Source: a virus. From it: a DNA stretch of 64,000 nucleotides. The notes beneath the pieces were generated by a model. The model searched no databases, was not told the origin of the DNA, and saw only the letters and a list, made by a program, of their open reading frames with translations. The stretch spans positions 64,001-128,000 of the IMG/VR virus record IMGVR_UViG_3300018916_000001. The stretch is one strand, 5' to 3'. The translations under genes were made by a program, and so were the position numbers. Shown one piece after another: positions 1-64,000 of this stretch (positions are counted from its first letter, which is position 1; every line of letters begins with the position of its first letter).

Positions 1-239
1 GAACTAGATTAGGTAAGATTGGTCATGACGCTGTAATTGGTGCAAATACTTTAGGTACTGGTAGCGCGTTTAGCGGATTAGTAGAAGGATTTACTAGAGG
101 TAAGAATATCAAAAGTAAGTTATATCTAGGACTTTCTAAAGGAGCTAAAGAAGGTATTAGAGGAACGCTTTCTGGTGCAGGTATTGGAAGTACAATAGGA
201 ATTACTAGAGGATTATTTCAACCTAATAAAAAGAAATGA
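1..239 (+). CDS. 5'-truncated glycine-rich, basic protein (glycine-zipper-like; possible virion/ejected protein)
   Basis: Frame 3 is open from the window edge to TGA 237-239: TRLGKIGHDAVIGANTLGTGSAFSGLVEG...GAGIGSTIGITRGLFQPNKKK. The stop overlaps the next ATG. Confidence 0.7.
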   Translation, partial: TRLGKIGHDAVIGANTLGTGSAFSGLVEGFTRGKNIKSKLYLGLSKGAKEGIRGTLSGAGIGSTIGITRGLFQPNKKK

Positions 240-571
240 GTAAACCTAAATGTAAATATAGAACAAGATTTAATACTTGGAAAAGAAGTAGAGAAGCTTC
301 TGAAGTTAGTAGAAGTCTTATAAGAAAAGCACTTTATCTATGTCCTATTTGTAGAAATCCATTATCTCTAGGAGAAGGTCACTTATTCCACATAATACCT
401 ATTAAACTACTATCTCAAAATAATTGTATGAGTTTAGTATCTAGCGAATATAATCTACTATATTCTTGTAAAAAGTGCAATTTAAAGCAGAGAAGTGAGA
501 TATATACTGAATGTCTAGAAGATAATTTATTGAATATATGGAAAAAGATAACTAATGAAGTTTCTAGCTGA
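236..571 (+). CDS. HNH-type zinc-binding endonuclease-like protein
   Basis: CPIC...HIIP...N...CKKCN pattern of HNH nucleases; the usual Asp before His is Phe here. Confidence 0.7.
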   Translation: MSKPKCKYRTRFNTWKRSREASEVSRSLIRKALYLCPICRNPLSLGEGHLFHIIPIKLLSQNNCMSLVSSEYNLLYSCKKCNLKQRSEIYTECLEDNLLNIWKKITNEVSS

Positions 572-1556
572 ATTTAAAAAAACTAAAGAAGAAAAGAAGA
601 GAAATCTCACTAAAGGTATTGTTTATTTGGGTAGTGCGGGTTATACAGGTCAACAAACTATTAGATCAGGTATTCCTCGTTTATTAGGAGTACGATTAGA
701 ATCTCATAGTACAAGTAATAAAAATGCAAAAGAAATACTAAAAAATGGTGGAATATTAGATCCAAATAAAAGTGGTTCAGGAGCTATTAGAGCATTGGAA
801 GCTAATGAAGGGTCTTTAGCGGGATTTAAACCTTCAGATGCAAAAGGTAAAATTTATATTACTGGTATTCATCAAAATGCAAACTCTAGAACATTAAATG
901 GAGTAAAAGTTGATCCTAAAAATGAAGATGTTTTAACTCAAGTTCTAAATAGAAAAGATCAGAGAATGGGTTATCGTGGACAATCTAGTATTAATTGGAA
1001 TGAAGTAAATAAAGATAGAGATAAAATAGCTCAACTAATAAAAGATTTTGATAACTCTACTGATTTAGATGAAAAGCTTGTCAAGAGCAAAGAAATAGGA
1101 AAATTAAAACAAGAAACATCTCTAAGAACTACTCAAGCTAGAGGAAAAGCTGCTATTAAAGCTCTTTTACCTACTACTGGTCGAAGTCTTTATATTGGTG
1201 GTAGTGACGAATATTTTAATAAGAACTTTAAACCTGATTTTGATGATGTTCGTGCTATGTACTCTGAAAATAAAATTAAAGTACATGGGAACAGAGCAGC
1301 AGCTACATTAGACGCACTTAAAAGAGAAGGTAATGGAAGTAGATTAAAAGGTGTTGCTAAATTAATTCAAGCTAATCCTAAAAGAGCATTGGCAGGACTA
1401 GCTATATTAGGTATTGGAGGAGGTCTTACAGCTAACTCAGCTAAAGTTGCTTATGAAAATCTAGCTCCAAGTGACGGTAAAGTAAAAAGTCATACTAGAA
1501 AAAATAAATCTGGTAAATGGTCAAATGTCAAATCTTTTGTAAGAGATAAAAAATGA
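555..1556 (+). CDS. Basic protein with a possible ADP-ribosyltransferase-like motif, a hydrophobic helix and a VKSHTR basic tail
   Basis: HSTSNKNAKEILKNGGILDP...IYIT resembles the HxTxxxxAxxIxxxG ART motif; ALAGLAILGIGGGL helix; C-terminal KVKSHTRKNKSGKWSNVKSFVR. Confidence 0.45.
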   Translation: MKFLAEFKKTKEEKKRNLTKGIVYLGSAGYTGQQTIRSGIPRLLGVRLESHSTSNKNAKEILKNGGILDPNKSGSGAIRALEANEGSLAGFKPSDAKGKIYITGIHQNANSRTLNGVKVDPKNEDVLTQVLNRKDQRMGYRGQSSINWNEVNKDRDKIAQLIKDFDNSTDLDEKLVKSKEIGKLKQETSLRTTQARGKAAIKALLPTTGRSLYIGGSDEYFNKNFKPDFDDVRAMYSENKIKVHGNRAAATLDALKREGNGSRLKGVAKLIQANPKRALAGLAILGIGGGLTANSAKVAYENLAPSDGKVKSHTRKNKSGKWSNVKSFVRDKK

Positions 1557-2062
1557 ATAATGCACTTAAAGTAGACAAAATATTTAATTGGCAATCAAAC
1601 TATCAAAACTCTGTAAGAAATAATAATTGTCACATACAAATCTATTCTCCTCTATATGATTTTGATGTAACTGCAAAACGTATAAAAGAAAATCGTAGAT
1701 ATCTAAATCCTAAAGAATATGAATTAGTTATAGCTAGTGATTTTGATGATCATAGTAATGGATCTATTACTACTGAGATTTATTCTCTAGCATCTAAAGT
1801 TATATTAGAAAATACTTTATTAGTTCCACATACTATATGGATTAATAAATATGAACAACATCAAGAAGGTCTATTCAATTTCGACTATAAGATTTCTTTA
1901 GTAGAAATAAACGTTAACTATATAGGAAATGAAAGTTTTACTTATTATCCTATATGGCAAGATGAATTAGATTATTTAATCACTGGAGATCCTGTATATT
2001 TTAGAGAAGTCTGTTCTAGTGGATGGAGTCAGTTATATGAAAGATGGAAGAGTAGAATTTAG
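1553..2062 (+). CDS. Hypothetical protein
   Basis: 169-aa ORF coupled to the upstream gene by an ATGA overlap. Confidence 0.6.
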   Translation: MNNALKVDKIFNWQSNYQNSVRNNNCHIQIYSPLYDFDVTAKRIKENRRYLNPKEYELVIASDFDDHSNGSITTEIYSLASKVILENTLLVPHTIWINKYEQHQEGLFNFDYKISLVEINVNYIGNESFTYYPIWQDELDYLITGDPVYFREVCSSGWSQLYERWKSRI

Positions 2063-2150
2063 ATCTCTTAGACATTCTTAAATCGAATAATAGAAATTAG
2101 TTCTCGTTAGATAATTTAGTATAAAAATAAAGTTAAAAATTAAAAATAAT

Positions 2151-2978
2151 ATGGCAGATAATAAAAGTCCCGCTCAAGCTACAAATTTACTGAACTTCTT
2201 AAAAGGTTTAGTCGTTACATCTCCGATTAATAATAACGTTTTCATTGGTTTATCTACTACTCTTCCAACTGCGGAAGGTGGTAATTTTACTGAACCTGCT
2301 GGATCTACGGGTTATGCAAAAGTTCAATATGCAACTGGTGTATCAAACTTCTCAGAACCTAATAAGCGCTCATGTTTCAATCAACAAGAAGTGAAGTTTA
2401 ATGTTGCTCTTACCCAATATCCTACTGTAGTTGCTGTAGGTATATTTGATGAGACTAGCGATACCGTTCCTCTTTATTTCGGTTCTATTGATTTAGGTCG
2501 AAGTATTGAAACTGGTGATAGAGTATATTTCCCACCTCAAGGAATCATCATTCATGAAGTTCAACCGACGTTTACTAAATCTGATTATTTAGCAAATGCA
2601 CAATTGAAACTCTTACGTAATGAGACATTTGAAACTCCGTCTGAGATTTATTTGGCTCTTGGTACAATGACTCCTACGATGACTGGAGATATTGGTGAAT
2701 TGACTAATACTAACTCCCCTGGCTATGTCCGAATTCCTATTCCTTGTAATGCAGCGAATTGGCAAGTTACTGGACGAACTGCGACTAATCTTATGGAATT
2801 AGTATTTCCAATGGCAACTGCACCTTGGGAGAATATTAAATCCTTCGCTCTACATAGAAGTGCTACTGGTAATACAGATATGCTCTATTGTGGAAGTTTT
2901 GGAGAGAACAACACTAAAGTTATTTACCTCAAAGATAAATTACGGATTCCAGTAGGCGCAATTACAGTTTCAGAATAA
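2151..2978 (+). CDS. Virion structural protein with two tandem copies of a phage tail-associated beta domain
   Basis: Internal duplication: FIGLSTTLPT..GG..TE....GY.KV / YLALGTMTPT....GE.....GYVRI, each followed by F..A...(Y/W)......(G/A)(I/L)....Y.G. Confidence 0.7.
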   Translation: MADNKSPAQATNLLNFLKGLVVTSPINNNVFIGLSTTLPTAEGGNFTEPAGSTGYAKVQYATGVSNFSEPNKRSCFNQQEVKFNVALTQYPTVVAVGIFDETSDTVPLYFGSIDLGRSIETGDRVYFPPQGIIIHEVQPTFTKSDYLANAQLKLLRNETFETPSEIYLALGTMTPTMTGDIGELTNTNSPGYVRIPIPCNAANWQVTGRTATNLMELVFPMATAPWENIKSFALHRSATGNTDMLYCGSFGENNTKVIYLKDKLRIPVGAITVSE

Positions 2979-2988
2979 GAGGTATATT

Positions 2989-3891
2989 ATGACGGATTAC
3001 GCACTCCAAGCAAATATATATACTGATTCTTCTAGTCTAAATATCTCAAATGTAGATTATGATAGAGCATTTATGGCAACTATAAAGCCAGATAGTAGTT
3101 CTATGAAAATATCTAAAGTTGAGTATGACAGAGCATTGATAGCTAATATCTATACTGATAAAAGTAAGATTGCAGCATTAATGTTTAAATATACAGCTTA
3201 TTTAGCTAATATCTATACTGATAAATCTAAAGTAAAGGTAGATGCAAAACGTGATTTAGCTATTTCATCTAAGATTCAAGTTCAACCTGCTAAGACAAAT
3301 ATATTTCTAGGGGCGGATAGATCTCTTACAGCAAAATTAAATAAAGATAATAGCTCAATTAGTATTGTTCCTAAAGTAGATAGAGCGTTACAAGCAACTA
3401 TTGAAACAGATTCTTCTAAATTTAGTATTAGTAAAATTGAACGAGATATTCTAACTGAAGCACCAACCGGACAAACCTACGTAATTATTAAAGGAGTAGA
3501 TGTAAGTCTTAATGGTTATTCACTAGCTAGAAACTCAGTTCATGCTATTAATATTTTGATTTATGGAGATAGATTATCTGAGAAAGGCACAAATATAGAA
3601 TTTATAGTAAAACGTAATATTTCTGATCCGGATGATTCTGCTGTAATCTATAACTCTACTAATGGTAAAGGTATTAAGTTTATCCAAGTAAAAGATATTC
3701 CTGAAACTGAACTTAAAGAATATAAAGCACAAATCCAATTGAAAGAATCTGATTTCTATTTAATCACTAACCAACGACCTACCAAACTCTATTATGAAGT
3801 GAGAGTAATAGATTCGTTAGATGGTAGATATCCTCCAGTAGAAGCGGGATATTTCAATTTAAGTACAACTCTTATCGATACAAGATTTTAA
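2989..3891 (+). CDS. Virion structural protein with ~22-aa A.I.(T/P)D.S repeats and a BppU-like C-terminal domain
   Basis: Repeats ALQANIYTDSS, AFMATIKPDSS, ALIANIYTDKS, AYLANIYTDKS, ALQATIETDSS; C-terminal F.VKR...YYEV...G.F. Confidence 0.55.
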   Translation: MTDYALQANIYTDSSSLNISNVDYDRAFMATIKPDSSSMKISKVEYDRALIANIYTDKSKIAALMFKYTAYLANIYTDKSKVKVDAKRDLAISSKIQVQPAKTNIFLGADRSLTAKLNKDNSSISIVPKVDRALQATIETDSSKFSISKIERDILTEAPTGQTYVIIKGVDVSLNGYSLARNSVHAINILIYGDRLSEKGTNIEFIVKRNISDPDDSAVIYNSTNGKGIKFIQVKDIPETELKEYKAQIQLKESDFYLITNQRPTKLYYEVRVIDSLDGRYPPVEAGYFNLSTTLIDTRF

Positions 3892-3892
3892 A

Positions 3893-4477
3893 ATGGTAAC
3901 TCTTTCAGCAGATTTTAGTGGATTAGAAGGATTGAGTAAGAAATTTGAGAATGCTTTAAAGCGTAAGAAAGATTTAACTCAGTTAGAAGCTGGTATTAAA
4001 GAAGTATTAGTAGAAGATGTAAAGTTACGTTTTGCTACTGCTCCACTAACTAATAAAGGTGGAATGGCTCATGGTAACGTATTTTGGTCTGCAATGACTC
4101 CTAATTGGTTAGCTACTCATCCCGATAGAATGGGTAAACCACTACTTAAAGATACTGGTAAGTTACTTAACTCTCTAATTGTTGGTAATGATGACTCAGT
4201 ATTTAGTATGACAAGAGAAGGTTTTCAATTTGGCACTAAAGTTGCTTATGCCAAAGATCATCAACCAGATTCTATCGGTACAACTATTCCACTAAATCTA
4301 CTTCAAGATGAAAGAATTACTGATATGTTTAGGAGTCAAGGTAAACTTGCTCCTAGACCATTCCTCTTTATTCACGAAACTCTTAATAATGAGATCGTAG
4401 ACGTAATATCTGAGTTTATTCTTACTGGAGAAACTAGAATCAGAACCAAAGATAATATAAAGGAATTAAAAGAATGA
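3893..4477 (+). CDS. Neck/tail-completion protein (Mu gpG / virion morphogenesis family)
   Basis: L.DTG.L.NS, GT.V.YA..HQ and PRPFL motifs; position upstream of the tail genes. Confidence 0.8.
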   Translation: MVTLSADFSGLEGLSKKFENALKRKKDLTQLEAGIKEVLVEDVKLRFATAPLTNKGGMAHGNVFWSAMTPNWLATHPDRMGKPLLKDTGKLLNSLIVGNDDSVFSMTREGFQFGTKVAYAKDHQPDSIGTTIPLNLLQDERITDMFRSQGKLAPRPFLFIHETLNNEIVDVISEFILTGETRIRTKDNIKELKE

Positions 4478-5007
4478 ATCCTCATACCTTAAATAAACTA
4501 ATATCTAAACAAAATCTAGGTTCTACTCAGAAGTTCTCTAGTAATATAATCATCAATCCTTTAGTAGATGAAACAGTAGATTATATAGCTAAATATCTAT
4601 ATGAGTATATTAATAAAGACTACTCAAATTATGTAGAAGCTAATCCGGGAGTACAGAAAGCGTTAGGAGATGTAGCAATTAGAACTTATAGAACTTGTGA
4701 TACTTATCAAGTCTCTACTCCTGAGTTTCCACTATTAAAGGTCTATAGAACTAACGATAATTGGAGAGATGATAAATTACTTAGAACTTCTAACATCTCA
4801 ATTACTTATTCTCTATTAGTTCCACAACAGGAGAGATTAATGCCTTTATTAAATTGGGTTAGCTATGAAATTCAGAAGCTTCTATTAACTCCAAGCTGTA
4901 AAGTAAAAATTGATGGAGGAGTAAGAACTCAGTATAGAACAATGATTAGTGAAATAGGACAAAATATGTTTTCTTTCTTACGAGCAGATATATCAATAAC
5001 AGATTAG
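4474..5007 (+). CDS. Putative tail terminator protein
   Basis: Size and position between the neck gene and the tail tube; FPLLKVY segment. Confidence 0.45.
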   Translation: MNPHTLNKLISKQNLGSTQKFSSNIIINPLVDETVDYIAKYLYEYINKDYSNYVEANPGVQKALGDVAIRTYRTCDTYQVSTPEFPLLKVYRTNDNWRDDKLLRTSNISITYSLLVPQQERLMPLLNWVSYEIQKLLLTPSCKVKIDGGVRTQYRTMISEIGQNMFSFLRADISITD

Positions 5008-5050
5008 CTCAATTACTTTCACTTAAGAAAAAAATAAATAAAAAAATAAT

Positions 5051-5410
5051 ATGGCAATTAGTATAAATTTCAATAGACCAAAATTACAAACTACGTTAGA
5101 AGAAGTAGTACCGATTACTGCAACTCTAGTAGAAAACACTACCGATAAACTTTATGTGATAGATGCTAAATACACTGTTACTAAAGACGATGCAAGTACA
5201 GTTACTAAAGTTATTAAACGCTTTAAGATTATCCCTGTAATTGTTGGTACTACCATTCGATTTGATATCACTGAGATTACTTTTCCTCCTACAGCACCGG
5301 ATAATCCTACTGATAATCAAGGAACAATTAGCGCTCCTATTCGTGGAGCTAGCTTAGTAGATTTAGATACATTTCTAACTGCGGTTGGTGATGTAAGAAA
5401 GAATTCCTAA
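5051..5410 (+). CDS. Hypothetical virion-associated protein
   Basis: 119-aa ORF in the structural operon with an A-rich leader. Confidence 0.55.
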   Translation: MAISINFNRPKLQTTLEEVVPITATLVENTTDKLYVIDAKYTVTKDDASTVTKVIKRFKIIPVIVGTTIRFDITEITFPPTAPDNPTDNQGTISAPIRGASLVDLDTFLTAVGDVRKNS

Positions 5411-5440
5411 TATATAAGAACAAAATATAAATAAAAATAT

Positions 5441-6202
5441 ATGACAATTGAAAAACTTCAGTCAACCTTTATTGGTGTTACTGAACTTAAAATGAGGAGA
5501 TTTAAGGATAACTTAGTTTATCACTTACCTACTCCAATGAATATGGTCGTTGAACCAGGTAAAAATGAACGAGTATTAATGGGTCGAAATAAGCTTGGTC
5601 GTAGAGTTGAAGTGGCCAGCTTTATTGATGCAGAAAACCCAGTATTAAATATCTCTTATGGTATTGTTCAACCAGAATTACTTCAATTTAGATTGGGTAA
5701 TTACTTTGAGAACATGACTAAAGACTTAATGATTCCTACTACTTTCGATTTAGGTCAAGGTGGTACATTCCCAGCAGTTCAAGCTCCTTCGTTAGGTCAC
5801 GCTATTATTGCAGGTGCAGATGCTACAGCTTCTATTAAACGTCCTGATGGAACTTCTCTTGCCCTTGTTGAAGGTACTGATTTTACTATTGGTGCTGGTG
5901 GAATGGTAACTTTTAGTGCAGCTCTTGTTGCAGCGAAAGAGACTGTATCAATGTTAATTCCTTATACTGTAACTGGTCTAGGTATTGGTAGTGAATTAAT
6001 TGGTAGACACGAGGTAGTAGCAACAATTGTGGATAGTGAGGGTTATGTGTGGTTCTTCCATGCTCCTAACGCTAAACCTTCTGCTGCTGGTGGTTCTATT
6101 GATTTTTCCGCTGAATCATTTGATCTTCAACTTAAATTATATAATTCTGGCGGATGTCAACCTTTCACTTTAATTAAGAGTTCAGATAGAGTTTCTTGTT
6201 AA
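5441..6202 (+). CDS. Major tail tube protein
   Basis: 253 aa, upstream of the chaperone pair and tape measure, followed by a terminator; contains the LVEGTDFTI...G.VTF insertion typical of tail tube proteins. Confidence 0.7.
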   Translation: MTIEKLQSTFIGVTELKMRRFKDNLVYHLPTPMNMVVEPGKNERVLMGRNKLGRRVEVASFIDAENPVLNISYGIVQPELLQFRLGNYFENMTKDLMIPTTFDLGQGGTFPAVQAPSLGHAIIAGADATASIKRPDGTSLALVEGTDFTIGAGGMVTFSAALVAAKETVSMLIPYTVTGLGIGSELIGRHEVVATIVDSEGYVWFFHAPNAKPSAAGGSIDFSAESFDLQLKLYNSGGCQPFTLIKSSDRVSC

Positions 6203-6242
6203 GAATTAAGAACACTATATAATTTCTAATACTATAAAAATT

Positions 6243-6278
6243 AAGAGGTCTACTTATTCGTTAGGTAAACCTCTTTTT
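6243..6278. terminator. Intrinsic terminator, likely bidirectional
   Basis: AAGAGGT...ACCTCTT stem followed by a T-run, between convergent genes. Confidence 0.7.
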
Positions 6279-6282
6279 ATCT

Positions 6283-6465
6283 TTATTTATCTTCTTTTTC
6301 TATGTGTTCTCTTGCTTTGTCTAGAGATTTTTGTATTTTCTCTTTTACTATATTGGTTCCATTTTCTCTATCACTTCTTATATCATCTTTCATTTCTTCT
6401 ATAGCTTCTTTATCTTCTTTACTTAAAAAACCATCAGGATTAGTAGGATGCACCATAGTATACAA
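6283..6465 (-). CDS. Small acidic helical protein, possibly antitoxin-like
   Basis: LSKEDKEAIEEMKDDIRS resembles C-terminal helices of type II antitoxins; weak match. Confidence 0.4.
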   Translation of the reverse strand: MYTMVHPTNPDGFLSKEDKEAIEEMKDDIRSDRENGTNIVKEKIQKSLDKAREHIEKEDK

Positions 6466-6915
6466 CTAGACTCCTAACTTAAGGCTTGCTATAAGAGAAA
6501 CTACTCCACAAGACCAAGAAAATAGAGCAAAGTCAACTACTTGCATTAAGTCTAGATGAAGAGTATTGAAATCCAAAATAAATAGGAGATATACAATATA
6601 ACCTCCCCAACATCCCTTACAAAATGAACAAGAATTTAATTGATAGACAATATTATATAATCTCTCCCATATAGAGCAGTAATTATTTATCTCTATATCT
6701 TCTTTGTTATTAGGTAAGTAAATATATAAGTTATCTTTCTTTATAGTCTTTTTATTAGAAATTTTATTTAGTTCTACAGCTAACTCTTTCTTCTCTCTTA
6801 GTTTATTTAATAGAAGATTCCAAAAATATCTTGGAACTTTATAATCAAATAAGACTATTCTTAAAGTTACAGCATATATATAAAGTAATGCTATATTAGT
6901 TACATAATCATTCAT
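6466..6915 (-). CDS. Membrane protein with a CxxC-G-W motif (DUF1360-like)
   Basis: Three hydrophobic segments and CSFCKGCW. Confidence 0.55.
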   Translation of the reverse strand: MNDYVTNIALLYIYAVTLRIVLFDYKVPRYFWNLLLNKLREKKELAVELNKISNKKTIKKDNLYIYLPNNKEDIEINNYCSIWERLYNIVYQLNSCSFCKGCWGGYIVYLLFILDFNTLHLDLMQVVDFALFSWSCGVVSLIASLKLGV

Positions 6916-6929
6916 ACAAATTAAACTCC

Positions 6930-7391
6930 ATGAAGAATTTCAAAGTCAAAGTACAATCATATAATAGCGAAAAAGATACATATGAAGTAGAGAAAGTATA
7001 TATCATACAAAGAGTTGTTAGATCTGAGTTAGATACATTAATTGAATTACATAAACAAATACTAATTCGTTTCTTAGATACTGATGCAAATATGGGAGAG
7101 TTTATTAGAGATAACGAATCTTGGGAATTAATGAGAACGTTAGCTAAAAATCTAAATGTCTTAGGTCAAAAAGATAAAGGATTTGATATAGAAGAAATAG
7201 CTGATGATTTAGAACAACTCTGCCAAATCTTTATTAGTCAAAGTATGAGTGATTCTGGTGAATTAGATTTAGAAGAAGGATGGAAACCTTCATTATTATC
7301 TAGTCTACATAAACTAGATTTTCCTATGTACATGAGAGAAGCAATAAAAAAGTATCAGGAGAAGAGAGAGAGTCAGATAGAAAAAAGTTAA
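6930..7391 (+). CDS. Tail assembly chaperone (gpG-like)
   Basis: Located between the tail tube and tape measure; ends GAA AAA AGT TAA over a slippery A-run. Confidence 0.7.
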   Translation: MKNFKVKVQSYNSEKDTYEVEKVYIIQRVVRSELDTLIELHKQILIRFLDTDANMGEFIRDNESWELMRTLAKNLNVLGQKDKGFDIEEIADDLEQLCQIFISQSMSDSGELDLEEGWKPSLLSSLHKLDFPMYMREAIKKYQEKRESQIEKS

Positions 7392-7702
7392 TAGCTCCAA
7401 TTCCTAGTAGTGGAGATTCTTCTATCGACCAACTAGCATTCTTACTAGAGATGTATAAAGACTATCCTATAAATCCTGTAACGGACTTATGGGAAAAATT
7501 AGATAATATATCTCTAGATTTACTTATTAACCAAACATTAGAACATCACAAACCTCAAGAAGAACGAGATAAAGAATTAGCACAAGAACTTTATAACAAG
7601 CTTAAAGAAGAGAAAGATTTAACTTCTAATTTACCTATTAATGGAAAAGTTATATCTGCTAAAGACTTTATGATGTTTAAACACGACTCAATACCTGAAT
7701 AA
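7382..7702 (+). CDS. Tail assembly chaperone extension (gpT-like), reached by a -1 frameshift
   Basis: The -1 frame is open from AAA AAG TTA ATA GCT (7382) through the annotated ATG 7451 to TAA 7702, immediately before the tape measure gene. Confidence 0.7.
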   Translation, partial: KKLIAPIPSSGDSSIDQLAFLLEMYKDYPINPVTDLWEKLDNISLDLLINQTLEHHKPQEERDKELAQELYNKLKEEKDLTSNLPINGKVISAKDFMMFKHDSIPE

Positions 7703-7703
7703 T

Positions 7704-10700
7704 ATGGATACTGCTAGCAATATTAAATTTAATGTTGAGGGAGATGATAAGTTCTCTCAATTTCTAGAGAAAACTCAAAAATCATTTAAAGAACTTAATG
7801 AGAAATCACTTAGGCTATTTAATACTGGTCTTAGAGAAGGTTCTAGAGGTTTAAAAGATATAACAAAAGAAATTAGAACTAAGTCTAGTGTAGTAGAGAA
7901 GTTAATAGCGGATTATGGTAAAGCTACTAACTCTACTAATACTTGGACAGCTTCTCTTGGTAAATTAGCTAAAACTGCTACATTGCTAGGTGGAGCTATG
8001 ACAGCTTTAAATATTGCTAGCATTGGTGGTGGTATCGCAAGTATTGTAGGTACTGGTATTAATGGTGTAATAGACTCACTTACTAAAGTTAATACTGGTA
8101 TAGATGTTATGGCTGCTAGTGGATTTGACGGGACTCCACTAATGAATTCATTTCAAGAGATAACTGCTGTATTAACCGGAAATCAAGCTGCTATTGATGC
8201 TTTCACTTCTAGATCAACTGCTGCATTTAACTCGTTTGAGCAGAAATTAAATGAAGTTAACATTGTATTTGGCTTATCAAAAGAAAGATTAGCTGAATAT
8301 GGCGATGCTCTACAAAATGGTTTAGAAAAGAATTTAAAGAATAGTGTCTCTTCTCTTACTGCTTTAAATGCTGCGTATCAAGCTGCTTCTGCTGGATTTA
8401 CAGAATTTCAACAAAACCAAGATGTAGTTAATCTAGCAATCAAAGCGAATAAAGCTGCTCCGGGAAGTGACTTATTCCAGATTGGTGGAGCTATTGGTAA
8501 AGGTGCAGGTATCCTAGAAACTAAGGACATTGCAGAATTAGAAGAAGTTACTGCTAAATGGTTAGCTACGGAACAACAAGGTCTAACTACTGTAGGAGAA
8601 ATGACTGAGTATATTAGCGATATGTACTCATCTCTTAAAAACGCAGGTATTGGTACTAAAAATCTAGTTAATGAAACTCAAGGTTTAGTAGTAGCTTTTA
8701 CTAAGTTAGGTGGTAAAGTTACTGATATCTCTACTGAAATGCAAGCGTTCTCTAGAAATACTATTGGTAAAACTCCTGAAGCAACGAAAGCTTTAGAAGG
8801 ATTGGTAGACGCACAAGGAAAAGCTATTACTCTTAATCAAGAATATTTTGGTAAGAAAGGTGTAGTTCAAGGTATTGTAGATTTTGCTGAAGCCGTAGGA
8901 TATAACACTGAGAAGATTAAGGAAGTATATAACGAGACTAATGCTTTCAACTTTGTAATGAAGGTATTAGCTCAAAATGGTAATCTTGCTAAAAAATCTA
9001 TTGAAGATATTAGTAAAGTTACGTCTGAAAATTTAACTGAAGCTTTTGATTCTGCTACTTCTTCATCTCAAGCAAAAATGGAGCAAATTACTAATGCTTA
9101 TGATGAAATAATGATCTCTTTCGGTAAAGTATTCCAAGAAAGAAGTAGAGAAGGTGTTAAATCTATTGAGTGGTATAAAGAAGCTTTAGTAACTTTTAAA
9201 GAGCCATTAGTAGAAATAGCAGGAAGAATGGTAACTTTTTTTGATAATGTAGGAAAATTTACTGGAGTTCTTAGTTCAGTTGCTAAAATGCTCACTGGTA
9301 TAGCAGGAACTATTATTAGCTATAGAGCTTTTGACTTAATTTTTAAAGGACTAACTGATGGATTTAAAGATGTAAAAAAAGAAGGTTCTGTAATTAAAGA
9401 GCTTTATACATCTAATCAAGGTTTATTTGCTATAGGAAAGCAGTTATTAGGATTGGATCAACAGAAACTATTAAGTCAAAATAGAATCAATGAAGCAATT
9501 AAAAAGTCTAGTGAATTAGAACAAGGACTAACTAACTCTATAGGAAAAACTAATAGTGAAAGATTAACTTCTATTGCTACAGTTAAAAATGAGATAGACG
9601 CAATAGTTTCTAGAGATGAGTCTATAATTAAAGGTCAGCAAAAAGTAACTAAAGCTGAAGAACTACTAAATAAGAAAGTAGATAGTAGAAATACAGTACA
9701 ATCCGAAGTAAACTCTACTCAAAAAGGTTTAGCTAATCTAAAAACTCTTAAAGCTGATATTGACAATACTTTTAAAAATAATGTAGAGAATATTGAGCGT
9801 TCCAAAAAACTTAGTGAAATCGCTGCTCAAGAAGCTTTAATTAAACAAGGAAATATTGGAAAACAAGAAAGACAACAATTAAAAGAGCTTAACGCAGAAA
9901 AACTAAGACTTCAAAATACTTATAACACAACTACATTAGACCAATTAGCTTCATTAGAAAAACAAAAAGATATTCTAAGAAATAAAGCTAAGAAATCTGA
10001 TAGAGATTATGCTGCCTTAGACAATATATATAAGAGAGAAGATCAGTTATTAGATAGAGAAAGAACAAAAGATCGTACTCCTCTAACTAAAGAACAAAGA
10101 ACTGAGCTTAACAATACTCGTAAAGATATTGCTACTAAGATACAGCAAGAAGAATTAATTCTCTTAACTCAAAGACAAAAGTTACAAGAAGCTAATAATG
10201 TAGTAGATAAAGAAACTCAAAAACTAAATCAAGTTAGAGCTGACCAACAAGAAAAACTTAATCGAGTTACTAAAGCTACTACTGAATTAGCAGTTCTACA
10301 ACAAGATTTAAATACTAAAAAAACTAATCTAGATAAAATTGATTTAGCTGTTACAGGACAACGTGATAAGCTATACTCAATTCAAAATAATCTAAGAAAA
10401 GAACAAGCTACTTTAGATAAAATTCGTAATAAGGATAGCGCAGAATATCAACAGCAATTAAAAAAAGTTGTATCTTTACAAGAACAAGAAGCTACTCAAC
10501 AAACCGTATTTCAAAAAGCTAGAACTACCCAACTTACTGCACAACAAGCTGTTAACAAAGCAGAAATAGAAAGTAAAACTAAACTTAGACAATTAACTAG
10601 AGAACAAGGTTTAGCGGAAGGCTCGCTTATTGAATTAAGAACTCGTTCAGGTTCAGTAGCTCTTAAAAATACAGCTTTTAATAGAGATTTAGTGAGTTCT

Positions 10701-13700
10701 TATAATGCTTTTGGTACTGCAATAGAAAACGCTAAGAAACCAGTACAAACCTTTAATAATGCTCAAACAAGTCTAAGAAATGGTTTAGTAGATTTGAGAA
10801 GTAATTTAGGTCAAGTTGGAGTTACTGCTGGTAGAAACTTTACTACTATGGCTGCGTCTGCTAAAGCTAGTCTTGCTGCTATTGGAACTTCCGCTGTTAT
10901 AGCTGGAGAAACTATTAAAGCTGCGTTTATATCTACAGGAATAGGTTTACTTATATCGGCTGTTGTAGGGTTAGGAGTCAAATTATTTCAAGTAGGACAA
11001 GAATCAGCTAAGTTAGATCGTACTTATAAAGATTTTAATAAGACTTTAGAAGAATCTGCTACTAAATTTGATAGAGCTAATATATCTTTTGACCAAGGAA
11101 CTCAAGGACTTAACAAATTTAATGATAGAGTAGAAGCTTCTAAAAAATTGTTTGGTGATATTGAAACTACTGCTTTTGATGAGATTGGTGAAGGTATTAA
11201 AAATGCAACGGTTAATATAGTTGACTTTATAACTACTGTTACTGGATTAAAACTGCTAGACCCAATATTTAAAAAAGTAGGAGAAGGCTTTTCAGCGGTT
11301 TGGAATAGTTTTTCAGATGCAGAGTTTATTAAACGTTCTGCTAAAATGACTCAAATATCTGAGTTTATCCAGACTTATGAGTTAGCTTTACGTGGACAAA
11401 ATAAAGAATTAGAGAAAGGCAATCTATTAACTGAGACTTCTAATCAGAAGATAAAAAATAGAATGATTCTTACTGGTGAAGATTTAGAGCGGGAGAAAGC
11501 TGCTAATAGCACTAGAATTGAGTCATTCCAGTCTATGACTGATATTCAGAAGAAAGAATTAGAAGAACTTAAAAGTAAAGGAGATAAGTTAACTGATAGA
11601 GATAAAGCTCAAATTAGCATTCTAGAAGCTGAAATCTCAAGAAGAGAGAAAGTAATAGAAGTTAGTAAGAAACAATTTGATGAGCAACTTAAATATTATG
11701 AAGCTCGTAATCTTCTACTAGATAGAGAGAACAAATTTAGTAATGAGCAAGTTTCTTTAGAAGAACTTAAAGGATTACAAGACCAAGTAAACAATTCTCA
11801 GACTACTCTAAACAAGAATATAAGTGAAGGATTAGATATATATTCTTCTTCTATTAAAGATTCTTCTGTTAAATCTAGACAATTTTTAACTGATTTGAAA
11901 GATGGAAGTTTAAGTGTAAAAGCTTCTATTAAAAGTCTTGGTGGAGAAATCTATAAAGTAGGAGAAGATGGAAAAGCTGTTAGTAAATTGCCAGATACAG
12001 TTCTAAAATCTATTCAAGATGCTATTAAAGGTAATGAAGTAGATGGTAAGAAATATTCTTTAGAGCAAGTTCTAAATCTTAAAGAAACTAGAGATGCTTT
12101 AACTACTGCTGGAGTAGAAATACCTAAAGATCTCAAAGTCTTAGCAGATAAGATGAAGAAAGGCTATGAAGCTTCAGAAGGCGAACTCCAGTTAATCAAT
12201 CTAAAAGAGCTAGAAAAAGATTTAGCTAGTTTCTCTACTTTATCTGATAAATACCAAGAGAAAAGAAGACAGTTTTTATCTACTACTAAAGATGATATTG
12301 GAGCTACCACATTTTCTACTTCACTTAAGAAATCTTTAAGATTAGCTGAAACAGATTTACAAAACTTTAATAACGCTTTAGATGCGTCTTCTAAAGGTGC
12401 AAATAAGTTTGTGACTGGAGCTACTCAAAAGTTCACTACACAAGCCTTAGAAGGAACGTTAGACCTTACTGAAGGGTTAAAAGAGTTAGGTAAAGTAGAA
12501 AGTGAAATTGAACCTAAACAATTAGAAAAACTTAAAAACTCAATTACTGGTAAAAATAAAGATGAGATTTTAACAGCTCTTAAAGAAATTGGAATAGTTA
12601 CAGAACAAACTCTAACTGCCGATGCAATTGATTTTAATAAATTTGAGGCGGGAATAGGAGCTTTTGTAGAATCACTAAACGCGGTAGCAGAATCAGGAGA
12701 ACAAACCAGTGAAGAAATAGCTAAGAAATTTGAGTCTTTCTATGACCAAATGAAAGGCAAGGTAACTCCTGCTGCTTATAAAGACCTAACTGAAACACTT
12801 ATTGGTTATGAGAAAGCTGCTAGTGAACAAAGAATAAATAATATAACTCTTGAAACTAATGCTTTAGAACAGCAGAAGAAATATGGTTTAGTGTTAGAAG
12901 CTAATTATATCAAAGAGATTAACGCTCTTAACATTCAAACTACTGAAGAAAATATAAATAACAAGCAAATAGAACTTAAAAGATTACTTTCACTATATAA
13001 AGAATCTGCTCCTCAAGTAATAAAAGCTAAAGCTGAATTGGAATCACTAGAATTAGACCTTAAAGCTAAGAAATCTAATAGTCCAATAGAAATTGCCCAA
13101 GCGGAAAGTAAAGCTAGATTTGACATTCTTAAAAAAGATTTAGAGTTAGGTAAAGTAACTAGAAGACAATATATAGAAGAAGAACTTAAAGACTCTCAAC
13201 TTCTATATCAAACTCAATTAAGTGAAAAACAAAAAACTTTATTGGAGTTAATGAAAGATGAGGTTAAAAACGCTAAAGCTATAAAAGCTCTTAGAAAATC
13301 AATGGAGTCTGATGAAAAAGATTTCAATCTAAATGTCTTAGAGATTAATAGAAGAAGAATAGAAGAACAATTTAAAATTCAAACTAATGCTTTAAGTAGA
13401 CGAGAACTAGAAGCTAGAGAAAACGCTATTAATGGTACTACTAAAGATGAATTAGAGTCAGTTAGAAAATTAGAAACTGATAAGATTAATCTCAATATCA
13501 AAACTTTAGAGTCTAGATTAGCAGTAGAAAAGCAAGGAAGTGAAAAGTTCCTAGAAATAGAGAAGCAATTATTAGAAGCTCAGTTATCTCTTAGAGAAAC
13601 TCAAGTTAAACAATCTAAAAATAGAACTAATGAGGAAATCGAGAGAAAGAGAAATGAGTTATCTACTATTGCAGCTCTAGAAGAAAGAAATAATATTCGT

Positions 13701-16700
13701 GGGTCTAATACAAAGGACTTAGAGAGAACTAGACAACTAAAAGAGAAAGAAATCCAATTATCTATTGATTCTATCAACTCTCAAATTGCTTTGACTGAAA
13801 AAGGTAGTAAGGAACGATTAGCTTTAGAACAACAGTTAATTCTAGAAGTTAATAAGTTACAAAAAACTCAGCTAGATAATCAAAAAGAAAGATTAGAACA
13901 ATCTCTAGAAGAAAGAAGAAAGAAGTTAGAAGCTAGACAAATTGATTTAGAAAAGACTTCTATTAGAGGAACTACTGAACAAGATATTGAAGCTACTAGA
14001 AAACTAAAAGAAGAAGAGATTACTTCTACTATTGAATCTCTCAAACAAAGGTCTTCCTTATATAAAGAAGGTAGTAAAGAAAGAATTGCTCTTGAACAAG
14101 AGATAGCTAAAGAAACTCTTAAGTTAGATAAACAAGTCTATGAAAATCAAAAGTCTCGATTACAAACTCAAATAGACAATAAGAAGAAAGCTTTTAGAGA
14201 TACACAACTACAATTAGAGAAGTTAATGGTGCTTGGAACTTCTACTGAAGATTCTAAAAAAGTTCGTGCATCTAAGGAAGAAGAAATTCAAATTACTATT
14301 GAAAGTATCAAGAAAGAAATTAAATTAACTAAAGAAGGAAGCACTCAAAGAAAAGATTTAGAACGTTCATTGAGAGAAGAACTCTTGAAGTTAGATAAAC
14401 AAAGAGTAGCTAATAAAAGAGAATTGATAGATGAAGAAATATCTCTAGAAAAAACTAAGATTACTAAAATTCAGTCTTTATTGGAACGTTCAACTATTGG
14501 AGGAACTTTTGAAAAAGATTTAGAGAAGATTCGTGAGTTAAAAGTAAAAGAAACTCAAATAGTAATTCAATCTATACAAAAACAGTTAGCTACTTATAAG
14601 TTAGGTAGTAAAGAAAGATTATCTCTAGAAGCTCAGTTAACTCAAGAGATTACTAAATTACAAAAGATTCAGTTTGGTAATAAAGAAGAGAAACTAAAAT
14701 CTCAGTTGGAAGACGCCAAGAATAAGTTAGATAAGCAAATTGCATTGAAAGAGTCTAGCTTAATTGATGGTGCAACAGAACGAGAACTGAAAATAGTAGA
14801 AGAAGCAAAGATAAAAGAAACTCAACTTACTATTGATTCTATCAAGAAACAAATAAATCTCTATAAGGTAGGAAGCAAAGAACGTCTTGCTCTAGAAGCT
14901 AATCTACAGAGAGAAATCAATAATCTAAGAAAACAAACTTTAGATAAAGAGAAAAACTTAATTCAGAATGCTCTAGAGTTTAAGAAAACTAAGATTGATA
15001 TTACGAATATTGACTTAGAAAAGAAACTTCTTAGAGGAGATATTGATAGAGAAAGTTTTGAAGATAAGTTAACTGCTTCATCTCAAAAAGTTAATCTCTT
15101 ACAACAAGACGCATTTACCAAGCAACTTAAACTATATCAAAAAGGTAGTAAAGAATATTTAGAGATACTTAAAAATCTATCTCAATTACAAGTTGACTAT
15201 CAAAAATCTGTAGTAGATAAAGCTATTAGAGATATTGATAGAATTACTAAATCTCAGAATAATTCGATAGAAGCACAAAAAATCTCTATTACTAATCAAT
15301 TAAGTTCTAGTGATTCACTTACTAAAGAACTTCAAGAGCAAATTAAACTTGAAGATTCTAGAAGTTCTGTGATTAAAGCTACCTCAGATTATCAAGTAGG
15401 ACTATTAGAATTAACTAAAAGATCTACAGGAGATATAGAGAAGAGAGCAAAGATTGACGTACAAATTGCTGAACTAAAACAGAAAGCTCTATTAGAAAGT
15501 CAAGAGATTGAGATTAATAGTATAAAGAACAATACGTTAATAAATGAAGCTGCGTTAGAAAGAGAGAAAATTCAAATATCTCTTAATAGATTGGAGTTAG
15601 ACAGGAATAAAATTCAAACTGAAGCAGAACTAAGAAAAGCTAGATTAAATAAGTTAGATCAAGCCTCTATTAATGCACTTCAGTTACAGTTAGATTCTAT
15701 TAATAATCAATATGACGCTCTTGGTAGAAGTGAAAACTCAATCTTTACTCAAATTGCTAATCAAGCTGAGATTAGTAGAAATCAGTTAGAAGTGATTAGA
15801 CAACAACAAGATTTAGCTCAAAAGAATTCTGTGTTAGACGTTGAACAAGCTAAGCAAAACGTTATTATTGCAGGTTACGAAAAGCAGCTATCTCAACTAA
15901 AAGCTAAAGGTGATTTAATACAAGCTAATGCAAATAAAGAAAAAGTTATAGGAGATTTATTAACTAAAGCTTATGACACTCAAATTGCTTTACTAAATAG
16001 TAGAAAAGAATTGATGGACTCAACTTTAAGTTCTATTGATTCTCTATATAATATTGAACAATCAATGGCAAAGTCTGACTTAACTAAAGATAAATTAGCT
16101 AAAGAACAAGCTAAAGATAAATTGAGTTATCTAGAATTCCAACAAAGAGTTGAGAATGAAAGTTTTAATTTAGAAAAAGCTAAGAATCGGATAGTTAGAG
16201 AAAGACAGAAAGTTGAGTTAACAATCGCTGAGTTAAATGCTAAACAAGCTCTTGCAATGTCTAAAGCTGAAGAAGCTAGAACTAAGGCCCGTAAAGATGC
16301 TACTAATGAAGAGAAGTTAGCAGCTAAATTAGCGGTAGAAGCAGCAGAACAGGGTATTATTGCAGCTAAAGCTAATAGAGATATTAATCTAGAACTTATA
16401 AAAATAGAAGAACAATCAGAAAAGAATAAAGAAATAATCAATGCTCGTAATCAAAGGAACCAAAGACTACAAGCTGAACAATCTCTTGCATCTTTAACTT
16501 CTAATACTACTGATGATAGAGAAGTGAGAGGAAAAGCACAAAAATATAGAGAACTAGATGAAAGGACTATTAGTAGTACATTAAAGTCTACTTCTAATTT
16601 AAACATAGAGAATATACTTAAAGAGTTCACTAATGATATGAAGAACAGAAAACCTATAGAAAATAGTATTAATAAAGTTAATAACACTGATACACCTAAA

Positions 16701-17366
16701 ACTTCTCCTATATCTTCTGTTCTTAGTATTCCTGGTATTAGTAGAGGAAACGTTAACTCTAGAGAAAATAAGAATGACGATAAAGGTAAGAGAGATAATA
16801 AGGATAATGTCTTTACTTCTATCACTAACTTAAGTAAATCTATAGATAAAGCAGAAAAGTCTATTACTAAGAAGTTAGGATTAGATACTCAATCACTTAT
16901 CAAAACATCTAATATAAATAGTAAAACTCTTAATAAACTTATAGAAGTTAGTGTAAAGAGTATAAGTAAGAGTATAACTTCTGCTACTAATAGTATTACT
17001 GGTACAACTCTTAAAGATAGTAAAGTAGTAAAACCTCCTAAGCCAAAGAAAGGAGAAATTGTACCTGACTCACTTAGAACTATTAGAGAAGCTGTTACTA
17101 ACTTCAAATTATCTGTAGATAAATCTAACGTAGAGAAGAAAAAAGAAGCTGATATTAGATATAAAGAAGAACAGAAAGATAATGATAGATTACAAAAATC
17201 TATTGAACTTCTAATAGAGAAGATTGAGGAACATATAGAGAAAGGTGGAAATACTACTATTCACTCTCCTATTAATGTAACTGGTGGAGGAGATAAAAAT
17301 GTAGGTTTAGAATTTAATAAGCAGCTATATAATATATTGGATAAAACTCATAGGAGACAGAAATAA
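7704..17366 (+). CDS. Tape measure protein (3220 aa)
   Basis: Very long helical/coiled-coil protein with an N-terminal TMP-like core and two hydrophobic segments, in the canonical position after the chaperones. Confidence 0.9.
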   Translation: MDTASNIKFNVEGDDKFSQFLEKTQKSFKELNEKSLRLFNTGLREGSRGLKDITKEIRTKSSVVEKLIADYGKATNSTNTWTASLGKLAKTATLLGGAMTALNIASIGGGIASIVGTGINGVIDSLTKVNTGIDVMAASGFDGTPLMNSFQEITAVLTGNQAAIDAFTSRSTAAFNSFEQKLNEVNIVFGLSKERLAEYGDALQNGLEKNLKNSVSSLTALNAAYQAASAGFTEFQQNQDVVNLAIKANKAAPGSDLFQIGGAIGKGAGILETKDIAELEEVTAKWLATEQQGLTTVGEMTEYISDMYSSLKNAGIGTKNLVNETQGLVVAFTKLGGKVTDISTEMQAFSRNTIGKTPEATKALEGLVDAQGKAITLNQEYFGKKGVVQGIVDFAEAVGYNTEKIKEVYNETNAFNFVMKVLAQNGNLAKKSIEDISKVTSENLTEAFDSATSSSQAKMEQITNAYDEIMISFGKVFQERSREGVKSIEWYKEALVTFKEPLVEIAGRMVTFFDNVGKFTGVLSSVAKMLTGIAGTIISYRAFDLIFKGLTDGFKDVKKEGSVIKELYTSNQGLFAIGKQLLGLDQQKLLSQNRINEAIKKSSELEQGLTNSIGKTNSERLTSIATVKNEIDAIVSRDESIIKGQQKVTKAEELLNKKVDSRNTVQSEVNSTQKGLANLKTLKADIDNTFKNNVENIERSKKLSEIAAQEALIKQGNIGKQERQQLKELNAEKLRLQNTYNTTTLDQLASLEKQKDILRNKAKKSDRDYAALDNIYKREDQLLDRERTKDRTPLTKEQRTELNNTRKDIATKIQQEELILLTQRQKLQEANNVVDKETQKLNQVRADQQEKLNRVTKATTELAVLQQDLNTKKTNLDKIDLAVTGQRDKLYSIQNNLRKEQATLDKIRNKDSAEYQQQLKKVVSLQEQEATQQTVFQKARTTQLTAQQAVNKAEIESKTKLRQLTREQGLAEGSLIELRTRSGSVALKNTAFNRDLVSSYNAFGTAIENAKKPVQTFNNAQTSLRNGLVDLRSNLGQVGVTAGRNFTTMAASAKASLAAIGTSAVIAGETIKAAFISTGIGLLISAVVGLGVKLFQVGQESAKLDRTYKDFNKTLEESATKFDRANISFDQGTQGLNKFNDRVEASKKLFGDIETTAFDEIGEGIKNATVNIVDFITTVTGLKLLDPIFKKVGEGFSAVWNSFSDAEFIKRSAKMTQISEFIQTYELALRGQNKELEKGNLLTETSNQKIKNRMILTGEDLEREKAANSTRIESFQSMTDIQKKELEELKSKGDKLTDRDKAQISILEAEISRREKVIEVSKKQFDEQLKYYEARNLLLDRENKFSNEQVSLEELKGLQDQVNNSQTTLNKNISEGLDIYSSSIKDSSVKSRQFLTDLKDGSLSVKASIKSLGGEIYKVGEDGKAVSKLPDTVLKSIQDAIKGNEVDGKKYSLEQVLNLKETRDALTTAGVEIPKDLKVLADKMKKGYEASEGELQLINLKELEKDLASFSTLSDKYQEKRRQFLSTTKDDIGATTFSTSLKKSLRLAETDLQNFNNALDASSKGANKFVTGATQKFTTQALEGTLDLTEGLKELGKVESEIEPKQLEKLKNSITGKNKDEILTALKEIGIVTEQTLTADAIDFNKFEAGIGAFVESLNAVAESGEQTSEEIAKKFESFYDQMKGKVTPAAYKDLTETLIGYEKAASEQRINNITLETNALEQQKKYGLVLEANYIKEINALNIQTTEENINNKQIELKRLLSLYKESAPQVIKAKAELESLELDLKAKKSNSPIEIAQAESKARFDILKKDLELGKVTRRQYIEEELKDSQLLYQTQLSEKQKTLLELMKDEVKNAKAIKALRKSMESDEKDFNLNVLEINRRRIEEQFKIQTNALSRRELEARENAINGTTKDELESVRKLETDKINLNIKTLESRLAVEKQGSEKFLEIEKQLLEAQLSLRETQVKQSKNRTNEEIERKRNELSTIAALEERNNIRGSNTKDLERTRQLKEKEIQLSIDSINSQIALTEKGSKERLALEQQLILEVNKLQKTQLDNQKERLEQSLEERRKKLEARQIDLEKTSIRGTTEQDIEATRKLKEEEITSTIESLKQRSSLYKEGSKERIALEQEIAKETLKLDKQVYENQKSRLQTQIDNKKKAFRDTQLQLEKLMVLGTSTEDSKKVRASKEEEIQITIESIKKEIKLTKEGSTQRKDLERSLREELLKLDKQRVANKRELIDEEISLEKTKITKIQSLLERSTIGGTFEKDLEKIRELKVKETQIVIQSIQKQLATYKLGSKERLSLEAQLTQEITKLQKIQFGNKEEKLKSQLEDAKNKLDKQIALKESSLIDGATERELKIVEEAKIKETQLTIDSIKKQINLYKVGSKERLALEANLQREINNLRKQTLDKEKNLIQNALEFKKTKIDITNIDLEKKLLRGDIDRESFEDKLTASSQKVNLLQQDAFTKQLKLYQKGSKEYLEILKNLSQLQVDYQKSVVDKAIRDIDRITKSQNNSIEAQKISITNQLSSSDSLTKELQEQIKLEDSRSSVIKATSDYQVGLLELTKRSTGDIEKRAKIDVQIAELKQKALLESQEIEINSIKNNTLINEAALEREKIQISLNRLELDRNKIQTEAELRKARLNKLDQASINALQLQLDSINNQYDALGRSENSIFTQIANQAEISRNQLEVIRQQQDLAQKNSVLDVEQAKQNVIIAGYEKQLSQLKAKGDLIQANANKEKVIGDLLTKAYDTQIALLNSRKELMDSTLSSIDSLYNIEQSMAKSDLTKDKLAKEQAKDKLSYLEFQQRVENESFNLEKAKNRIVRERQKVELTIAELNAKQALAMSKAEEARTKARKDATNEEKLAAKLAVEAAEQGIIAAKANRDINLELIKIEEQSEKNKEIINARNQRNQRLQAEQSLASLTSNTTDDREVRGKAQKYRELDERTISSTLKSTSNLNIENILKEFTNDMKNRKPIENSINKVNNTDTPKTSPISSVLSIPGISRGNVNSRENKNDDKGKRDNKDNVFTSITNLSKSIDKAEKSITKKLGLDTQSLIKTSNINSKTLNKLIEVSVKSISKSITSATNSITGTTLKDSKVVKPPKPKKGEIVPDSLRTIREAVTNFKLSVDKSNVEKKKEADIRYKEEQKDNDRLQKSIELLIEKIEEHIEKGGNTTIHSPINVTGGGDKNVGLEFNKQLYNILDKTHRRQK
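13300..15200 (+). repeat. 89-aa (267-nt) degenerate tandem repeat within the tape measure gene (boundaries approximate)
   Basis: Gly codons of the GS(K/E/T) motif at 13536, 13803, 14070, 14337, 14604 and 14871 (exact 267-nt spacing), then 15144 (+273). Confidence 0.85.
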
Positions 17367-17368
17367 TT

Positions 17369-17971
17369 ATGGCAGTATTTCAAGATATAGATAATCCAGT
17401 AATTTTAGGACATCATGGTAGAGAAGATGATTTGACTAAATGTTTTCCTTTTCACCGTAAACTCTGCTTCTTAAATGAAAAAAACCTCTTAGCTAATACG
17501 GATATAGGGAAAGAAGTTTTATATCAAATAAATGGAAAATCTTATATTTGTTTATACGTAGAATCTAATGCTTATCAAGTAACTATTGAAGGGGAAGCTA
17601 CTAGAATGGCATCTACTGGTTCCGGTACTTATGTTAAATATTCTCTAATACGAAAGGGATTTACCGCTCAGTTCGATTATATAACTACTGACATCTTAGT
17701 ATCTCTAGATAAGATTGCTAAAGATGCTATACGAGAAAAGAAGTTTGTAGAAGTAATAGATTACGTAAGACCTGAGACAGAAGATTATGATAAGGGATAC
17801 ACAATTAGAAAAGGATTAATTTATCTTCCACTCGCTTACTCAGGACTTATGAGTGGTCAAAAAGAAGGAATTTATAATGGAAATAATATAACTAAACCTA
17901 CTACTCGACCAATTATTGCTCCAGAAGGATTCTCTTTAACATTTACTGAAAACTCGTACAGGATGGGGTAA
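17369..17971 (+). CDS. Putative distal tail protein
   Basis: 200-aa gene directly after the tape measure, ending FSLTFTE; positional inference. Confidence 0.5.
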   Translation: MAVFQDIDNPVILGHHGREDDLTKCFPFHRKLCFLNEKNLLANTDIGKEVLYQINGKSYICLYVESNAYQVTIEGEATRMASTGSGTYVKYSLIRKGFTAQFDYITTDILVSLDKIAKDAIREKKFVEVIDYVRPETEDYDKGYTIRKGLIYLPLAYSGLMSGQKEGIYNGNNITKPTTRPIIAPEGFSLTFTENSYRMG

Positions 17972-18263
17972 TAAGAACTACTTTAACAGGTGAAGCGTAC
18001 CAACCATATTCGTCGTCTATTAACCGGAATTTACTTTCGCAATTAGAGCAAGTAATAGTTTCTTGTCTATAAAAACCTCTATCTGGGTTACTAGGAGTAT
18101 ATTGATAGTTTAAATCTCTAAACTCCTCTAGTTCCGTATTTTTAGTTTTACACTCTGGACACTCTTCTAAATAATTAAATGTTACGGACTCACACCACTC
18201 ATTAGCACTATCATGGTTTAATTTAATATCTAAAACATTCTTTGCTACCCATTTATTACTCAT
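17943..18263 (-). CDS. Zinc-ribbon protein
   Basis: CPEC...CSNC. Confidence 0.55.
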   Translation of the reverse strand: MSNKWVAKNVLDIKLNHDSANEWCESVTFNYLEECPECKTKNTELEEFRDLNYQYTPSNPDRGFYRQETITCSNCESKFRLIDDEYGWYASPVKVVLITPSCTSFQ

Positions 18264-18466
18264 TTCTTTTTCTTACTTCTTTTTATTCGAGTGTTCTCAC
18301 AAGCATCTCTAAATATCTTTAATCCCTTAAGTAATTTAGGAAATACTTCTTCTGCTATCTCTTGATTTTCAAATATAATTTCACTAAACACAGCATCACA
18401 ATCTTCTATTAAATCGTCTTTCTCATCTCTACTTAGTTTTTTTGGGATGTCTTCGTTTTCTGTCAT
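18260..18466 (-). CDS. Small helical-hairpin protein (paralog family A)
   Basis: EKDDLIEDCDAVFSEI...EEVFPKLLKGLKIF, similar to the ORFs at 18640, 19038 and 55866. Confidence 0.55.
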   Translation of the reverse strand: MTENEDIPKKLSRDEKDDLIEDCDAVFSEIIFENQEIAEEVFPKLLKGLKIFRDACENTRIKRSKKKK

Positions 18467-18635
18467 TGTTAATTATTTCTATCTCGTTTTGTAACTTATC
18501 TACTTCTTCTAATATCTGTAAACTTCTTTCTATAGAAACTGGATAAGATATATTAGCAGAATCTAATACTTCATGATAAACTTCTTTTCCATATAAAGTC
18601 TGAGATATCTCATCTGGATTAGTATCTTCTTTCAT
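18429..18635 (-). CDS. Hypothetical protein
   Basis: ATG 18635 is preceded by GGAG and lies in a tightly packed cluster. Confidence 0.45.
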   Translation of the reverse strand: MKEDTNPDEISQTLYGKEVYHEVLDSANISYPVSIERSLQILEEVDKLQNEIEIINNDRKRRHPKKTK

Positions 18636-18639
18636 ACTT

Positions 18640-18819
18640 CTAGTCTCCTTCATATATTACATATTCCTTATCTATACTTCTCTTTGTCTTATAGTAATTT
18701 AAGAGCTTTTGTAGTTCTTCTATAACTATATCCATTGCTTCAGGATATTCTATATAACAAAATAGTTCACTACATAAAGTCCAAGCTTTATATAACTTCT
18801 CACTTCTTTCTTTACTCAT
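18640..18819 (-). CDS. Unannotated 59-aa helical-hairpin protein (family A)
   Basis: MSKERSEKLYKAWTLCSELFCYIEYPEAMDIVIEELQKLLNYYKTKRSIDKEYVIYEGD*; fills the gap between its neighbours. Confidence 0.6.
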   Translation of the reverse strand: MSKERSEKLYKAWTLCSELFCYIEYPEAMDIVIEELQKLLNYYKTKRSIDKEYVIYEGD

Positions 18820-19045
18820 CTTCTAAAATATATTTACTAGGTTTTTTACGTCCTTTATATTGAGCTTTTACAGCTAAAGTAATAGAAGTTTTAGGAGGTA
18901 CAGAATTCCACTCTTCTACTTCCGATAACAAATGATCTACTCCAAATAGTTCAGCTAATCCTGAAGTTTTAAGAAATTTTTGTCTCTCACTATGAGTCAT
19001 TACTACTTTTGTTCCTGCTAAGCACTCATTAATTTCTTTATTCAT
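18812..19045 (-). CDS. Hypothetical protein
   Basis: 77-aa ORF overlapping both neighbours; ends YKGRKKPSKYILEDE. Confidence 0.55.
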   Translation of the reverse strand: MNKEINECLAGTKVVMTHSERQKFLKTSGLAELFGVDHLLSEVEEWNSVPPKTSITLAVKAQYKGRKKPSKYILEDE

Positions 19046-19262
19046 GTTTTTTAAACTTCTGTGTATATAAAAGAGTTTTTTGTTTTCTCTCTTCTTTTTC
19101 TTCTAGAGATTCATTTTCTATGTGACAATATAAATCTTCTACTCTTTTTATATCTTTAAGAGCATGGAGAACATCTATTAGTGAGTCAGGACATTCTTTA
19201 GCTATTTCTTGTAGCAATAACTGACAATCAAATAGGATCTGATGTGGTAAATATTCATCCAT
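19038..19262 (-). CDS. Small helical-hairpin protein (family A)
   Basis: CQLLLQEIAKECPDSLIDVLHALKDI matches CSSIVEDIAKEFPGSLEELHQILVEF of the 55866 ORF; upstream GAGG. Confidence 0.6.
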   Translation of the reverse strand: MDEYLPHQILFDCQLLLQEIAKECPDSLIDVLHALKDIKRVEDLYCHIENESLEEKEERKQKTLLYTQKFKKHE

Positions 19263-19310
19263 TTATTTTTCCTCTATACTATAAATACATACATTCATCA
19301 TATCTTATAT

Positions 19311-19667
19311 ATGTTTCAAATCATAAGTTCTAATACTATATCAAATAATACTTTAGAAATAGAACCTACAAAGATAAATGTTCCTTGCTTCTATCTTACT
19401 AATGGTACAATATCTAATAACTTTACACCAATGTTTACTCTTAATTCTGTAGATGAAGAAATACTAGACATAGATACTCTTAACTTCAATACTTCTTCTA
19501 TACCTTCTCTATATACAATGGTTGAAATAGATATAGATAGTCTTGAACCTCTAGAAGATATCTCTACTCTATATTTAAACGGTAGTAAGTATCAAAATCT
19601 CTTAGAGATAGATGAACTAATACTATATAATGAACCAGAAATTATAGAAGAAAGAGAAAGCACTTAA
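19311..19667 (+). CDS. Acidic hypothetical protein, tail region
   Basis: 118-aa ORF preceded by TATAAATA. Confidence 0.5.
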   Translation: MFQIISSNTISNNTLEIEPTKINVPCFYLTNGTISNNFTPMFTLNSVDEEILDIDTLNFNTSSIPSLYTMVEIDIDSLEPLEDISTLYLNGSKYQNLLEIDELILYNEPEIIEEREST

Positions 19668-19713
19668 ATATTCAGTAATATTAAATAAGTATAATTAGTT
19701 TCTTTTCTTCCAT

Positions 19714-22398
19714 ATGAAATCTAAACTCCCCCTTAATAATATAGTTAATTTAAATAACGAGCTATCTCTAGAACAAATTAATAAACTTAGTAATAGTCCT
19801 GGTACATTTCTTTTTAATCCTATAACTAAGAAAGTTCTTTTATGTTGTAAGGTAAACACTAAGATTACTAATGATCCTCTACCGCTAAAAATATTAGGAG
19901 ATAAAGAGATATTTATTAGTAACCAGATTGAGCTACCACCTTTTATAGTAAAGCATAAGTTAGTTGGAGGGTTTACTCTTACAAGAAGTTTTGAGAATCA
20001 TCCTTCTATTGGATTTAATCTTATATGTGATAGAGAAGAAATTGATGATGTAAGAGCAAAGTTTAGAGATAGAGAACAGAAATATATCTTCTATAATATT
20101 CCTTTCCGTTTAGTTAATTATTCAGAAAATATAGCTCATAGGTCTATTAATCCATTAGGTAAATACGAAATTAATCTTTCTTTTGAAGGTTGGTACTCAA
20201 AGCTAATTAATACTCCACTATTCGTGAAAAAGAGAGGAGATAGCTTAGTTAATAGTAAAAACTTTGAAGCTCCAGAATGTAGAATAGATGGAAATAAAAA
20301 TACTAATACTGAATTAGCTAACTCTCTTACTAAACCAAATGAATTAGTTATTCCTTTAACTTCTTTTGCTAATAGATTAGGTTTTAATTATTTAGGATAT
20401 AACTTCTTGTGTAATTATCAGAAACCTATATCTCCTGATTTAACTACTACATTTGCTAGTGAGTTAGATAGTAGAAAGAGAACTAAAGGGTTATATACAC
20501 TATTCTCTTCAGATGAAGGTGTCAAAACTATTAAATGGGCTAGACCTGCAACTTATAAGATAAAAGAGAATAAAACAATTAGTGATCTTAGCTATTCTGA
20601 TAATTTAAGTGAGTTGGGTTATAAACCTAGTGAATTAACTTGGAATAAGACAGATGAAGAACCTTTAGATAATGCACAAGAAGATACATTTCAAAATACT
20701 ATTCCTTCTTGGTTACAACTCAATATAAGAGTTACTGAAACTATTAGTGACCCGGATAACGCAACTACCCCTCCAAATGATGAAGGTCTTATCCGTACAA
20801 TGGATCTTAATTATGATGCTTCTGGTAAAGTAAAAATTAAGACTTTTACTAAAAGGGAAGGTACAACCGTCATCTGGGAGAAAGTAGAAACTTGGGGATT
20901 TATGTACGTCTCCAAAGATATTGTAATAGATAGGAATGGAGAAAAAGTAATTGAAGCGTCTCCTAGTAATTATTGGGGATTAACCGAATCTCAAGAAACT
21001 ACTCATTTATATGATTCAACTACTGGTTACTATTTAGGAAATAAGATTAATGGATGGAAAATGTGTCGTTTCAAGCAAGAATCTTCAACTGAAACAGCTA
21101 AATTAGAAATAGAAAAAGCTGGATTAAGCGACCCATTATCTAAGTTATATGAGTCAGATGAAGTAGTTAGAGGAGAGAAAATATATGAATTAAATCAAAT
21201 AATGGATTGTTATAGATTTAGAACTGTTCCAATTATTGGTGGTACTCAATATATACTTAGACAATTTAGAGACTACTATCAAGACGCTAATGCTTCTACT
21301 CCTAACATTCCCTATCAAGTATGTACTTCCAACGGTCAACTAATAACTAAATATGTAAGAGATCCAACTTGGGTAGAACCAATGTTCATTGGAGAAGAAT
21401 ACACTTATTACTCTTGCTATACTCGCACTGAAGATCCTTCTAATCTAGCTTTAAGAAGAGAGTTTAGAGATTCTCCACCTGAAACTCCAACTGATAATCC
21501 TGTATATAACCCCCCATTATCTACGGGTAGAGAAACTGAAATATATAAGAAAGTATTAATACACAGAAGTAAATCTACTATACAAGAAGAAGGATTAGGA
21601 TTTACGTCTACCGGAAGCTCAGTTAAAGATAATTTTATTGGAGATGATAAGGAAGGTTTAGAAGATAGATATGAAACACATATTACTGAAAGATCAGCTC
21701 AAGATAGTAATTTCAGAAATGCTTCTACCATTATCCGAATAGAAGAAAGCTCGGGTAGACCAGGAGAACCAGGAAGAAAACAATTGCCTTTTGTACCTAA
21801 AACTGAAGAGAGTATAAGAGATAACTCTGACTTCTATTACCAAATGATAGAAACTAAAAGAGAAGATAAGATTAAACAACCTAAAGATAACTATAAATAT
21901 CTTTTAGTTACTCAAGGTTATAACGTTAATGACCCAATTCAAGGATCAGTTTCTTACAATACAAAGCACAAATCTGAAGCGTTTTTAGGTGCTTGTACTG
22001 ATTTAGAAATTGATGATATGAATAGTAATTGTTCTATCTCTTTCACTACTTTATTTAGACCAGAGATTATAGAAGGAAGCAAACTCAATTTTAGTTATTC
22101 TTGGGATTCTTGGAAAACTAGAGTGATTAGTAATAGTTCAACTGTAACAATAATAGGAAACGTAGAGTTTGATGATGGTTCAGTACGGATAGAAGTTACT
22201 GGTTCTACTACTCTTAGCTTAGGGATAGATAGTAGTTTAGGTAGCTTAACGTCTTTACAGAAAATCAAACTACCCAAAGAAACTGTCCCAACTACTAATA
22301 CTCAAAATCCTAGTGAGTCTAGCGTATTTAATATGTACACTAGAGGAAAAGAACTTGGAAAAATTACCTATGGCTTTGGAAGTAGATATAGTGGATAG
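19714..22398 (+). CDS. Putative tail tip/hub protein
   Basis: 894 aa downstream of the tape measure and Dit; the C-terminal SFTT.FRPEI.EG...RV......TTLSLG fits the end of gp27-like hub proteins. Confidence 0.55.
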   Translation: MKSKLPLNNIVNLNNELSLEQINKLSNSPGTFLFNPITKKVLLCCKVNTKITNDPLPLKILGDKEIFISNQIELPPFIVKHKLVGGFTLTRSFENHPSIGFNLICDREEIDDVRAKFRDREQKYIFYNIPFRLVNYSENIAHRSINPLGKYEINLSFEGWYSKLINTPLFVKKRGDSLVNSKNFEAPECRIDGNKNTNTELANSLTKPNELVIPLTSFANRLGFNYLGYNFLCNYQKPISPDLTTTFASELDSRKRTKGLYTLFSSDEGVKTIKWARPATYKIKENKTISDLSYSDNLSELGYKPSELTWNKTDEEPLDNAQEDTFQNTIPSWLQLNIRVTETISDPDNATTPPNDEGLIRTMDLNYDASGKVKIKTFTKREGTTVIWEKVETWGFMYVSKDIVIDRNGEKVIEASPSNYWGLTESQETTHLYDSTTGYYLGNKINGWKMCRFKQESSTETAKLEIEKAGLSDPLSKLYESDEVVRGEKIYELNQIMDCYRFRTVPIIGGTQYILRQFRDYYQDANASTPNIPYQVCTSNGQLITKYVRDPTWVEPMFIGEEYTYYSCYTRTEDPSNLALRREFRDSPPETPTDNPVYNPPLSTGRETEIYKKVLIHRSKSTIQEEGLGFTSTGSSVKDNFIGDDKEGLEDRYETHITERSAQDSNFRNASTIIRIEESSGRPGEPGRKQLPFVPKTEESIRDNSDFYYQMIETKREDKIKQPKDNYKYLLVTQGYNVNDPIQGSVSYNTKHKSEAFLGACTDLEIDDMNSNCSISFTTLFRPEIIEGSKLNFSYSWDSWKTRVISNSSTVTIIGNVEFDDGSVRIEVTGSTTLSLGIDSSLGSLTSLQKIKLPKETVPTTNTQNPSESSVFNMYTRGKELGKITYGFGSRYSG

Positions 22399-22399
22399 A

Positions 22400-22798
22400 C
22401 TAAACTTCTACTATAATGCCATTACAATCATTAGCTTCATAAAACACTCTACCATATTGCTTCATTGCTTTACAAATATTTAATACAATTTCTTCTGCTA
22501 ATCCCCAATAGTTAACACTCCATATAATTTTAGAGTCACCATACTCACTATAATCAGAATCGCAACCAAAGTGGACACTTAGCATTCTAAACTCATCGTT
22601 GACTTTAAAACAGATATAAAAACACTTACTCCTAGGGACGTACTCTAATTCGGGAAGTTTACTTGTACTATCTCGAAAGATATGTTGATCTTTAGCATAT
22701 TTTCTAACTAACTCAGCTAGAGTATCTTCAATTGTAGTTAATACAGCAAAAACATCTTTATTCTCAGTTAATACAAATCCTGTTGTTGAAATCCCCAT
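22400..22798 (-). CDS. Hypothetical protein
   Basis: 132-aa ORF with a GAGG RBS. Confidence 0.6.
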   Translation of the reverse strand: MGISTTGFVLTENKDVFAVLTTIEDTLAELVRKYAKDQHIFRDSTSKLPELEYVPRSKCFYICFKVNDEFRMLSVHFGCDSDYSEYGDSKIIWSVNYWGLAEEIVLNICKAMKQYGRVFYEANDCNGIIVEV

Positions 22799-22809
22799 CT
22801 ACTTAACCT

Positions 22810-23064
22810 CTACTCTACTATTAAAAACTCACTTAATCTCTCCTCATCTACAGACCATTTCATAGGAATAAGTTCAAAAGTTCTAGTTAAAGTATTTAAT
22901 TCTTTGATAGTCTCTTTTGCTTTTTCTTTAGTACGAAATATTATTGGTTTACCAGATTCCTTATCAGTATATTCTTGTAGTGTTTCATGTACAGGTTTCC
23001 CTTCATCAGTCCAGTCTTGATATTCAATAAAGTAAAAAGATAAGTACATAATAATTAATAGCAA
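22810..23064 (-). CDS. Hypothetical protein
   Basis: 84-aa ORF in a packed - strand cluster. Confidence 0.5.
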   Translation of the reverse strand: MLLIIMYLSFYFIEYQDWTDEGKPVHETLQEYTDKESGKPIIFRTKEKAKETIKELNTLTRTFELIPMKWSVDEERLSEFLIVE

Positions 23065-23591
23065 AACATAGTAGAAACTTCATCACTCCACTTATTGATT
23101 AAATCAACTTTTTCATCCTTAGTATAAAGCACAAAACTATTTGCTAAGTGAAAATTATTAAACATCATTTCAAGATTACTGTAACTTTCAATCCATAGAT
23201 TAGTAATATATCCATTAGTTTTAGTAACTTTTCTAGGATTTGAATATATATCTAACATATAAGAGACTGACATCCAACCCCAGTCAGGATTACTTTCACT
23301 TACAAGACGATCTGTTTTAAAATCTAATCGAAATAGACTTTCACCAATCCAACTTTCAGTGTCCCAAATTGTTCTACCATCTTCTTTATCGTATAGAGAT
23401 ATTCCTTTATCTTTGAAACCATTACGAATTCTATCAGCTTCTAAATAGTTCTTATTTTTTCTGGCGTCTTTTCGCTGTTCAATAAGCGACTCGATCTCTT
23501 CTTTAGTTAAGATAGATTCAATTATCTTAGATTCATATCTAAATGGTAGAAGAAATCTAATCTTTTTATTGTCTCTAGTTAATTCAATCAT
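23055..23591 (-). CDS. Protein containing a stand-alone cysteinyl-tRNA synthetase C-terminal (anticodon-binding) domain
   Basis: EEIESLIEQRKDARKNKNYLEADRIRNGFKDKGISLYDKEDGRTIW matches the CysRS tail EIEALI..R..AR..K.W..AD..R..L...GI.L.D...G.T.W; no catalytic HIGH/KMSKS domain. Confidence 0.8.
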   Translation of the reverse strand: MIELTRDNKKIRFLLPFRYESKIIESILTKEEIESLIEQRKDARKNKNYLEADRIRNGFKDKGISLYDKEDGRTIWDTESWIGESLFRLDFKTDRLVSESNPDWGWMSVSYMLDIYSNPRKVTKTNGYITNLWIESYSNLEMMFNNFHLANSFVLYTKDEKVDLINKWSDEVSTMFCY

Positions 23592-25287
23592 TATAGTAAT
23601 CCATTAGCTTTCATTAATAACCTCATGAGATATTGAGCTTTTCTATCAGTAATACCAGCTCGATTAAGTCCTGCTGTTACTTCTGTAGGTGCGCCAAGAA
23701 ATGTATCATAGATGTCTTTTCCATCAGTAGCAAAATCTTTAGCCTTCTTAGTAATGTCTTGAATCTCAGGTTCCATTACTTTATTTATTCGTTTAGCTAA
23801 CTCTCTTCTAGATAAAGTTCTATAATCTACTCCTTCTCCTTTAGTCATTAATTCATCGAAATTATCGTGAACTCTTTTAAGTCTTTCACTATAACTCTTA
23901 GGATTATTAGGTTTAAAATTACCAGACCTAACTTCATCTAGCAATCTCTTTATAATTTTAGGTTTAACTACACGAGCATAGATAGCAGATTCAGTACCTT
24001 TAGCTAATCCCCTGCCAGTAGCTTTAATCGCTCCTCTCCTACCTGATATTGCTTGAAGTGCTTTTTCCCATTCCTCAGCTTTTACTTCAATGCCAAGTTT
24101 CTCTGCTTCAGGGTCTTTAGCTAATTTATTTATTCGTGCAATAGCTAATCCCATCGGACTTTTACGTTCGGCTATTGAAGAAATAGCTAAGTCTTTAATC
24201 TTATCTTTTTCACTTACTACTTCTTTTACTTTATCGATACCAGTTATTTTTCTCCTAGATGCGTTAGGTACAATGTCATCTAGTAAAATATCACTTTCTC
24301 TTTTGAGTCGAGTTTTAACTTTACGAACTGCTTTATCTACTGGTTTATTTAATACAGCTTCAAAAGATGTTTTTTCTGGAGGTCTACCTAAACCACTTCT
24401 GCGAGTAGGATTTCTTAAAGCTTTCTCAATTTGAAGATTAACTTTCATCCCTAATGGGAGAGGCTCATATATATTCTTGTAATCACGTAAACCTTGTTGA
24501 GCTGGTGTTGTCTCTATTACTGGAATATTTACTCCTGCTTTAGAATTCGACTTAGGATTTTTAACTACGTCTTCTAATAAATAGTTATCTTGTGGTCTTT
24601 TTATTGTTTTTTTTTAGCAGGTGCAAGCAATTTGATTATTTTCTCTTCAGCTTTAGGTACTACCATATCTGGATTATTTATCTTAGTCTTAATAGGAGTA
24701 GTCCAGGGATCAGGAATATTATCTTTTCTACGAATTCTGTTTTGAGTTACTGGTTTTTTTACTGTCATCTTAGAACCTCTCACTCCTGATTTACTAGGAA
24801 TTGGAGTAGTCCAAGGATCTGGTAAAGGGTCAAAATTTTTCTTTATTTCTGTTGGTTTTTCAACTACTTTAGAAACTTCTGCTACAGGTTTAGTGTTTTC
24901 TACTACCACATCTTTAGGTTTTGTCGAAGTTGGAGTAGAAGCGGTTTTAGATTTTGGTGCAGAAGGAACTTTAAATTTTTCTAATGCTTCCTTATTAAAA
25001 GGATTTCCATCTCCAGGGCGAGGTGTAAGGTTTAGATTATCTACATCATCTACCTTAACCACCATACTCTTCTTTTTCTTAATTACCGATTTAAGATTAA
25101 TACCTTTCTTCTTTAAGAGTATTGCCGCTCCTAAACCAATGACCGCAGTAGTCCCTAACCCAATACCTATATTCCTATTTCGATCTTCATTTTTTTTCCT
25201 AAAGAAATCTTTAATTACAGTGACTTGAAATCCTTTTTTACCTTTAACTAATCTGTTGTGTCCTTTTACCTTATCTTTATTAAACAT
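23591..25287 (-). CDS. Basic protein of about 565 aa, split into two ORFs by a -1 shift at an A9 run (24607-24615)
   Basis: ORF 24601-25287 ends GCT AAA AAA AAA CAA TAA. The -1 frame opens exactly at the A-run and runs without a stop into ORF 23591-24448. N-terminal VKGHNR basic motif, TM helix, PDPWTTPI twice. Confidence 0.7.
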
Positions 25288-25327
25288 ATTGAGATATTAT
25301 AGATATACATACCTATAATAGCAATAA

Positions 25328-25483
25328 ATGAAAGAAGAAGATTTAATTAAGAAACTCTTAGAGATATTAAAAAAAGAACCAATAACTATAAAAGGTAACG
25401 TTCTCTCTATAGGTAATCAAAAAATAAAAATATCTAATAGAGGAAACAGTATTACTAACATAAGACCTATACAAATTCGTTAA
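25328..25483 (+). CDS. Unannotated 51-aa protein resembling the N-terminus of the 31600 protein
   Basis: MKEEDLIKKLLEILKKEPITIKG... versus MNDDLIVQKILKLLENNAAFIG. Confidence 0.5.
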   Translation: MKEEDLIKKLLEILKKEPITIKGNVLSIGNQKIKISNRGNSITNIRPIQIR

Positions 25484-25487
25484 ATCA

Positions 25488-27968
25488 ATGGCCGTTACTT
25501 ACGCAAATAGCAGAATTATTTTACCTAGTAGTTGTTGGAATGTTACTTCTTCTACTGGAGGTCAATTATCATCTCAAAATTTATACTTCTCATTACAAGC
25601 AGAAAATAGAGTAGGTAGAAATTTATTACTTATCTCTTCTTTAATTTCTATACCTACATCGGGAAAAGTTACTTTCACTATTAATTCACAAGCTAAACTA
25701 CCTACTGAAGAAATATTTAATTATGTAATTGGTGCTTCTACCACTTCTAATCCAACTACTTTTAGTCAGTTATTCAAAATCCCAATTGATTCATCTACTA
25801 TATTTCCAATCACTTTAACTATTAGTAGAGATATTTTTCTTAAGAGAGGTTATATAACTTCTGACGATATTTCTAGTATCCCTTCTAGTGATTTACTTCA
25901 TGGAATGCTAATTGGATATAACGGAACAGGTTTAATTTATGAGTATGACTCTTTAGATTCTACTACTCCAATAGATAATGAACTAACACTTTTAGCTGGG
26001 TCTAATAAGCGATTTAAAGCTAGAGGAACCTTTTCAACTTATATATCTTCGGTTTATGATGTTGATGGCTCTAGACTCGATTTAAGAGAAGAAAATGATA
26101 TTAGACCAATACTAAGAGATTATAATCCTAATGGTAGTGATTCTTCTTCTATTCGGTTATGGATAGATAATCCTAGTGGTTCTGTAGCGGTTGGTACTAG
26201 AATTACTTTAATAGTAAAATTAAATGAAAATATAAAGACTAACCTATTCGATAAGAAGATCCGTTACGTATTTGAAGGAATAGTAGATTTAAATACTTGT
26301 GTTCTTAGAACTACTAAGAGGGATGGAATTACACCTTTCGAGAAATTAGGAATCCCTTTAGTTTTTAATACTAACTCTCCAAACTTTGCATTAGAAGAAG
26401 ATTTACTTATAGGAGAAGCTTTATCTTTTAGTTTCTACTTAAACTTTTTAGGAGCTGAAATAAACGATTTCATACCAGAGAAATCTATAATATCTATTTA
26501 CCCTTCTTTCGTTTCTAATGTTGGAAATTATGTTGCAGGTTCAGAAGTTATAGGAGATTGTATATTTGCAGAAGAAGGTAGACGAAGAATATTACCTTCT
26601 ACTACTATTAGCGGATTAGAAGTTCTTTCTGGTAGTGGATTGATTAAGAACTATACATTTCCTTTATTACCTAAAACTACTATCTTAGGATTGATATCTA
26701 ATCTAGATAATCAAAAAGTTTTTATTAGTAACTTAGGAAGCTGTTATCTTGCTCCTACTAACGTACCTAATAATTCAGCTATAAGAGCCTTTGTATCTAC
26801 TTTAAGTGGACAGACGAGTTCTAGTGCTTGGAGTAGCTATATCTCTATTACTCAAAATAGTAATTTTACTCTTAAACTTACTTTACCTACTTCTATTAGA
26901 TCTACTTATCCAGATGTAATTGCTAATACTACTTCTACTTTCTCTATAGCTAAATTTGTCATTTATGTACAAAGACAATCTAACTCTGAAATACGTAAAT
27001 TTGAAATTAACTATACTACAAATCTATCTACTATCACTTTATCTGATTGGAATGCTGGTACTATAGTTTCTTCTATACCAACTAATAGTAATAGTAGTTT
27101 CAATCTATACAACTTACCTTACTTCATAGTAGAGAACGGATTGGGAAGTGGATTTGTTATAGGTAATTATAGATTCTGTATTGCTTATTCATATGATGGA
27201 AATCAAGTAACATCAATAATACATGACGTAGCTAAAGGATGTATAGTAGAATTAGATATGCCACTTTCACAAGCTCTAAACAATATGAAATATTTAGGAG
27301 AACCTTTATTTAAGGAGCAATTAGTTTCACTAGATACTACTTATATCCCAGATGGACATAGAAGATCTCTTAAAGGAACTGATAGTAGTTACTTAGATTT
27401 AGTGTTCTATAAATATCAGACAGGTGCAGGTAATAATATAACTAGCTTTAAACCAGGTACTTTACCTTCTAGTTCTCCGGGTATTTGGAAAGAAAAAGAG
27501 TCAGGACTTAACTTAGACCAAGTAAGTGCTTATGTGTATTCTACTATATTTCCTAATTTATCTACTCTCAATGATTTAATTAGATCAGTAGATGATAGCA
27601 TGATTCCTTTGATACTAGCTTTAGGTGGTGGAGAAAGTTCTAGTAACGGTACTACTACATCTAGTTCTCCTACTTCATCTTCTCAATTACCTGTAGTGGT
27701 AAATGGGTCGTCTATTACTCCTAATCTAACTGAAGGAAACACTTATTTATTTAATAGTACGGGAACTCTTAGTCAAATAAACAATCCTTTGAATATAGTC
27801 GATGGTCAGAGGTTTGATATACAAGTAAACAATACAGGAACTTATAATTTTAGTAATCAATATCAGTTACCAGAAAGCTATACTTCTGTGTTTTTAGATT
27901 CTAGAAGTACAATAAGAGCAGTAGACCGTGGTACATTAGTAGATATTATGATTTTTAGCGTGTGGTAA
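25488..27968 (+). CDS. Tail/baseplate-associated structural protein
   Basis: 826 aa, Ser/Thr-rich and beta-strand-like, upstream of the fibre gene. Confidence 0.55.
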   Translation: MAVTYANSRIILPSSCWNVTSSTGGQLSSQNLYFSLQAENRVGRNLLLISSLISIPTSGKVTFTINSQAKLPTEEIFNYVIGASTTSNPTTFSQLFKIPIDSSTIFPITLTISRDIFLKRGYITSDDISSIPSSDLLHGMLIGYNGTGLIYEYDSLDSTTPIDNELTLLAGSNKRFKARGTFSTYISSVYDVDGSRLDLREENDIRPILRDYNPNGSDSSSIRLWIDNPSGSVAVGTRITLIVKLNENIKTNLFDKKIRYVFEGIVDLNTCVLRTTKRDGITPFEKLGIPLVFNTNSPNFALEEDLLIGEALSFSFYLNFLGAEINDFIPEKSIISIYPSFVSNVGNYVAGSEVIGDCIFAEEGRRRILPSTTISGLEVLSGSGLIKNYTFPLLPKTTILGLISNLDNQKVFISNLGSCYLAPTNVPNNSAIRAFVSTLSGQTSSSAWSSYISITQNSNFTLKLTLPTSIRSTYPDVIANTTSTFSIAKFVIYVQRQSNSEIRKFEINYTTNLSTITLSDWNAGTIVSSIPTNSNSSFNLYNLPYFIVENGLGSGFVIGNYRFCIAYSYDGNQVTSIIHDVAKGCIVELDMPLSQALNNMKYLGEPLFKEQLVSLDTTYIPDGHRRSLKGTDSSYLDLVFYKYQTGAGNNITSFKPGTLPSSSPGIWKEKESGLNLDQVSAYVYSTIFPNLSTLNDLIRSVDDSMIPLILALGGGESSSNGTTTSSSPTSSSQLPVVVNGSSITPNLTEGNTYLFNSTGTLSQINNPLNIVDGQRFDIQVNNTGTYNFSNQYQLPESYTSVFLDSRSTIRAVDRGTLVDIMIFSVW

Positions 27969-28162
27969 TCAATATGCAAATAGAACAATCTACTTATCAA
28001 CAGACTCTAATAGAACACTATTACCAGCTTTGTGGGAAACAGTTAAACGATATTATATCTTTACAAGCTCAAGTGGACTTATTGATAAAAGAAATAGAGA
28101 TAAGAGATAAGAAAATAGCCGAATTAGAGGTATTAGATGTCAACACGAATACTGATACTTAA
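27962..28162 (+). CDS. Small coiled-coil protein
   Basis: LNDIISLQAQVDLLIKEIEIRDKKIAELE heptads. Confidence 0.5.
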   Translation: MVINMQIEQSTYQQTLIEHYYQLCGKQLNDIISLQAQVDLLIKEIEIRDKKIAELEVLDVNTNTDT

Positions 28163-29546
28163 AGATGGAGTTATTAAACCGGGTACTTCTTCTGATATAT
28201 CTCTAGTAGATTTAACAAGCAATCAGACTATAGGAGGTAATAAAACTTTTACAGGCACTATATCGGGGATAACACCTTTGATGGTAGGACTTGGAAATGT
28301 AAATAATACTTCTGACATTAATAAACCTGTTTCTACAGCTACTCAATCAGCTCTTAACCTAAAAGCTAATTTAAGCTCTCCCAACTTTACTGATATACCA
28401 ACTGTTCCTACAGCGAGTAACGGAACGAATACTACTCAGATAGCAAATACAGCTTTTGTATCTACTGCTATTGCCAATCTAGTAGCTTCTTCTCCTTCTA
28501 CTCTAGATACTTTAAACGAGCTAGCTACTGCATTAGGTAACGACCCTAATTTTGCTACTACTATTAGTACGTTATTAGGGTTAAAAGCAAATATAGCATC
28601 TCCTACTTTTACTGGGAATGTTGGTTTTAGTGGAACTTTAAGTTTACCTACTACTACAGGTACTACAATTGGAACTATTTGGCGTAACGGAAGCAATCTA
28701 GAATTTAAAGATACTTCTAACGTTACTCAGATAATTTTAAATAGTGCAGGTAACTTAAGCAACTTATCAGATAAACAACTATCTCTCAATAACTTAGTAG
28801 GAGCAGTTACATCAGGTAGTTATTTACGAGGTAATGGTACTAATGTTGTACTATCTGCTATTCAAGCTAGTGATGTTCCTACTTTAAATCAAAATACTAC
28901 GGGAACTGCTAGTAACATTACAGGTATTACTACTATAGCTAATGGTGGAACAGGAAGTAATACTAAGAATTTTGTAGATTTAACTACTAATCAAACTATT
29001 GCAGGGATAAAAACCTTTAGTGATACTACGGAATCTACTAGCACAACTACAGGAAGTAATATTTACCTAGGAGGAGTGGCAATAACTAAAAACTTAGCAG
29101 TTGGAGGCAGAATAATACAATCTATTAACTATACTTTTAAAGGTGCTGCATCTGTATTACAAGCTATTCCAAATGCTGTTTTTACTAAAGTCACGTTAAA
29201 TTCTGAGATAAATGATACTAACAATCAGTACAACCCAACTTTATCTAGATTGACGGCTGTTACTTCTGAGGTATGGCAACTGAGTTTGTATATTACTTTG
29301 AGACTAACAGCATCTACTAGAATATTACTATCGGTCTTTAAAAACGGAACTGAGGTAGGAGGAATCTCTAGAATATTAGACACTGTTGCAAACACAGGAG
29401 ACTTTGGTATTAATCTCTATATACCTGAATTTTCTTTAGTAGTTAACGACTATTTAGAAGTTTACTGTTATGCTACTCCTAGTATAAATGTTTTTGGAGA
29501 TTCTAGTTTGAATACTGTCTTTTGGAGCGGAAAGCGAATTAATTAA
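28137..29546 (+). CDS. Tail fibre / receptor-binding protein
   Basis: VGLGNVNNTSD.NKPVS, SPNFT..PT.PT...GTNTTQIANTAFV, SP.TLDTLNELA.ALGNDPNFATT and NQTI.G.KTF fibre repeats; C1q-like C-terminus. Confidence 0.9.
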   Translation: MSTRILILKDGVIKPGTSSDISLVDLTSNQTIGGNKTFTGTISGITPLMVGLGNVNNTSDINKPVSTATQSALNLKANLSSPNFTDIPTVPTASNGTNTTQIANTAFVSTAIANLVASSPSTLDTLNELATALGNDPNFATTISTLLGLKANIASPTFTGNVGFSGTLSLPTTTGTTIGTIWRNGSNLEFKDTSNVTQIILNSAGNLSNLSDKQLSLNNLVGAVTSGSYLRGNGTNVVLSAIQASDVPTLNQNTTGTASNITGITTIANGGTGSNTKNFVDLTTNQTIAGIKTFSDTTESTSTTTGSNIYLGGVAITKNLAVGGRIIQSINYTFKGAASVLQAIPNAVFTKVTLNSEINDTNNQYNPTLSRLTAVTSEVWQLSLYITLRLTASTRILLSVFKNGTEVGGISRILDTVANTGDFGINLYIPEFSLVVNDYLEVYCYATPSINVFGDSSLNTVFWSGKRIN

Positions 29547-29548
29547 TT

Positions 29549-29872
29549 ATGCCTATCATTATCACTGATTCAGATAATATCTCTACTATTAATACTGCTT
29601 CTAGATTACAAATTAATTTAGAGGTTGCTAACGAAATAGTAGAAGATATGGAAATAGAAGTCTTTTTTACTGTAGAAACCCAACTATCAAACGGCAGACC
29701 TATCGGACAACCTTATTGGGATTCCGAACCTTTAAAACTTAACTGTAGAGGAAATCCTAAGCTTACGGAAGCAATGAGAGTTATTCAAGAAGCTATTGGT
29801 TATTATAGATATTTACAGCTTACAACTCCCAAAGAAGTAAGTATTACTCCTAAAAAACCTATACCTGAATAA
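29549..29872 (+). CDS. Hypothetical protein, possible fibre chaperone
   Basis: Immediately follows the fibre gene. Confidence 0.45.
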   Translation: MPIIITDSDNISTINTASRLQINLEVANEIVEDMEIEVFFTVETQLSNGRPIGQPYWDSEPLKLNCRGNPKLTEAMRVIQEAIGYYRYLQLTTPKEVSITPKKPIPE

Positions 29873-29874
29873 CT

Positions 29875-30258
29875 ATGCCAACAACTCTTCCACTAACAGA
29901 AACTATAAATCTTAATGTAGCCCCAACTACTCTATTTCAAGCTTCCACCTCGACTACTTATTTTATTGCTAAAGTATCTCTAAAAAATGAAAAATCTGAA
30001 GCTGCTAAAGTAACCGTCAGACTAAATAATTTAGAGATTGTCAAAGATTTGATTTTACCTATATTCAATCAAGAGCCATTAGAAATTAACTCTCTCTCGA
30101 AATTAATACTTAGAGGAACTGACAAATTAGAAATTACTGTCATACCTAACAGTTCAACTGGAGCTAGTGGAGGTACAGTAGGGGGGTTTCCTTGGTATAC
30201 CAACGTAGAATCAAATGCAGCTACAATAATAATGACTTATGTTAAACAAACTAATTAA
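29875..30258 (+). CDS. Hypothetical structural protein
   Basis: Beta-rich 127-aa ORF (KLILRGTDKLEI) in the tail operon. Confidence 0.5.
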   Translation: MPTTLPLTETINLNVAPTTLFQASTSTTYFIAKVSLKNEKSEAAKVTVRLNNLEIVKDLILPIFNQEPLEINSLSKLILRGTDKLEITVIPNSSTGASGGTVGGFPWYTNVESNAATIIMTYVKQTN

Positions 30259-30270
30259 TAAATAAAAATT

Positions 30271-30837
30271 ATGCCATCTTATCAAGTTACTCCTGGTTCT
30301 GGTCTACGTATTGCTTGCGAAACATATTTAGAAGGTTCTGATACTGTTAATATCCCTATTATCACTAATAAAACAATTTCAGTTTCCAGTACAAATACAG
30401 GTGTTACAGCTACAGCTTATGCAGCAAACCAATTAATAGGAACTTCTGCATTTACGTTCTCTAATATCTCTCTAAAAGCTGGATTGGGAGGAGTAATACA
30501 AAATGCTTCTTTATTTTGTGATGTACCTTCTACTGGTCAGTATTTATTAAGGCTGTTCGATAAACCTATTACTACTGCTTTCACTGATAAACTTCTTTAT
30601 TCTTCTTATGCTCTAACAGACCTTGAAGCTCAAAACTTTATAGGAGATATTGAATTTTCTTTCGGTTTAGCTAGCTCCCTCAACACTCTTTATGGTGTCA
30701 ACGGAGTATCAATGGCTTTTACTACAGATTCTGCTGGTTCTCCTCATATTTACGGACTTCTACTAGCTAGAAATGCGCATACTATGACGGGAGTTAGTAC
30801 CTCAGGTCTTCGAGTTACTTTAGAAGCATTGCTATAA
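30271..30837 (+). CDS. Hypothetical structural protein
   Basis: TAYAANQLIG...GGVI...L.LFD pattern seen in phage virion proteins. Confidence 0.5.
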   Translation: MPSYQVTPGSGLRIACETYLEGSDTVNIPIITNKTISVSSTNTGVTATAYAANQLIGTSAFTFSNISLKAGLGGVIQNASLFCDVPSTGQYLLRLFDKPITTAFTDKLLYSSYALTDLEAQNFIGDIEFSFGLASSLNTLYGVNGVSMAFTTDSAGSPHIYGLLLARNAHTMTGVSTSGLRVTLEALL

Positions 30838-30838
30838 A

Positions 30839-31321
30839 ATGAAAAGTCAGAATATAGCTAAGATAAATCCAATAATAGATATTACTTCTCCTGTACTTCT
30901 TCAATGTAAGAGTGGAGAATGCGGTAGTTGTCCTAACAATACTGGTAAAATGCTTTGGATACTAGGAGAGATAAGCAACATTGCTTTTAACTTTAGATAT
31001 AATTTCTTTGACAAAAGTGCAGAAAGTACAAGTAGTATTAGATATAACTTAGCTACTGGAACTATAAATGGTTCTAGCGTTAGTTACTCTAATAGACCGG
31101 ATAAAGCTTGGGCAATAGCTAATACAACGATAACTTCTAGTCCAAATCTTACCCCATCTTCTATGTCTGGGTATTCTACTTTATCTCATTCCTTTGCTGT
31201 TCCTAGCAGTGGAGGATGGTTATTCTTCAGACAACCTAATCCAGCTATTAGTAACATTCATGACGCTTTATGTTTTGAATATAACCATGAAAGACGATTG
31301 ATTACTTTTCGTTCGTTTTAA
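30839..31321 (+). CDS. Hypothetical protein
   Basis: 160-aa ORF in the operon. Confidence 0.5.
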   Translation: MKSQNIAKINPIIDITSPVLLQCKSGECGSCPNNTGKMLWILGEISNIAFNFRYNFFDKSAESTSSIRYNLATGTINGSSVSYSNRPDKAWAIANTTITSSPNLTPSSMSGYSTLSHSFAVPSSGGWLFFRQPNPAISNIHDALCFEYNHERRLITFRSF

Positions 31322-31587
31322 CTACCATGTAAACTGTCCCAAATATCTACTTTTCTTTGTAGATTTAATAGGAGCTGAGTAGAAACTCCTAATCTAAGGT
31401 CAACCTCTACAGCTAAAAGATAAGTTATAGGTCTTGTACCTAGTAATACCTCTCTAAGTTTTAGGTTACTTTTACTAACCTCATTTATACTAATTCCTCT
31501 ATCTTCTAGAATATCTACTAAAATAGAACCAGGATGTAGAGGTTTTACTTTTCTCTGCATTATGTTAGTTACAAAATTCACACACAT
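31318..31587 (-). CDS. higA: Orphan HigA/VapI-family antitoxin (HTH)
   Basis: PLHPGSIL...RGIS...G.RPIT...A...LGVS.QLLLNLQ..VD.W is the HigA addiction-module antidote signature; no adjacent HigB. Confidence 0.8.
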   Translation of the reverse strand: MCVNFVTNIMQRKVKPLHPGSILVDILEDRGISINEVSKSNLKLREVLLGTRPITYLLAVEVDLRLGVSTQLLLNLQRKVDIWDSLHGS

Positions 31588-31599
31588 AAATAATTTCCT

Positions 31600-34500
31600 A
31601 TGAATGACGACTTAATAGTTCAAAAGATTCTTAAGCTATTAGAGAACAACGCTGCTTTTATTGGTTATGCCCTTAACGGTGGAATTGGAACTAAGATAAA
31701 CGTCAGAAATACTGAGACAGGAAAAACTATTCAAGCTCTTAGTATTAATGTAGATTCTAGCGGGGAAGTTTTAGTTGTTAAAGATTCCGATGACGGTCAG
31801 TATAAAGCAGTTACATTCAAAGCAGCAGAACAAGTAACTGAAAGAATCATTCAGGTAAGAAAGACTAAGCCTGTGGATGACAAAAAAGTTATTGAATATA
31901 CAGATTCAGATATTGAAGTGTTTTATCTCTTTATCAAATTAATAGATACTGGTAGTCCTGTTTCTACTCAACTAACTTCTACTTGGATTAGAAAAGGTAG
32001 CTCATGTACTCAATTTGTTGGAGCGTATGAGAGATGTAATTATGCTGCTAGAGATACTATTGAAGGAACTTCTTATATGGGTTTGCCTTATAAACCTTAC
32101 TCAAGTTTAAATGATTGTCTTAACGACGATTTAGGCAGAGATGCTAAAACTCCTCATGGGACAGGGGATGAGCAAGGTTTAGGAGCAGGATTTAAAATAT
32201 ACTCTACTAGAATGACTTCGGATGCAGAACAAGCATTACAAGCTGCTTTAATCTCTCATGACAATTACTACGGAACTAATTTTAGAAAACTATTTGGTTA
32301 TGGAAGTATTTTAGAATGTTCTGGAGGAATGTTTGTTGTAGGATGGGAATCTGGATATGCAAGCCCAACACCAGAACAACAAGCTTTAGGTCAGTCAGGT
32401 ACCTATTTTACTCGCTGCGAATTTAGTTATTTGCCTGGATACACAAATGATTGTACTATTGCACAACAAAATGCTAGATATTGCGATACAAGAGGGTTTA
32501 TTAATAGTAAAGCTCCTCTTTTTGGTCAAGAAGAACCTGGACAACCTAGTTTAAATCAAGTTGACAATACTTGGGGACATCAATATGGTTGGGTAGATTT
32601 GTCTTACGACTTTATGTATAAGAGACACTTTATACCTTCCTATGTTAATGGAGCTGCTGCACAAGGTAGCTTTTTAATCTTAGAAGTAAATGATGACCAA
32701 ACACCTACTATTCCAGAAGGTTATTTCCCTTGGACTCCTGGTTGTCCTAGTAACTTAGGAGAAGGAGGCCCATATAATGGAAGTGGAGGTAACAGGTTTC
32801 CAGATGGCCCACCAAAACTAAAAAAAAGAGATATGAAACTCTCTACTCATAAAGCTGAAATTTGGTTGGGAAGCAGTAAAAAAGAAGAAGCAATTAAACT
32901 ATATGAGTTAGGTGCAAGTGACTTATTTTCTGGGATGTACAACGCCTTTATTTTAGCAGCTAACGAAACTCAAGTAGATATAGAAAATAGACTAAGAAGA
33001 AACTTTGCAATTAGTGAAGAAGACCAAGCAAAACATATTAAATTTTATGAAAACTGCAATAAAAACATTATTGATTTAAGAATTGACCCTAGAGTTTGGG
33101 TTTACATTTTAAATAACGTTCCTCTAAGTAACTATGTTACTCCTAGTATAGACGGAATTTTTACAGACCCTAGAAACCGTTCTTTACAACAAATCGTAGA
33201 TAACTTATATAACAGAACTATTAATTTAACAGTAGTAGATAATAAAACACAAGTTGTACATTTAAAACTAGGACTAGAACCAAAAAGTGTTCTTAGTAAT
33301 ACTGATTGTAAAGGAACAAAGTCAGGTAATCTCCCTATAAGTGCTAACGATTTAACACCTAATCAAAGTTGGGAATATAGGAAATACGTAACTATAAAAA
33401 TAAAAAACTGGCAAATAGAATCTACTTCTAACACTTTAGATACTACTTTAATCCCAAATACAACGTGGAATAAACAGTATATAGAAAGGAAATTTTTTAC
33501 TTCTTTTGGGAGCCTTATTTACAATGCTAGTGGAGGAGTTGGTACTGGTAATAGCGAGAGAGATGTTGCAAATAATATATTGCTTAGACCTAATAACGAT
33601 ATTTCTTTTATAGGCTTAACTTCTGGAAACAACTATGAACAATACAATTACAGTCAAGCTAATAATCCTACAAGTAGTAGCGTTTTTACCCCTATGATTT
33701 TCTTTGTTAATAGCAGCACTTTTTTAGCTAAAAATACTTCATCTGGGGATAGTCAACGACGAGTTTTACTATCTACTTCTAGTTGGTGGGCTTTATGGGA
33801 CAGAAGTATCTTAGACTCTACTAAAAAGAGATTAAGTTCTGTAGTAGGGTATGAGAGAAATATTTATCAAATACTTACAAGTTATGGGTTAGACCCTAAT
33901 TTAAACTACACAAGTATTAGTAATAACAGTCATATTAGTAATAGAACTTACTTTGATTATGTTCTTAACAGACCTAAACTATTAGTACCTTCTAATATTA
34001 AAAGTGTAAGAAATAAGCTAGTACCAGTAACTAATGATAATAGCTTTACAGCTTTATCTACTAGAAAAAATACTCTTAATGCTTACGGATTAAATTTCTA
34101 CTATACTTATCATCTTACTTCTTGGTCACAGTATCGTTTAAGTGGTAGATTAGATAATATTACGGTTCCTAACTTAGGTGTACTGTCTCCTTTTTATGGA
34201 AATTCTAATTTAAATACTCACAATACGAGAGAAAGTGTTTTGGCTATAAATACTGATTCTGGTAGTTATGTGTCCACTCGACGATTAGATACTAATCAAT
34301 GGTTTAATAATTTTTGGGCGCAATTAATATTTGACGGTTCTATTAAAGTAGATGTGGATTCTTATAAAAATGTAGAATTTAATCCTCCTACTAATCCAAC
34401 ACGATATATTAAATACGCTACTAATCAACTTAATTCTAATAATGAGTATAGCTTTGTCTTAGATAAAGTACAAAATTTAGAAACCGTCCTTACTCCCGGA

Positions 34501-34626
34501 GTTCTAGATATTACTAAACAAGTTCCTATTAAAAAGCCCACTAATGTAGAGCTAGACCCTAATATGTCTTTCCTAGTGTATTTATTTCCATTCGTTTCTG
34601 TGACTAAGAAAAAGAAGGAGATATAA
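31600..34626 (+). CDS. Large putative tail spike/structural protein
   Basis: 1008 aa, last gene of the + strand block, rich in Asn/Ser/Tyr/Cys. Confidence 0.5.
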   Translation: MNDDLIVQKILKLLENNAAFIGYALNGGIGTKINVRNTETGKTIQALSINVDSSGEVLVVKDSDDGQYKAVTFKAAEQVTERIIQVRKTKPVDDKKVIEYTDSDIEVFYLFIKLIDTGSPVSTQLTSTWIRKGSSCTQFVGAYERCNYAARDTIEGTSYMGLPYKPYSSLNDCLNDDLGRDAKTPHGTGDEQGLGAGFKIYSTRMTSDAEQALQAALISHDNYYGTNFRKLFGYGSILECSGGMFVVGWESGYASPTPEQQALGQSGTYFTRCEFSYLPGYTNDCTIAQQNARYCDTRGFINSKAPLFGQEEPGQPSLNQVDNTWGHQYGWVDLSYDFMYKRHFIPSYVNGAAAQGSFLILEVNDDQTPTIPEGYFPWTPGCPSNLGEGGPYNGSGGNRFPDGPPKLKKRDMKLSTHKAEIWLGSSKKEEAIKLYELGASDLFSGMYNAFILAANETQVDIENRLRRNFAISEEDQAKHIKFYENCNKNIIDLRIDPRVWVYILNNVPLSNYVTPSIDGIFTDPRNRSLQQIVDNLYNRTINLTVVDNKTQVVHLKLGLEPKSVLSNTDCKGTKSGNLPISANDLTPNQSWEYRKYVTIKIKNWQIESTSNTLDTTLIPNTTWNKQYIERKFFTSFGSLIYNASGGVGTGNSERDVANNILLRPNNDISFIGLTSGNNYEQYNYSQANNPTSSSVFTPMIFFVNSSTFLAKNTSSGDSQRRVLLSTSSWWALWDRSILDSTKKRLSSVVGYERNIYQILTSYGLDPNLNYTSISNNSHISNRTYFDYVLNRPKLLVPSNIKSVRNKLVPVTNDNSFTALSTRKNTLNAYGLNFYYTYHLTSWSQYRLSGRLDNITVPNLGVLSPFYGNSNLNTHNTRESVLAINTDSGSYVSTRRLDTNQWFNNFWAQLIFDGSIKVDVDSYKNVEFNPPTNPTRYIKYATNQLNSNNEYSFVLDKVQNLETVLTPGVLDITKQVPIKKPTNVELDPNMSFLVYLFPFVSVTKKKKEI

Positions 34627-34632
34627 TTAAAA

Positions 34633-34703
34633 AGCGAATAAAGAGGCTCGAACTCTTGACTTCTAGTTGGAAGCTAGAAATATTACCACTATACTATATT
34701 CGC
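34633..34703 (-). tRNA. trnG: tRNA-Gly(UCC)
   Basis: GCGAATA/TATTCGC acceptor, TCTAG CT-TCC-AA CTAGA anticodon arm, AAGAG TTCGAGC CTCTT T arm, U73; CCA not encoded. Confidence 0.9.
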
Positions 34704-34708
34704 ATTAG

Positions 34709-34780
34709 CGCACAGAGCTAAGATTCGCACTTAGGATTCTAGTTTTGGAGACTAGCGTGTTCCTACTACACTATTCTGGC
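34709..34780 (-). tRNA. trnW: tRNA-Trp(CCA) with atypical acceptor stem and T loop
   Basis: CTAGT CT-CCA-AA ACTAG anticodon arm; CTAAG TGCGAAT CTTAG T arm; the acceptor GCCAGAA/CTCTGTGC needs a bulge or terminal mismatches. Confidence 0.75.
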
Positions 34781-34803
34781 GGATAAACTAAACCTAGCAC
34801 AAG

Positions 34804-35010
34804 CTAATCAGTATTGTCAACTTTAATACTAATATTAGTTATTGCAAACTCTATAGACTTATAAAAAGACTTATAAAACTCTATTTCTTCTTTTAGTCTA
34901 TTAGGAATATCATCTATAGTTTCTACATCAAAAATATGCTCAACACCTCCACTATTACCAGATAAACCAATAGTAGGAGCTTTAGCCTTGATAGTAGTTA
35001 AGTAGTTCAT
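34804..35010 (-). CDS. Hypothetical protein
   Basis: 68-aa ORF. Confidence 0.5.
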   Translation of the reverse strand: MNYLTTIKAKAPTIGLSGNSGGVEHIFDVETIDDIPNRLKEEIEFYKSFYKSIEFAITNISIKVDNTD

Positions 35011-35014
35011 TTAG

Positions 35015-35500
35015 TTATCTCTTTAATTGGCTATGAATCTTTTCGTCTTCTCTTATAGTAGATAATATTTTAATATCTAACTTATATAGAGAATTTTTAG
35101 TGATATAGCTTAGAAACTTAACTAGATACAAAAGAAGTGAGTAATATGAATAAGCTATCTTCTCTCCATTTTGTACAAATCTTAGTAAATCTCTTGTAGA
35201 ATAGCTAGATGCAGTTTTTCCTCTAAAGATTATGTAAAATAATGGATTTCTTATAGATAACTTATTATTTACTTTCTTTTTCTCATTTTTATATTGTATA
35301 GACTCTACTAGATATTTAGAGGGTATAATTTCCTCTCGTTTATCTAATAGAGAATACAACATCTTAGAGTGTTTCTTTTCTTCTATAGATAACTGATTAA
35401 AGAAGTTAGAATACTCATCATTTCTACTAGATATCTTTTTATAGAAGTTAGATAGTGCATATTCATAATTAGCTAGTTTTCGATATATAAGACTTAACAA
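35015..35500 (-). CDS. Ferritin-like (rubrerythrin-type diiron) protein
   Basis: E...FY...EEKKH and E..A...Y...EDEKIH: two ExxH half-sites. Confidence 0.75.
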   Translation of the reverse strand: MLSLIYRKLANYEYALSNFYKKISSRNDEYSNFFNQLSIEEKKHSKMLYSLLDKREEIIPSKYLVESIQYKNEKKKVNNKLSIRNPLFYIIFRGKTASSYSTRDLLRFVQNGEKIAYSYYSLLLYLVKFLSYITKNSLYKLDIKILSTIREDEKIHSQLKR

Positions 35501-37259
35501 AACTTTTAAACTTATTAAAGATTACTCTCATTATAAATTTAAAGTCTAAATCTTGTATATTATCTAAACTAAAATTCTTAAAAGAAAGATAGTAACAGAA
35601 TAATCTAGTAAAACTCCTCTTGTATTCTTCTCTATCTACCACATATCTCTGAAGTATCTTTTTACCTATAGATACTAAATCTCTTTTATTACTGGAGAGT
35701 GAATCGTTTAGTCTTCTATAAGTTACTATATAGTCTTTCGTACATTTGAAAGTTGCTACTTGAGACAGTTGAATAAGAAAATCCCAATCTTCACATACAT
35801 TATAAGCTGTACAAAATTCTATATCATTCTCTCTAATTACTTCTGTTTTAATGAAGAGATTAGAACCACATCCTAAGAAGTTATATTGAATAGCATCTTT
35901 AAAGACATCTCCATTACAAATTTTAGCTTTACTTTTAGTTACTATATCTCCTCTCTTATCTAGAACTCTACTATAAACACAATCTACATAAGGATATCTC
36001 TTAAATGTCTCAACGGATTTCTCTACTAATTGAGAATCCCAAGTATCATCTGCATCACAAAATGAGATAATGTCTGTACATAAAGCTAATCCTTTATTTC
36101 GTATAAAAGAAACACCTTGATTACATTCATATTTAAGTAAAGAAAACCTATCTCTTATATCTTCACTTAAACAACCTATAAATCTCTGGGATATCTCATA
36201 ACTTCTATCTGTACTAGCATCATCTATAATTACTACTCTAATATTTTTATATGTTTGATTAGCTATAGAAGATAATGTTTCTTCTATATAATCTTCCTTA
36301 TTATAAAGAGGTACTACTACATAAACTTCAGGTATATAATCTTTTAAAGAACTATTTTTGACAACACCTTTATTTAGATAAAATTGATAATCTAACTTCT
36401 TTTTATTAACTACTAAATCATATATAGTTTCTTTAGTTATTGGATGCTCAAAGCAGTTCTTTATATAATCAAATCTTTCTCTATATCTTTTACTAAAGCC
36501 CTCTTCAATTTGTTTAGATATATTCTTATCTCTATTAGATTCGACTTCTTCTGTAGTTTTTAATATATTCTCGTGATGTTGTTCATTACCTATATTAGGA
36601 ATTACTTTTAATGTGTTTTCTATCCTACCATTTATAAGATATTGAATGTCTGCTTCAATATACAGTGAGTTTAATAAAGATTCTAGAGTTTTATATGGAT
36701 TCTCAGTTAGTTCTCTATAAGTAATACAAAAACTATAAGGAATGATAGTCGTATCATTGTACCAACTTACTTTTACTGAGTTCTCTAGTATATCTTTGCC
36801 ATATACATATTTCTTAACTATAGAAGTATTAGGTTCATTTCTCTTAGAGATTAAATGTATATATATTTCTACTAGAGATTCTTCGTACTTTTCACAAGCT
36901 CCTAGTAAATCCATTTCTCCAAATAGCTCTAAATTATCTTTACTAGCTTTTAATATAGATAATACAGTAGGTATAGGAGGTCTTACGATGTATATAACAT
37001 AAATATCTCTCTTACATAATTTTCTCAGTTTATCAATATCTTCTAGATAAAGAGCGTGGCAAGGTGTCTTCTCTATAAGTATTCCCTCATTAAAAGAATC
37101 TAAATAAGTTGCTAACTCTTCTAATGTCTTTACTCTATTACTAAGAAGTTTACTCTCATATAAAATCTTAGTATTAGGTAATCCACACAAATAAGAAAGT
37201 AATAATGTACTTCCTGATCTACCCGCACCTACTATAAATATCAGTTTTTTGTTACTCAT
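35469..37259 (-). CDS. Sulfotransferase + family 2 glycosyltransferase fusion
   Basis: FIVGAGRSGSTLL, EKTP and IVR.P...S PAPS-binding motifs; then VVVPLYN, DDASTD, RNKG, DADD and EDWDF GT2 motifs. Confidence 0.9.
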   Translation of the reverse strand: MSNKKLIFIVGAGRSGSTLLLSYLCGLPNTKILYESKLLSNRVKTLEELATYLDSFNEGILIEKTPCHALYLEDIDKLRKLCKRDIYVIYIVRPPIPTVLSILKASKDNLELFGEMDLLGACEKYEESLVEIYIHLISKRNEPNTSIVKKYVYGKDILENSVKVSWYNDTTIIPYSFCITYRELTENPYKTLESLLNSLYIEADIQYLINGRIENTLKVIPNIGNEQHHENILKTTEEVESNRDKNISKQIEEGFSKRYRERFDYIKNCFEHPITKETIYDLVVNKKKLDYQFYLNKGVVKNSSLKDYIPEVYVVVPLYNKEDYIEETLSSIANQTYKNIRVVIIDDASTDRSYEISQRFIGCLSEDIRDRFSLLKYECNQGVSFIRNKGLALCTDIISFCDADDTWDSQLVEKSVETFKRYPYVDCVYSRVLDKRGDIVTKSKAKICNGDVFKDAIQYNFLGCGSNLFIKTEVIRENDIEFCTAYNVCEDWDFLIQLSQVATFKCTKDYIVTYRRLNDSLSSNKRDLVSIGKKILQRYVVDREEYKRSFTRLFCYYLSFKNFSLDNIQDLDFKFIMRVIFNKFKSFVKSYISKTS

Positions 37260-37260
37260 C

Positions 37261-37647
37261 TTAGAGAAAATCCTTATAATCTACTTTAAAATACTTACCT
37301 AAAACTTTAGCAATAGATCTATCTATCTCACGAATTTCATGTAAAATATCTCTAGTTAAACTATCACTTCCAATCACAGAAACTAAGTCTTCAAAAGTTA
37401 GCTCTAAATTTTCCATTAAAGCTTTTAAAAATTCTAAGGGTTCTAACTGTGGCAAAGGATAATGTTCATCTTCATACTCTTCGATTAAAAGAGATAAAAG
37501 ATGTCCTACCATTTCATCTTCTTGAGTACGATTATCTCCAAATAGTAAAGATTCTACTAACTCTAAGTATTTGTCGTATTGTTCTTCAGATTCGATTTTC
37601 TTAGGAACAATCTCAGATAATTGAATGTATCTCTCTTGATAGAACAT
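37261..37647 (-). CDS. higA: Orphan HigA-family antitoxin (E. coli HigA/YgjM-like, cyanobacterial style)
   Basis: IESEEQYD..L..VE.L...L.LLIEEYE.EHYP....P..FLK.LME...L...DL..VIGS...AK.LG.YF.V; no toxin neighbour. Confidence 0.85.
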   Translation of the reverse strand: MFYQERYIQLSEIVPKKIESEEQYDKYLELVESLLFGDNRTQEDEMVGHLLSLLIEEYEDEHYPLPQLEPLEFLKALMENLELTFEDLVSVIGSDSLTRDILHEIREIDRSIAKVLGKYFKVDYKDFL

Positions 37648-37651
37648 AAAA

Positions 37652-38047
37652 TTACTTCTTCCTAATAATCTTTGGATCTTCTGATTCTTCGTATCTACTA
37701 AATCCTAAGAAGTCACCTGAATCATGACTGAGATAAGGGTCAATCCAATTTACAAAGTTCTTTATCTCATTAGAATAGTTCTTTAAATTACAACGAATAC
37801 ATAGAAAATACTGTTCTGCTATATCATCAAATCTTAGAGTAGAAATAGTATCAGCAGCAAAATAGTAACTATCACAAGTTAACATATATTGCCATCTCTC
37901 ACTCTGACTAAATAAAGGATGTGAAGAAAGTGATATATTTACCTCCTCTATCTCGTGATAAATCATGTACTTTAGAATATCGATTATTCTCTTAGGAGTA
38001 TCTTTACGTAACCTAGCATTAAAATGAAACTCAGTGTACATTCCCAT
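37652..38047 (-). CDS. Conserved phage hypothetical protein
   Basis: MGMYTE...LKNY..EI..F..WI.PY...G..RYEE pattern, familiar from phage hypothetical proteins. Confidence 0.6.
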   Translation of the reverse strand: MGMYTEFHFNARLRKDTPKRIIDILKYMIYHEIEEVNISLSSHPLFSQSERWQYMLTCDSYYFAADTISTLRFDDIAEQYFLCIRCNLKNYSNEIKNFVNWIDPYLSHDSGDFLGFSRYEESEDPKIIRKK

Positions 38048-38051
38048 AGTC

Positions 38052-38279
38052 TTAGTTCTCCAATATATAAACAGTTAAGTTCTCTAATACATCTGTGAAA
38101 TTACCAGAAAATAACACTTTATCTTTTTTCTTAATATCATAAGTATGTAAATTAGGAGAAAGCACTACTTTTGCATTTATCTTATTTGCTAGTATTTCTA
38201 AAGTTTCTTTTGGATATTCACTTCCCCAAGTAACATAATCTACTAGAAACCTAATTACTTCACGTTTAGATTTTTTCAT
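38052..38279 (-). CDS. Hypothetical protein
   Basis: 75-aa ORF divergent from the portal gene. Confidence 0.5.
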   Translation of the reverse strand: MKKSKREVIRFLVDYVTWGSEYPKETLEILANKINAKVVLSPNLHTYDIKKKDKVLFSGNFTDVLENLTVYILEN

Positions 38280-38330
38280 AAATAGTAATATGTTAAACTT
38301 TTTAATAGATATAAATAATTATTAATACTA

Positions 38331-39626
38331 ATGAATCCAAATTTTCAAGAAGCTTTATATACAACTAATCATTCATCTAAAATCTCTAGACTTTCTCAAA
38401 ATGTAGTACAAGAAATTAGTAGAGACGACCCTACTTCTCTTACTGAATATCTTAAAATGTTACATTCCGATCCTGTAGTAAAAGCTTGTGTAGATATCAA
38501 ATGTCTACGAGCTTCTAATACTTTCGGAATTTATCAGCATACTAAATCTGAAATTACAGACTTTATGCAAGGAATGTTTGCTAATATGCGAGATACATTG
38601 AAGAAAAATGTAGGTGAGTTAGCAATATGTACTGCATTAGGCTTCTCTGTTGCTGAAATCAACTTTAAAATAGATAAGTCATATCTTGTATTAGATAGTA
38701 TTTATGCGCTTAATTTAGAAAGAGTAAAGTTTAAAGGTAGTAGAGGTTATATTGAGTACGTAATTTACTCAGATAATAAAAACACTAATATAGAAATTCC
38801 ATATAAAAAAGTCATTCATATAACCAATTCATCTTCTACTACTTTTAATGACCCATTTGGAAGTGCAGAATGTAAAAGAGCTTATAAATATTCTCAAGCA
38901 AAGATGGCAATTTTATCTGATATGGTACTTTCAGGTAGAAATTTAGCAACTGGAATCTTAGTAGGTAAGGTGGATAGTAATATTAGCACTGTAATGATGG
39001 ATATGTATGGTAATCCATTGATCGGAGCTAACGGTCAACCTGTTAAGAAAGGCGCTCATCAAGCATTATTCGAGAAGTTAATTGCTTTAGAGAATCATTC
39101 AGTATTAGTGACAGATAAAGCTAATGATATTATGCCTATCTCAGTACCAGATGGAAGTCAATTTTGGAACAATGCACTTCAACAATTAGATAAATATATA
39201 ATGAGGAGCTTTGGTGTACCTACATTAGTATTTGAGGAAGGTTCAGGTGCTTTAGGAGTAGCTACCTTATCTGTTAAACAATCAACTCTTTTAGACGCAA
39301 CAGTAGAAGTCATTGTAAATCAAATCCAAGACCAGATTATAGAGAAAGTCTGTAAACCCATTATCTTATGGAACTTTGGCAAACAAAAAGATTATGGTAA
39401 GTTCGCTATTGATTCTAGTTCTGACCCTGGAGTTGAAATGCAACAACTTCAAAATATATTCACTGCTATATCAATGGGTATATTTAGTGCAGATGACCCT
39501 GTAGTAAGCAATAGAATTAGAGGGGTACTTAATCTTCCAATTCAAACAGAGAAAGAGATTGAAGAAGCTAAAGCTCTAAAACAAATAGAACAACAAAGCC
39601 AAATGCAGCAACAACCTCCAATGTAA
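38331..39626 (+). CDS. Portal protein (DUF935 / Mu gp29-like)
   Basis: D..V..C, A.GFSV.EI.F, DPFG......AY, I.E.V.KPII.WNFG, Q-rich tail; 431 aa. Confidence 0.85.
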   Translation: MNPNFQEALYTTNHSSKISRLSQNVVQEISRDDPTSLTEYLKMLHSDPVVKACVDIKCLRASNTFGIYQHTKSEITDFMQGMFANMRDTLKKNVGELAICTALGFSVAEINFKIDKSYLVLDSIYALNLERVKFKGSRGYIEYVIYSDNKNTNIEIPYKKVIHITNSSSTTFNDPFGSAECKRAYKYSQAKMAILSDMVLSGRNLATGILVGKVDSNISTVMMDMYGNPLIGANGQPVKKGAHQALFEKLIALENHSVLVTDKANDIMPISVPDGSQFWNNALQQLDKYIMRSFGVPTLVFEEGSGALGVATLSVKQSTLLDATVEVIVNQIQDQIIEKVCKPIILWNFGKQKDYGKFAIDSSSDPGVEMQQLQNIFTAISMGIFSADDPVVSNRIRGVLNLPIQTEKEIEEAKALKQIEQQSQMQQQPPM

Positions 39627-39854
39627 TTAATTTAATAGCTCTATAACTGTGCCTTGGTAATACAGATTAAAATCCTCCTGATAGTCTCCGTTCTCTTGGC
39701 AATCTTCTCCTACATAAACTTTCCAATTACCATTAAGGTCTATAACACATCTCTACTAAAACTAAAGTTATTCTCTATAAAATCTTCTATAACAGCACTC
39801 AAATATGCTATAGAAGTATCTGTTTTTGTTTCAAGAATACTTTTAAAATCAGGA

Positions 39855-40541
39855 CTAATGAATACTCCTCTCATTTTCTTTCTCCAGTAATTCTTCTAAC
39901 CAAGACTTAAATTCTTCTTTACTAAGTTCATCAAAAAACTCTCTAACATCTTTAAATTCTCTAAGCTCAGATTTAGGTGTATTGTGAAATTCTTCTATAA
40001 TTTCTCTCAAATGAGCTTGAAATTTAAAGTCATTATTTTCAACTTCATTTAACTTCTCATCAATTTCTTGTTCATTGTTTAAATCTTGTACTCCAATACT
40101 TAAGAGATAATTCTTCCACTTCTCTTCTTCTACTTGTTCTTTATAGAGTTTAGCTTTTACTATTCTCTCCGCCATTTCTCTATTTCTTAGCTGATCAGCT
40201 TCTTCTCCACAAATAGAAGAGAGTCCAGAAGGTATATGAGTTACTTGTGCGTAATACTCAACTCTAGCTGTTTTCTGGTCTTTACCTTCTTGAGTATCTA
40301 TAAACTTACATTTAAGTTCTTTTGGGTCTATATAGAAATCATCAGGTTCTTCGTATATAAGATTTTCATACTCTTGACTTTTCTCCAAAATAAGTTTGTA
40401 GATGTTAGAATCTTTACTTATTAAATAGATTATCTCTACTCCATTATCAGTAATTAGCTCTTGTACTGGTCTAAAATTATAGTCTGTTGAAAGATTAGGA
40501 TTTTTACTACTGAAACATTCTACAAATATAGTTTCTATCAT
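39855..40541 (-). CDS. Protein with a degenerate class I release-factor (RF-1) domain lacking GGQ
   Basis: IDPKELK.....EGKDQ......AQVTHIPSGL...C.E..DQLRNRE.A...VKAKL aligns to RF domain 3 (I...DLRI...SG.GGQ.VN....AVRITH.PTG....CQ.ERSQ..N...A...L.ARL). Confidence 0.7.
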   Translation of the reverse strand: MIETIFVECFSSKNPNLSTDYNFRPVQELITDNGVEIIYLISKDSNIYKLILEKSQEYENLIYEEPDDFYIDPKELKCKFIDTQEGKDQKTARVEYYAQVTHIPSGLSSICGEEADQLRNREMAERIVKAKLYKEQVEEEKWKNYLLSIGVQDLNNEQEIDEKLNEVENNDFKFQAHLREIIEEFHNTPKSELREFKDVREFFDELSKEEFKSWLEELLEKENERSIH

Positions 40542-40549
40542 TTTTTCTA

Positions 40550-40783
40550 TTAGATATATTTAGCCCAACGATTTCTTTCTTCATCTATAAACCAATCAAG
40601 TTCATCTAGCAAAACTACATCTTCGAGAGATACAGCTATTGAATTCTTATTATACCCAAAATATAATTTATCTTCTACTATATCTATTAAACATCTAGGT
40701 TCATAACTTAAAAGAATTCTCATACCTTCTAATACTTGAAAGGTAGAATTCATTTTTACATCTTCTATAATTACTTGTGTCAT
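40550..40783 (-). CDS. Hypothetical protein, paralog of 40784-41053
   Basis: G..IL..Y.P ... S..DV..L.E..W. Confidence 0.6.
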   Translation of the reverse strand: MTQVIIEDVKMNSTFQVLEGMRILLSYEPRCLIDIVEDKLYFGYNKNSIAVSLEDVVLLDELDWFIDEERNRWAKYI

Positions 40784-41053
40784 TTAATAATTTATATTAG
40801 ATAAATACCAGCCATACTCATATTTCCAAGAGAAAGTAGTAATAGAATTTTCTACCTTACTAAACTCCCATCCCCATTCTTTCAAATTTTTTACATCTTG
40901 TTCACTTATCTCTTTATCATCTGTATATAGAAGATAATATTGAGTTACACTTTCACAATATAAATGAAGGTTTGGATAATATCTTAGTAGAATTGAGAAC
41001 CCTCTTAGTAAACATTCAGTATCAAAGTTTTGAGGTTGAGGTATTTGAATCAT
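40784..41053 (-). CDS. Hypothetical protein, paralog of 40550-40783
   Basis: GFSILLRYYP ... SEQDVKNLKEWGW. Confidence 0.6.
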   Translation of the reverse strand: MIQIPQPQNFDTECLLRGFSILLRYYPNLHLYCESVTQYYLLYTDDKEISEQDVKNLKEWGWEFSKVENSITTFSWKYEYGWYLSNINY

Positions 41054-41073
41054 TTATCTAACTCCTATAAAAA

Positions 41074-41172
41074 TGTCCTACTCACGAATCGAACGTGAAT
41101 ACTACCTCATATAAGAGGCTGCTCTGACCCAAAGGACTGTGTTTATCAGATCTTCCGTTGAGCTAGTAGGAC
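41074..41172 (-). tRNA. tRNA-like RNA (probably derived from Ile-UAU) with a ~27-nt D-loop insert and a 6-nt anticodon loop
   Basis: GTCCTAC/GTAGGAC acceptor, U8A9, GCTC/GAGC D stem around a 35-nt loop, GCCTC TTATAT GAGGT, TCACG TTCGATT CGTGA, A73. Confidence 0.75.
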
Positions 41173-41179
41173 TTACAAA

Positions 41180-41365
41180 CTAATTAGTCTTTTGTATCCT
41201 CACTATTTTATTCTTTTTCTCTTCCTCTTTACGTTTTTCGTAATCACTTATGTGTTCCCCAGTCCACGACTCGTATAGTTCTTCTCTAATTAAAAGACCT
41301 CCAGTTACACAAGCAGCATTATAAGCAATAAAAAATCCAGTACCAATTATACTCATAGGTTCCAT
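41180..41365 (-). CDS. Small membrane protein
   Basis: N-terminal hydrophobic helix, charged tail, GAGG RBS. Confidence 0.55.
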   Translation of the reverse strand: MEPMSIIGTGFFIAYNAACVTGGLLIREELYESWTGEHISDYEKRKEEEKKNKIVRIQKTN

Positions 41366-41395
41366 AATCTTTTTACCTCTAGTTTTATTTTTCTT

Positions 41396-41665
41396 CTATA
41401 AATCATACATTAACTCTTCAACTCTTTCGTAACAATCATCGTAATACTTAGCTTCTCTTTCATCTACTACTTCTTCTATCTTTTCAATAACTACTCTAAA
41501 TCTTGTCCCTGTAGAAAAATCTCTAAGAAGTTTTTCAAGTTCTAGATACTCCTTTTCATTTAAAGTGAAAGCGTAAGAGATAAGTAGAGATAATACAGAA
41601 TAATTATCTGTTAACTCTTTATCTTTTATATCATCCCACCATTTTATAGTATTCAATTCAATCAT
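41396..41665 (-). CDS. Hypothetical protein
   Basis: 89-aa ORF. Confidence 0.55.
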   Translation of the reverse strand: MIELNTIKWWDDIKDKELTDNYSVLSLLISYAFTLNEKEYLELEKLLRDFSTGTRFRVVIEKIEEVVDEREAKYYDDCYERVEELMYDL

Positions 41666-42239
41666 TCTTTTCTTCTAACTCTCTTAGCTCTTTTTGTCTA
41701 TATCTAGGTAATTCATCATTATCGAAATTAACTTCATCACTGTAAAGACCCTCCAAGTGTTCCCATAAGTCAATAATTATTCTATCTTTCTCATTTTCTC
41801 TATATAAAAGCTTCCTAAATCTAGGAAACTCTTTCTTATACATTTTATAGAGCTTAAGATTATTATCAATGCTAAACTCTGTATTTACAATTCTATCGGC
41901 TAATTTAATAGTCAAAGCTGCATAATTCTCTCTAGTTTTTGGAGCTGTCTTCTCAAGTATTTCTTCTCTATTTTTACCTGGTTCATTGGTTAAATCAAAT
42001 ACCATATCTGCTACTTCACTACCAAATACTGATTTAAGAAGCTCGTAAGTAACAGGAGTATCTTCTAATGAATCATGTAACCAAGCACCAGAAAGTACAA
42101 TACCATCTTTTATACCAAACTCCTGTAAAGTTAGAACTACCTCTTCTAGATGTTTTGTATAAGGTAACTCCCCATAAAACTGATTTTTATGTACCAATCT
42201 AGCAAATAACTCTGCTTGTTCACTTAATAGCATTTTCAT
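41658..42239 (-). CDS. HD-domain hydrolase of the RelA/SpoT (Mesh1/small alarmone hydrolase) type
   Basis: A...H..Q...PY..HL..V, AWLHD.LEDT, V..LT and IKLADR..N motifs. Confidence 0.85.
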   Translation of the reverse strand: MKMLLSEQAELFARLVHKNQFYGELPYTKHLEEVVLTLQEFGIKDGIVLSGAWLHDSLEDTPVTYELLKSVFGSEVADMVFDLTNEPGKNREEILEKTAPKTRENYAALTIKLADRIVNTEFSIDNNLKLYKMYKKEFPRFRKLLYRENEKDRIIIDLWEHLEGLYSDEVNFDNDELPRYRQKELRELEEKND

Positions 42240-42522
42240 TTAATTTCTCTATATCTAATAACTTTGTGTTCAAGTAATCTAAACTGCACTTAGTTTGCTT
42301 TATTTGTCTTTCTAAATATTCCTTCTCTCTTATAAGAAAAACATCTACCTCTTTCTTCATCTTATCTATTAGCTGTTCTACTGTATCAGCGTAATGTCTA
42401 TAAATATAGTAGTAAATATCTGAATTATAAATCTTACTATATAACGTACCTATTAACTTTTGGTTTTTCTTACTTTGACAAATAGTTATATAAAAGCCTT
42501 TATAGTTAATTTGAGTTCGCAT
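42220..42522 (-). CDS. HicB-N-terminal-like domain protein (1 domain)
   Basis: YKGFYITI.......LIG......ADTVEQL...MK.EVD.FL. Confidence 0.55.
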   Translation of the reverse strand: MRTQINYKGFYITICQSKKNQKLIGTLYSKIYNSDIYYYIYRHYADTVEQLIDKMKKEVDVFLIREKEYLERQIKQTKCSLDYLNTKLLDIEKLNENAIK

Positions 42523-42524
42523 AG

Positions 42525-42896
42525 TTAACCTCCTACATTTTCCCTATTCATCCAATTAAGACAGTTAATAATTATATCTCCATGACACTTCTCATCTTCC
42601 TTACACCAACAGACTAATTTCAATGGTTCATGACCTAATTCCTCTCTAAATCTAATATCAGCTAATAACCAATCAAGAGTTTGTTTAGCTTCAGTATTAG
42701 CTTGAATTTGATTCCATAACCAACGTCTATATTTCTGTACTACCTCTTCTCTTGTACTGTCTTTACCAATCTTATACGGATTAGCTAATGTAGATTGAGG
42801 TAAACCAATATACTTACTGCCACGACCTATATAAAAACAATCTTTGTCAAACTCTATATCTTTTATGCAAACTCTTTTGACATTTAGCTTATTCAT
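42525..42896 (-). CDS. DUF4326 family protein
   Basis: YIGRG, S.LANPY, TREE....Y..WL, L.CWC....CHGDII. Confidence 0.85.
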   Translation of the reverse strand: MNKLNVKRVCIKDIEFDKDCFYIGRGSKYIGLPQSTLANPYKIGKDSTREEVVQKYRRWLWNQIQANTEAKQTLDWLLADIRFREELGHEPLKLVCWCKEDEKCHGDIIINCLNWMNRENVGG

Positions 42897-43110
42897 TAGT
42901 TATCTCTACTACTCTAGAATAATTTTGTGCTATCTCTAGTAGAAGTTCTGAGTTTTCTAACAACCAAATAGCTGCTTTTCTATTTTTATCTAAAAAACTA
43001 TAATCTGTTTCTATAGGTAATTGAGGATTATCCCACCAATCAGGATTACGTCTAGCTACATAAGGAAACTCTCTAAGTAATACTTTTATTTCGTCTTTAT
43101 TTATTTTCAT
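42889..43110 (-). CDS. Hypothetical protein
   Basis: 73-aa ORF. Confidence 0.5.
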   Translation of the reverse strand: MKINKDEIKVLLREFPYVARRNPDWWDNPQLPIETDYSFLDKNRKAAIWLLENSELLLEIAQNYSRVVEITNE

Positions 43111-43694
43111 TAGATAATCCCTAAACTTCTTAAGTCTTCTATATCACATCTCATAGCTAACTTAGAAAATAATCTATGACCAATATGAACTTTCCCTAAC
43201 TTACTCATTACTTGGTTCCATTTATAGAAATCCTGACCTAAATAGAACATTACTACTGGAAATGGTGAAGAATCTTTATTGCTCGTATTCTCAAATTTAA
43301 CCCTTTTATCTAACTCACAAAAGGGATAAGGATAAAGTAACTTATACTTCTGAGTAGATACATCAGACTTAATCAATATAACTGCTTTTTCTACTTTACC
43401 CTTTTCATAAGACTCGATTAATTTAGGAATTGCTAATTTAGATAGTGAGAAAGGCGGATTTAACCATACTCTTCCATACCAATCTTTAGTTAATCCATCA
43501 TCTTCTTTAGTGTAGATATTACTAGCTTTTATTGTTTTATTAGCTATTAGATTAGTCATTGGGTCTAAATCAATCCCACCCATAACTTCTCTAGCAGCTT
43601 CAATTAAATAGCTAGGAGTATTATGTTCGTCGGAGTTCTTAGACGTGAGAGTCTTTAATGTTTTCTTAGAGCTAGTAGAATCAATAATAATCAT
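43110..43694 (-). CDS. Phage DNA N6-adenine methyltransferase
   Basis: TP......AR.VMG.IDLDP, DDGL...W.G.VWLNPPF, RV.F. Confidence 0.85.
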   Translation of the reverse strand: MIIIDSTSSKKTLKTLTSKNSDEHNTPSYLIEAAREVMGGIDLDPMTNLIANKTIKASNIYTKEDDGLTKDWYGRVWLNPPFSLSKLAIPKLIESYEKGKVEKAVILIKSDVSTQKYKLLYPYPFCELDKRVKFENTSNKDSSPFPVVMFYLGQDFYKWNQVMSKLGKVHIGHRLFSKLAMRCDIEDLRSLGII

Positions 43695-43701
43695 AAAGTT
43701 A

Positions 43702-44133
43702 CTAATTCCTCTCTACTACTCTATTATCTATTTCAGTGTATATCTTAGGTGGAGGTAACAATTCCGGTACATAACCTATAACTCTTAAATCAACATTATA
43801 TTTTTTAGCATTATCGATTGTATGTTTTGTACCTTTACTCGTCCCATTCCAGAAACAAATACAGTGAGTAGCATATTTCAACATTTCAATATTTCTTACC
43901 ATTCCAGCGCTTTTACCTTTTTCCCAATCAGGTATAAATTTCTTTACTTTATAATCTCTACTTTTAGCATAAGCTTCTCCTAACCTATCTGCACCTCTAG
44001 CACCACCAGATACAATTTCTACTTCACATTCTTCTTTTAAAATTTCTTCTAGATATCTATCAACTTCTCTATCTAATAGTTCTGGATTATTAAAATCTCT
44101 AGAACCTGCAATAATCAATTTTATGTCTACCAT
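43702..44133 (-). CDS. SLOG-superfamily (YspA/DUF2493-like) protein
   Basis: IIAGSR.F, IVSGGARGAD.LGE.YA, AG..RN..M, FW.G.SKGT.H.I. Confidence 0.85.
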   Translation of the reverse strand: MVDIKLIIAGSRDFNNPELLDREVDRYLEEILKEECEVEIVSGGARGADRLGEAYAKSRDYKVKKFIPDWEKGKSAGMVRNIEMLKYATHCICFWNGTSKGTKHTIDNAKKYNVDLRVIGYVPELLPPPKIYTEIDNRVVERN

Positions 44134-44579
44134 TGTTTACCACTTTTATTGTAATTAACTAATTGATAATGAATATTCACTTGTTCTAATAGTTTATCAA
44201 TGTACTTCTCAAAAGAAGCTCTAACTCTTTCTATATTCTGTCCTTTAAAAGTAGGAGCTGCCATATTAGTACCAGGTAAACTACCTATTAATTTTCCAGA
44301 ACTATCTTTACTAACTCTTAATTTAAAGTCTTTATAGGTAAGAATTATACTATTGCTTTTCTCTAACTCTTTCTGTTTCTCATAGTATTCCTTTAAGCCT
44401 TCATCTACTTTCTTTTCAAACACTTCTCTTAATTCTTTTACGGTTACTCCAGATACATCGTAATAAACACCACTAGCTACAGGAAAATATTTATTCTTTC
44501 TAATTCTTCCTATTAAATAATCATCAGAATGAACATAAACATCTAAAATAAAACCTAGATACTCTAATGTATTACTCAT
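44127..44579 (-). CDS. Tandem HicB-N-like domain protein (2 domains)
   Basis: LEYLGF...LIGRI...G.TVKELREVFEKKVD and LTYKDF...LIG.L....TFKGQNIE.VRASFEKYID. Confidence 0.65.
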   Translation of the reverse strand: MSNTLEYLGFILDVYVHSDDYLIGRIRKNKYFPVASGVYYDVSGVTVKELREVFEKKVDEGLKEYYEKQKELEKSNSIILTYKDFKLRVSKDSSGKLIGSLPGTNMAAPTFKGQNIERVRASFEKYIDKLLEQVNIHYQLVNYNKSGKQW

Positions 44580-44598
44580 TTTTCTTTTCCTATAGAAG

Positions 44599-44623
44599 AA
44601 AAAGGGAGCTATTAAAACTCCCT
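44599..44623 (-). terminator. Intrinsic terminator
   Basis: AGGGAG...CTCCCT stem followed by TTTT on the - strand. Confidence 0.65.
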
Positions 44624-44633
44624 CATAAACTAC

Positions 44634-45494
44634 TTATTTACTATAATATCTATCGAAATAATCTTTCTTTACGTCTAATCTACTTAAATAGAGTAAATCT
44701 CCAAATAACTGATAAATATCTTCTAACTTTTCACTTAATGTACTAGCACTAAAATTAAGACTCACATCTTTCTCATATAATATATCTAAATGTTTTTGAT
44801 ATTGTTGCAATTCTGGTTCATGTATTTCTTCTTGCTTCACTTTCTCTACTACATTTTCAATATCTTCTATTCCTTCTGGAGATTCTATATTAATCAATCT
44901 TAATTTACTAGAATGACTACTATCATGTATAAATATAGGAGATAAATCTATATCTACATAACTAGCATTTTTATATTGATTGCTGTTAGTAATAAGTCTT
45001 AGATAACAAGTAATACCATTACTATGCTTAATAATATATAAGAGAACTTTCTTCGGTGTATTATTAGATACATTAAGGTAGTTTAGAAAAGATCTAAAAT
45101 ATTCATCTTTAATTAGCGCATATCTATACTCAAAAGAATTATCAACATACTCACTATATTCGGAAGACCTATAGTAGAGGTTAAATTTAATTTGAGTTGG
45201 ATCATCATCTCTAAAATCTCTAAACACTAGATTCTTGAATGCAAGAGTAATAATTTCACTTGTTGGATAAGATTTTTTATCTTCCATAGTATTTTCTTCT
45301 TTCTTAAGCTCAATGTTCATGATATATCCTAACTTACTAAAGATTTCGATTAGTGTTTCTACAGTCGGTACATTTTTGCCAGACTCAATTTTAGAAAGAT
45401 AAGGTTGTTCAATGCCAATAATCTTAGAGAACTGAACTTGAGTTAAACCTAAATCTTTCCTTATCTTAGTGATTTCTTTTGCAATGTTGAACAT
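44634..45494 (-). CDS. XRE-family HTH regulator with a C-terminal domain of unknown function
   Basis: IRKDLGLTQ..FS..IGIEQPYLSKIESGK..PTVETL. Confidence 0.85.
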   Translation of the reverse strand: MFNIAKEITKIRKDLGLTQVQFSKIIGIEQPYLSKIESGKNVPTVETLIEIFSKLGYIMNIELKKEENTMEDKKSYPTSEIITLAFKNLVFRDFRDDDPTQIKFNLYYRSSEYSEYVDNSFEYRYALIKDEYFRSFLNYLNVSNNTPKKVLLYIIKHSNGITCYLRLITNSNQYKNASYVDIDLSPIFIHDSSHSSKLRLINIESPEGIEDIENVVEKVKQEEIHEPELQQYQKHLDILYEKDVSLNFSASTLSEKLEDIYQLFGDLLYLSRLDVKKDYFDRYYSK

Positions 45495-45528
45495 AAAATT
45501 AAAGACTCCCTAATATTAGTAGAGAGTC
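45495..45528 (-). promoter_or_regulatory. Terminator-like hairpin that also occludes the SD of the XRE gene
   Basis: GACTCTCTA CTAATAT TAGGGAGTC TTTAATTTT ATG on the - strand. Confidence 0.5.
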
Positions 45529-45549
45529 ATAGCTTTTACATCTTAGATA

Positions 45550-45702
45550 TTACTTAGTCTTATCATTAAAACCAAAAATATCCTCGTAGTTTTTAGCAGC
45601 TTTCTTAAGCGATTCATTAGGTTCGGGTGAGTTTTCTATAATTTCCCATAGTTGTTCTGCATCTTCTCTACTCAACCTAATAGACTTACTAGACTTTTCC
45701 AT
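45550..45702 (-). CDS. Unannotated 50-aa DUF1778/TacA-type antitoxin C-terminal half (no RHH domain)
   Basis: MEKSSKSIRLSREDAEQLWEIIENSPEPNESLKKAAKNYEDIFGFNDKTK matches I.LS..D...F...L.NPP.PN..L..AA..Y. Confidence 0.75.
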   Translation of the reverse strand: MEKSSKSIRLSREDAEQLWEIIENSPEPNESLKKAAKNYEDIFGFNDKTK

Positions 45703-45805
45703 TTTTGGAGTTCGAGCAATTAGATTAAACTTGAGAGCTGTACGAGCTAACTATTGTCTAAATCCCATAATAAGTATCTCCTGTAAACGTTATATTTTAC
45801 TTCTA

Positions 45806-46270
45806 CTAATTACTATTTCTAAGATATGTACAATACGTTAACTCCTCTCTAGTTTGTTGCCTACTTAATATCCACTTACTATAATCAATATTCAAGTAAC
45901 AATCTCCAATAAAAGATCTATGTATATGAGTAATCACCATCATATTCGCCAAAGGTAAAAATAATTCATATATAGTTTTACCACCTATAACCCAAAAATC
46001 CCTATTAGTTTTTATTATTTCTTCTACACTTTTAGAAATTTTAACTTGAGTATAGTCTAGACTGTTCAATTTAGAACTTAAAACTATATTAGTTCTTCCT
46101 TTTAAAGGTTCTGAATTTAAATCATGTAAAAAGGTAGTAGCTCCCATGACTACTGTAGAATTAACGGTTAGTTCCTTAAATCTTTTTAAATCTTCGGAAT
46201 AATACCAAGGTAACTTGTTTTTATTACCTATTACATTGTTGAGGCTAATAGCACTAATTAGCTTTATCAT
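45806..46270 (-). CDS. folA: Dihydrofolate reductase
   Basis: N.VIG..NKLPW...EDLK.FK.LT, VMG..T, PL.GR.NIVLS, WVIGG..IY, GD.Y. Confidence 0.95.
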   Translation of the reverse strand: MIKLISAISLNNVIGNKNKLPWYYSEDLKRFKELTVNSTVVMGATTFLHDLNSEPLKGRTNIVLSSKLNSLDYTQVKISKSVEEIIKTNRDFWVIGGKTIYELFLPLANMMVITHIHRSFIGDCYLNIDYSKWILSRQQTREELTYCTYLRNSN

Positions 46271-47192
46271 AACCCCCTACAACGGTCAACGGAATGATAA
46301 TTGCGTCATTTGGTTTATAATTACTTATTTCAAAATCTTCAAATACAAAATCAGTTAAATAGTTTTGCCCTTTATCTTTCATATTTAGCTGTGGAAAAGG
46401 ACTAGGAGTACGCTCTAATTGTTTTTGCAGTGGTTCAATCTGGTCGGAATATATGTGAACATCATCTAACATAACAATCAACTCTCCTGGTTCATAGTTA
46501 CAACATTTAGAATACAGATGAGTTAATAATCCGTACTGAGCAATATTAAACCCTAGTCCCGTACCTATATCTGAACTCCTAAATTTAACACTTAGACTTA
46601 ATCTACTATTAGATACATTTACTGTGTAAGTGAAACCACAAGCAGGTAGTAATACACTCTCCCTACCACATTCATCTGCCATTGAGTATACTTCTTCTGG
46701 ATTCCAATAACTAACCACATAACTTTTTCTGTCTGGGTTTTTCTTAATACTATCAATTACCCATTTAGTTTGGTCTAAATAACCAGAATCAAATCTCCAT
46801 TTAGTGCTATTACTGTAATGGGTTGGAATAGTGAACACTTTACGTTTTAGTAAAATTTCTTCTACAAACTCTTCTAAAGAGATATTAGAATCAATATAAT
46901 TTTGTTGGTAGTATTTATATGCAAATTCATTCCAAATGTTTACTCTTTGCTGAGCTAGTTCTGCTACATTATTAGTTCCAGATAAAAACCATAGTATTTC
47001 TTTAAATGCGCCTTTCCAGAATAGTTTCTTAGTTGTAAGAATAGGAATACTATGGTTAGCCAGATTAAATCTAAGTAGCCTTCCAAATACAGAAAGAATA
47101 TATTTGTCTTCTACTCCATAAATAGCTTTTTTAGTACCATTAATCAAAACATCTCTAATTAAATCTAAATACTGCTGTTCTTCTAAATTCAT
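46254..47192 (-). CDS. thyA: Thymidylate synthase (divergent)
   Basis: P.LTTKK, E.LWFL.G, IW, LPAC, RS.D..G..FNIA.Y, D.HIY; adjacent to folA. Confidence 0.9.
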   Translation of the reverse strand: MNLEEQQYLDLIRDVLINGTKKAIYGVEDKYILSVFGRLLRFNLANHSIPILTTKKLFWKGAFKEILWFLSGTNNVAELAQQRVNIWNEFAYKYYQQNYIDSNISLEEFVEEILLKRKVFTIPTHYSNSTKWRFDSGYLDQTKWVIDSIKKNPDRKSYVVSYWNPEEVYSMADECGRESVLLPACGFTYTVNVSNSRLSLSVKFRSSDIGTGLGFNIAQYGLLTHLYSKCCNYEPGELIVMLDDVHIYSDQIEPLQKQLERTPSPFPQLNMKDKGQNYLTDFVFEDFEISNYKPNDAIIIPLTVVGGYDKAN

Positions 47193-47199
47193 AATATTA

Positions 47200-47898
47200 T
47201 TAATTTGATTGGTTTAATAAATAATGTTGAAAATCTAAGTCATTAGATAAATAATTTTCTGTACCGTAAAATCTATCCCAATGTTCTTCATAAAAGTTAA
47301 ACATATTAGTGAGTAATTTACTATTCAACTCTTCGAGGTCTAGAGTAATTAGTTCTTGTAAAAGTTGTCCATAAATTTGCTGTGTTTCTTCCACCTTCTC
47401 TGTTAAAATTTCTAGCTCCAATAAATAACCATAACCAGCATTTAGGTCGATAGTTGCAGTAACATCATCTTTAATAAATGTTTCTCTTTGTCTGCCCCAT
47501 TTACTACTATAAGTTAAACCTGCATTTAACAATAAATTGTCTAAAGTAATAAAGGATATATCTAATAGAACTTCATACTCCTTACGAATAGTTCCATTAC
47601 TACTATTCTCGTCAAATATTGAGTATTTAATAATAAAAAAACTTTCTCTATTATCTATACATCTAGTTCTAATACTAAACTTGTCACCTCTACCTATTAC
47701 GTTACTTAACTCTAATTCTTGATCTGTTGTTAAATAATCTCTTAAAATATCAAATAAATAAGCAAGAGAATAATCACTATAATTAAAATAATGATTTAAC
47801 TGAGTTTCTCTACTTATATAAATATAACCTTTCTCTAATAGCTTAGACTTAGTTATATTGTAATCTGGTATTAAAGCCTTAACTTCTACTTCAAACAT
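47200..47898 (-). CDS. CYTH-domain (triphosphate tunnel) protein
   Basis: EVEVK N-terminal motif, Q.N.YF, R.R, R.E.E, K..R.R..F, D...G.G..LELE. Confidence 0.85.
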   Translation of the reverse strand: MFEVEVKALIPDYNITKSKLLEKGYIYISRETQLNHYFNYSDYSLAYLFDILRDYLTTDQELELSNVIGRGDKFSIRTRCIDNRESFFIIKYSIFDENSSNGTIRKEYEVLLDISFITLDNLLLNAGLTYSSKWGRQRETFIKDDVTATIDLNAGYGYLLELEILTEKVEETQQIYGQLLQELITLDLEELNSKLLTNMFNFYEEHWDRFYGTENYLSNDLDFQHYLLNQSN

Positions 47899-47920
47899 TT
47901 TTCTTTCTCTCTAAAATAAT

Positions 47921-47945
47921 AAAAGGGCAGCTATTACACTACCCT
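47921..47945 (-). terminator. Intrinsic terminator
   Basis: AGGGTAG...CTGCCCT followed by TTT on the - strand. Confidence 0.6.
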
Positions 47946-47964
47946 ATAACTAAACGACTATTGA

Positions 47965-48417
47965 CTACAAATCTTTCAGCTCAGCTTTCAATTTCTCTAA
48001 CTCAGCTTTCAACTCTTCAGTTGCTTTACTAGCTGTTTCTTGGTACTCTTTCTCGTACACAATCCTTTCTAGATTTTGAGCGCGTTGTAATTTCTCTGTT
48101 CTAATGTTAGCTTTCTCCTTAGCTTTTTCTTCTTCCTCTAAGCGAGTCTCTAAGATATACTTAGCAATATCAAACTTGAGTTGAGTTAGATAATTAGTAA
48201 GATTAGGCTTCTTAAGAAAAGTAATTTGAGTAGAACTTTGCAATTCAGTGTATAAGTCTACTGTTACTTTATCTAAACTACCTAAATCTACATCCCACAA
48301 ATCTTCAATACTCCAAAACCCAGAAGGCTTAGTCTTATCTCGATTCTCTACTTTATAACGTACTTTCTTACGTGTACCTTCAGCAATTCGATTAGTGTCA
48401 GTCATATTCTTATCCAC
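47965..48417 (-). CDS. Conserved phage coiled-coil protein (partner of the upstream gene)
   Basis: G..S.EDLWD..L..LD, FL, LKFDI.KYI...RL.E. Confidence 0.65.
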   Translation of the reverse strand: MDKNMTDTNRIAEGTRKKVRYKVENRDKTKPSGFWSIEDLWDVDLGSLDKVTVDLYTELQSSTQITFLKKPNLTNYLTQLKFDIAKYILETRLEEEEKAKEKANIRTEKLQRAQNLERIVYEKEYQETASKATEELKAELEKLKAELKDL

Positions 48418-48427
48418 TGTATTTTGT

Positions 48428-50602
48428 TTACTTACTTACTACTTTAAAAATTCTAGTGCTTCCATTACTCTCTACTTTAGCATAGAAAGTTGGATTACTA
48501 GAAAGTGAAAAACCCAATCCACTTAGCTGTTCTTGTCCATCATCTTCTACCTCTAATTTATGAGTTAACATCTCAAAGACTCTTTTATGGTTCCTATACA
48601 AATCATCTTTTAGAAATTCATTAAAGAATCCATTAGCTTTAGGGCTTCTACATTTATCTAAGATAAAGAATAAATGCTTATTACCAATCTCTACACTATC
48701 CCAATAATTAGGAGAATAAAGAATCATGTTCACTTTCTGAAACTTATTAGTATCAATCTCCCATATTTTAGTAGATTGTACTTGAGAAGTCTTAGGTTCT
48801 GTGGGAAATACTACTCCATCTTTCTTAGTATAAGTAAACTTAGTGACAATTACACTTTTTCTACTAGAAATAATCTCTTGAGAGTCAAATGTATATACTT
48901 CTCCATTAAATTCTAGTTCTACTGTGTAATTCCTAGTAACAGCACGATTTGTATAATTATGTACTGTAACAACGTATGTACCTTCTAAAAGATTAGAATC
49001 ATGAGAGTAAATAATATTCTCTACAGGTTGTTCAGTTGTAGGAAATACGTTTTGATCTACGTCTAAATGACCTTTAGTTTTATAAGAGCGCTTATTTCCA
49101 TAATAAATCTCATTGCCGTCAGGTTCAATCACATGAAGGTCGAGGTCTGTATAATTGTCCCAAGCTAGTGAGATTCTTAACTTACCATCTATCTTCCCAC
49201 CTGCTTTCTTAACCTTCTCTTTAATTGAATCTGCTACTCCATTGTTATAACTCCAAGAGAAATGATTATCCCATTTAAATAAAGAAGGAGCTTCAGAGTT
49301 AACAGCAGTAACAAGACTTACTAAGTTATTCTCCTTACTCTTCTCAAATAAGATAGAGATTGAATCAGCTTTAGGTATTTCATCATTCAAAAACTTATCT
49401 AAAGTAATCTCTTGTACATTCTTCAAGCTCTTAGGACTAACTGGAATTTCTTCTTTTAACTTATTGAAGAGAACTTTAGTTTTGTTTTCAGAATTAGCAG
49501 TAGTTCTAGAATCTCCACGATTGAGATATATTGTATTATTGACCTTAACATCAGTATAATTAGCAAACCTACGAGCTAAAGAGTCTTCATAGCCCAACTC
49601 GATGACAGTTTGAAGTGCATCATCCACCATTCTTTGAGTAGGAGCCACCTTAACACGTTTATAGTTATTAGGGTCTACTACCGAACCATACTTATTAACT
49701 GCTGTCTCAATATCAGTGTCATTACTTAAATCGATTAGTAACGTGCCAATAGCAGAGTTTCTAATTCTTGCTCCTAACTTCTGACAATTAACCCAAGCAA
49801 AATTATCTTTTTTCTGCTCCAAAACTACACTAATACTATTTTCAGCTATCAATCTTCTATACTCATCTTGAAGTTTCTGAAATGATTTAACAACAGCAAT
49901 AAACTCACTACCACGATAGAGATTTCCTTCTTTCTCCAAATCAATTACCGATTGAACTGCATAAGGAGTAATTTCATCCAAAGCTCTTTTAAAGACATTC
50001 TTAGTATCTCTATAAGAAGCTTGAGTAGGAGTAATATCTTTCTCAGCATTTACCTTCTGATATTCTTCTCTATTCAAATGATAGTAAAAATGATCCCAGC
50101 GAATTACACCAGTAGACAATACATCAACTTCTGGAGTTTCAAAATTAAAATCAGTTCCTAGCTTAGGTTGATTGTTGACAAATACATCTCGAATATTAGA
50201 GCGAAATACTAATTCACTCAAATTATCTACTACTTTCTGGTACATCTCATCTGGAACTTCAAAATTCCAAAGAGTAGTTAACGACATATTTTCTTGATTG
50301 ACTTTGACTAATCCACCATAAGATTTAATAAATTGACGGCAAGAATTACAGTTAAAGCTTTGACGTAAATCTTCAGGAAAAGAATTGAGATAAGTATCCC
50401 ACAGCTCATCTTTACTTACATCACTAATAAAAATAACTCCTTTATCTACAGAAGACATTAATTTAGCAACATGAGCTTGGAATATAGACTTAAATTGATT
50501 GAACAACATAAATAATTCCTCAGTGTGAATAAAGATAATATCAAAGGAGCAGTAATACCCACTCCTTATCTTAAAATCAATGTCTTTTAGCAGAAGCTTC
50601 AA
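48428..50602 (-). CDS. Large conserved phage protein with a YfaP/DUF2135-like domain
   Basis: LW.TYL.SFP, CNSCRQFI, LRISLAW....DLDLHV.EP.G.EIYY, LDVD, PVENI, SPNYW, GNKH.FF, QLSGLGFS. The true start may be M31/33. Confidence 0.75.
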   Translation of the reverse strand: MKLLLKDIDFKIRSGYYCSFDIIFIHTEELFMLFNQFKSIFQAHVAKLMSSVDKGVIFISDVSKDELWDTYLNSFPEDLRQSFNCNSCRQFIKSYGGLVKVNQENMSLTTLWNFEVPDEMYQKVVDNLSELVFRSNIRDVFVNNQPKLGTDFNFETPEVDVLSTGVIRWDHFYYHLNREEYQKVNAEKDITPTQASYRDTKNVFKRALDEITPYAVQSVIDLEKEGNLYRGSEFIAVVKSFQKLQDEYRRLIAENSISVVLEQKKDNFAWVNCQKLGARIRNSAIGTLLIDLSNDTDIETAVNKYGSVVDPNNYKRVKVAPTQRMVDDALQTVIELGYEDSLARRFANYTDVKVNNTIYLNRGDSRTTANSENKTKVLFNKLKEEIPVSPKSLKNVQEITLDKFLNDEIPKADSISILFEKSKENNLVSLVTAVNSEAPSLFKWDNHFSWSYNNGVADSIKEKVKKAGGKIDGKLRISLAWDNYTDLDLHVIEPDGNEIYYGNKRSYKTKGHLDVDQNVFPTTEQPVENIIYSHDSNLLEGTYVVTVHNYTNRAVTRNYTVELEFNGEVYTFDSQEIISSRKSVIVTKFTYTKKDGVVFPTEPKTSQVQSTKIWEIDTNKFQKVNMILYSPNYWDSVEIGNKHLFFILDKCRSPKANGFFNEFLKDDLYRNHKRVFEMLTHKLEVEDDGQEQLSGLGFSLSSNPTFYAKVESNGSTRIFKVVSK

Positions 50603-50780
50603 GTTCTAGTCTCATTAGTCCAGACTTTTCTGATGCTTCTTTCTCTAACTTTTTAATTGTTTCTATCATATCTTCCACTAAAGAATGATAACTACAAATT
50701 GTCCCTTCTGGAGAATCATAACCTTCTGCATTTAAAATCTCTCCGAACTCTTTTTGATATTCCTCTGCTTTACTGCTCAT
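50577..50780 (-). CDS. Hypothetical protein
   Basis: 67-aa ORF. Confidence 0.5.
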   Translation of the reverse strand: MSSKAEEYQKEFGEILNAEGYDSPEGTICSYHSLVEDMIETIKKLEKEASEKSGLMRLELEASAKRH

Positions 50781-50985
50781 TCTCTCTATCCTTTGTCAGT
50801 CTCTTTTCTTCACTATAGGCAACAAAAGCAATTCCACCTAATACACTACTCCCTAAAATTAAAGGAGATGGATTTCCACCTGTTAATAGTAAAACTCCTG
50901 CGAAACCCAACCCTACTTGAGCCATCTGTTTAACTAATGACGACAGACTAGACTTAGACTCTTCATATAAGCTTTTTCTTCTCAT
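50770..50985 (-). CDS. Small two-helix membrane protein
   Basis: VGLGFAGVLLLTGG and LILGSSVLGGIAFVAY hydrophobic helices. Confidence 0.6.
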   Translation of the reverse strand: MRRKSLYEESKSSLSSLVKQMAQVGLGFAGVLLLTGGNPSPLILGSSVLGGIAFVAYSEEKRLTKDRENEQ

Positions 50986-50987
50986 AT

Positions 50988-51683
50988 TTAAAACTCCGGT
51001 GGATTATAACTACCTATTTTAGCTTCCCATACATTTTCATCTAAATTGAGCTTCAAAGTTGAATATCTACTAATCCAAAATAAATACGTACTTATCCGAT
51101 TTAATAAAGCTGAGGTATCCAATCTAGCTCCTTCCATCTTCTTCAACCCATAAAGAGTAAAGTACCAGAGAGTATAAGTAGTCTCTAATATACGAAAAGC
51201 TAATCGAGCTAAATCTATACTTAAAAGGCGTCCATCAGTAAAAGAAAGAAAATCTTGACAATCTCCTAAACTCTTACCGTTTACTTCTGTAGTTTGTAAA
51301 TACTCAATTCGTTTATCTATAGTGTCTAGAACTTCAATAGGAAATATGTGATTAATAGAGTCATCACTTCCCCAATTAAAACAAAATGCTCCTAAAGAAT
51401 GTAGATTCTCAATAAACCATTGTAATTGATAAACCTCAAACTCTTCTAGAAACGGAGATTTAGTGTGATGAAGAAGAATCTTGCTACAACACCATTTACT
51501 AAATTCCAATGCGCTATAAACTAAGTGAGCTGGAGAGTGTTTAGGTAGACGAATACCTTTAATAAATTCACTGGTTCCATCATCTCCTCTACTATAATGT
51601 CTAATACCAGACTTAATTCTAGGAGTTACTTTCTTTTGATTGACTAAAAGACTGAGGTTATAAAGTAATTGATTAATGTTCAT
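50988..51683 (-). CDS. pduO: PduO-type ATP:cob(I)alamin adenosyltransferase-like protein
   Basis: RGDDGTS....G.RLPK, LG, ID.RIE, F, LAR...R..E and LNRIS.YLF..SR match PduO/MMAB motifs (TGDxGxT, RRAER, LNRLSD.LF..AR). Confidence 0.7.
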   Translation of the reverse strand: MNINQLLYNLSLLVNQKKVTPRIKSGIRHYSRGDDGTSEFIKGIRLPKHSPAHLVYSALEFSKWCCSKILLHHTKSPFLEEFEVYQLQWFIENLHSLGAFCFNWGSDDSINHIFPIEVLDTIDKRIEYLQTTEVNGKSLGDCQDFLSFTDGRLLSIDLARLAFRILETTYTLWYFTLYGLKKMEGARLDTSALLNRISTYLFWISRYSTLKLNLDENVWEAKIGSYNPPEF

Positions 51684-51685
51684 TA

Positions 51686-51991
51686 CTAATCTCCAAATAA
51701 ATCTATCTCTTCTACTAAAACTCTAAAATCAGTCAACTCTCCCTCACAATTATTTTGTATTTTCATATTTTCATCTAAAAATACTGGATAATCCTCGTAA
51801 TTAGCAATTAACTCAATCTTATTCCAAAAACAAAAATACCGTACTACATTAAATATAGAAGTAGTAGAAGTAGAGATCTTATATTCTAACTTCTCTTTAT
51901 CTTCTAAAAACTTCTTTAATGATTGAATTACTTTATATTCAGAATGAGGTAAGCTATCTCTTTTATAGTAGAAGTGGATTACTTTCTTCAT
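51686..51991 (-). CDS. Hypothetical protein
   Basis: 101-aa ORF. Confidence 0.5.
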   Translation of the reverse strand: MKKVIHFYYKRDSLPHSEYKVIQSLKKFLEDKEKLEYKISTSTTSIFNVVRYFCFWNKIELIANYEDYPVFLDENMKIQNNCEGELTDFRVLVEEIDLFGD

Positions 51992-52401
51992 CCCAATCTC
52001 TTAGCTAATTTTTCTTGTTCCATTCGTAATTGCTCTTTATACATATCACATTGCAATCTATACCCTTCGAGTTGCCAGAGTTGATTCATAGCGTGCAACC
52101 TACACATCTTACGACCAATACCAACATCAAACTTTTTGTGATTTACTACTGCTGACCTACCCAAGACAGTGAACCCATTTTGTAATCTATAAGAGATAGT
52201 CATTGAAATAGGTGGGTCGTGTTGAAATTGCTCTACTTTTTCCACTGCATTATCCAATAAAGATGCAATGTGTTCCTCAGTTGTAAAGTAAGGGTTATCC
52301 TTGTGATGTTCTTTAATTTCTTCTTCTAAAGTCTTGTTCATAATTGCGAGATACTTAATGATAAAAACGACATAATCATTATCCATGAGAGTAACACCCA
52401 A
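51988..52401 (-). CDS. Phage N4 gp49 / Sf6 gp66 family protein
   Basis: L.NGFTV.G.SA.V....FD..IG...C...A..QLW.LEGY.LQ. Confidence 0.85.
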   Translation of the reverse strand: MGVTLMDNDYVVFIIKYLAIMNKTLEEEIKEHHKDNPYFTTEEHIASLLDNAVEKVEQFQHDPPISMTISYRLQNGFTVLGRSAVVNHKKFDVGIGRKMCRLHAMNQLWQLEGYRLQCDMYKEQLRMEQEKLAKRLG

Positions 52402-52426
52402 AATCTTAATTCAGTCTTAATATTCA

Positions 52427-52528
52427 CTACATATCTTCCTCAATAAACGTATCTACATACCAAAGTACAAAGAGTACCATAAATGCTATAAATCCAATAG
52501 TAGATAATAAAATATTTATAATGGTCAT
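52427..52528 (-). CDS. Unannotated 33-aa single-TM peptide
   Basis: MTIINILLSTIGFIAFMVLFVLWYVDTFIEEDM*; GGAG RBS and ATGA overlap with the upstream gene. Confidence 0.5.
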   Translation of the reverse strand: MTIINILLSTIGFIAFMVLFVLWYVDTFIEEDM

Positions 52529-52692
52529 AACTTCTCCATATTCCAAAGTAGACCAATAATAATACCGTTAATATAAGTACAACCAATTAATACTGCTACT
52601 AATACACTAAGACTTCCACTCATAAGTAGAATTGCGTGTAAAGTAATAAACATTAAAACTAAAAACTTTGCTACTTTCTTAGGATTATTCAT
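52525..52692 (-). CDS. Unannotated 55-aa two-TM protein
   Basis: MNNPKKVAKFLVLMFITLHAILLMSGSLSVLVAVLIGCTYINGIIIGLLWNMEKL*; AAGGAG RBS. Confidence 0.55.
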   Translation of the reverse strand: MNNPKKVAKFLVLMFITLHAILLMSGSLSVLVAVLIGCTYINGIIIGLLWNMEKL

Positions 52693-52964
52693 TATAATAA
52701 CTCCTTCAATACTTCTTGAACTTGATCGGCAGTTAGTAGAGTGTATTTCCTATCATCTATACTATCTCCTACTATATCAAAACAATCATCTTCACTAATA
52801 TCTTCAATAATAGTATTTATTTTTAGAAGACTTTTATCTTCAAATTGATCTTTTAAGATTTCAATAGGATAGTAATTATCTTCTTCTATATACTCAACTA
52901 AATCAAAATCTTCACTACATTTTCGGATATAGATATTTCCACGATTAACTTGGATATAGTACAT
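52692..52964 (-). CDS. Acidic hypothetical protein
   Basis: 90-aa ORF. Confidence 0.55.
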   Translation of the reverse strand: MYYIQVNRGNIYIRKCSEDFDLVEYIEEDNYYPIEILKDQFEDKSLLKINTIIEDISEDDCFDIVGDSIDDRKYTLLTADQVQEVLKELL

Positions 52965-52977
52965 AATATCTTTCTAC

Positions 52978-53457
52978 CTACTTATACTCTTTTCCCATTA
53001 TCTGATTATATAGATAAGCTGTTTCTTCTAACTCATCTATATATTCCTCAAAATCGACTTGCATATTAGACACTACTTTATGATAAAATTTTCTTGTACC
53101 TTTTGGAGCATTTCTAATTCTTCCTATCATATAACCTTTATCTAATCCATCTTCTACGCCATACTCAAGAACTACTCCTTTATAAGTCAATATATCTTTC
53201 TCTTTCTTAACTTCTTCTAATTGAGTAGTTATAGAAGCTAATTGTTCTTCTAATCTTTTAATACGTTCTTCTTTAGATTCAACATTATCTATAGTATCTC
53301 TAAACTTCTTCAATAAATCTACTCTACTTTTATTTAGTAACACTACATTAGCTTCAGTACATTCTCCTTTATAGAGATTAGTAGAGAAATCATATACTAT
53401 ATCTAAGACATACTCTTTATAAAAATAAGAAGTAGTATATATAGTTCTCTCTAACAT
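52978..53457 (-). CDS. Tandem HicB-N-like domain protein (2 domains linked by a coiled coil)
   Basis: YKEYVLDI.YD.....YKGEC......L.K.FRD.ID and LTYKGV......MIGRI........DFEEYIDEL. Confidence 0.6.
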   Translation of the reverse strand: MLERTIYTTSYFYKEYVLDIVYDFSTNLYKGECTEANVVLLNKSRVDLLKKFRDTIDNVESKEERIKRLEEQLASITTQLEEVKKEKDILTYKGVVLEYGVEDGLDKGYMIGRIRNAPKGTRKFYHKVVSNMQVDFEEYIDELEETAYLYNQIMGKEYK

Positions 53458-53470
53458 TTCCCTATTCTCC

Positions 53471-54220
53471 TTAATTAATTAGTGATTCGAGAAACTTACC
53501 ATAATCTTCTTTCATTGGTAAATCTTCGTCTACCTTCAACCTTCGCCTAGTAGTTAATACTTCTTCTTGAGTTATTGGATTATATCCAGTCTTGTCATAA
53601 GTCTCCCAATAAATACCTGTACCTCTTCTCTGCCAGCTAGGAACATCGTTGAAGTTAATTCCATTACTAAATAGAAGCTTGTTCTTAAATTCTCTAGTTT
53701 GCTTATCTAATATACTTGTAGCTTTTCTAGCTGAATGACCTAAATTTCTCAATGTCCAATAGCTATAACCATTTAACGCACATCTTGCAGCATCAGCTTG
53801 TCTCCATAGAAAATAATCTATTACTTGTGATTTATTAGCTAGAGATATAAGTCTACTATCAAAACTAACTATTGAACCAGAAAGATGAGTGAAATTAGAA
53901 CTTGCAATACTAGCCGAGATACTTACTAACTTCTCTACTGACCTATCAAATAAATTCCAATTAAGAGGAAATAAAATAGATATCTCATCTGACTCAGTAA
54001 AGGCATACAAGCCATCTAAATCGGTTATTAAAGCTTTTGTAGTTTCAATCATCCAAGAATGGAAAGTTAAGTCAAATGGTTTATCAAATTTAGAGTTATA
54101 TGTAAAATTACTAAATGAACGTCCATCTACTCTAATTACTGTATAAGTCTCAGGTAACAATCTTAAGTTGTGGAAATACTCAAGTGAGCGCATCTTAGAC
54201 TCAAATTGGTCATTATTCAT
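53471..54220 (-). CDS. thg1: tRNA(His) guanylyltransferase Thg1-like 3'-5' polymerase
   Basis: IRVDGRSFS.FT, F.KPFD, Y.ESDEIS, FDSR, YF.WRQ.DA.R, GINFN..P.WQRRG. Confidence 0.95.
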   Translation of the reverse strand: MNNDQFESKMRSLEYFHNLRLLPETYTVIRVDGRSFSNFTYNSKFDKPFDLTFHSWMIETTKALITDLDGLYAFTESDEISILFPLNWNLFDRSVEKLVSISASIASSNFTHLSGSIVSFDSRLISLANKSQVIDYFLWRQADAARCALNGYSYWTLRNLGHSARKATSILDKQTREFKNKLLFSNGINFNDVPSWQRRGTGIYWETYDKTGYNPITQEEVLTTRRRLKVDEDLPMKEDYGKFLESLIN

Positions 54221-54224
54221 TGTT

Positions 54225-54386
54225 CTATCCTCCTACTCTTTCACGAAAACAACTCTCTAACCATTCCTTACTAGAAGCTTCAATATAAATACCTAACTTC
54301 TCACATTTACCTTCATATTTCTTAGTAGTAGGATTATAATCAATCTCTAGTTCGTAACTGTTATACCCGTAGATAAACTGAGCCAT
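54225..54386 (-). CDS. Unannotated 53-aa single HicB-N-like domain
   Basis: MAQFIYGYNSYELEIDYNPTTKKYEGKCEKLGIYIEASSKEWLESCFRERVGG*; AAGGAG RBS; close paralog of the first domain of the 54397 ORF. Confidence 0.75.
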   Translation of the reverse strand: MAQFIYGYNSYELEIDYNPTTKKYEGKCEKLGIYIEASSKEWLESCFRERVGG

Positions 54387-54396
54387 CGTTCTCTCC

Positions 54397-54729
54397 TTAT
54401 ATTACCGAATCTACATATTCCATGAAGTCGTTCTTTAGATTCTGTTCTATATCTGAATTACTAAAATAATTTAATTCTGCACAACTACCATAGTAAATAT
54501 CCTGACTTTTATTAATGATCAATTCATAATCTAAATAAGGAAAAGTTATCATTTCATTTCTCTGCTTTATTAGTTTATTAACTAAGATTCTAAACTGAGA
54601 ACTTAATACTCCTCTACTTATATCTTCTAACTTAACTCCTAACTTAGGACAATTACCTTCCCATAATTGGGATTCGGGGTTATAAGTTACTATCAACTCA
54701 TAAGTTCTATAAGTGTAATTACTGCTCAT
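54397..54729 (-). CDS. Tandem HicB-N-like domain protein (2 domains)
   Basis: YRTYELIVTYNP....WEG.C.KLG.......L...FR..VN and YLDYELII......YYG.C.EL.......L...F.EYVD. Confidence 0.7.
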   Translation of the reverse strand: MSSNYTYRTYELIVTYNPESQLWEGNCPKLGVKLEDISRGVLSSQFRILVNKLIKQRNEMITFPYLDYELIINKSQDIYYGSCAELNYFSNSDIEQNLKNDFMEYVDSVI

Positions 54730-54807
54730 AACCTCGACTTCCTTCTAACTTTTTAGTATTTGGTAATCGTCTTGATTCTCTATTAAATAAGCTCATAGTA
54801 ACCTCGT

Positions 54808-54975
54808 TTAATTAACTAAATCTAACTTTGCATTTACAAATCTCTCAAAAGAATCTACTAAAGAAGCAATAGTATCTAGTGTTCTCTTAAAACCTAACTC
54901 TTTGCATTCTCCAGTGTAATAGAAACCTTTTTCAGATAATAGTAAAGTGTAATTTTGATACTTATAGCTATTCAT
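54808..54975 (-). CDS. Unannotated 55-aa single HicB-N-like domain
   Basis: MNSYKYQNYTLLLSEKGFYYTGECKELGFKRTLDTIASLVDSFERFVNAKLDLVN*. Confidence 0.7.
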   Translation of the reverse strand: MNSYKYQNYTLLLSEKGFYYTGECKELGFKRTLDTIASLVDSFERFVNAKLDLVN

Positions 54976-54998
54976 TTGGTTTTTTTATTTAGTTGATA

Positions 54999-55018
54999 TG
55001 GAACCTGAAGGAATCGAA
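54999..55018 (-). pseudogene. 3' fragment of a tRNA (T loop to discriminator; Ala-like end)
   Basis: TTCGATT CCTTC AGGTTCC A; no matching 5' half found nearby. Confidence 0.55.
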
Positions 55019-55061
55019 AATAGTAAATATGTTATATTAGTATTTTATTTACTAAATAACT

Positions 55062-55691
55062 ATGACAAAAATACTATTAAAATGTAGATTTTGTAACACT
55101 ACTATAGAAAGAGAAAGGTCTGCCTATAATAAAGCAAATAAAGTAAGTCAAACAAATCATTTCTGCTCTAGATATTGTTCTTTCAAATATAATACTTTAA
55201 TAAACAATATAGATGTTATCTGCTCTCAATGTAAAAAAGAACTTAGTAGAAGAAAGTCTGAAGTTGCTAAAGTTAAAAATTGTTTTTGTTCTAGCAGTTG
55301 TGCAGCTAGCTATAACAATACTCATAAAATTAAAGGTACTAGACGCTCTAAACTAGAACAGTATTTAGAAGAACAATTATCTGCATTATTTCCTCGATTA
55401 GAAATATTATTTAATTATAAAGATACTATAAACTCAGAACTTGACATTTATATTCCTCAATTTAGATTAGGGATTGAACTAAACGGTATTTATCACTCAA
55501 AACCTATCTACGGAGAGAAAAAGTTAAAAAAGATTCAAAATAACGATTTACTTAAAATAGAAGCTTGTAATAAACACTTAATTACGCTAGTCATTATAGA
55601 TACTTCTAACCAAAAGAAATGGAATCCTAAATCTTCAGAAGAATATTTAGAATCTATAAAAGAGCTTTTAAATAGCTATATGCTTTTATAG
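55062..55691 (+). mobile_element. Freestanding putative homing endonuclease (CxxC/FCSxxC zinc repeats + Vsr/DUF559-like PD-(D/E)xK domain)
   Basis: Two CxxC...FCS..C units, then SKLE, ELDIYIP...GIELNGIYH, D..K...C....I.L..I; the only + strand gene in a - strand block. Confidence 0.75.
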
Positions 55692-55837
55692 TAAAATTGC
55701 TAATCGAAGAATAGAAGGAACTATATTTCAAGGTTGTATATTTTTATAAATGATGATAAAAGTTGTAGGTATTGTAGTCGTATATAGAGTAATAATTACA
55801 TTTAGTCATCAACCACAATAGTGTAGAGATTAATGGG

Positions 55838-55855
55838 GGGGAGAATTAACTCCCC
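55838..55855. terminator. GC-rich hairpin between convergent genes
   Basis: GGGGAG AATTAA CTCCCC. Confidence 0.55.
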
Positions 55856-55865
55856 TTACTACTAT

Positions 55866-56102
55866 CTACTTATTCTTCTGACTTTCTTTGAATTCAACTA
55901 AAATCTGATGAAGTTCTTCTAAAGAACCTGGAAATTCCTTTGCAATATCTTCAACAATTGAGGAACAACTACTAACCAATTCTTTTCTCCTATTCTTCAA
56001 AATTCTCTTCTTAGCTTTGTCAAACTCAGGTTTCAATTCATCATAGTATTTTTTAACTTTAGGGTCAGACAGAAGTTTAGCTGTGAGAGCTTCGAGAGTC
56101 AT
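55866..56102 (-). CDS. Chimeric small protein: antitoxin-like N-terminal arm + family A hairpin
   Basis: LLSDPKVKKYYDELKPEF resembles the N-terminal arm of HTH antitoxins (L.DPEVK.EYD.L.PEF), but no HTH follows. Confidence 0.55.
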   Translation of the reverse strand: MTLEALTAKLLSDPKVKKYYDELKPEFDKAKKRILKNRRKELVSSCSSIVEDIAKEFPGSLEELHQILVEFKESQKNK

Positions 56103-56111
56103 TGTTTTTCC

Positions 56112-56336
56112 CTACAAATAAGTATCGTGCATTAATAGGTGTGTCCCGAATTCTTCCTCATCTTCGTCTCCCTCATTATTTATAGATTGGATGTACTTAT
56201 CATATTGTCTTCTTTCTAGAGTTCTAAGATAAGAAATTAATTGTTCTATATCTTCTTGGTTATTTCTTAACATAGAATCCCAATCTATTATTTTTCCTAG
56301 TAGTTCGTAACATTCTGACCGTTCATACTCATTCAT
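56112..56336 (-). CDS. Small acidic helical protein (family A-like)
   Basis: ERSECYELLGKI...IEQLISYLRTL; AGGAG RBS. Confidence 0.55.
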   Translation of the reverse strand: MNEYERSECYELLGKIIDWDSMLRNNQEDIEQLISYLRTLERRQYDKYIQSINNEGDEDEEEFGTHLLMHDTYL

Positions 56337-56393
56337 CTTATTCTCTCCTAATTAATTTTATCTCGGGATTTAGTCACCTCATCCCACTACTAC

Positions 56394-56912
56394 TTATTTC
56401 TTATCTACTATTGAATTGTAGTAAATAAGTTCCTCTTCATCATTTAAGTACCCAATAACTGAATAAGTTACTCTAGGAGAATTACTAGAATAACAATATT
56501 GAATTGTATTAGAGCTGATAACTTCTCTAATTTCTTTATTGTCTTTTCCATTATGAGAATTAATGATTGAAATATAAGGTTCACAACTATGATATCCCCT
56601 AACCATAAAGCCAGGTAGATATCTTACTAATTTAGTTGGGTCTCCTATCCATTCATCGTCTGATTCGTTGAAGACTATATTATCTTCTAAGTCTAGATAA
56701 CCAACTTGAACTAACTCATTTTTACTAGAAGTGGAATCTTTGAAATAACAAGAAGTTACGTATTTAAATACGCCTCTCGTCTTTTTAAGAATGTCTTTCT
56801 CTATTTGCTTTTGTACTTCTTTCATCATTTCTTCAGTTTTAAGAGTTATAAAGTTTCTAGAATCGTTCTTATCTGTACCACGTATTTGAGTAGTAAAGTT
56901 GTTAGTGTTCAT
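56394..56912 (-). CDS. Hypothetical protein with an internal duplication
   Basis: VGYLDLEDNIVF and IGYLNDEEELIY; AAGGAG RBS. Confidence 0.6.
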   Translation of the reverse strand: MNTNNFTTQIRGTDKNDSRNFITLKTEEMMKEVQKQIEKDILKKTRGVFKYVTSCYFKDSTSSKNELVQVGYLDLEDNIVFNESDDEWIGDPTKLVRYLPGFMVRGYHSCEPYISIINSHNGKDNKEIREVISSNTIQYCYSSNSPRVTYSVIGYLNDEEELIYYNSIVDKK

Positions 56913-56983
56913 TGATTTTTCTCCTTAACTAAAATGGTGAATCTCGATACTCTGGAAATGTGTTAACTTGTGGTCTTTCTTTT

Positions 56984-57535
56984 CTAAGAGTTTGTCTCTA
57001 ATTTTTTTAGTTCATCTAATAGTTCTCTGACTAAATCAGGATATTTACCATGGGTACCAATAGGATGACTTCCATAAATTTGATAGAATCTCTTTACAAA
57101 TTTCTCTAAACTTTTCTCTTTAGTGAATATATCTGCTAACTTATCTAACTTTTGCTCTATTCTTTCTAGACTATTAGGTATTAGTTGCTTCTTCTCTTCA
57201 GAAATTTTCCAATTGATATATTTCTTAAATTTAGTAATGTTAGCTTCTTCGTCTTCTCCATAAGTTTTGTAATCTAATTCTTTGCAATAACCACCTTTCC
57301 TCTTTTGTCCGTAATTGTCCTCTATTAATCCTAGTTTTAAGAGATAACCTTTATACTCAAAAGACTTTATAAGATTATCTACCTCCCATCTAAACCTACT
57401 AACTAATTGATAAAGACTACAACCTTTCCATGCACCATTTATAAAAGAAAGAGTAGATTCATCACATTTAGTTTTAAAACCGTTATATTCTTCCTCAATC
57501 TCTAAAATGTAACCTTTATACTCTAGTTTCATCAT
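56984..57535 (-). CDS. Tandem HicB-N-like domain protein (2 domains + helical tail)
   Basis: LEYKGYILEI...G.SL.QL..RFR.EVD and FEYKGYLLKL...GYCKEL....G......KFKKYIN. Confidence 0.7.
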   Translation of the reverse strand: MMKLEYKGYILEIEEEYNGFKTKCDESTLSFINGAWKGCSLYQLVSRFRWEVDNLIKSFEYKGYLLKLGLIEDNYGQKRKGGYCKELDYKTYGEDEEANITKFKKYINWKISEEKKQLIPNSLERIEQKLDKLADIFTKEKSLEKFVKRFYQIYGSHPIGTHGKYPDLVRELLDELKKLETNS

Positions 57536-57687
57536 TACTTTCTCCTTAAATACTGGTCATAAAACACTACTGAATCGTTTTTATCATTTAGTATTCCAAC
57601 TTCTATAAATTGGTCACTATTATCTTGAAGCTTGAATACTTTCTTAGTTCTTTTAATACTACTAGAATCAGCTAAGTTAATTTCCAT
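57535..57687 (-). CDS. Unannotated 50-aa protein, single-unit paralog of the 56394 ORF
   Basis: MEINLADSSSIKRTKKVFKLQDNSDQFIEVGILNDKNDSVVFYDQYLRRK*. Confidence 0.55.
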   Translation of the reverse strand: MEINLADSSSIKRTKKVFKLQDNSDQFIEVGILNDKNDSVVFYDQYLRRK

Positions 57688-57692
57688 TGTAT

Positions 57693-57908
57693 TTAATCTC
57701 TAGTAACTATACGAATTGTCATTTCTTCTCTTTTCTCTAGCTCTGATGCCGTAGAGATAAAACTACCAATTAGAGTGTTAAAATCTACTTTCCAACAATC
57801 TTCACAAAAAGAAAGAATATCAAGACAAGAAGTTTTATAGCAATCTTTTTCTTCCTCTATACTTTCTACGGTTAAGATATATCCATTACATTTACATTCA
57901 AACTTCAT
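57693..57908 (-). CDS. HicB-N-like domain protein, paralog of the first domain of the 56984 ORF
   Basis: GYILTVE......YKT.C...LSF....WK....L...F. Confidence 0.55.
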   Translation of the reverse strand: MKFECKCNGYILTVESIEEEKDCYKTSCLDILSFCEDCWKVDFNTLIGSFISTASELEKREEMTIRIVTRD

Positions 57909-57937
57909 TTAAACCTCCAGCTAATTTGTAAGGATAT

Positions 57938-58234
57938 TCACCAATTATGTAACTTAGCCCAATCTCTTAACTTAACATTGTCTTCTACTAATTGATTGTG
58001 AAATTTATAGTGTATCTCTTCATCAATTCTTCTTTCTATTTGTTCTATAAGATGAGTGAGAGAATCTGAATCATACCAACCATTAAGACCTAGAATTTCA
58101 CCTGATAAACATTCTCGTTCTGCGTCTAGATATATCTCGTATTTGTAATCTCGATATTCTTTAGTTAAGACAGGATTAAAGTCACCTTCTAGTTCATTTA
58201 TTTTTATTTTCTTTACAATATTCAGGAGGGACAA
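57938..58234 (-). CDS. HicB-N-like domain protein
   Basis: EYRDYKYEIYLD.E...L.GEILGL......DSL..L...IE..IDE. Confidence 0.6.
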   Translation of the reverse strand: MSLLNIVKKIKINELEGDFNPVLTKEYRDYKYEIYLDAERECLSGEILGLNGWYDSDSLTHLIEQIERRIDEEIHYKFHNQLVEDNVKLRDWAKLHNW

Positions 58235-58475
58235 GTTCTTCTAGAAAGTAATCGTACTTATCTAGTTCAATCTTGACTTTAATAAACTGAGATAGATAAT
58301 CTACTTGTTCTTGATTTTCAAGATAACAACCATTAAAATATCTTTCCCGATTAAGAAGTCCTAAAGGCTCTAACTCATCTTCATTTAGTCTTTCTGTTAA
58401 ATATTCCTTACCTATTTGTGTTTCAGTTTCTTTATCTACCCAAAACAAAGCTGCTAACATAAAATTAGATTTCAT
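58194..58475 (-). CDS. Colicin E3/cloacin immunity (Im3)-like protein
   Basis: LFWVDKETETQIGKEY..LEPLGL..FNGCY..YLSQFIKVKIELDKYDYFLE versus Im3 as recalled: [47 protein letters not shown]. Confidence 0.65.
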   Translation of the reverse strand: MKSNFMLAALFWVDKETETQIGKEYLTERLNEDELEPLGLLNRERYFNGCYLENQEQVDYLSQFIKVKIELDKYDYFLEELVPPEYCKENKNK

Positions 58476-58662
58476 TGTCTCCTCCTGACAAATTCAAATC
58501 GTCTAATCTAATAAACTCTGAGTTTTCTTCTTTAGCTACTTGTACAGATATCTCAAATGCTTTAGTATCAGAGAAACCTAACTCATCCAATGCAAATTCG
58601 TAAGAGTCTAAATCGAATTGAGTTAAATTAAGTGGAATGTCTGAGTTAGTCATTATCTTCAA
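58465..58662 (-). CDS. Small acidic protein resembling an antitoxin C-terminal tail
   Basis: D.KAFE.....AKEENSEFIRLDDL; weak match. Confidence 0.45.
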   Translation of the reverse strand: MKIMTNSDIPLNLTQFDLDSYEFALDELGFSDTKAFEISVQVAKEENSEFIRLDDLNLSGGDNEI

Positions 58663-58885
58663 CCTCTATGAAATAATCGTACTTAGTTACGTCAATATTA
58701 AGTTTTACTAATTGAGTAAGATAATCTATTTGCTCTTGAGTTTCTACTTTATTACTACAAAATCTAAGTAACCCTAATCTCTCTAGTTCTGTTTCATCTT
58801 GTACATTTAGACTGACTTTTCCTATAGAAGCTTCACCGTTATAACCGTTTTCCCACTTTGTCCACCAACTAAGAATCTTATCCAT
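58646..58885 (-). CDS. Second Im3-like paralog
   Basis: LSWW.K....IG....LE.LGL....ETQEQIDYL.Q.VK.NID..KYDYFIE. Confidence 0.6.
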   Translation of the reverse strand: MDKILSWWTKWENGYNGEASIGKVSLNVQDETELERLGLLRFCSNKVETQEQIDYLTQLVKLNIDVTKYDYFIEVEDND

Positions 58886-59101
58886 GACTGCTAATTATTA
58901 AGTACAAAACTATCTGAACTAATACGATTAAGCTAAGAACTTGAAGAATCAACAAAATCATTGAACTCTTTTAGTAATTGATATAATTTTTCTGCTGCGT
59001 TAGGATCACCTTTATCTATTTTTTTAATGCTATCTCCATTTTGTCTAATAATTCTTTTCGTTTCTTAGCTTTTGGACTTAGTTCTCGTTGATTCATACCT
59101 T

Positions 59102-59287
59102 CTACCCAATTTTTAGAAATATAGAAATACTATCTATTAATTCTTGCAGTGAACTAAAGTTATCAAGAAATATTGTTTCTCTAACTCCCCAATAATAGCC
59201 ATCTTTATTTTCTCCCCAGTACAAATCATCAAATGTATTTGTCAGAAATCCAAGTAAATCTAGATAAAAGCTTTGACTATATCTCAT
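59102..59287 (-). CDS. Hypothetical protein
   Basis: 61-aa ORF. Confidence 0.45.
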   Translation of the reverse strand: MRYSQSFYLDLLGFLTNTFDDLYWGENKDGYYWGVRETIFLDNFSSLQELIDSISIFLKIG

Positions 59288-59296
59288 ATAATTAAT

Positions 59297-59324
59297 AAGG
59301 AGAGCTTATAATAAAACTCCCCTT
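59297..59324 (-). terminator. Hairpin after the nrdJ transcription unit
   Basis: AAGGGGAG...CTCTCCTT on the - strand. Confidence 0.5.
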
Positions 59325-59340
59325 GATAACGTTTACTTAT

Positions 59341-59568
59341 TTAAACTTTAAATGTGATATCTACACTAACCATCTCAGTAATAAAGTTAGCTAGACAAGC
59401 TCCTTTACTACCGTACCAATTCTTTGATTCTATCCATATATCATCTTTAAAGTATCTCCATTTATAAGCATCATATCCACAGCTATCTACGTGAACAAGA
59501 ATCTCAAATACTTTATACGTCACTATTTCTTCTTTTGCTTCCATTATTTTTTCTCCGGTAATAGACAT
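59341..59568 (-). CDS. Hypothetical protein
   Basis: ORF downstream of nrdJ; the likely start is the internal Met (MEAKEE). Confidence 0.5.
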   Translation of the reverse strand: MSITGEKIMEAKEEIVTYKVFEILVHVDSCGYDAYKWRYFKDDIWIESKNWYGSKGACLANFITEMVSVDITFKV

Positions 59569-60617
59569 TTATCTGAGTCACATCCAGCATTTCCAGAATC
59601 AGCTACAAAATCCAACCCTTTAGAATATTTATTTACTAAGGACACAAAATCAGTAGAGACTTGGCGATTTTTTACATCTTCCATTAACTCTAAATATTTA
59701 GCTTCTGTAATAGGTTCAAAAGGAAGTCTAGGAAACGTCTCTTTAGCTTCAAATTTAGCTAATAACGCTGCTGAGATATAACCTTCGTCATTCTGAATTA
59801 AATCATGAATAGCAGTTCCTAATGGTTCAATTTCATTTTCTGAAAGTTCGATAGTAGCAGATGAGGAGTGAGTAGTATAGAAGTTATGAACTTGCATATA
59901 AAAGTCCAATTGAGCTAATGCACTACAGTCTTTAGGGTTAAAATCTGCCTCATCACCTATTTTTGCCCAATTAACTTCTACTGGAATTTCTACTAACCAT
60001 TCTGTAACTCTTGGGTCATTAGGATCGTTTAGTAAATTACCTTCTTCATCTTTACAATCTTGAGAGGGAATAATGTTGTAACCGTAATCTCGACAAGCAA
60101 GTGCCACTGGGTCATTTACTCTATACGTAATTCGTCGGATATAACGAGTTGCTTTAGGAGGATGCCAACCAGCACTAGCTCCAGTTAGAAGAGATTTACT
60201 TCCACTAGGAGCAATAGCAGTATATCTATTAGGAACTCTTATTCCATTCCTTTCACAGAATTCTACTACTGTATCTCTAACTACATTTTTCCATCTAGTT
60301 AAATATTCTCTTTCTGTCTCTAAAAAATAAGAAGCTTTTTCGTAATCTCTACTTCTACCAGTTTTCCACCATCTTAACCAGTCAGCTCCAAATAGATTGA
60401 CGAAGAAGTCGAATAATCCAGTAATACAAACACCAATAATAGGGTCAACTTCCCTAGAATATCTAAGTTCTTCAATATCAAATTCGTGTTGAAGTAATGG
60501 TAGAGCTGCTAATGTAGATGCTTTGAATGCTTCTTCTTGCTGTTTAATATCTAATGGGTCTAGTAAATTAGCATGAACGTCGGCTAAATTACATAAAAAC
60601 GTGTTACCAATAATTTC
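59544..60617 (-). CDS. nrdJ: Class II (AdoCbl-dependent) ribonucleotide reductase, exon 2
   Basis: Open frame EIIGNTFLCNLADVH...DPIIGVCITG...TAIAPSGSKSLLTG..AGWHPPK...GCDSDKC; includes the track ORF 59544-60107. Confidence 0.95.
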   Translation of the reverse strand, partial: EIIGNTFLCNLADVHANLLDPLDIKQQEEAFKASTLAALPLLQHEFDIEELRYSREVDPIIGVCITGLFDFFVNLFGADWLRWWKTGRSRDYEKASYFLETEREYLTRWKNVVRDTVVEFCERNGIRVPNRYTAIAPSGSKSLLTGASAGWHPPKATRYIRRITYRVNDPVALACRDYGYNIIPSQDCKDEEGNLLNDPNDPRVTEWLVEIPVEVNWAKIGDEADFNPKDCSALAQLDFYMQVHNFYTTHSSSATIELSENEIEPLGTAIHDLIQNDEGYISAALLAKFEAKETFPRLPFEPITEAKYLELMEDVKNRQVSTDFVSLVNKYSKGLDFVADSGNAGCDSDKCLLPEKK

Positions 60618-61513
60618 CAGTTTTGTTATCCTAGTGGCTTTTTATCCTCTAGTTCTATAGATTCTCTATTCTCTATAGCTCGGCGTACCTTTTCATCTTT
60701 TTACGGATGCCCTGCACTCTTGGAGCTACACCAAAAAAGTATAGGAGAAAATTTTCTCGGATTATATTTTTTGTAAGTTATGTCTTTTAACTGCCCTTCT
60801 AATAGTATCTTCGTGAACTCCAAGAAGATTTGCAATTGCTTTCTGTGATAGTTGCTGAGCAATATAAAGTTCCAAAAGAATATCTTTGGTAATTTTACTG
60901 CTTCTATCTGGTAGATTATGTTGTTTTGGTCTAGTAATACCATACCTACTAACAACTTTTTGAATTTGGTATCTAGAAACTTTATATAAGTGGGCTAGAT
61001 GTCTAGTGGAGTGACCTTTAAGATACAAATCAACAACGTTAACAATTTCACTTTCAGGTAATTCTAGAGGTTTTCTCCTCCATTTTTGACCACCTGGACA
61101 TAAATTGTAACCTTTTGCGATGGAGTCGTATAATTGTATATAAAACTCCTCACGCTGATTTAGTTGGTCTAGAGATATAGACTCTTCTAGCACCTCGAAA
61201 TAAAATTTATCTTTACCGTATTTAGCAATTGCTCTACTTATTATTTGGGAGCGATTAGTTTTTAGCAGCTTTAGATGCTGCTTAAATCTTTTTACAACAG
61301 GCTGTATCGTCTGACCAATGTAGACTTTACTATTTATTGTATTTCTAATAATGTAGATACTACCTGTTTCAGTTTCCATAACATAATTTACAAAAGTTCA
61401 CCCTCTACGCTCTACGGTGTCAAAAGCATATTACCTCTTCTGATTACCACGGGATTAGCAATTCACAGCCTTCCCCGTTTTTGCAAGGTTTTTTAATTGA
61501 GGCAATATTATTT
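60618..61513 (-). mobile_element. Group I intron (896 nt) in nrdJ
   Basis: The 5' exon ends in U (GGT|) and pairs with GCC in P1; P3 CCTTGC/GCAGGG; P4 elements ACGGGGAA/AATCCCGT; P7 GAGCGTA/TACGCC; terminal G at 60618. Removal restores CG|EI. Confidence 0.92.
60762..61379 (-). CDS. Intron-encoded GIY-YIG homing endonuclease with C-terminal HTH modules
   Basis: GSIY.I.N..N.KVYIGQT...RF..H, E..YI..YDS...GYN...GG, followed by two HTH-like units. Confidence 0.92.
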   Translation of the reverse strand: METETGSIYIIRNTINSKVYIGQTIQPVVKRFKQHLKLLKTNRSQIISRAIAKYGKDKFYFEVLEESISLDQLNQREEFYIQLYDSIAKGYNLCPGGQKWRRKPLELPESEIVNVVDLYLKGHSTRHLAHLYKVSRYQIQKVVSRYGITRPKQHNLPDRSSKITKDILLELYIAQQLSQKAIANLLGVHEDTIRRAVKRHNLQKI

Positions 61514-63193
61514 ACCACAATTGTGCGTAACTACTCCTTCTACTACTCCCCAATTAGTAAGCGGTTCAGTAAAATCATAAACTTTAGCTACTCCTGAAGG
61601 TTTTACAGATATAACAAATGGATTTTCTTTTTCTTTATCAAAAGATTGTAGAGTCTCCATTAATAAAAACTCAGCAGCTACTTCTCTATCATCTGATGTT
61701 AGAAAAATATGGTCGAGTGTACAATAAATCTTCTTATCGTTAGAAAGAGTAAGTTCTACTGTTTCTTTTACCCCTGTTTGCCAAACCTTAGATTCACTAA
61801 TATCTCCATTAGGATTAATGATATTAAACGTCTTTCCTTCTAACTCCTCTAGTGTTTTATAACCTTCTGTAGTGAGCAAGTTCGCATCTCCTCGGAGGCT
61901 AGGATTTAAACCGTAACGACGAATCCTATGTTCTAGCTCTCTACCATCCATCTCAGGAGATAACTCTTTTAAGTAATTAGCTCCTTTCCTAATAGAAGTT
62001 ACATAAGCATTAATAAACTTTTTCTTCTTCTTCGGAGTATCTAATAAATCTGCATTTGCCCTTGCTACTGCTTCTGGTACATATTGAATGGCTCCTTCTC
62101 CACTATAAAATTGCTTTCTAACAGCTTCAATAGTAGTTTCTAAATCAGGTTTAACGTGATAGCTAACAGTTAAATTAGCCATTCGCAACATATCTCTTTC
62201 GGGGTCTACTTTCCAATTCCCTTCTTCATCTTGAATCCATAAACCTAACTTAGCATTAGTAAAGTTTTCATCATCTGGACTTCCTTGATGCAAAAGTGCT
62301 GACCTTCTTATATCAGCTACAACAGTGATAACACCTGCAATGTCTAGTAATTTACAGCACTCTAGACTATTTAATCCTCTACCTGCTGCCTTAGTGATAA
62401 TATTAATCATATCAAGTAGACCAGAAATCAACTTATCTGGATTACTTAATCCTCCAAAGCTCTTAAGAACTTTCCCTTTAGGTCTTACGTAACTTGCATC
62501 TATTCTAAAATTAATTTTTTTATATTTATAATCTTTTGGAAAATCAGAATAATCTACACCCCACGTCCCAATATTAGAATCTAGTAAATAAGTAGAACTT
62601 AGTTCTAGTAAATCAGTTGCCATATCTACCCAACCTTCTTTACTATCTCCAACAATATAATTAATACCTAACGTATCATCATCGATTTTCCAAGTTGAAA
62701 AACTACTATCATCAATACTATTTCCTTCTACCCAATTTGTTCCTAACTCTGTAATCTCTACTACTTCAATAGGATATTTAATACTAGGTAAGTTTTCAAT
62801 TACCTGTTCTTCAACTACTGTTCCAACTCCACATCCCATCAATAAAGCCCGGAAGTTAAATCTAAACGCTTCCCAGCTATCGACAGGTACACTAGCACAG
62901 TTATAAGCACCGATAAAATTCTTCTGCTGTTTAACCCAATTAGTTCCTCCAATCCAAAACCAACGTCCAGATACAAAAACAATATTTCTATAAAAATACT
63001 CTCTTATTAATCTTAATTCATCATCAGTTAGCAATTCAAAATCTTGTAGTCCCTTAATTGCTCTATCTTTAGCTTCTAACGCAGTTTCCTTAGTTCCATC
63101 TAATGATGTTCTAGAGTAACTTCTAAGAAAGAGAGGATAAGCAGTGTTAGCTTTAAAATCAACGTTTTTAGGTAGCTTCATATTTTTAGTCAT
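61514..63193 (-). CDS. nrdJ: Class II ribonucleotide reductase, exon 1 (contains an intein)
   Basis: RSYSR, SGR.FW.GGT, YNC, LMGCGVG, VGDSKEGW, VRP.G..LK.FGG, IRRSA, RMAN, SGEGAIQ, YGLNP. Start taken at ATG 63193 (track start 63226). Confidence 0.95.
61520..61900 (-). mobile_element. 127-aa mini-intein (Ser1 ... His-Asn, +1 Cys), no endonuclease
   Basis: NP|SLRGDANLL; block B CTLDHIFLT; block F VYDF; block G VVTHN|C. Confidence 0.92.
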
Positions 63194-63377
63194 GTTCTGT
63201 ATAAAATTCGTAAATAATAAAATCAATATATTTAGTAAGGTCTAGCTCAGTTAATTTCTTAACTACATAATCTTTAGTTGGATAAGCAGTAAAACCATCT
63301 TTTACACTTAATTGCTGTAACACAATCATTATTCCTTCTTCTCGTCCTGTTTGAAAATAACTAAGTGTTCTATCCAT
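63186..63377 (-). CDS. Hypothetical protein
   Basis: 63-aa ORF overlapping the nrdJ start. Confidence 0.5.
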   Translation of the reverse strand: MDRTLSYFQTGREEGIMIVLQQLSVKDGFTAYPTKDYVVKKLTELDLTKYIDFIIYEFYTEHD

Positions 63378-63433
63378 TTATTTAATGTTCTGATATTCTA
63401 ACTTTTAAAATTTAGTAGATACACATTGATAAC

Positions 63434-63691
63434 TTATTCTTTATTATTCCTTTTATCCAATTTCAAAATCTTATCTACACTTCTTTTCATTCTTCCTTTT
63501 AGATATTCAATTTCACACAATTCAATTTCTAACTTAGCTGACTCAAATAGTTCTTTAGGATTAGAACCTCCGACTATAATTTCTATGTCATTACATTCAG
63601 AGCCAAAGATATCAGCTAACCATAAGTGAGGAAAACTAGGTGTTCTTATACAATTTCTATCTATAATTACTTCATAGTTTTTATATAGCAT
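63434..63691 (-). CDS. HicB-N-like domain protein
   Basis: MLYKNYEVII.......W.A.I........GG.NPKEL.E.AK..IE. Confidence 0.55.
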   Translation of the reverse strand: MLYKNYEVIIDRNCIRTPSFPHLWLADIFGSECNDIEIIVGGSNPKELFESAKLEIELCEIEYLKGRMKRSVDKILKLDKRNNKE

Positions 63692-63713
63692 TCTCTAGCT
63701 CAAGATTTAATGT

Positions 63714-63959
63714 CTATACTAAATCTAAATGAAGAGATTCTACAAACTTAATATCTTTACTCTGTTTTGAGATATCTTCTTCTTTCATTACTTCTTCATT
63801 TATATAGAGACTTAACTCATTCTCTCGTTTTAAACTCGTTAAACCATCAATAATATATCTTAACTCTTCAATAGTTACAGAAATTTTCACTTGTCTTTTC
63901 TTATCACTGTAAAATCCTTCATCTTCTAGAAATTCAGTTAATTCTCTCATTATTTTCAC
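63714..63959 (-). CDS. Hypothetical protein
   Basis: 81-aa ORF. Confidence 0.5.
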   Translation of the reverse strand: MKIMRELTEFLEDEGFYSDKKRQVKISVTIEELRYIIDGLTSLKRENELSLYINEEVMKEEDISKQSKDIKFVESLHLDLV

Positions 63960-64000
63960 CTTCTAGAATTTTATCTATATACTTTTCTCTTTCTCTTAGA

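Follow-up and report, generated by a model that had tools for sequence, protein, structure and literature searches.

Toxin-less relatives of antidotes from five types of cyanobacterial toxin-antidote module in a 151-kb phage genome

The 64,000-nucleotide stretch of DNA analysed here (the window) comes from a phage record of 151,199 bp that has terminal repeats. The antidotes of five types of cyanobacterial toxin-antidote module have toxin-less relatives in this phage: HigB (PF05015)-HigA; HigB_toxin (PF09907)-HigA; TacA-TacT, with a GNAT toxin; an E3-type rRNase with an Im3/DUF7683 immunity protein; and HicA-HicB. The host group is probably cyanobacteria; the portal of the phage is 27% identical to the portals of Pseudanabaena phages. 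A role of the antidote homologues as counter-defence against suicide toxins of the host is plausible and, judged from sequence, is given about an even chance.

Antidote-like genes and the search for toxins

The first-pass annotation had reported antidote-like genes of unrelated families with no toxin in the window, and five kinds were indeed recognised by profile and fold. The members outside the HicB-related family, together with one adjoining gene, are listed here and are designated below by their first coordinate.

31318..31587, minus strand: orphan HigA-like protein of the TIGR02607/VapI type, 89 aa (TIGR02607, PDB 3cec)
37261..37647, minus strand: orphan HigA-like protein of the E. coli type, 128 aa (5ifg_B/5ycl; cyanobacterial HigA)
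44634..45494, minus strand: 286-aa protein with an N-terminal XRE HTH (HTH_3) and an unassigned C-terminal part
45550..45702, minus strand: 50-aa peptide corresponding to the C-terminal, toxin-neutralising half of TacA/DUF1778, without RHH (Pfam TacA1)
58194..58475, minus strand: colicin E3 immunity-like/DUF7683 protein, 93 aa (Cloacin_immun, DUF7683)
58646..58885, minus strand: second DUF7683/Im3-like paralog, 79 aa (48% identical to 58194)

Cognate toxins were searched for over the whole 151-kb genome. No match at E <= 10 was found for PF05015, PF05016, PF07927, PF09000, PF00583 and PF13508, none at E <= 1 for PF09907, and no GNAT signal anywhere in the phage, so that the absence noted for the window extends, for these families, to the entire record. 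In four related phage contigs the search covered PF05015 and PF09907 (HigB families) and PF07927 (HicA) only, and found none of them. The cyanobacterial relatives of all five families adjoin HigB, HigB_toxin, a GNAT TacT, an E3-type rRNase or HicA.

The antidote-like ORFs of the phage are all intact, and their orthologues are kept in related phages at 45-83% identity. The pattern among the four related contigs is an accessory one: the TacA-C peptide is present in one of the four, and matches to the HicB-related family number 9, 11, 0 and 0. The nearest bacterial relatives found share only 34-50% identity with the phage proteins, with no sign of the proposed collection from a host as a recent event. 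The reported lack of DNA-binding domains, by comparison, holds: the TacA and HicB homologues have no RHH part, and Pfam HTH models match neither HigA homologue. Three weaker antitoxin-tail-like peptides (6283, 55866, 58465) gave no family match, the supposed set of tRNAs amounts to a single tRNA-Gly, and the tie of an alarmone hydrolase and Thg1 to the antidote set is a conjecture.

Relationships of the individual families

The two HigA-like proteins are of different types, as first described. Gene 31318, a lone minus-strand gene ending a plus-strand block, matches TIGR02607 (antidote_HigA) with E 1.8e-9 and 37.3 bits, under the 47.7 cut-off, as well as phrog_1381 ('plasmid antitoxin with HTH') and, over its full length, PDB 3cec, a putative HigA-type antidote protein (E 1.4e-12). 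In its bacterial relatives, from an Oscillatoriales MAG and a Blastocatellia MAG (loci L011 and L012), a PF05015 HigB lies upstream of HigA. The full length of 37261 matches E. coli HigA (5ifg_B, 5ycl) with E 0.0018 and, at 34% identity and E 3e-19, a cyanobacterial HigA paired with a PF09907 HigB toxin; such a pair is present in bacterial locus L050. Orthologues of 37261 occur in the related contigs G402 and G403.

The TacA half proposed at 45550 was recovered by Pfam TacA1 (28.9 bits, gathering score 21) at profile positions 44-79 of 80 only, and matches the C-terminal regions of DUF1778 antitoxins with solved structures (7ak9_C, 7zg5_C and 6gtq_C). All 8 columns invariant in 12 cyanobacterial TacA C-termini are kept, while upstream no RHH half is encodable and an in-frame TAG breaks the conserved reading frame just before the start codon. 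Modules of this kind without RHH were also found on different scaffolds among viral contigs, 15 of them besides the present one. Where cyanobacterial loci were inspected, TacA is followed by a GNAT toxin: L013-L024 have a TacA-type ORF, with an adjoining GNAT ORF in six. Docking of the phage peptide on a GNAT toxin from cyanobacteria is predicted, the co-fold reaching an ipSAE of 0.85 in three runs (controls, best of 3, 0.00), with a partner pLDDT of 77 and a contact agreement between runs of at least 89%. In the calibration of the tool, 58 of the 80 solved complexes reached this mark, as did 2 of the 110 mismatched pairs; the counts are only rough here, own alignments having been used. Since similar complexes are already solved, passing it shows likeness rather than binding, and the score may reflect memory of the TacA-TacT and AtaR-AtaT structures.

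For the two Im3-like proteins the original assignment was borne out. Gene 58194 scores above the Pfam cut-offs for both Cloacin_immun (32.7 bits, cut-off 25) and DUF7683 (29, cut-off 27); its AF2 model (pLDDT 87.5) has 3eip_A as sole significant Foldseek match (E 3.8e-4, probability 1.0). Gene 58646 remains under the 27-bit DUF7683 cut-off with 21.3 bits, and the family profile of which it is a member (A7) matches ImmE3 1e44_A with E 8e-5. In bacterial loci L047, L049 and L056 the gene immediately upstream of DUF7683 encodes a PF09000 rRNase.

The largest family is made up of a 52-aa domain, here called YKGY, with about 20 copies genome-wide. Its members in the window are the following.

42220..42522, minus strand: marginal YKGY-like candidate, 100 aa (combined HMM, E 0.076)
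44127..44579, minus strand: 150-aa protein with two YKGY domains (44394-44579, 44187-44354; local HMM)
52978..53457, minus strand: 159-aa protein with one N-terminal YKGY domain (53278-53439)
54225..54386, minus strand: stand-alone YKGY domain, 53 aa
54397..54729, minus strand: 110-aa protein with a tandem YKGY pair
54808..54975, minus strand: stand-alone YKGY domain, 55 aa (copy modelled by AF2)
56984..57535, minus strand: 183-aa protein with a tandem YKGY pair (57368-57535, 57203-57367; local HMM)
57693..57908, minus strand: marginal YKGY-like candidate, 71 aa (combined HMM, E 0.0024, partial match)
57938..58234, minus strand: 98-aa protein with a probable divergent YKGY domain, adjoining the Im3-like genes (combined HMM, E 1.2e-4)
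63434..63691, minus strand: marginal YKGY-like candidate, 85 aa (combined HMM, E 0.0073)

Profile comparison and fold relate the family to the N-terminal domain of HicB. Alignment to cyanobacterial HicB N-domains by hhalign gave a probability of 94.5% (controls <= 3.8%), and the 44127 gene matches phrog_9151, 'HicB-like antitoxin' (E 2.9e-5); neither Pfam HicB model matches the family, and a PF05534 search of the phage found nothing. The relation to HicB proposed at first is upheld, while the count of about 14 domains comes down to 9 robust and 1 likely in the window, 3 more being marginal. The AF2 model of 54808 (pLDDT 96) has a beta-beta-beta-beta-alpha topology; its best Foldseek match is 2yzt (probability 0.97), and VIA-align 2 retrieves the HicB N-domains 6g1c, 6g1n, 6u0i, 1wv8 and 2dsy at modest Z (4.2-5.3), values equalled by other small folds, namely the AcrIF24 N-domain and dsRBD. 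A domain homologous to that of 57938 occurs fused to DUF7683 in P0007. In the cyanobacterial relatives, HicA is directly upstream of hicB in all 5 genomes checked, each with 4-34 HicA matches. Some phage proteins carry tandem arrays of 2 to 5 YKGY domains; five per protein is, to our knowledge, unlike any characterised antitoxin. The family is expanded in two related phages too.

A possible counter-defence and its alternatives

In the proposed counter-defence, infection would shut off host gene expression, and toxins would be released as the labile antitoxins of the host decayed. Phage products, at least the TacA-C peptide, the two Im3-like proteins and the enlarged HicB-N-like family, would bind these translation-attacking toxins one-to-one, and the bound toxins would stay inactive, preventing abortive infection. 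Homology, orphan status, the arrangement of the bacterial relatives and the conservation or variability among related phages are observed, whereas we infer the binding of host toxins, the timing of expression and any benefit to the phage. That the DNA-binding parts are lost or decayed suits proteins which would need toxin binding only, and not operon autoregulation. Type II antitoxins are mostly specific to their cognate toxin (PMC11825919); given this specificity and the 34-50% identity to bacterial relatives, their fit to the toxins of an actual host is uncertain.

The same proteins could instead be ordinary phage regulators or interaction modules, with the HigA-like ones acting as XRE-type transcription factors, YKGY and DUF7683 as protein- or RNA-binding take-over modules, and the antitoxin likeness reflecting shared ancestry only. 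This is rather unlikely. Gene 31318 is syntenic in four related phage contigs, a core gene of the group with an evolutionary rate close to that of its structural neighbours, which fits a regulator equally well, and 37261 matches phrog_1373 ('transcriptional regulator') along with phrog_11202; yet both fail the Pfam HTH models, and HTH helix 2 of 31318 has a deletion of about 4 residues relative to 3cec. The YKGY arrays of up to five repeats and the comparable Z of dsRBD and the AcrIF24 N-domain are compatible with a regulatory or interaction module. The parts retained by the TacA-C peptide and the Im3-like proteins are, on the contrary, the toxin-binding ones, and we know of no regulatory role for either. 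Five antidote families together without toxins would also be unexpected by chance.

That cognate toxins are present and went unrecognised is improbable. Two antidote-like genes would then be candidates for complete modules with neighbouring genes of novel families, serving phage functions such as excluding rival phages. The 286-aa protein, whose HTH_3 covers residues 10-56 (E 4.6e-12), is encoded directly downstream of the TacA-C peptide, and this two-gene module is kept in relative G404 (ortholog pair in L044); the C-terminal 230 aa have no assignable family or fold, but a local TacT HMM finds no match, hence no GNAT, in the protein, in line with the lack of any GNAT signal in the phage. Gene 37652 (131 aa, phrog_4334) lies upstream of 37261, separated from it by 4 nt, and both genes are paired again in G403; against a module, the HigA-like gene of G402 has no phrog_4334 partner, and phrog_4334 homologues occur in 80 unrelated phages, with no annotated HTH or antitoxin gene beside them in the two neighbourhoods inspected. 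No partner gene consistently accompanies the HicB-N-like and Im3-like genes.

Protection could also be directed at the toxins of competitors (E3-type bacteriocins, contact-dependent toxins of adjacent cells, or TA modules carried by resident prophages or plasmids), keeping the infected cell productive. Little probability is assigned to this explanation, which differs from host-directed counter-defence solely in the source of the toxin. The classical role of Im3-type proteins is immunity to delivered rRNase bacteriocins (PDB 1e44, 1jch, 3eip). Among the cyanobacterial E3-domain proteins one, of 256 aa, is a multi-domain toxin that includes an Ntox1-like part, but two of the three E3-type toxins adjoining DUF7683 are TA-like, 82-aa stand-alone proteins without a delivery domain. 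HigB, HicA and TacT, moreover, are intracellular toxins.

Decay of former phage TA modules into functionless antidote fragments after loss of the toxins, suggested by the fragmentary TacA piece with its upstream TAG and by the degraded HTH motifs, is very improbable in view of the intact ORFs, the orthologues persisting in related phages, the YKGY expansion here and in two relatives, and the invariant TacA-C residues, every one of which is kept.

Comparison with known systems

Cyanophage S-CREM1 carries three stand-alone antitoxin genes, YefM, TacA and MazE, for which host-toxin neutralisation was proposed by its authors (PMC9964418). Both phages combine several unrelated type II antitoxin homologues, TacA included, and neutralisation is a proposal in both. 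The phage described here, which is of another lineage according to its portal, differs in its set of five families (two HigA types, TacA-C, Im3/DUF7683 and HicB-N), in having only the neutralising half of TacA, and in the expansion of one family to about 20 domains.

The archaeal virus SMV1 likewise carries a host type II antitoxin homologue without a toxin: its gp44 is a Phd homologue neutralising host Doc; ADG.51 is described in archaeal viruses, and one viral homologue retains just a single domain of its host counterpart (PMC11065993). That case is experimentally tested, archaeal and limited to a single family, whereas the present one is bacterial, comprises many families and is known from sequence. 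T4-like phages and chimalliviruses have orphan DarG-like/NADAR antitoxins, which, like T4 Dmd, replace the host antitoxin against TA-based abortive infection (PMC11825919, PMC13309987); the DarG-like proteins are enzymes reversing the modification made by the toxin, whereas the proteins described here would bind directly, like type II antitoxins and immunity proteins.

Among solved structures, the 50-aa peptide aligns to precisely the C-terminal AtaR/TacA fragment that is bound to the AtaT/TacT GNAT toxin (PDB 6gtq, 7ak9) and shares its 'NPPxPN..LK.AA' core motif, but is a natural stand-alone gene, with neither RHH domain nor toxin gene. The Im3-like proteins have the fold of ImmE3 (PDB 3eip, 1e44, 1jch; TM 0.62/0.68) and similarity to its profile over their full length, and their cyanobacterial family members follow E3-type rRNase genes; they differ in belonging to the sister Pfam family DUF7683 and in being two phage-encoded copies without an rRNase gene. 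HicB of the PF05534 type consists of an N-terminal HicA-binding domain and a C-terminal RHH; YKGY is homologous to the former by profile-profile comparison, with a compatible fold, while the phage copies have no RHH or HicA, number about 20 and are in part arranged in arrays. If the proposed counter-defence is true, the phage may disarm suicide toxins of its host during infection.

Toxin searches and genome setting

The complete IMG/VR record, 151,199 bp long with 127-bp direct terminal repeats and a G+C content of ~30%, of which the window covers bases 64001-128000, was scanned with Pfam models of toxin families. No match was found at E <= 10 to PF05015 (HigB-like), PF05016 (ParE/RelE), PF07927 (HicA), PF09000 (colicin E3 domain), or the two GNAT models PF00583 and PF13508, nor at E <= 1 to PF09907 (HigB_toxin), and a local HMM built from cyanobacterial TacT toxins did not match the phage. 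The same searches recover the families in reference genomes used as controls, except for PF09000 and PF09907, for which the cut-off was reached in no control genome. The statement of the first-pass annotation that no recognisable toxin is present is borne out over the complete record by the Pfam families and the TacT HMM, and its view that antidote-like genes of unrelated families are present proved essentially correct, since two HigA types, a TacA C-terminal peptide (TacA-C), an Im3-like pair and a HicB-N-like family are all supported. Three peptides, starting at 6283, 55866 and 58465, had also been proposed as antitoxin tails; neither Pfam nor PHROG assigns them to a family, searches with HMMs of TacT and HicB revealed nothing in them, and they were dropped.

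When 20 kb were compared by megablast with the phage collection, no match was obtained, and no deposited phage is a close relative; the Mu-like portal shares 27% identity with the portals of Pseudanabaena phages PA-SR01 and Pam2. The minus-strand block 39855-63959 is a long run of small genes, interspersed with nucleotide-metabolism and RNA-related genes, and encodes ThyA, DHFR, a class II ribonucleotide reductase (with a putative intein), Dam, DUF4326 and SLOG-family proteins, along with four accessory proteins related to RNA or translation:

39855-40541 (-), RF-1/GGQ-domain protein (ArfB-like)
41658-42239 (-), HD_4 hydrolase (small-alarmone-hydrolase-like), scoring exactly at the Pfam cut-off
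47200-47898 (-), CYTH-domain protein
53471-54220 (-), Thg1-family tRNA-His guanylyltransferase

A single tRNA, tRNA-Gly(UCC) at 34633-34703 (-), is encoded in the whole 151-kb genome. The putative intein of the reductase gene (60762-63226, -) corresponds to a weak intein-splicing match, and a GIY-YIG and HTH homing-endonuclease-like gene adjoins the reductase gene. One ORF in the plus-strand late block is 3220 aa long (7704-17366, +).

Antidote homologues of the HigA, TacA and Im3 types

Gene 31318-31587 (89 aa) matches the TIGR02607 model, antidote_HigA of the VapI type, with an E value of 1.8e-9 over profile positions 2-77 of 81, without reaching the curated cut-off (37.3 bits vs 47.7). It also matches phrog_1381, 'plasmid antitoxin with HTH domain', and, over residues 11-87 against 11-91, the putative HigA-type antidote protein of PDB entry 3cec_A (E 1.4e-12); the matches to Proteus HigA (4mcx, 6chv) are weak. 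No Pfam HTH family is matched at E <= 1, and about 4 residues of HTH helix 2 are missing in the 3cec alignment. A scan of genome contigs, with this protein as sole query, returned just two loci (L011 and L012), found in an Oscillatoriales cyanobacterium MAG and a Blastocatellia MAG, whose proteins are 42% and 40% identical to it, respectively. A PF05015 HigB gene lies directly upstream of the relative in both, although with only two loci returned any host inference is weak. PF05015 is matched neither in the phage genome nor in the four related contigs, so that no such gene adjoins gene 31318.

Gene 37261-37647 (128 aa) is of the E. coli type, matching HigA 5ifg_B along its full length (E 0.0018, residues 17-122 against 23-131). 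With a HigA that a cyanobacterium encodes downstream of a PF09907 HigB_toxin gene (locus L050), it shares 34% identity (E 3e-19); the cyanobacterial homologue has a Pfam HTH match, whereas the phage protein has none. PF09907 is likewise matched neither in the phage nor in its four relatives, and hence not beside gene 37261. The 131-aa phrog_4334 protein encoded upstream (37652-38047) was considered as a hidden toxin partner, and is not likely to be the cognate toxin, because its family is widespread, being present in 80 unrelated phages, because no HTH or antitoxin gene is annotated beside its homologues in the two neighbourhoods inspected, and because in the related contig G402 it is not adjacent to the HigA-like gene. 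Gene 37261 shares a small island on the minus strand with the tRNA, a rubrerythrin-like protein and a 596-aa protein (35469-37259, -) in which a sulfotransferase-like N-terminal stretch is joined to a family 2 glycosyltransferase domain.

The TacA-C peptide is encoded by a 50-aa gene, 45550-45702 (-), scoring 28.9 bits against Pfam TacA1 (PF08681, TacA/DUF1778; gathering score 21), over profile positions 44-79 of 80 only. In the solved DUF1778 antitoxins 7ak9_C, 7zg5_C, 6gtq_C and 6ajm_C, the region to which it aligns is the C-terminal fragment bound to the toxin. The N-terminal ribbon-helix-helix (RHH) DNA-binding domain is absent from the ORF and could not be encoded upstream of it, because just 103 nt precede DHFR and the frame, which continues for only ~17 further conserved residues, is closed by TAG. 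The upstream frame (45703-45770, -) is conserved at the protein level, 'LARTALKFNLIARTPK', in the phage relative G404 (locus L044, 1483-1689), where the TAG corresponds to TGG; the G404 version is devoid of the internal ATG, and its motif carries a 4-residue deletion ('ESLK').

After TacA1 had given no match in the Oscillatoriales MAG holding the HigA relative, a wider sample of 401 cyanobacterial genomes was used. In 35 of them a longer open frame has a C-terminal part that matches the peptide, and the best 12 loci contain TacA-type ORFs of 92-115 aa; six of these 12 are flanked by a GNAT ORF of 164-171 aa, two confirmed by Pfam. All eight invariant columns of the twelve cyanobacterial C-termini are kept in the phage peptide. 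Co-folding of the peptide with a cyanobacterial GNAT toxin gave an ipSAE of 0.85 in three runs out of three (0.00 for the best of three controls), with a partner pLDDT of 77 and a contact agreement of at least 89%. In calibration, the mark was reached by 58 of 80 solved complexes and by 2 of 110 mismatched pairs, figures which are only rough here because own alignments were used. As complexes of the TacA-TacT type are already solved, the co-fold is read as showing likeness, not as proof of binding: in the model the peptide still resembles a competent neutralising segment. With no match to either GNAT model in the complete record, there is no adjoining TacT gene. The gene downstream encodes a 286-aa protein, composed of an XRE HTH domain and a C-terminal part without family assignment, for which the ESM Atlas provided no usable match (pLDDT 0.43 for its own model); there is a small chance that it acts as an unrecognised partner.

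The TacA C-terminal motif, 'L-S/T-E.D ... NPPxPNEALK.AA..Y', was also observed, devoid of the RHH half, in 15 IMG/VR viral contigs (L025-L039), in none of which a GNAT gene adjoins it. The scaffolds are very different, including 63-81-aa peptides, 177-180-aa proteins and 360-504-aa proteins, most of the latter having, as judged by eye, hydrophobic, TM-like N-termini and a heptad-rich middle. The Pfam TacA1 cut-off was passed by seven of the ten proteins tested, always over profile positions 36-79 only.

Genes 58194 and 58646 encode paralogs of 93 and 79 aa, respectively, that are 48% identical. The former passes the gathering scores of both PF03513 Cloacin_immun (32.7, cut-off 25) and PF24731 DUF7683 (29.0, cut-off 27), while the latter, with 21.3, remains below the DUF7683 cut-off. 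Only 16 relatives emerged when 1.84 billion representatives were searched exhaustively with a profile. The family profile matches the immunity protein of colicin E3 along the full length (E 8e-5), and ImmE3 (3eip_A) is the sole significant Foldseek match of the AlphaFold model (pLDDT 87.5; E 3.8e-4, probability 1.0, TM 0.62/0.68), the runner-up having an E value of 0.31. The profile was matched in 9 of the 401 cyanobacterial genomes, and six of the ten matches are stand-alone ORFs of 83-109 aa. Directly upstream of three of these six, a gene matching Pfam 'Cytotoxic' (PF09000, colicin E3 rRNase) was found with E values of 1e-31 to 1e-34, two of the three rRNases being stand-alone 82-aa toxins (E 1e-31 to 1e-33). 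The resulting two-gene modules, rRNase first, are located in cyanobacterial loci as follows:

L047, 104-714, rRNase + DUF7683
L049, 1143-1737, rRNase + DUF7683
L056, 1498-2564, rRNase + DUF7683

These modules tie DUF7683 to Im3-type immunity, and have a TA-like appearance. PF09000 has no match in the phage, so that no rRNase of this type adjoins 58194 or 58646. In a metagenomic relative, P0007 (227 aa), a HicB-N-like domain resembling the product of gene 57938 is fused to a C-terminal DUF7683 domain, while in the phage (57938-58475) the HicB-N-like and DUF7683 genes are adjacent in the opposite order; another relative, P0010, contains three tandem DUF7683 domains.

The YKGY domain and its relation to HicB

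An iterated local HMM, run to convergence on all ORFs of the genome, identified a 52-aa domain that occurs about 20 times, spread over 13 proteins. Its consensus reads Y-K/R-G-Y/F..L.V, followed by G.C.EL and then L...F...VD. The combined-profile search found nine robust copies in the window, in genes 44127 (two), 52978, 54225, 54397 (two), 54808 and 56984 (two); the copy in 57938 is likely (E 1.2e-4), and those in 57693, 63434 and 42220 are marginal. The earlier figure of about 14 HicB-N-like domains is therefore close to the count found, with the qualification that only nine are robust.

The Pfam HicB models PF15919 (HicB_lk_antitox) and PF05534 have no match in the phage genome at E <= 10; in cyanobacterial HicB proteins PF05534 spans the C-terminal part. 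The YKGY profile gives only chance-level matches to PDB sequences. At the sequence level, the apparent tie to HicB comes only through profile-profile comparison. The target was an alignment of 14 cyanobacterial HicB N-domains, picked independently through their C-terminal PF05534 match, and hhalign reported 94.5% probability (E 7.7e-8, 48 of 53 columns), against 3.8% at most for the controls, namely a reversed alignment, 20 column-shuffled ones and three unrelated alignments. One family member matches phrog_9151, 'HicB-like antitoxin' (E 2.9e-5). The AlphaFold model (pLDDT 96) consists of four strands followed by a helix, and its top Foldseek match is the HicB-like protein 2yzt, with probability 0.97 but an E value of 0.3. 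VIA-align 2 placed eight HicB/UPF0150 structures (2yzt, 6g1c, 6g1n, 6u0i, 1wv8, 2dsy, 3kwr, 3k6q) within the 50 best entries, at Z 4.2-5.3, with 45-46 residues superposed at rmsd 1.4-2.5 A; similar Z values were obtained for other small folds. Taken together, the model fold, the phrog_9151 match and the hhalign comparison suggest that the YKGY domain is related to the N-terminal domain of HicB.

The RHH part is absent from the phage copies, and HicA (PF07927) is not matched in the phage. In cyanobacteria, PF07927 HicA genes were found directly upstream of hicB in five out of five genes checked, in genomes with 4 to 34 HicA matches each. Very large HicA repertoires were noted in two cyanobacterial genomes, G066 (locus L064; 34 PF07927 matches) and G161 (locus L063; 16), numbers similar in scale to the ~20 HicB-N-like domains of the phage.

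Distribution among relatives and possible role in counter-defence

In four related IMG/VR contigs (150, 147, 65 and 130 kb), the HigA-like gene 31318 is found at the same position, with 45-64% identity, similar to that of neighbouring genes.

Occurrence of antidote-like genes and toxin families in the four related phage contigs
HigA-like (31318): 4/4 relatives, syntenic
E. coli-type HigA (37261): 2/4 relatives
YKGY family: 9 and 11 matches in two relatives, 0 in the other two
TacA-C peptide with XRE neighbour: 1/4 relatives
Im3-like domain: at least 1 relative (150 kb), fused to an N-terminal extension
PF05015, PF07927 and PF09907 toxins: 0/4 relatives

This distribution is that of a core gene for 31318, and that of variable accessory genes for the remaining antidote-like genes.

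Type II TA modules are very abundant in bacteria; their role as phage defences, and the way in which phages cope with dozens of them, are debated. The most economical reading of the set described here, to which we give roughly an even chance, is that at least part of it binds and silences host toxins freed during infection. Several observations speak for counter-defence: the genome combines antidotes of five unrelated families with no toxin; what it retains of them are the portions that bind toxin in characterised homologues; the regions for DNA binding have been lost or have decayed; related phages differ in which of the genes they carry; cyanobacteria are rich in the matching toxins; and the TacA-C/GNAT co-fold was positive. 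The case is weakened by the known specificity of type II antitoxins, usually restricted to the cognate toxin (PMC11825919), by the only moderate similarity to bacterial relatives, by the core-gene behaviour of 31318 and by the multi-domain YKGY arrays, which have no counterpart among characterised antitoxins.

A more elaborate version, which we regard as less likely than not, is an arsenal of anti-toxin proteins from several families, dedicated to this task, adapted to cyanobacteria rich in TA systems and made up of TacA-C, Im3-like proteins and HicB-N sponges. The portable, RHH-less TacA-C motif would inhibit Gly-tRNA-acetylating GNAT toxins in general, the same motif being grafted onto scaffolds of unrelated kinds in 15 or more other viral contigs; the Im3-like proteins would inhibit small E3-type rRNase toxins, and the HicB-N arrays would serve as multivalent sponges for many host HicA paralogs (4-34 per genome in the sampled cyanobacteria). 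If true, type II TA and immunity mimicry would form a broad counter-defence with domain-level trimming.

Most GNAT toxins acetylate Gly-tRNA(Gly), damage which peptidyl-tRNA hydrolase undoes (PMC9177977), and the toxSAS FaRel2 is described as targeting tRNA-Gly and tRNA-Thr (PMC11559606). The sole tRNA-Gly, the TacA-C peptide and the HD_4 hydrolase may be linked; a wider protection of translation, through tRNA-Gly, RF-1/GGQ, HD_4 and Thg1, is a suggestive coincidence of annotation only.

The silencing of host toxins by phage antitoxin mimics is not a new idea. T4 Dmd and phage pseudo-ToxI are the classic cases (cited in PMC11065993), experimental tests exist for orphan antitoxins resembling DarG from T4-like phages and chimalliviruses (PMC11825919, PMC13309987), and in Sulfolobales a viral Phd homologue neutralises host Doc (PMC11065993). 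Among phages of cyanobacteria, YefM, TacA and MazE genes are reported for S-CREM1, whose authors put forward the same toxin-neutralisation hypothesis, likewise only proposed (PMC9964418), and a complete HicAB system for the Planktothrix phage PaV-LD (PMC6293099). What is new here is the breadth of five families, an immunity-protein family included, the consistent reduction to the portion that binds toxin, the multiplication of the HicB-N domain and the repeated occurrence of TacA-C modules devoid of RHH on phage scaffolds of unrelated kinds. This last feature suggests a search signature for anti-TA genes.

If host toxins are indeed silenced in this way, a single phage genome would provide a ready panel of natural minimal toxin inhibitors, comprising a 50-aa anti-GNAT peptide, Im3-like proteins against E3-type rRNases and ~20 HicB-N domains; as cyanobacteria contain a clear type of cognate toxin for each, all would be directly testable by co-expression. 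The few tested viral antitoxin mimics (Dmd, DarG-like, archaeal Phd) would be extended to a multi-family, single-domain set, and a concrete arms-race model would be available for TA-rich, bloom-forming cyanobacteria and their phages.

Follow-up and report, generated by a model that had tools for sequence, protein, structure and literature searches.

The DNA analysed here, hereafter the window, is a stretch of 64,000 nucleotides (bases 64001-128000) taken from a 151,199-bp IMG/VR virus record that has direct terminal repeats and a G+C content of about 31%. On the minus strand, running from 41172 to 41074, this large soil-crust phage carries a tRNA-shaped element of 99 nt, which in the window is found in the gene order o89b, o61, element, o89a (Table 1; position p of the element corresponds to window coordinate 41173-p). 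Since the element lies inside a minus-strand operon and is separated by only 7 and 20 nt from the ORFs on either side, it would probably be co-transcribed with its neighbours. A scan for sigma-70 promoters and terminators around the element returned matches at background level. The T arm together with the following U-run was flagged as terminator-like in the scan, but it does not make up a canonical terminator.

Table 1. Window coordinates of the tRNA-shaped element, its parts and the adjoining ORFs
Feature	Coordinates	Strand	Details	Basis
Upstream 61-aa ORF (o61)	41180..41365	-	Ends 7 nt before the element; accompanies it in the window and L003 but not in L016 or L019	
Whole tRNA-shaped gene	41074..41172	-	Five helices, 6-nt anticodon loop	Sequence, minimum-energy fold, four-variant alignment
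Acceptor stem, 5' strand	41166..41172	-	GTCCTAC; 7/7 Watson-Crick pairs with 41075-41081 (GTAGGAC)	
D-loop, 35 nt	41125..41159	-	AACGG, AA, hairpin, A; A14, R15, Y16, G18 and G19 kept	
D-loop hairpin (fifth arm)	41126..41152	-	Base GAUC/GGUC or GAAG/CUUU; length varies among variants	
Anticodon arm	41104..41119	-	5-bp stem GCCTC/GAGGT; loop TTATAT at 41109-41114; 6 nt in 4/4 variants	
T arm	41082..41098	-	TCACG-TTCGATT-CGTGA; canonical T-loop	Sequence
Acceptor stem, 3' strand, and discriminator A73	41074..41081	-	No encoded CCA	Sequence
U-rich 3' trailer	41054..41073	-	TTTTTATAGGAGTTAGATAA; contains the Shine-Dalgarno site of the next gene; conserved with the element in all variants	
Downstream 89-aa ORF (o89a)	40784..41053	-	Starts 20 nt after the element	

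All 21 canonical stem pairs of a tRNA form in the element, and its four stems are perfect. The 4-bp D stem (GCTC/GAGC) is preceded by U8 and A9 and followed by A26, the 5-bp anticodon stem includes one G.U pair, the variable loop reads AGTAT, and the discriminator A directly precedes TTTTT. All the universally conserved bases of the tRNA core are likewise present (U8, A14, A15-U48, G18, G19, A21, G53, T54, T55, C56, G57, A58 and C61). Two loops differ from the canonical form: the D-loop, ordinarily of about 7-11 nt, is 35 nt long, and the anticodon loop does not have the seven-nucleotide layout Y32-U33-NNN-R37-N38. An earlier note on this DNA, made from the letters alone, had described just this combination of intact acceptor, D, anticodon and T stems with a 35-nt D-loop and a 6-nt anticodon loop; we could confirm it from the sequence, as well as the remark that taking out 27 nt leaves a D-loop of 8 nt (AACGG+TCA).

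The minimum-energy structure computed with RNAfold consists of the cloverleaf plus a hairpin within the D-loop, and has a free energy of -35.5 kcal/mol, as against -21.5 +/- 2.9 kcal/mol for shuffled sequences (z = -4.83; 0 of 200 shuffles were as stable). The same combination comes out as the most stable fold for each of the four variants described below. The earlier note had also pointed out that the insert can pair TCTGAT with GTCAGA in competition with the D stem. Such a helix can indeed form, but it costs 4-6 kcal/mol relative to the cloverleaf, is impossible in the variant with the shortest insert (L019) and is not conserved, and TCTGAT/RTCAGA was for this reason rejected as a conserved switch.

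An assembly error as the source of the unusual loops is ruled out. In Logan contigs from a source-like biocrust metagenome run the locus is covered without a single difference, word depth being about 450, so that the 6-nt loop at 41109-41114, for which the earlier note had advised a check of the raw reads, stands without read-level variation. The suspicion that the insert might be an artefact, or unique to one assembly, is contradicted by the recurrence of both the 6-nt loop and the D-loop insert in three further assemblies. The same biocrust run contains in addition a minor strain, at a depth of about 4, with a variant of the L016 type.

ARAGORN at its default settings made no call on the element in the window or on the L019 variant, and the Rfam tRNA family RF00005 gave no match to either of them even at E<=10. 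When ARAGORN was given the insert-free sequence at a lowered threshold, it returned a tRNA with a two-base anticodon, which became tRNA-Ile(tat) once one base had been added at position 32. An alternative ARAGORN parse, as a tRNA-Gln(ttg) with an 11-nt intron and with the insert acting as anticodon arm, was discarded, as its D stem would have only 2 bp and the parse does not carry over to L019. The blastn search against 50,697 cultured phage genomes gave no match to the element, and a pattern scan of 185,579 genomes for a parent or host tRNA, based on a signature of anticodon arm, variable loop and T stem with an anticodon loop of 6 or 7 nt, came back empty. That the insert is a repeat, a mobile element or an antisense seed was rejected: neither a second copy nor a complement of it was found in the genome with up to 4-6 mismatches allowed. 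In the collection of literature that was searchable, no paper turned up that deals with phage tRNAs bearing a D-loop arm or with anticodon loops of 6 nt.

Four variants of the element and their surroundings

Close variants of the element are found in L003 (IMG/VR 3300000095_000002, of which L020 and L021 are the same contig), L016 (ENA ERZ27286129) and L019 (JGI metagenome contig LCrCPGB2_1000095), and the comparisons below are based on an alignment of these three sequences with that of the window. The anticodon loop is 6 nt long in all four and reads TTATAT or TTATGT. All four also carry an insert at the same site in the D-loop, the hairpin being 27, 28, 27 and 12 nt long (the last in L019) and the whole D-loop ranging from 20 to 36 nt. 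The L019 variant makes the architecture of this region easiest to see: its 20-nt D-loop reads AAUGGAA-GAUC(UUCG)GGUC-A, that is, a canonical 8-nt loop with a 4-bp, UUCG-capped hairpin set between 20a and A21. The long variants have 15 more apical nucleotides on the same hairpin base, and these apical 15 nt are dispensable. The hairpin can be drawn in two registers, GAUC/GGUC and GAAG/CUUY, which are 0.4 kcal/mol apart in L019 and 2.5-5 kcal/mol apart in the other three, longer variants, with GAAG/CUUY favoured in these. One-sided changes in the hairpin keep its pairing, with U.G becoming U-A in L003 and G.U becoming G-C in L019.

Variant L016 has a further insert, of 26 nt, in the T-loop between positions 57 and 61; its exact site is ambiguous because of an ATT repeat, and if it is placed at 60/61 the five-base T-loop motif stays whole. 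The three indel events that distinguish the variants thus all fall at permissive loop sites, either in the variable region of the D-loop or at T-loop positions 57-61. Nine substitutions are seen among the variants, four of them in stems (C3U, C4U, a C to U in the T stem and a U to C in the hairpin). All four preserve pairing, and when the 28 pairs are followed through the four sequences every one of the 109 pair cells is standard. In L016 both C3 and C4 are replaced by U, giving G.U pairs, and in L019 the T-stem C to U change gives a wobble pair. Positions R57 (G57A in L019) and Y16 vary but keep their purine or pyrimidine class. Two positions that matter for decoding are not fixed either: the would-be A37 is G in two variants, and discriminator 73 is A in three of the four and G in L019. 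As regards covariation in related phages, which the earlier note had recommended looking for, the stem changes keep pairing but no double-sided compensatory pair occurs within the element among the four variants.

The element is considerably better conserved than what surrounds it, with identities of 92-97% between variants as against 72-88% for the flanking genes, which are also rearranged. The thyX gene, which stands directly upstream in L003, L016 and L019 (in the first two ahead of a further ORF), is 72-81% identical overall and 55-62% identical at third codon positions. For o89a the identity is about 88% at the nucleotide level, compared with 96-97% for the element, and the other stretches of at least 200 nt that L019 has in common with this genome are 73-84% identical. 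In five of the six comparisons between pairs of variants no other stretch is as well conserved as the element, and the binomial probability of the 3-7 differences observed, at the rates of the flanks, ranges from 1e-6 to 9e-3. As a benchmark, the genuine tRNA-Gly(UCC) of the phage is 99% identical to the copy in a distant relative, in flanks that are 77% identical. Given this degree of identity relative to the flanks, and given that the stem changes preserve pairs, neutral decay seems unlikely, and the opinion of the earlier note that the intact stems speak against simple decay holds in all four variants. Part of the apparent conservation may, however, reflect mosaic exchange of modules instead of selection, since the window and L003 have in common a block of 96-100% identity that includes the upstream ORF.

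The neighbourhood of the element differs from one genome to the next. The gene order is thyX, o61, element, o89a in L003; thyX, a 121-aa ORF, element, o89a in L016; and thyX, element, a 147-aa DUF8296 ORF and a truncated o89a in L019. At the syntenic site of the close relative L015 there is no element and thyX abuts o89a, and the element is absent as well from relatives of about 60% protein identity (L004, L005, L013, L014 and L017). Because of these absences it must be dispensable and is best described as an accessory gene. A search anchored on thyX returned 80 loci of about 50% identity, none of which has the element, and homologues of the ORF downstream of it in L019 led to unrelated contexts.

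Other tRNA-like elements and tRNA-related genes of the phage

A scan of the genome for a T arm joined to an acceptor stem detected eight minus-strand elements and a single plus-strand one, whereas shuffled genomes gave about 3.5 for both strands together; the eight elements on the coding strand thus compare with about 1.7 expected per strand. They comprise a tRNA-Gly, an odd tRNA-Trp, the element at 41074-41172 and five 'top-half' minis of 46-74 nt, which consist only of an acceptor stem, a T arm and a small hairpin. The related records G002 and G003 have kept one of the minis, in which five pairs show double-sided compensatory changes. This phage lineage uses tRNA-like structures systematically.

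The six stand-alone elements are placed between co-directional ORFs, 7-26 nt after the upstream ORF and 14-55 nt before the next one, with the exception of the mini at 24818-24891, which sits 780 nt after its upstream ORF. The adjacent tRNA-Trp and tRNA-Gly genes come after a 68-aa ORF and have no minus-strand ORF for about 2 kb downstream; the element at 41074-41172 is about 6 kb away from this pair. A leader motif, AATTAGTT, occurs directly upstream of three of the tRNA-like elements; in the genome as a whole it is not enriched (19 occurrences versus 12 expected).

Several protein genes of the phage are connected with tRNA or with translation, namely those for an RNA ligase, a Thg1-like 3'-5' polymerase, a protein with a colicin-immunity-like domain (PF09204) and an RF-1 domain protein. 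PF09204 is the family founded on the colicin D inhibitor, colicin D being an anticodon nuclease that acts on tRNA-Arg. The RF-1 domain protein, RelA/SpoT-type HD hydrolases and AGGAG ribosome-binding sites are signs of a bacterial host, and the portal protein is nearest to the portals of Pseudanabaena and Bacillus phages (cyanophage / Bacillus phage similarity). The gene content as read from the sequence thus points to a host among the bacteria.

Proposed function and rival readings

We tentatively regard the element as a functional gene that may be under selection for a tRNA-shaped, non-decoding RNA, in other words for a tRNA mimic released by tRNA-processing enzymes. Among the kinds of product that the earlier note had listed, a tRNA-derived regulatory RNA or a decoy appears to be the most plausible class. 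As the anticodon loop is one base short, the RNA would be expected to take no part in decoding and to act away from the ribosome. Judging from the anatomy, RNase P would cut the transcript at G1 and RNase Z between the purine discriminator and the U-rich trailer, and since no CCA is encoded, as in the phage's tRNA-Gly, it would presumably be added by the CCA-adding enzyme of the host. The product would be about 100 nt long and, because every core base is kept, would probably adopt the normal L-shape, with a fifth arm at the elbow side formed from the variable part of the D-loop. Excision may have the side effect of cutting the polycistronic transcript. The likeliest role for such an RNA would be that of a bait or competitor in a tRNA-centred conflict between phage and host, and it is the presence of tRNA-repair and anti-tRNase genes in this phage that makes the role the most attractive one.

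A more specific version of the mimic reading is that the RNA serves as an uncleavable decoy for a host defence enzyme that targets tRNAs, be it an anticodon nuclease or a tRNA-modifying toxin. The L-shaped body and the anticodon stem would then bind the enzyme while the 6-nt loop would block catalysis, the extra arm on the D-loop would exclude synthetases, EF-Tu and the ribosome, and the decoy would work beside the RNA ligase, the Thg1-like enzyme and the colicin-immunity-like protein as one layer of a tRNA-protection kit. The decoy role draws on genomic context, and we consider it unlikely in this particular form and much less certain than the mimic reading as such. That phage tRNAs may resist anticodon nucleases through changes in the anticodon loop is an established idea (PMC10264068).

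The main rival to the mimic reading, which we think somewhat unlikely, is that the tRNA shape serves only to direct RNase P and RNase Z to cut between the 61-aa and the 89-aa ORFs, the RNA itself having no role. A precedent in phages is the C4 RNA of P1 and P7, which is processed by RNase P. Another is provided by the t-elements of plant mitochondria, which are tRNA-like processing signals (PMC1920247). In position and shape the element fits this function: like these RNAs it has an acceptor stem and a T arm that suit the two enzymes, it lies in a short gap between co-directional ORFs as do the five minis, mini elements are conserved with compensatory changes, and the U-rich, Shine-Dalgarno-bearing trailer travels with it. 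However, an acceptor stem and a T arm, as in the minis, suffice for processing, and from a signal of that kind one would expect the D and anticodon arms to drift or shrink, whereas in the element the D stem, the anticodon arm and the tertiary core bases are also kept within the 92-97% identity. The constraint on these other arms, which sets the element apart from t-elements and C4 RNA, exceeds what the role would need.

It is quite unlikely, in our view, that the element is a genuine AUA-reading tRNA-Ile(UAU), in which the C31-G39 pair may open to give the loop C-U-UAU-A-U-G. The likeness to a canonical tRNA (RF00005) is considerable, since the stems have the regular 7, 4, 5 and 5 bp and the core bases, the TTCGATT T-loop, the 5-nt variable loop and the purine discriminator are all there; the complete core and the A73 of three variants would suit a decoder, as would the tRNA-Ile(tat) call obtained after the addition of a base. 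ATA codons are also common in this phage, as the earlier note had said (27.5 per 1000 codons, 36% of the Ile codons). Yet the hairpin-bearing D-loop of 20-36 nt, the loop of 6 nt in every variant and the polymorphism of the would-be position 37 and of 73 are unlike a canonical tRNA, and the G37 of two variants is all the more difficult to accommodate in that, to our knowledge, ANN-reading tRNAs need t6A37. The G discriminator of L019, the T-loop insert of L016 and the failure of RF00005 to match even the short-insert variant weigh in the same direction, and close relatives with the same codon usage do without the element. The A/G polymorphism at 37 and 73 argues against a fixed decoding identity. 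The reading as tRNA-Ile(UAU) put forward in the earlier note hence remains plausible for the origin of the element, ATA codons being common, but is weakened as its present function.

We regard it as improbable that the element is a dying tRNA pseudogene which owes its intact appearance solely to the youth of the variants or to the recent exchange of a block. Decay would account for two lesions relative to a canonical tRNA, for a third one in L016 and for the absence of the element from several relatives; the recent block in the window and L003 and the lack of double-sided covariation would fit it too. It would not be expected, though, to leave the element as the best-conserved stretch in five of six comparisons in spite of flanks that are non-syntenic and 72-88% identical, to spare the pairing at four out of four stem changes and to confine three out of three indel events to permissive loops, and the 6-nt loop and the hairpin base are common to all the variants.

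The weakest alternative, an intron-bearing tRNA from which an endonuclease and a ligase would remove the insert in the D-loop, and in L016 also the one in the T-loop, to leave a tRNA of 72 nt, is very improbable indeed, even though removal of 27 nt would yield a normal 8-nt D-loop, the phage encodes an RNA ligase and pairing is possible between the 5' part of each insert and the exon that follows directly on its 3' side. An otherwise perfect tRNA whose D-loop (and, in one variant, T-loop) is interrupted by a short insert of 12-28 nt does recall the archaeal tRNAs that have non-canonical bulge-helix-bulge (BHB) introns in the D-loop or T-loop. But BHB-like motifs occur at chance level (13-38 observed versus 17-39 in shuffles; 0-2 versus 1.3-2.9 by strict rules), with none at the insert that is common to all four variants, and neither the endonuclease EndA (PF01974) nor RtcB (PF01139) is present in the 151-kb phage record, whose genes point to a bacterial host. 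Moreover, the insert varies by internal indel (12 versus 27-28 nt) and not by presence or absence, and splicing would leave an anticodon loop of 6 nt all the same. The 'processed tRNA' of the earlier note, with a discrete 27-nt intron, is therefore to be given up, as BHB motifs are at chance, there is no splicing endonuclease or RtcB and the insert has no fixed length. A group I intron is out of the question as well, the insert being far too small (12-28 nt in the D-loop, whereas group I introns in tRNAs exceed 200 nt and sit in the anticodon loop) and without an Rfam intron match.

Two further kinds of small RNA come close to the element. YrlA, a bacterial Y RNA (RF02553) and tRNA mimic reported by Chen and co-workers in 2014, is likewise a non-coding RNA with the shape of a tRNA, and it occurs in bacteria and phages next to genes for RNA repair. 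Unlike YrlA, which has a long Ro-binding stem in place of the anticodon arm, the element retains that arm, and a Y RNA-like mimic was rejected on the grounds that there is no Rfam match at E<=10 and that the phage lacks a Ro/TROVE gene (PF05731). The tRNA gene region of phage T4 gives rise to the small stable RNAs C and D, whose function is unknown (PMC3014915). The element resembles them in being a phage-encoded, apparently non-decoding small RNA tied to tRNA genes and presumably to tRNA processing, and differs in keeping a complete cloverleaf and in standing alone between protein genes, the comparison being one of descriptions.

Phage tRNAs are now viewed as weapons against host defences that deplete tRNAs, and nearly all of those known to us decode in the ordinary way and are only slightly altered in the anticodon loop. 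By contrast, the element described here appears to be a conserved tRNA-shaped RNA, missed by the finders, that has a fifth arm and would not decode in the usual way. If it does act as a decoy or as a mimic off the ribosome, it would represent a new type of phage counter-defence, and tRNA annotation pipelines would be systematically overlooking a class of functional RNA in soil viromes. On a more modest reading, the tRNA fold can be said to tolerate hairpins at position 20 of the D-loop and at positions 57-61 of the T-loop. Next to P0008, which matches the upstream ORF at 78% identity, there is likely to be a fifth copy of the element.

Mini 'top-half' elements and other tRNA-like genes

Outside the window, the 151,199-bp phage record (G000) contains five 'top-half' tRNA-like elements of 46-74 nt each, made up of an acceptor stem, a small hairpin and a T arm whose loop is of the TTCGATT type, and all five are located in gaps separating co-directional ORFs. 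Two related phage records (G002 and G003) carry conserved versions of one of the five, with five double-sided compensatory base pairs, and this element is therefore a real structured RNA family. A larger tRNA-like gene, scored with R1, the Infernal model tied to the tRNA-shaped gene of the window, lies in G004, an unrelated and GC-richer virus record of 152 kb. In this gene the acceptor stem, D arm and T arm are all normal, and approximately 76 nt replace the anticodon arm and variable loop.

The window also carries a tRNA-Trp(CCA)-like gene, for which ARAGORN made no call and whose acceptor stem pairing requires a bulged U. The T stem of its copy in the relative G001 shows a compensatory change from CTAAG/CTTAG to CTAGG/CCTAG.

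Features and their coordinates (L numbers denote stretches or loci with their own coordinates)
Feature	Coordinates	Strand	Model, score
127-nt tRNA-like gene	L104 1501-1627 = G004 (IMGVR_UViG_3300022555_000010) 77549-77675		R1, 19.6 bits
'Top-half' element 1	G000 15818-15863
'Top-half' element 2	G000 22213-22267
'Top-half' element 3	G000 24048-24096 = L109 9549-9597
'Top-half' element 4	G000 24350-24411
'Top-half' element 5	G000 24818-24891
'Top-half' element, G003	32410-32459 = L105 1501-1549
'Top-half' element, G002	10511-10558 = L106 1503-1547
tRNA-Trp(CCA)-like gene	window 34709-34780	-	Rfam, 44.9 bits
tRNA-Trp(CCA)-like copy, G001	L008 1505-1567
Octamer AATTAGTT	window 41177-41184; G000 24418-24425, 24098-24105	-
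194-aa protein, colicin-immunity-like domain	G000 146981-147565 = L108 482-1066	-	PF09204, 63.6 bits
379-aa RNA ligase	G000 148139-149278 = L108 1640-2779	-	PF09414
228-aa ORF, RF-1 peptidyl-tRNA hydrolase domain	window 39855-40541	-	PF00472, 36.6 bits (cut-off 35 bits)
Thg1-like enzyme	window 53471-54220
thyX	L003 4686-5393; L016 622-1398; L019 5954-6736; L015 253-1008

An upstream octamer

Three of the phage's tRNA-like elements are preceded, at a distance of 1-6 nt, by the octamer AATTAGTT, which in every case overlaps the stop codon of the upstream ORF (AAT TAG), and a variant, ATTAGCTTGT, is found 18 nt upstream of the tRNA-Trp gene. Because AATTAGTT is not enriched genome-wide (19 observed versus 12 expected), its association with tRNA-like elements is local.

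Protein genes and the neighbourhood in relatives

The phage genes for the PF09204 protein and the PF09414 RNA ligase are spaced by approximately 570 bp and together look like an anti-tRNase/RNA-repair pair. The phage also encodes the Thg1-like enzyme and the 228-aa ORF that matches the RF-1 peptidyl-tRNA hydrolase domain.

Directly upstream of the element region, thyX is present in four relatives, namely three assemblies with the element (L003, L016 and L019) and one without it (L015); the corresponding site in the window (41366-41657) is without thyX. The L015 allele shares only 38-42% protein identity with the others, even though the genes adjoining it are 84-93% identical. The thyX site is a gene-replacement hot spot. 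In L019, an inserted gene for a 147-aa DUF8296 protein (PF26948; 6851-7294) separates the element from the homologue of o89a, the 89-aa ORF downstream of the element in the window, and this homologue (7305-7380) ends early, after about 24 codons.

Follow-up and report, generated by a model that had tools for sequence, protein, structure and literature searches.

The 50-aa open reading frame (ORF) described here lies in a 64,000-nt window, bases 64001-128000 of a 151,199-bp IMG/VR virus record, and matches the C-terminal, neutralising half of TacA/DUF1778 antitoxins. Among type II toxin-antitoxin families, DUF1778-GNAT pairs are one of the largest, and what they do for the cell is still a matter of debate. 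We see about an even chance that the ORF, as what is left of the C-terminal portion of a small phage gene, would serve as an orphan, antitoxin-like counter-defence against a host GNAT toxin. The matches of the ORF to antitoxins, its interrupted frame, the gene family in related phages and the distribution of the module in bacterial and viral loci are presented below, together with the explanations that compete with this one. Feature coordinates are collected in Table 1.

The ORF matches the toxin-binding half of DUF1778 antitoxins

An original prediction, made without database searches, had placed a 50-aa ORF at this position, likened it to the neutralising half of DUF1778 antitoxins and proposed an HMM search against that family. 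The ORF is present and contains the peptide quoted at the time, and the public gene call P0001 is exactly the same 50-aa protein, annotated PF08681. The Pfam model PF08681 (TacA1/DUF1778) matched it with 28.9 bits (E 1.1e-6), above the curated gathering cut-off of 21 bits, and ORF residues 5-40 aligned only with positions 44-79 of the 80 model positions, i.e. with the C-terminal half. In a PDB sequence search, most of the top matches were chains of DUF1778 antitoxins (AtaR, TacA, KacA and 1y9b), always over their C-terminal ~35 residues, among them the 46-aa chain of the AtaR C-terminus found in entries 6gtq and 6gtr. We take these two entries to be complexes of that chain with AtaT, which would show that this half can bind alone.

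A profile built from the phage family described below recovered the AtaR C-terminal fragment from the PDB (6gtq_C, E 2.9e-4), along with other DUF1778 chains, also at their C-termini; the only PDB relatives of the module found with this profile were DUF1778 antitoxins. Comparison of the phage family with 56 canonical antitoxins by hhalign gave a probability of 99.1%, pairing family columns 24-64 with antitoxin columns 67-107; the accompanying E-value is inflated, the bacterial sequences having been collected by means of a pattern derived from the phage motif. Taken together, the Pfam, PDB and hhalign matches bear out the proposed homology. Residue-level alignments to the C-termini of AtaR, TacA, KacA and 1y9b showed that the toxin-wrapping element, made of a strand, a helix, a PPxP loop and a second helix, is present. 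In KacA, strand 52-56, helix 57-70, PPAP and helix 75-86 wrap the toxin and form the high-affinity contact (PMC6698736). An Atlas look-up returned only short TacA1-like bacterial clusters, with a lead-level score of 0.81, and neither PADLOC nor PHROGs yielded a meaningful match for the small protein.

Table 1. Coordinates of the features discussed, numbered from the first base of the window
Feature	Position	Strand	Remarks
TacA/DUF1778 C-terminal toxin-binding module (by homology)	45583-45690	minus	Residues 5-40 of the 50-aa ORF; betaB-alphaC-PPxP-alphaD element of KacA/AtaR
50-aa ORF	45550-45702	minus	ATG start; stop within coordinates; first ATG-started frame past the TAG
Ancestral full-length frame, 72 codons and stop	45550-45768	minus	Starts with the conserved 22-residue N-terminal segment; interrupted at codon 6
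In-frame TAG, codon 6	45751-45753	minus	TGG (Trp) in 5/5 relatives
Strong AGGAG Shine-Dalgarno	45778-45782	minus	Serves the upstream ATG at 45768; kept in 6/6 phages
Sigma-70-like promoter match	45794-45821	minus	Just upstream of the small gene; consensus match only, not above shuffle expectation
25-nt hairpin	45504-45528	minus	9-bp stem with one G.U pair, 7-nt loop; invariant in six phages but for one loop base
XRE-family HTH_3 protein, 286 aa	44634-45494	minus	N-terminal HTH, beta-rich middle, C-terminal helical bundle; constant downstream neighbour
DHFR gene	45806-46270	minus-strand block	Flanks the 50-aa ORF opposite the XRE-HTH gene
tRNA-Gly(UCC)	34633-34703	minus	Sole tRNA gene of the 151-kb genome

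A longer ancestral frame is interrupted at codon 6

The 50-aa ORF is the downstream part of a longer frame, whose ATG lies 66 nt 5' of the ORF start. At codon 23 of this frame the window carries the ATG with which the ORF begins, where relatives have GTA or ATA; this internal ATG is present in no relative and falls exactly at the border between the N-terminal segment and the TacA-like module. No Shine-Dalgarno (SD) site was found before it. Past the TAG the frame is intact, with no further stops or frameshifts, and its protein is 85-87% identical to the nearest relative. Because of the TAG at codon 6 and the ATG at codon 23, we read the 50-aa frame as truncated and perhaps rescued. With the canonical frame closed at codon 6, the internal ATG is left as the only start from which the module could be made.

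SD-less initiation would not be unusual in this genome, since an SD-like site was found at only 55 of its 135 long ORFs (by a crude ORF and start call). Recoding or suppression of the TAG was considered and is unlikely: TAG is an ordinary stop that ends 37 of the 135 long ORFs, the sole tRNA is Gly(UCC), and no suppressor tRNA was found in the genome. Given a nonsense codon in a conserved frame and an internal ATG without SD site, the window copy may not be expressed. The 50-aa frame could be rescued by its new internal start, could be a dead allele, or could result from a one-base assembly error.

The gene is conserved in related phages

A gene of 61-68 aa is conserved at the same place in five related phage contigs (L002/L004, L006, L014, L015 and L016). 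All family members start 22 codons further upstream than the 50-aa ORF, behind AGGAG or AAGGAG, with an N-terminal segment (M-K/G-L/F-K/R-Q-W ... R/C-T-A-L-K-F-N-L ...) that is well conserved and to which nothing in DUF1778 corresponds. In a comparison of the six phages, pN/pS came to about 0.1-0.5 for the TacA-like part and to 0.1-0.8 for the N-terminal segment. The indels were all in frame, so we consider the family gene to be real and both of its parts to be coding. The N-terminal 22 residues are under purifying selection. The gene is retained in the six phages though the neighbouring HTH protein has diverged down to 33% identity.

The module itself varies among the relatives. The Pfam TacA1 cut-off is passed by L006 and L014, the match of L016 is weak, and L002 and L015 have no TacA1 match on record; within the motif, L002 is missing four residues after PN and L015 the NPP loop. 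AlphaFold2 (AF2), run on a shallow alignment, placed three helical stretches where they were expected with low confidence (pLDDT 58), a value as would be expected for a peptide that folds on binding. No longer relative of the 50-aa ORF came out of a word-based search. Of the original description of a minimal antitoxin peptide, the RHH-less TacA tail stands; the 50-aa form is no minimal peptide by design, as the family form is longer and has its own conserved, non-RHH N-terminus.

The RHH half and a GNAT toxin are absent

The original prediction had also noted that the ORF has neither an RHH domain nor a GNAT gene nearby, and both statements proved correct. The ORF and the DHFR gene lie only 103 nt apart, a gap too short to hold an RHH domain, and the frame upstream of the ORF gave no alignment to the RHH part. 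The hhalign comparison covers family columns 24-64 only and leaves the RHH half without a match in the phage family; likewise, with a profile of canonical antitoxins the alignment was confined to positions ~48-93. As for the toxin, its absence extends to the entire record. Three Pfam GNAT models gave no match over the whole 151,199 bp and were positive in 14 of 14 control genomes, and a profile of 68 TacT-like toxins found no GNAT in the genome or in the five related phage loci. The gene downstream of the small gene encodes an XRE-HTH protein without GNAT similarity. A hidden GNAT toxin in this protein was considered and rejected, as hhalign against the 68 GNAT toxins gave 0.2% and Foldseek matched the HTH domain alone.

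The module accompanies GNAT toxins in most bacterial loci and lacks them in most viral ones

Using a single genome for each prokaryote species, we searched for the core motif and counted GNAT toxins within 2.5 kb. An alignment of 11 diverse short homologues was too variable for this purpose, and a narrower one was used. The prokaryote scan gave 80 loci from many phyla, with the RHH half in 70 of the 80 proteins and a GNAT toxin (68-toxin profile) near 73. Of 68 bacterial ORFs 150-210 aa long whose start coincides with the antitoxin stop or follows it closely, 67 matched GNAT Pfam models. The same motif scan of IMG/VR returned 36 loci in 14 protein clusters, and only four of these loci had a GNAT toxin within 2.5 kb. 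A single viral cluster is canonical, with RHH, and the toxin accompanies four of its five members; the other 13 have the C-terminal module only, with no RHH and no toxin. Among them are short peptides (55-80 aa, some of which have a zinc ribbon), larger proteins (135-494 aa), a DNA methyltransferase that ends in the module and a group of membrane proteins of ~460 aa. The difference between 73/80 and 4/36 loci corresponds to a Fisher p of about 1e-17, for loci that are not independent, and the contrast persists at the cluster level. It fits a toxin-less, phage-borne toxin binder.

RHH-less mini-antitoxins were also found directly before a GNAT toxin, in L021 (Abditibacterium, 61 aa), L009 (68 aa, metagenome set) and L039 (81 aa). 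Because such proteins adjoin GNAT toxins naturally, the half alone can plausibly act and serve in a bona fide pair.

Several other settings of the module were seen in the course of these searches. In phages, it lies mid-protein (~residues 290-345) in a membrane protein of ~455-471 aa (L105, L108, L113-L116, L118, L121, L123, L125-L128, L131 and L132), forms the C-terminal tail of a 347-aa protein that looks by eye like a DNA methyltransferase (L107:1574-2614), and follows a zinc ribbon, also assigned by eye, in 80-aa proteins (L117/L119/L122:2369-2608). Orphan TacA-tail genes of 63-72 aa with no GNAT within 2.5 kb occur in Flavobacteriales MAGs (L045:969-1184 and L059:2414-2629) and in Mesorhizobium (L040:2435-2623); these three may be prophages or phage contigs binned into MAGs. 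In L007 (903-2155), a 52-aa RHH-less TacA-tail gene is next to a PemK toxin pair and is followed directly by a PLD-like/SNF2 helicase gene, a context resembling a defence island; no GNAT was found on this short contig.

A HMMER search over 1.8 billion representatives found short and tandem-module proteins as well. The metagenomic proteins P0003, P0008, P0013, P0006 and P0007 match the TacA C-terminal module in two to five places, with five in the 1202-aa P0007, and Pfam found no domain other than the TacA module in P0003, P0006, P0008 and P0013. Such proteins could be multivalent toxin binders. The only other match of the first viral scan, a 182-aa phage protein (L003:2391-2939), has a look-alike stretch (LWEIIEN-LPPP) ahead of a Fis-type helix-turn-helix recognised by eye; its homology is doubtful and it was not used.

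The small gene precedes a hairpin and an XRE-HTH gene

The order small gene, hairpin, XRE-HTH gene (275-287 aa) is constant in all six phages, and the pairing with the XRE-HTH gene is real. The genes that flank the trio vary, with DHFR or dUTPase upstream and a HicB-like gene, a 69-76-aa ORF or YAcAr downstream, and the intergenic sequence on either side of the hairpin differs among the six phages. The 25-nt hairpin sequence is unique within the window. The GGGAG ribosome-binding site of the HTH gene lies within it, and a U-rich, terminator-like tract comes next; because of its single G.U pair, the hairpin pairs fully only on the mRNA-sense strand. From this arrangement, the hairpin looks as if it sequesters the GGGAG of the XRE-HTH gene, with a terminator-like appearance.

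The AF2 model of the HTH protein was of moderate confidence (pLDDT 64) with a confident C-terminal helical bundle, and in Foldseek only the HTH domain matched known folds, resembling SinR, HigA and C-protein. The small protein, represented by a 63-aa relative with an alignment of six rows, was co-folded with the XRE-HTH protein (eight rows); the score of 0.01 speaks neither for nor against an interaction.

The ORF lies in a phage genome that is probably complete

The record has a G+C content of 31% and carries portal and other phage genes. Because its two ends overlap exactly over 127 bp, as a circularly closed assembly would give, the genome was treated as complete, which it probably is despite a CheckV estimate of 49%. 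The cultured phages nearest by portal protein infect Pseudanabaena, at only about 27-28% portal identity, and no relative of the 50-aa peptide or of the 12-kb region was found among GenBank phages.

The minus-strand block around the ORF encodes ThyA, a CYTH protein, a YAcAr/SLOG protein, Dam, DUF4326, an HD_4 hydrolase and an RF-1-domain protein. Upstream of the small gene, ThyA and DHFR (45806-47192) stand where the relatives (L002, L006 and L014-L016) have a dUTPase; in L002, L014 and L016 there is also a ThyX (Thy1) gene on the downstream side. Modules for thymidylate synthesis have thus been exchanged at the cassette border. Downstream of the small gene, on the same minus strand, are a HicB-like PHROG match (E 2.9e-5, 44127-44579), a stand-alone HD_4 (alarmone-hydrolase-like) protein at the Pfam cut-off (41658-42239) and the RF-1 feature (39855-40541), which may form a cluster of antitoxin-like or translation-rescue genes. 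Elsewhere in the window (61508-63226, minus), a fragment of a B12-dependent ribonucleotide reductase has a weak match to an intein splicing domain.

Proposed mechanism and competing explanations

By analogy with the solved antitoxin-toxin complexes, the predicted partner of the module is a host GNAT toxin of the TacT/AtaT type, onto which it would fold. The bound toxin would be held as an inactive monomer, with binding of acetyl-CoA and aminoacyl-tRNA blocked, and translation would continue during infection. The phage would supply the module free of autoregulation and without the toxin and, in this genome, would make it from the internal ATG only. The original prediction of an inhibitor of this kind agrees with the DUF1778-tail homology and the absence of RHH and GNAT; the gene never stands alone, however, the hairpin and the XRE-HTH gene always following it. 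A simple toxin trap does not account for the conserved N-terminal segment or the fixed XRE-HTH pairing.

Gly-tRNA(Gly) is the substrate acetylated by most of the GNAT toxins that have been tested (PMC9177977). That the sole phage tRNA is a tRNA-Gly may be a coincidence or a second line against the same toxins. As circumstantial support, this tRNA gene and the antitoxin-like or anti-stress neighbours (HicB-like, HD_4 and RF-1) fit the toxin-inhibitor reading.

It is quite conceivable, if short of probable, that the window copy is a dead allele, in which a change of TGG to TAG at codon 6 left the 50-aa ORF as an untranslated remnant with an ATG that arose by chance, in a family whose gene may be functional. 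Trp at codon 6 and an SD-led start in five of five relatives argue for such a loss, and the window keeps the SD and ATG but stops after five codons. The ATG at 45702 has no SD site, though SD-less starts would not be unusual in this genome; TAG is a normal stop there, with no suppressor tRNA, and may itself be a one-base sequencing or assembly error. A rough estimate in favour of the dead allele gives a chance in-frame ATG within the 19-codon stretch, at the observed ~10% divergence, a probability of about 0.1; against it, this ATG falls exactly at the border between the N-terminal segment and the TacA-like module. The remaining frame, intact and close in sequence to the nearest relative, also speaks against decay.

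We find it unlikely that the small protein acts on its XRE-HTH neighbour instead, either as a modulator or anti-repressor, as SinI does on SinR, or as the detached peptide half of a two-part regulator whose expression is coupled by the hairpin. Such a partnership would account for a gene order that is constant while the flanks vary, for a hairpin that holds the ribosome-binding site of the HTH gene and for an HTH domain of the SinR, HigA and C-protein kind. However, the TacA-like module is specifically a toxin-binding element that goes with GNAT toxins in bacteria, the HTH protein has no GNAT-like part, and the module occurs in 12 other phage architectures without this HTH gene. Gene order is moreover broadly conserved in this phage group, so the adjacency may be inherited rather than functional. 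Still less probable is that the likeness reflects no more than a short motif that recognises something else, in which case the NPPEPNE-type helix-loop-helix would be a general peptide-binding or adaptor element of phage proteins. The very different viral proteins that contain the motif (~460-aa membrane proteins, a DNA methyltransferase, zinc-ribbon proteins and proteins of 150-500 aa), the tandem copies in the five metagenomic proteins and the bacterial orphan copies without a nearby GNAT (L040, L045, L059, L008 and L007) would be in keeping with it, but the match spans ~40 residues and passes the curated Pfam cut-off, its only PDB relatives are DUF1778 antitoxins, and a GNAT toxin adjoins 73 of the 80 bacterial occurrences.

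The reading as an orphan antitoxin-like counter-defence can be extended, as a tentative generalisation, to a wider one. At least 13 RHH-less architectures were seen, and these range from peptides of 55 aa to membrane proteins and a fusion to a methyltransferase. On this wider reading, many kinds of phages might carry the detached TacA/DUF1778 module as a portable GNAT-toxin trap, and GNAT toxin-antitoxin systems might be a widespread, unnoticed anti-phage defence; in the phages described here, the trap would have gained an N-terminal helix and been wired through the hairpin to an XRE regulator. If phages repeatedly keep the toxin-binding half only, GNAT toxins probably threaten phage replication. 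A testable direct link between tRNA acetylation and anti-phage defence would follow if this is true, and the phage peptides would be natural minimal inhibitors of GNAT toxins. For this window alone the significance is modest, as it adds one more phage TacA tail with a broken canonical frame. In our literature search, no paper showed that DUF1778-GNAT systems restrict phages or described phage-borne TacA tails, and neither an anti-phage role nor a phage inhibitor was found for tRNA-acetylating GNAT toxins.

Comparison with known systems

The small phage protein resembles the DUF1778 antitoxins TacA, AtaR and KacA of GNAT-RHH type II toxin-antitoxin systems (PF08681; 6gtq, 6ajm, 7ak9, 7zg5, 5zgn and 1y9b) over their C-terminal ~40 residues. 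Unlike them, it has no RHH DNA-binding and dimerisation domain and no adjacent or distant GNAT toxin, and its family has a conserved 22-residue N-terminal segment of its own, which is lost from the only open frame of the window. The bacterial mini-antitoxins of L021, L009 and L039 are closer in form, being small proteins with essentially the same C-terminal module, but they are encoded directly upstream of, or overlapping, a GNAT gene, and the phage gene is not. With SinI, encoded like the phage protein directly upstream of an HTH_3 regulator (SinI-SinR, PDB 1b0n), it shares the layout of a small protein predicted to be helical; it has no sequence similarity to SinI and contains a clear TacA-type module.

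Orphan antitoxins have a precedent as phage counter-defence in T4 Dmd and in the DarG-like proteins of T4-like phages and chimalliviruses (PMC11257639, PMC13309987). Like Dmd, which acts against RnlA/LsoA, and the DarG-like proteins, the phage gene comes without a toxin, is related to or mimics a host antitoxin and is a presumed neutraliser. It differs from them in that its putative targets are tRNA-acetylating GNAT toxins and in that it keeps only a fragment of the antitoxin. What distinguishes the gene described here is its clade-specific N-terminal segment, its nonsense codon and its hairpin/XRE cassette.
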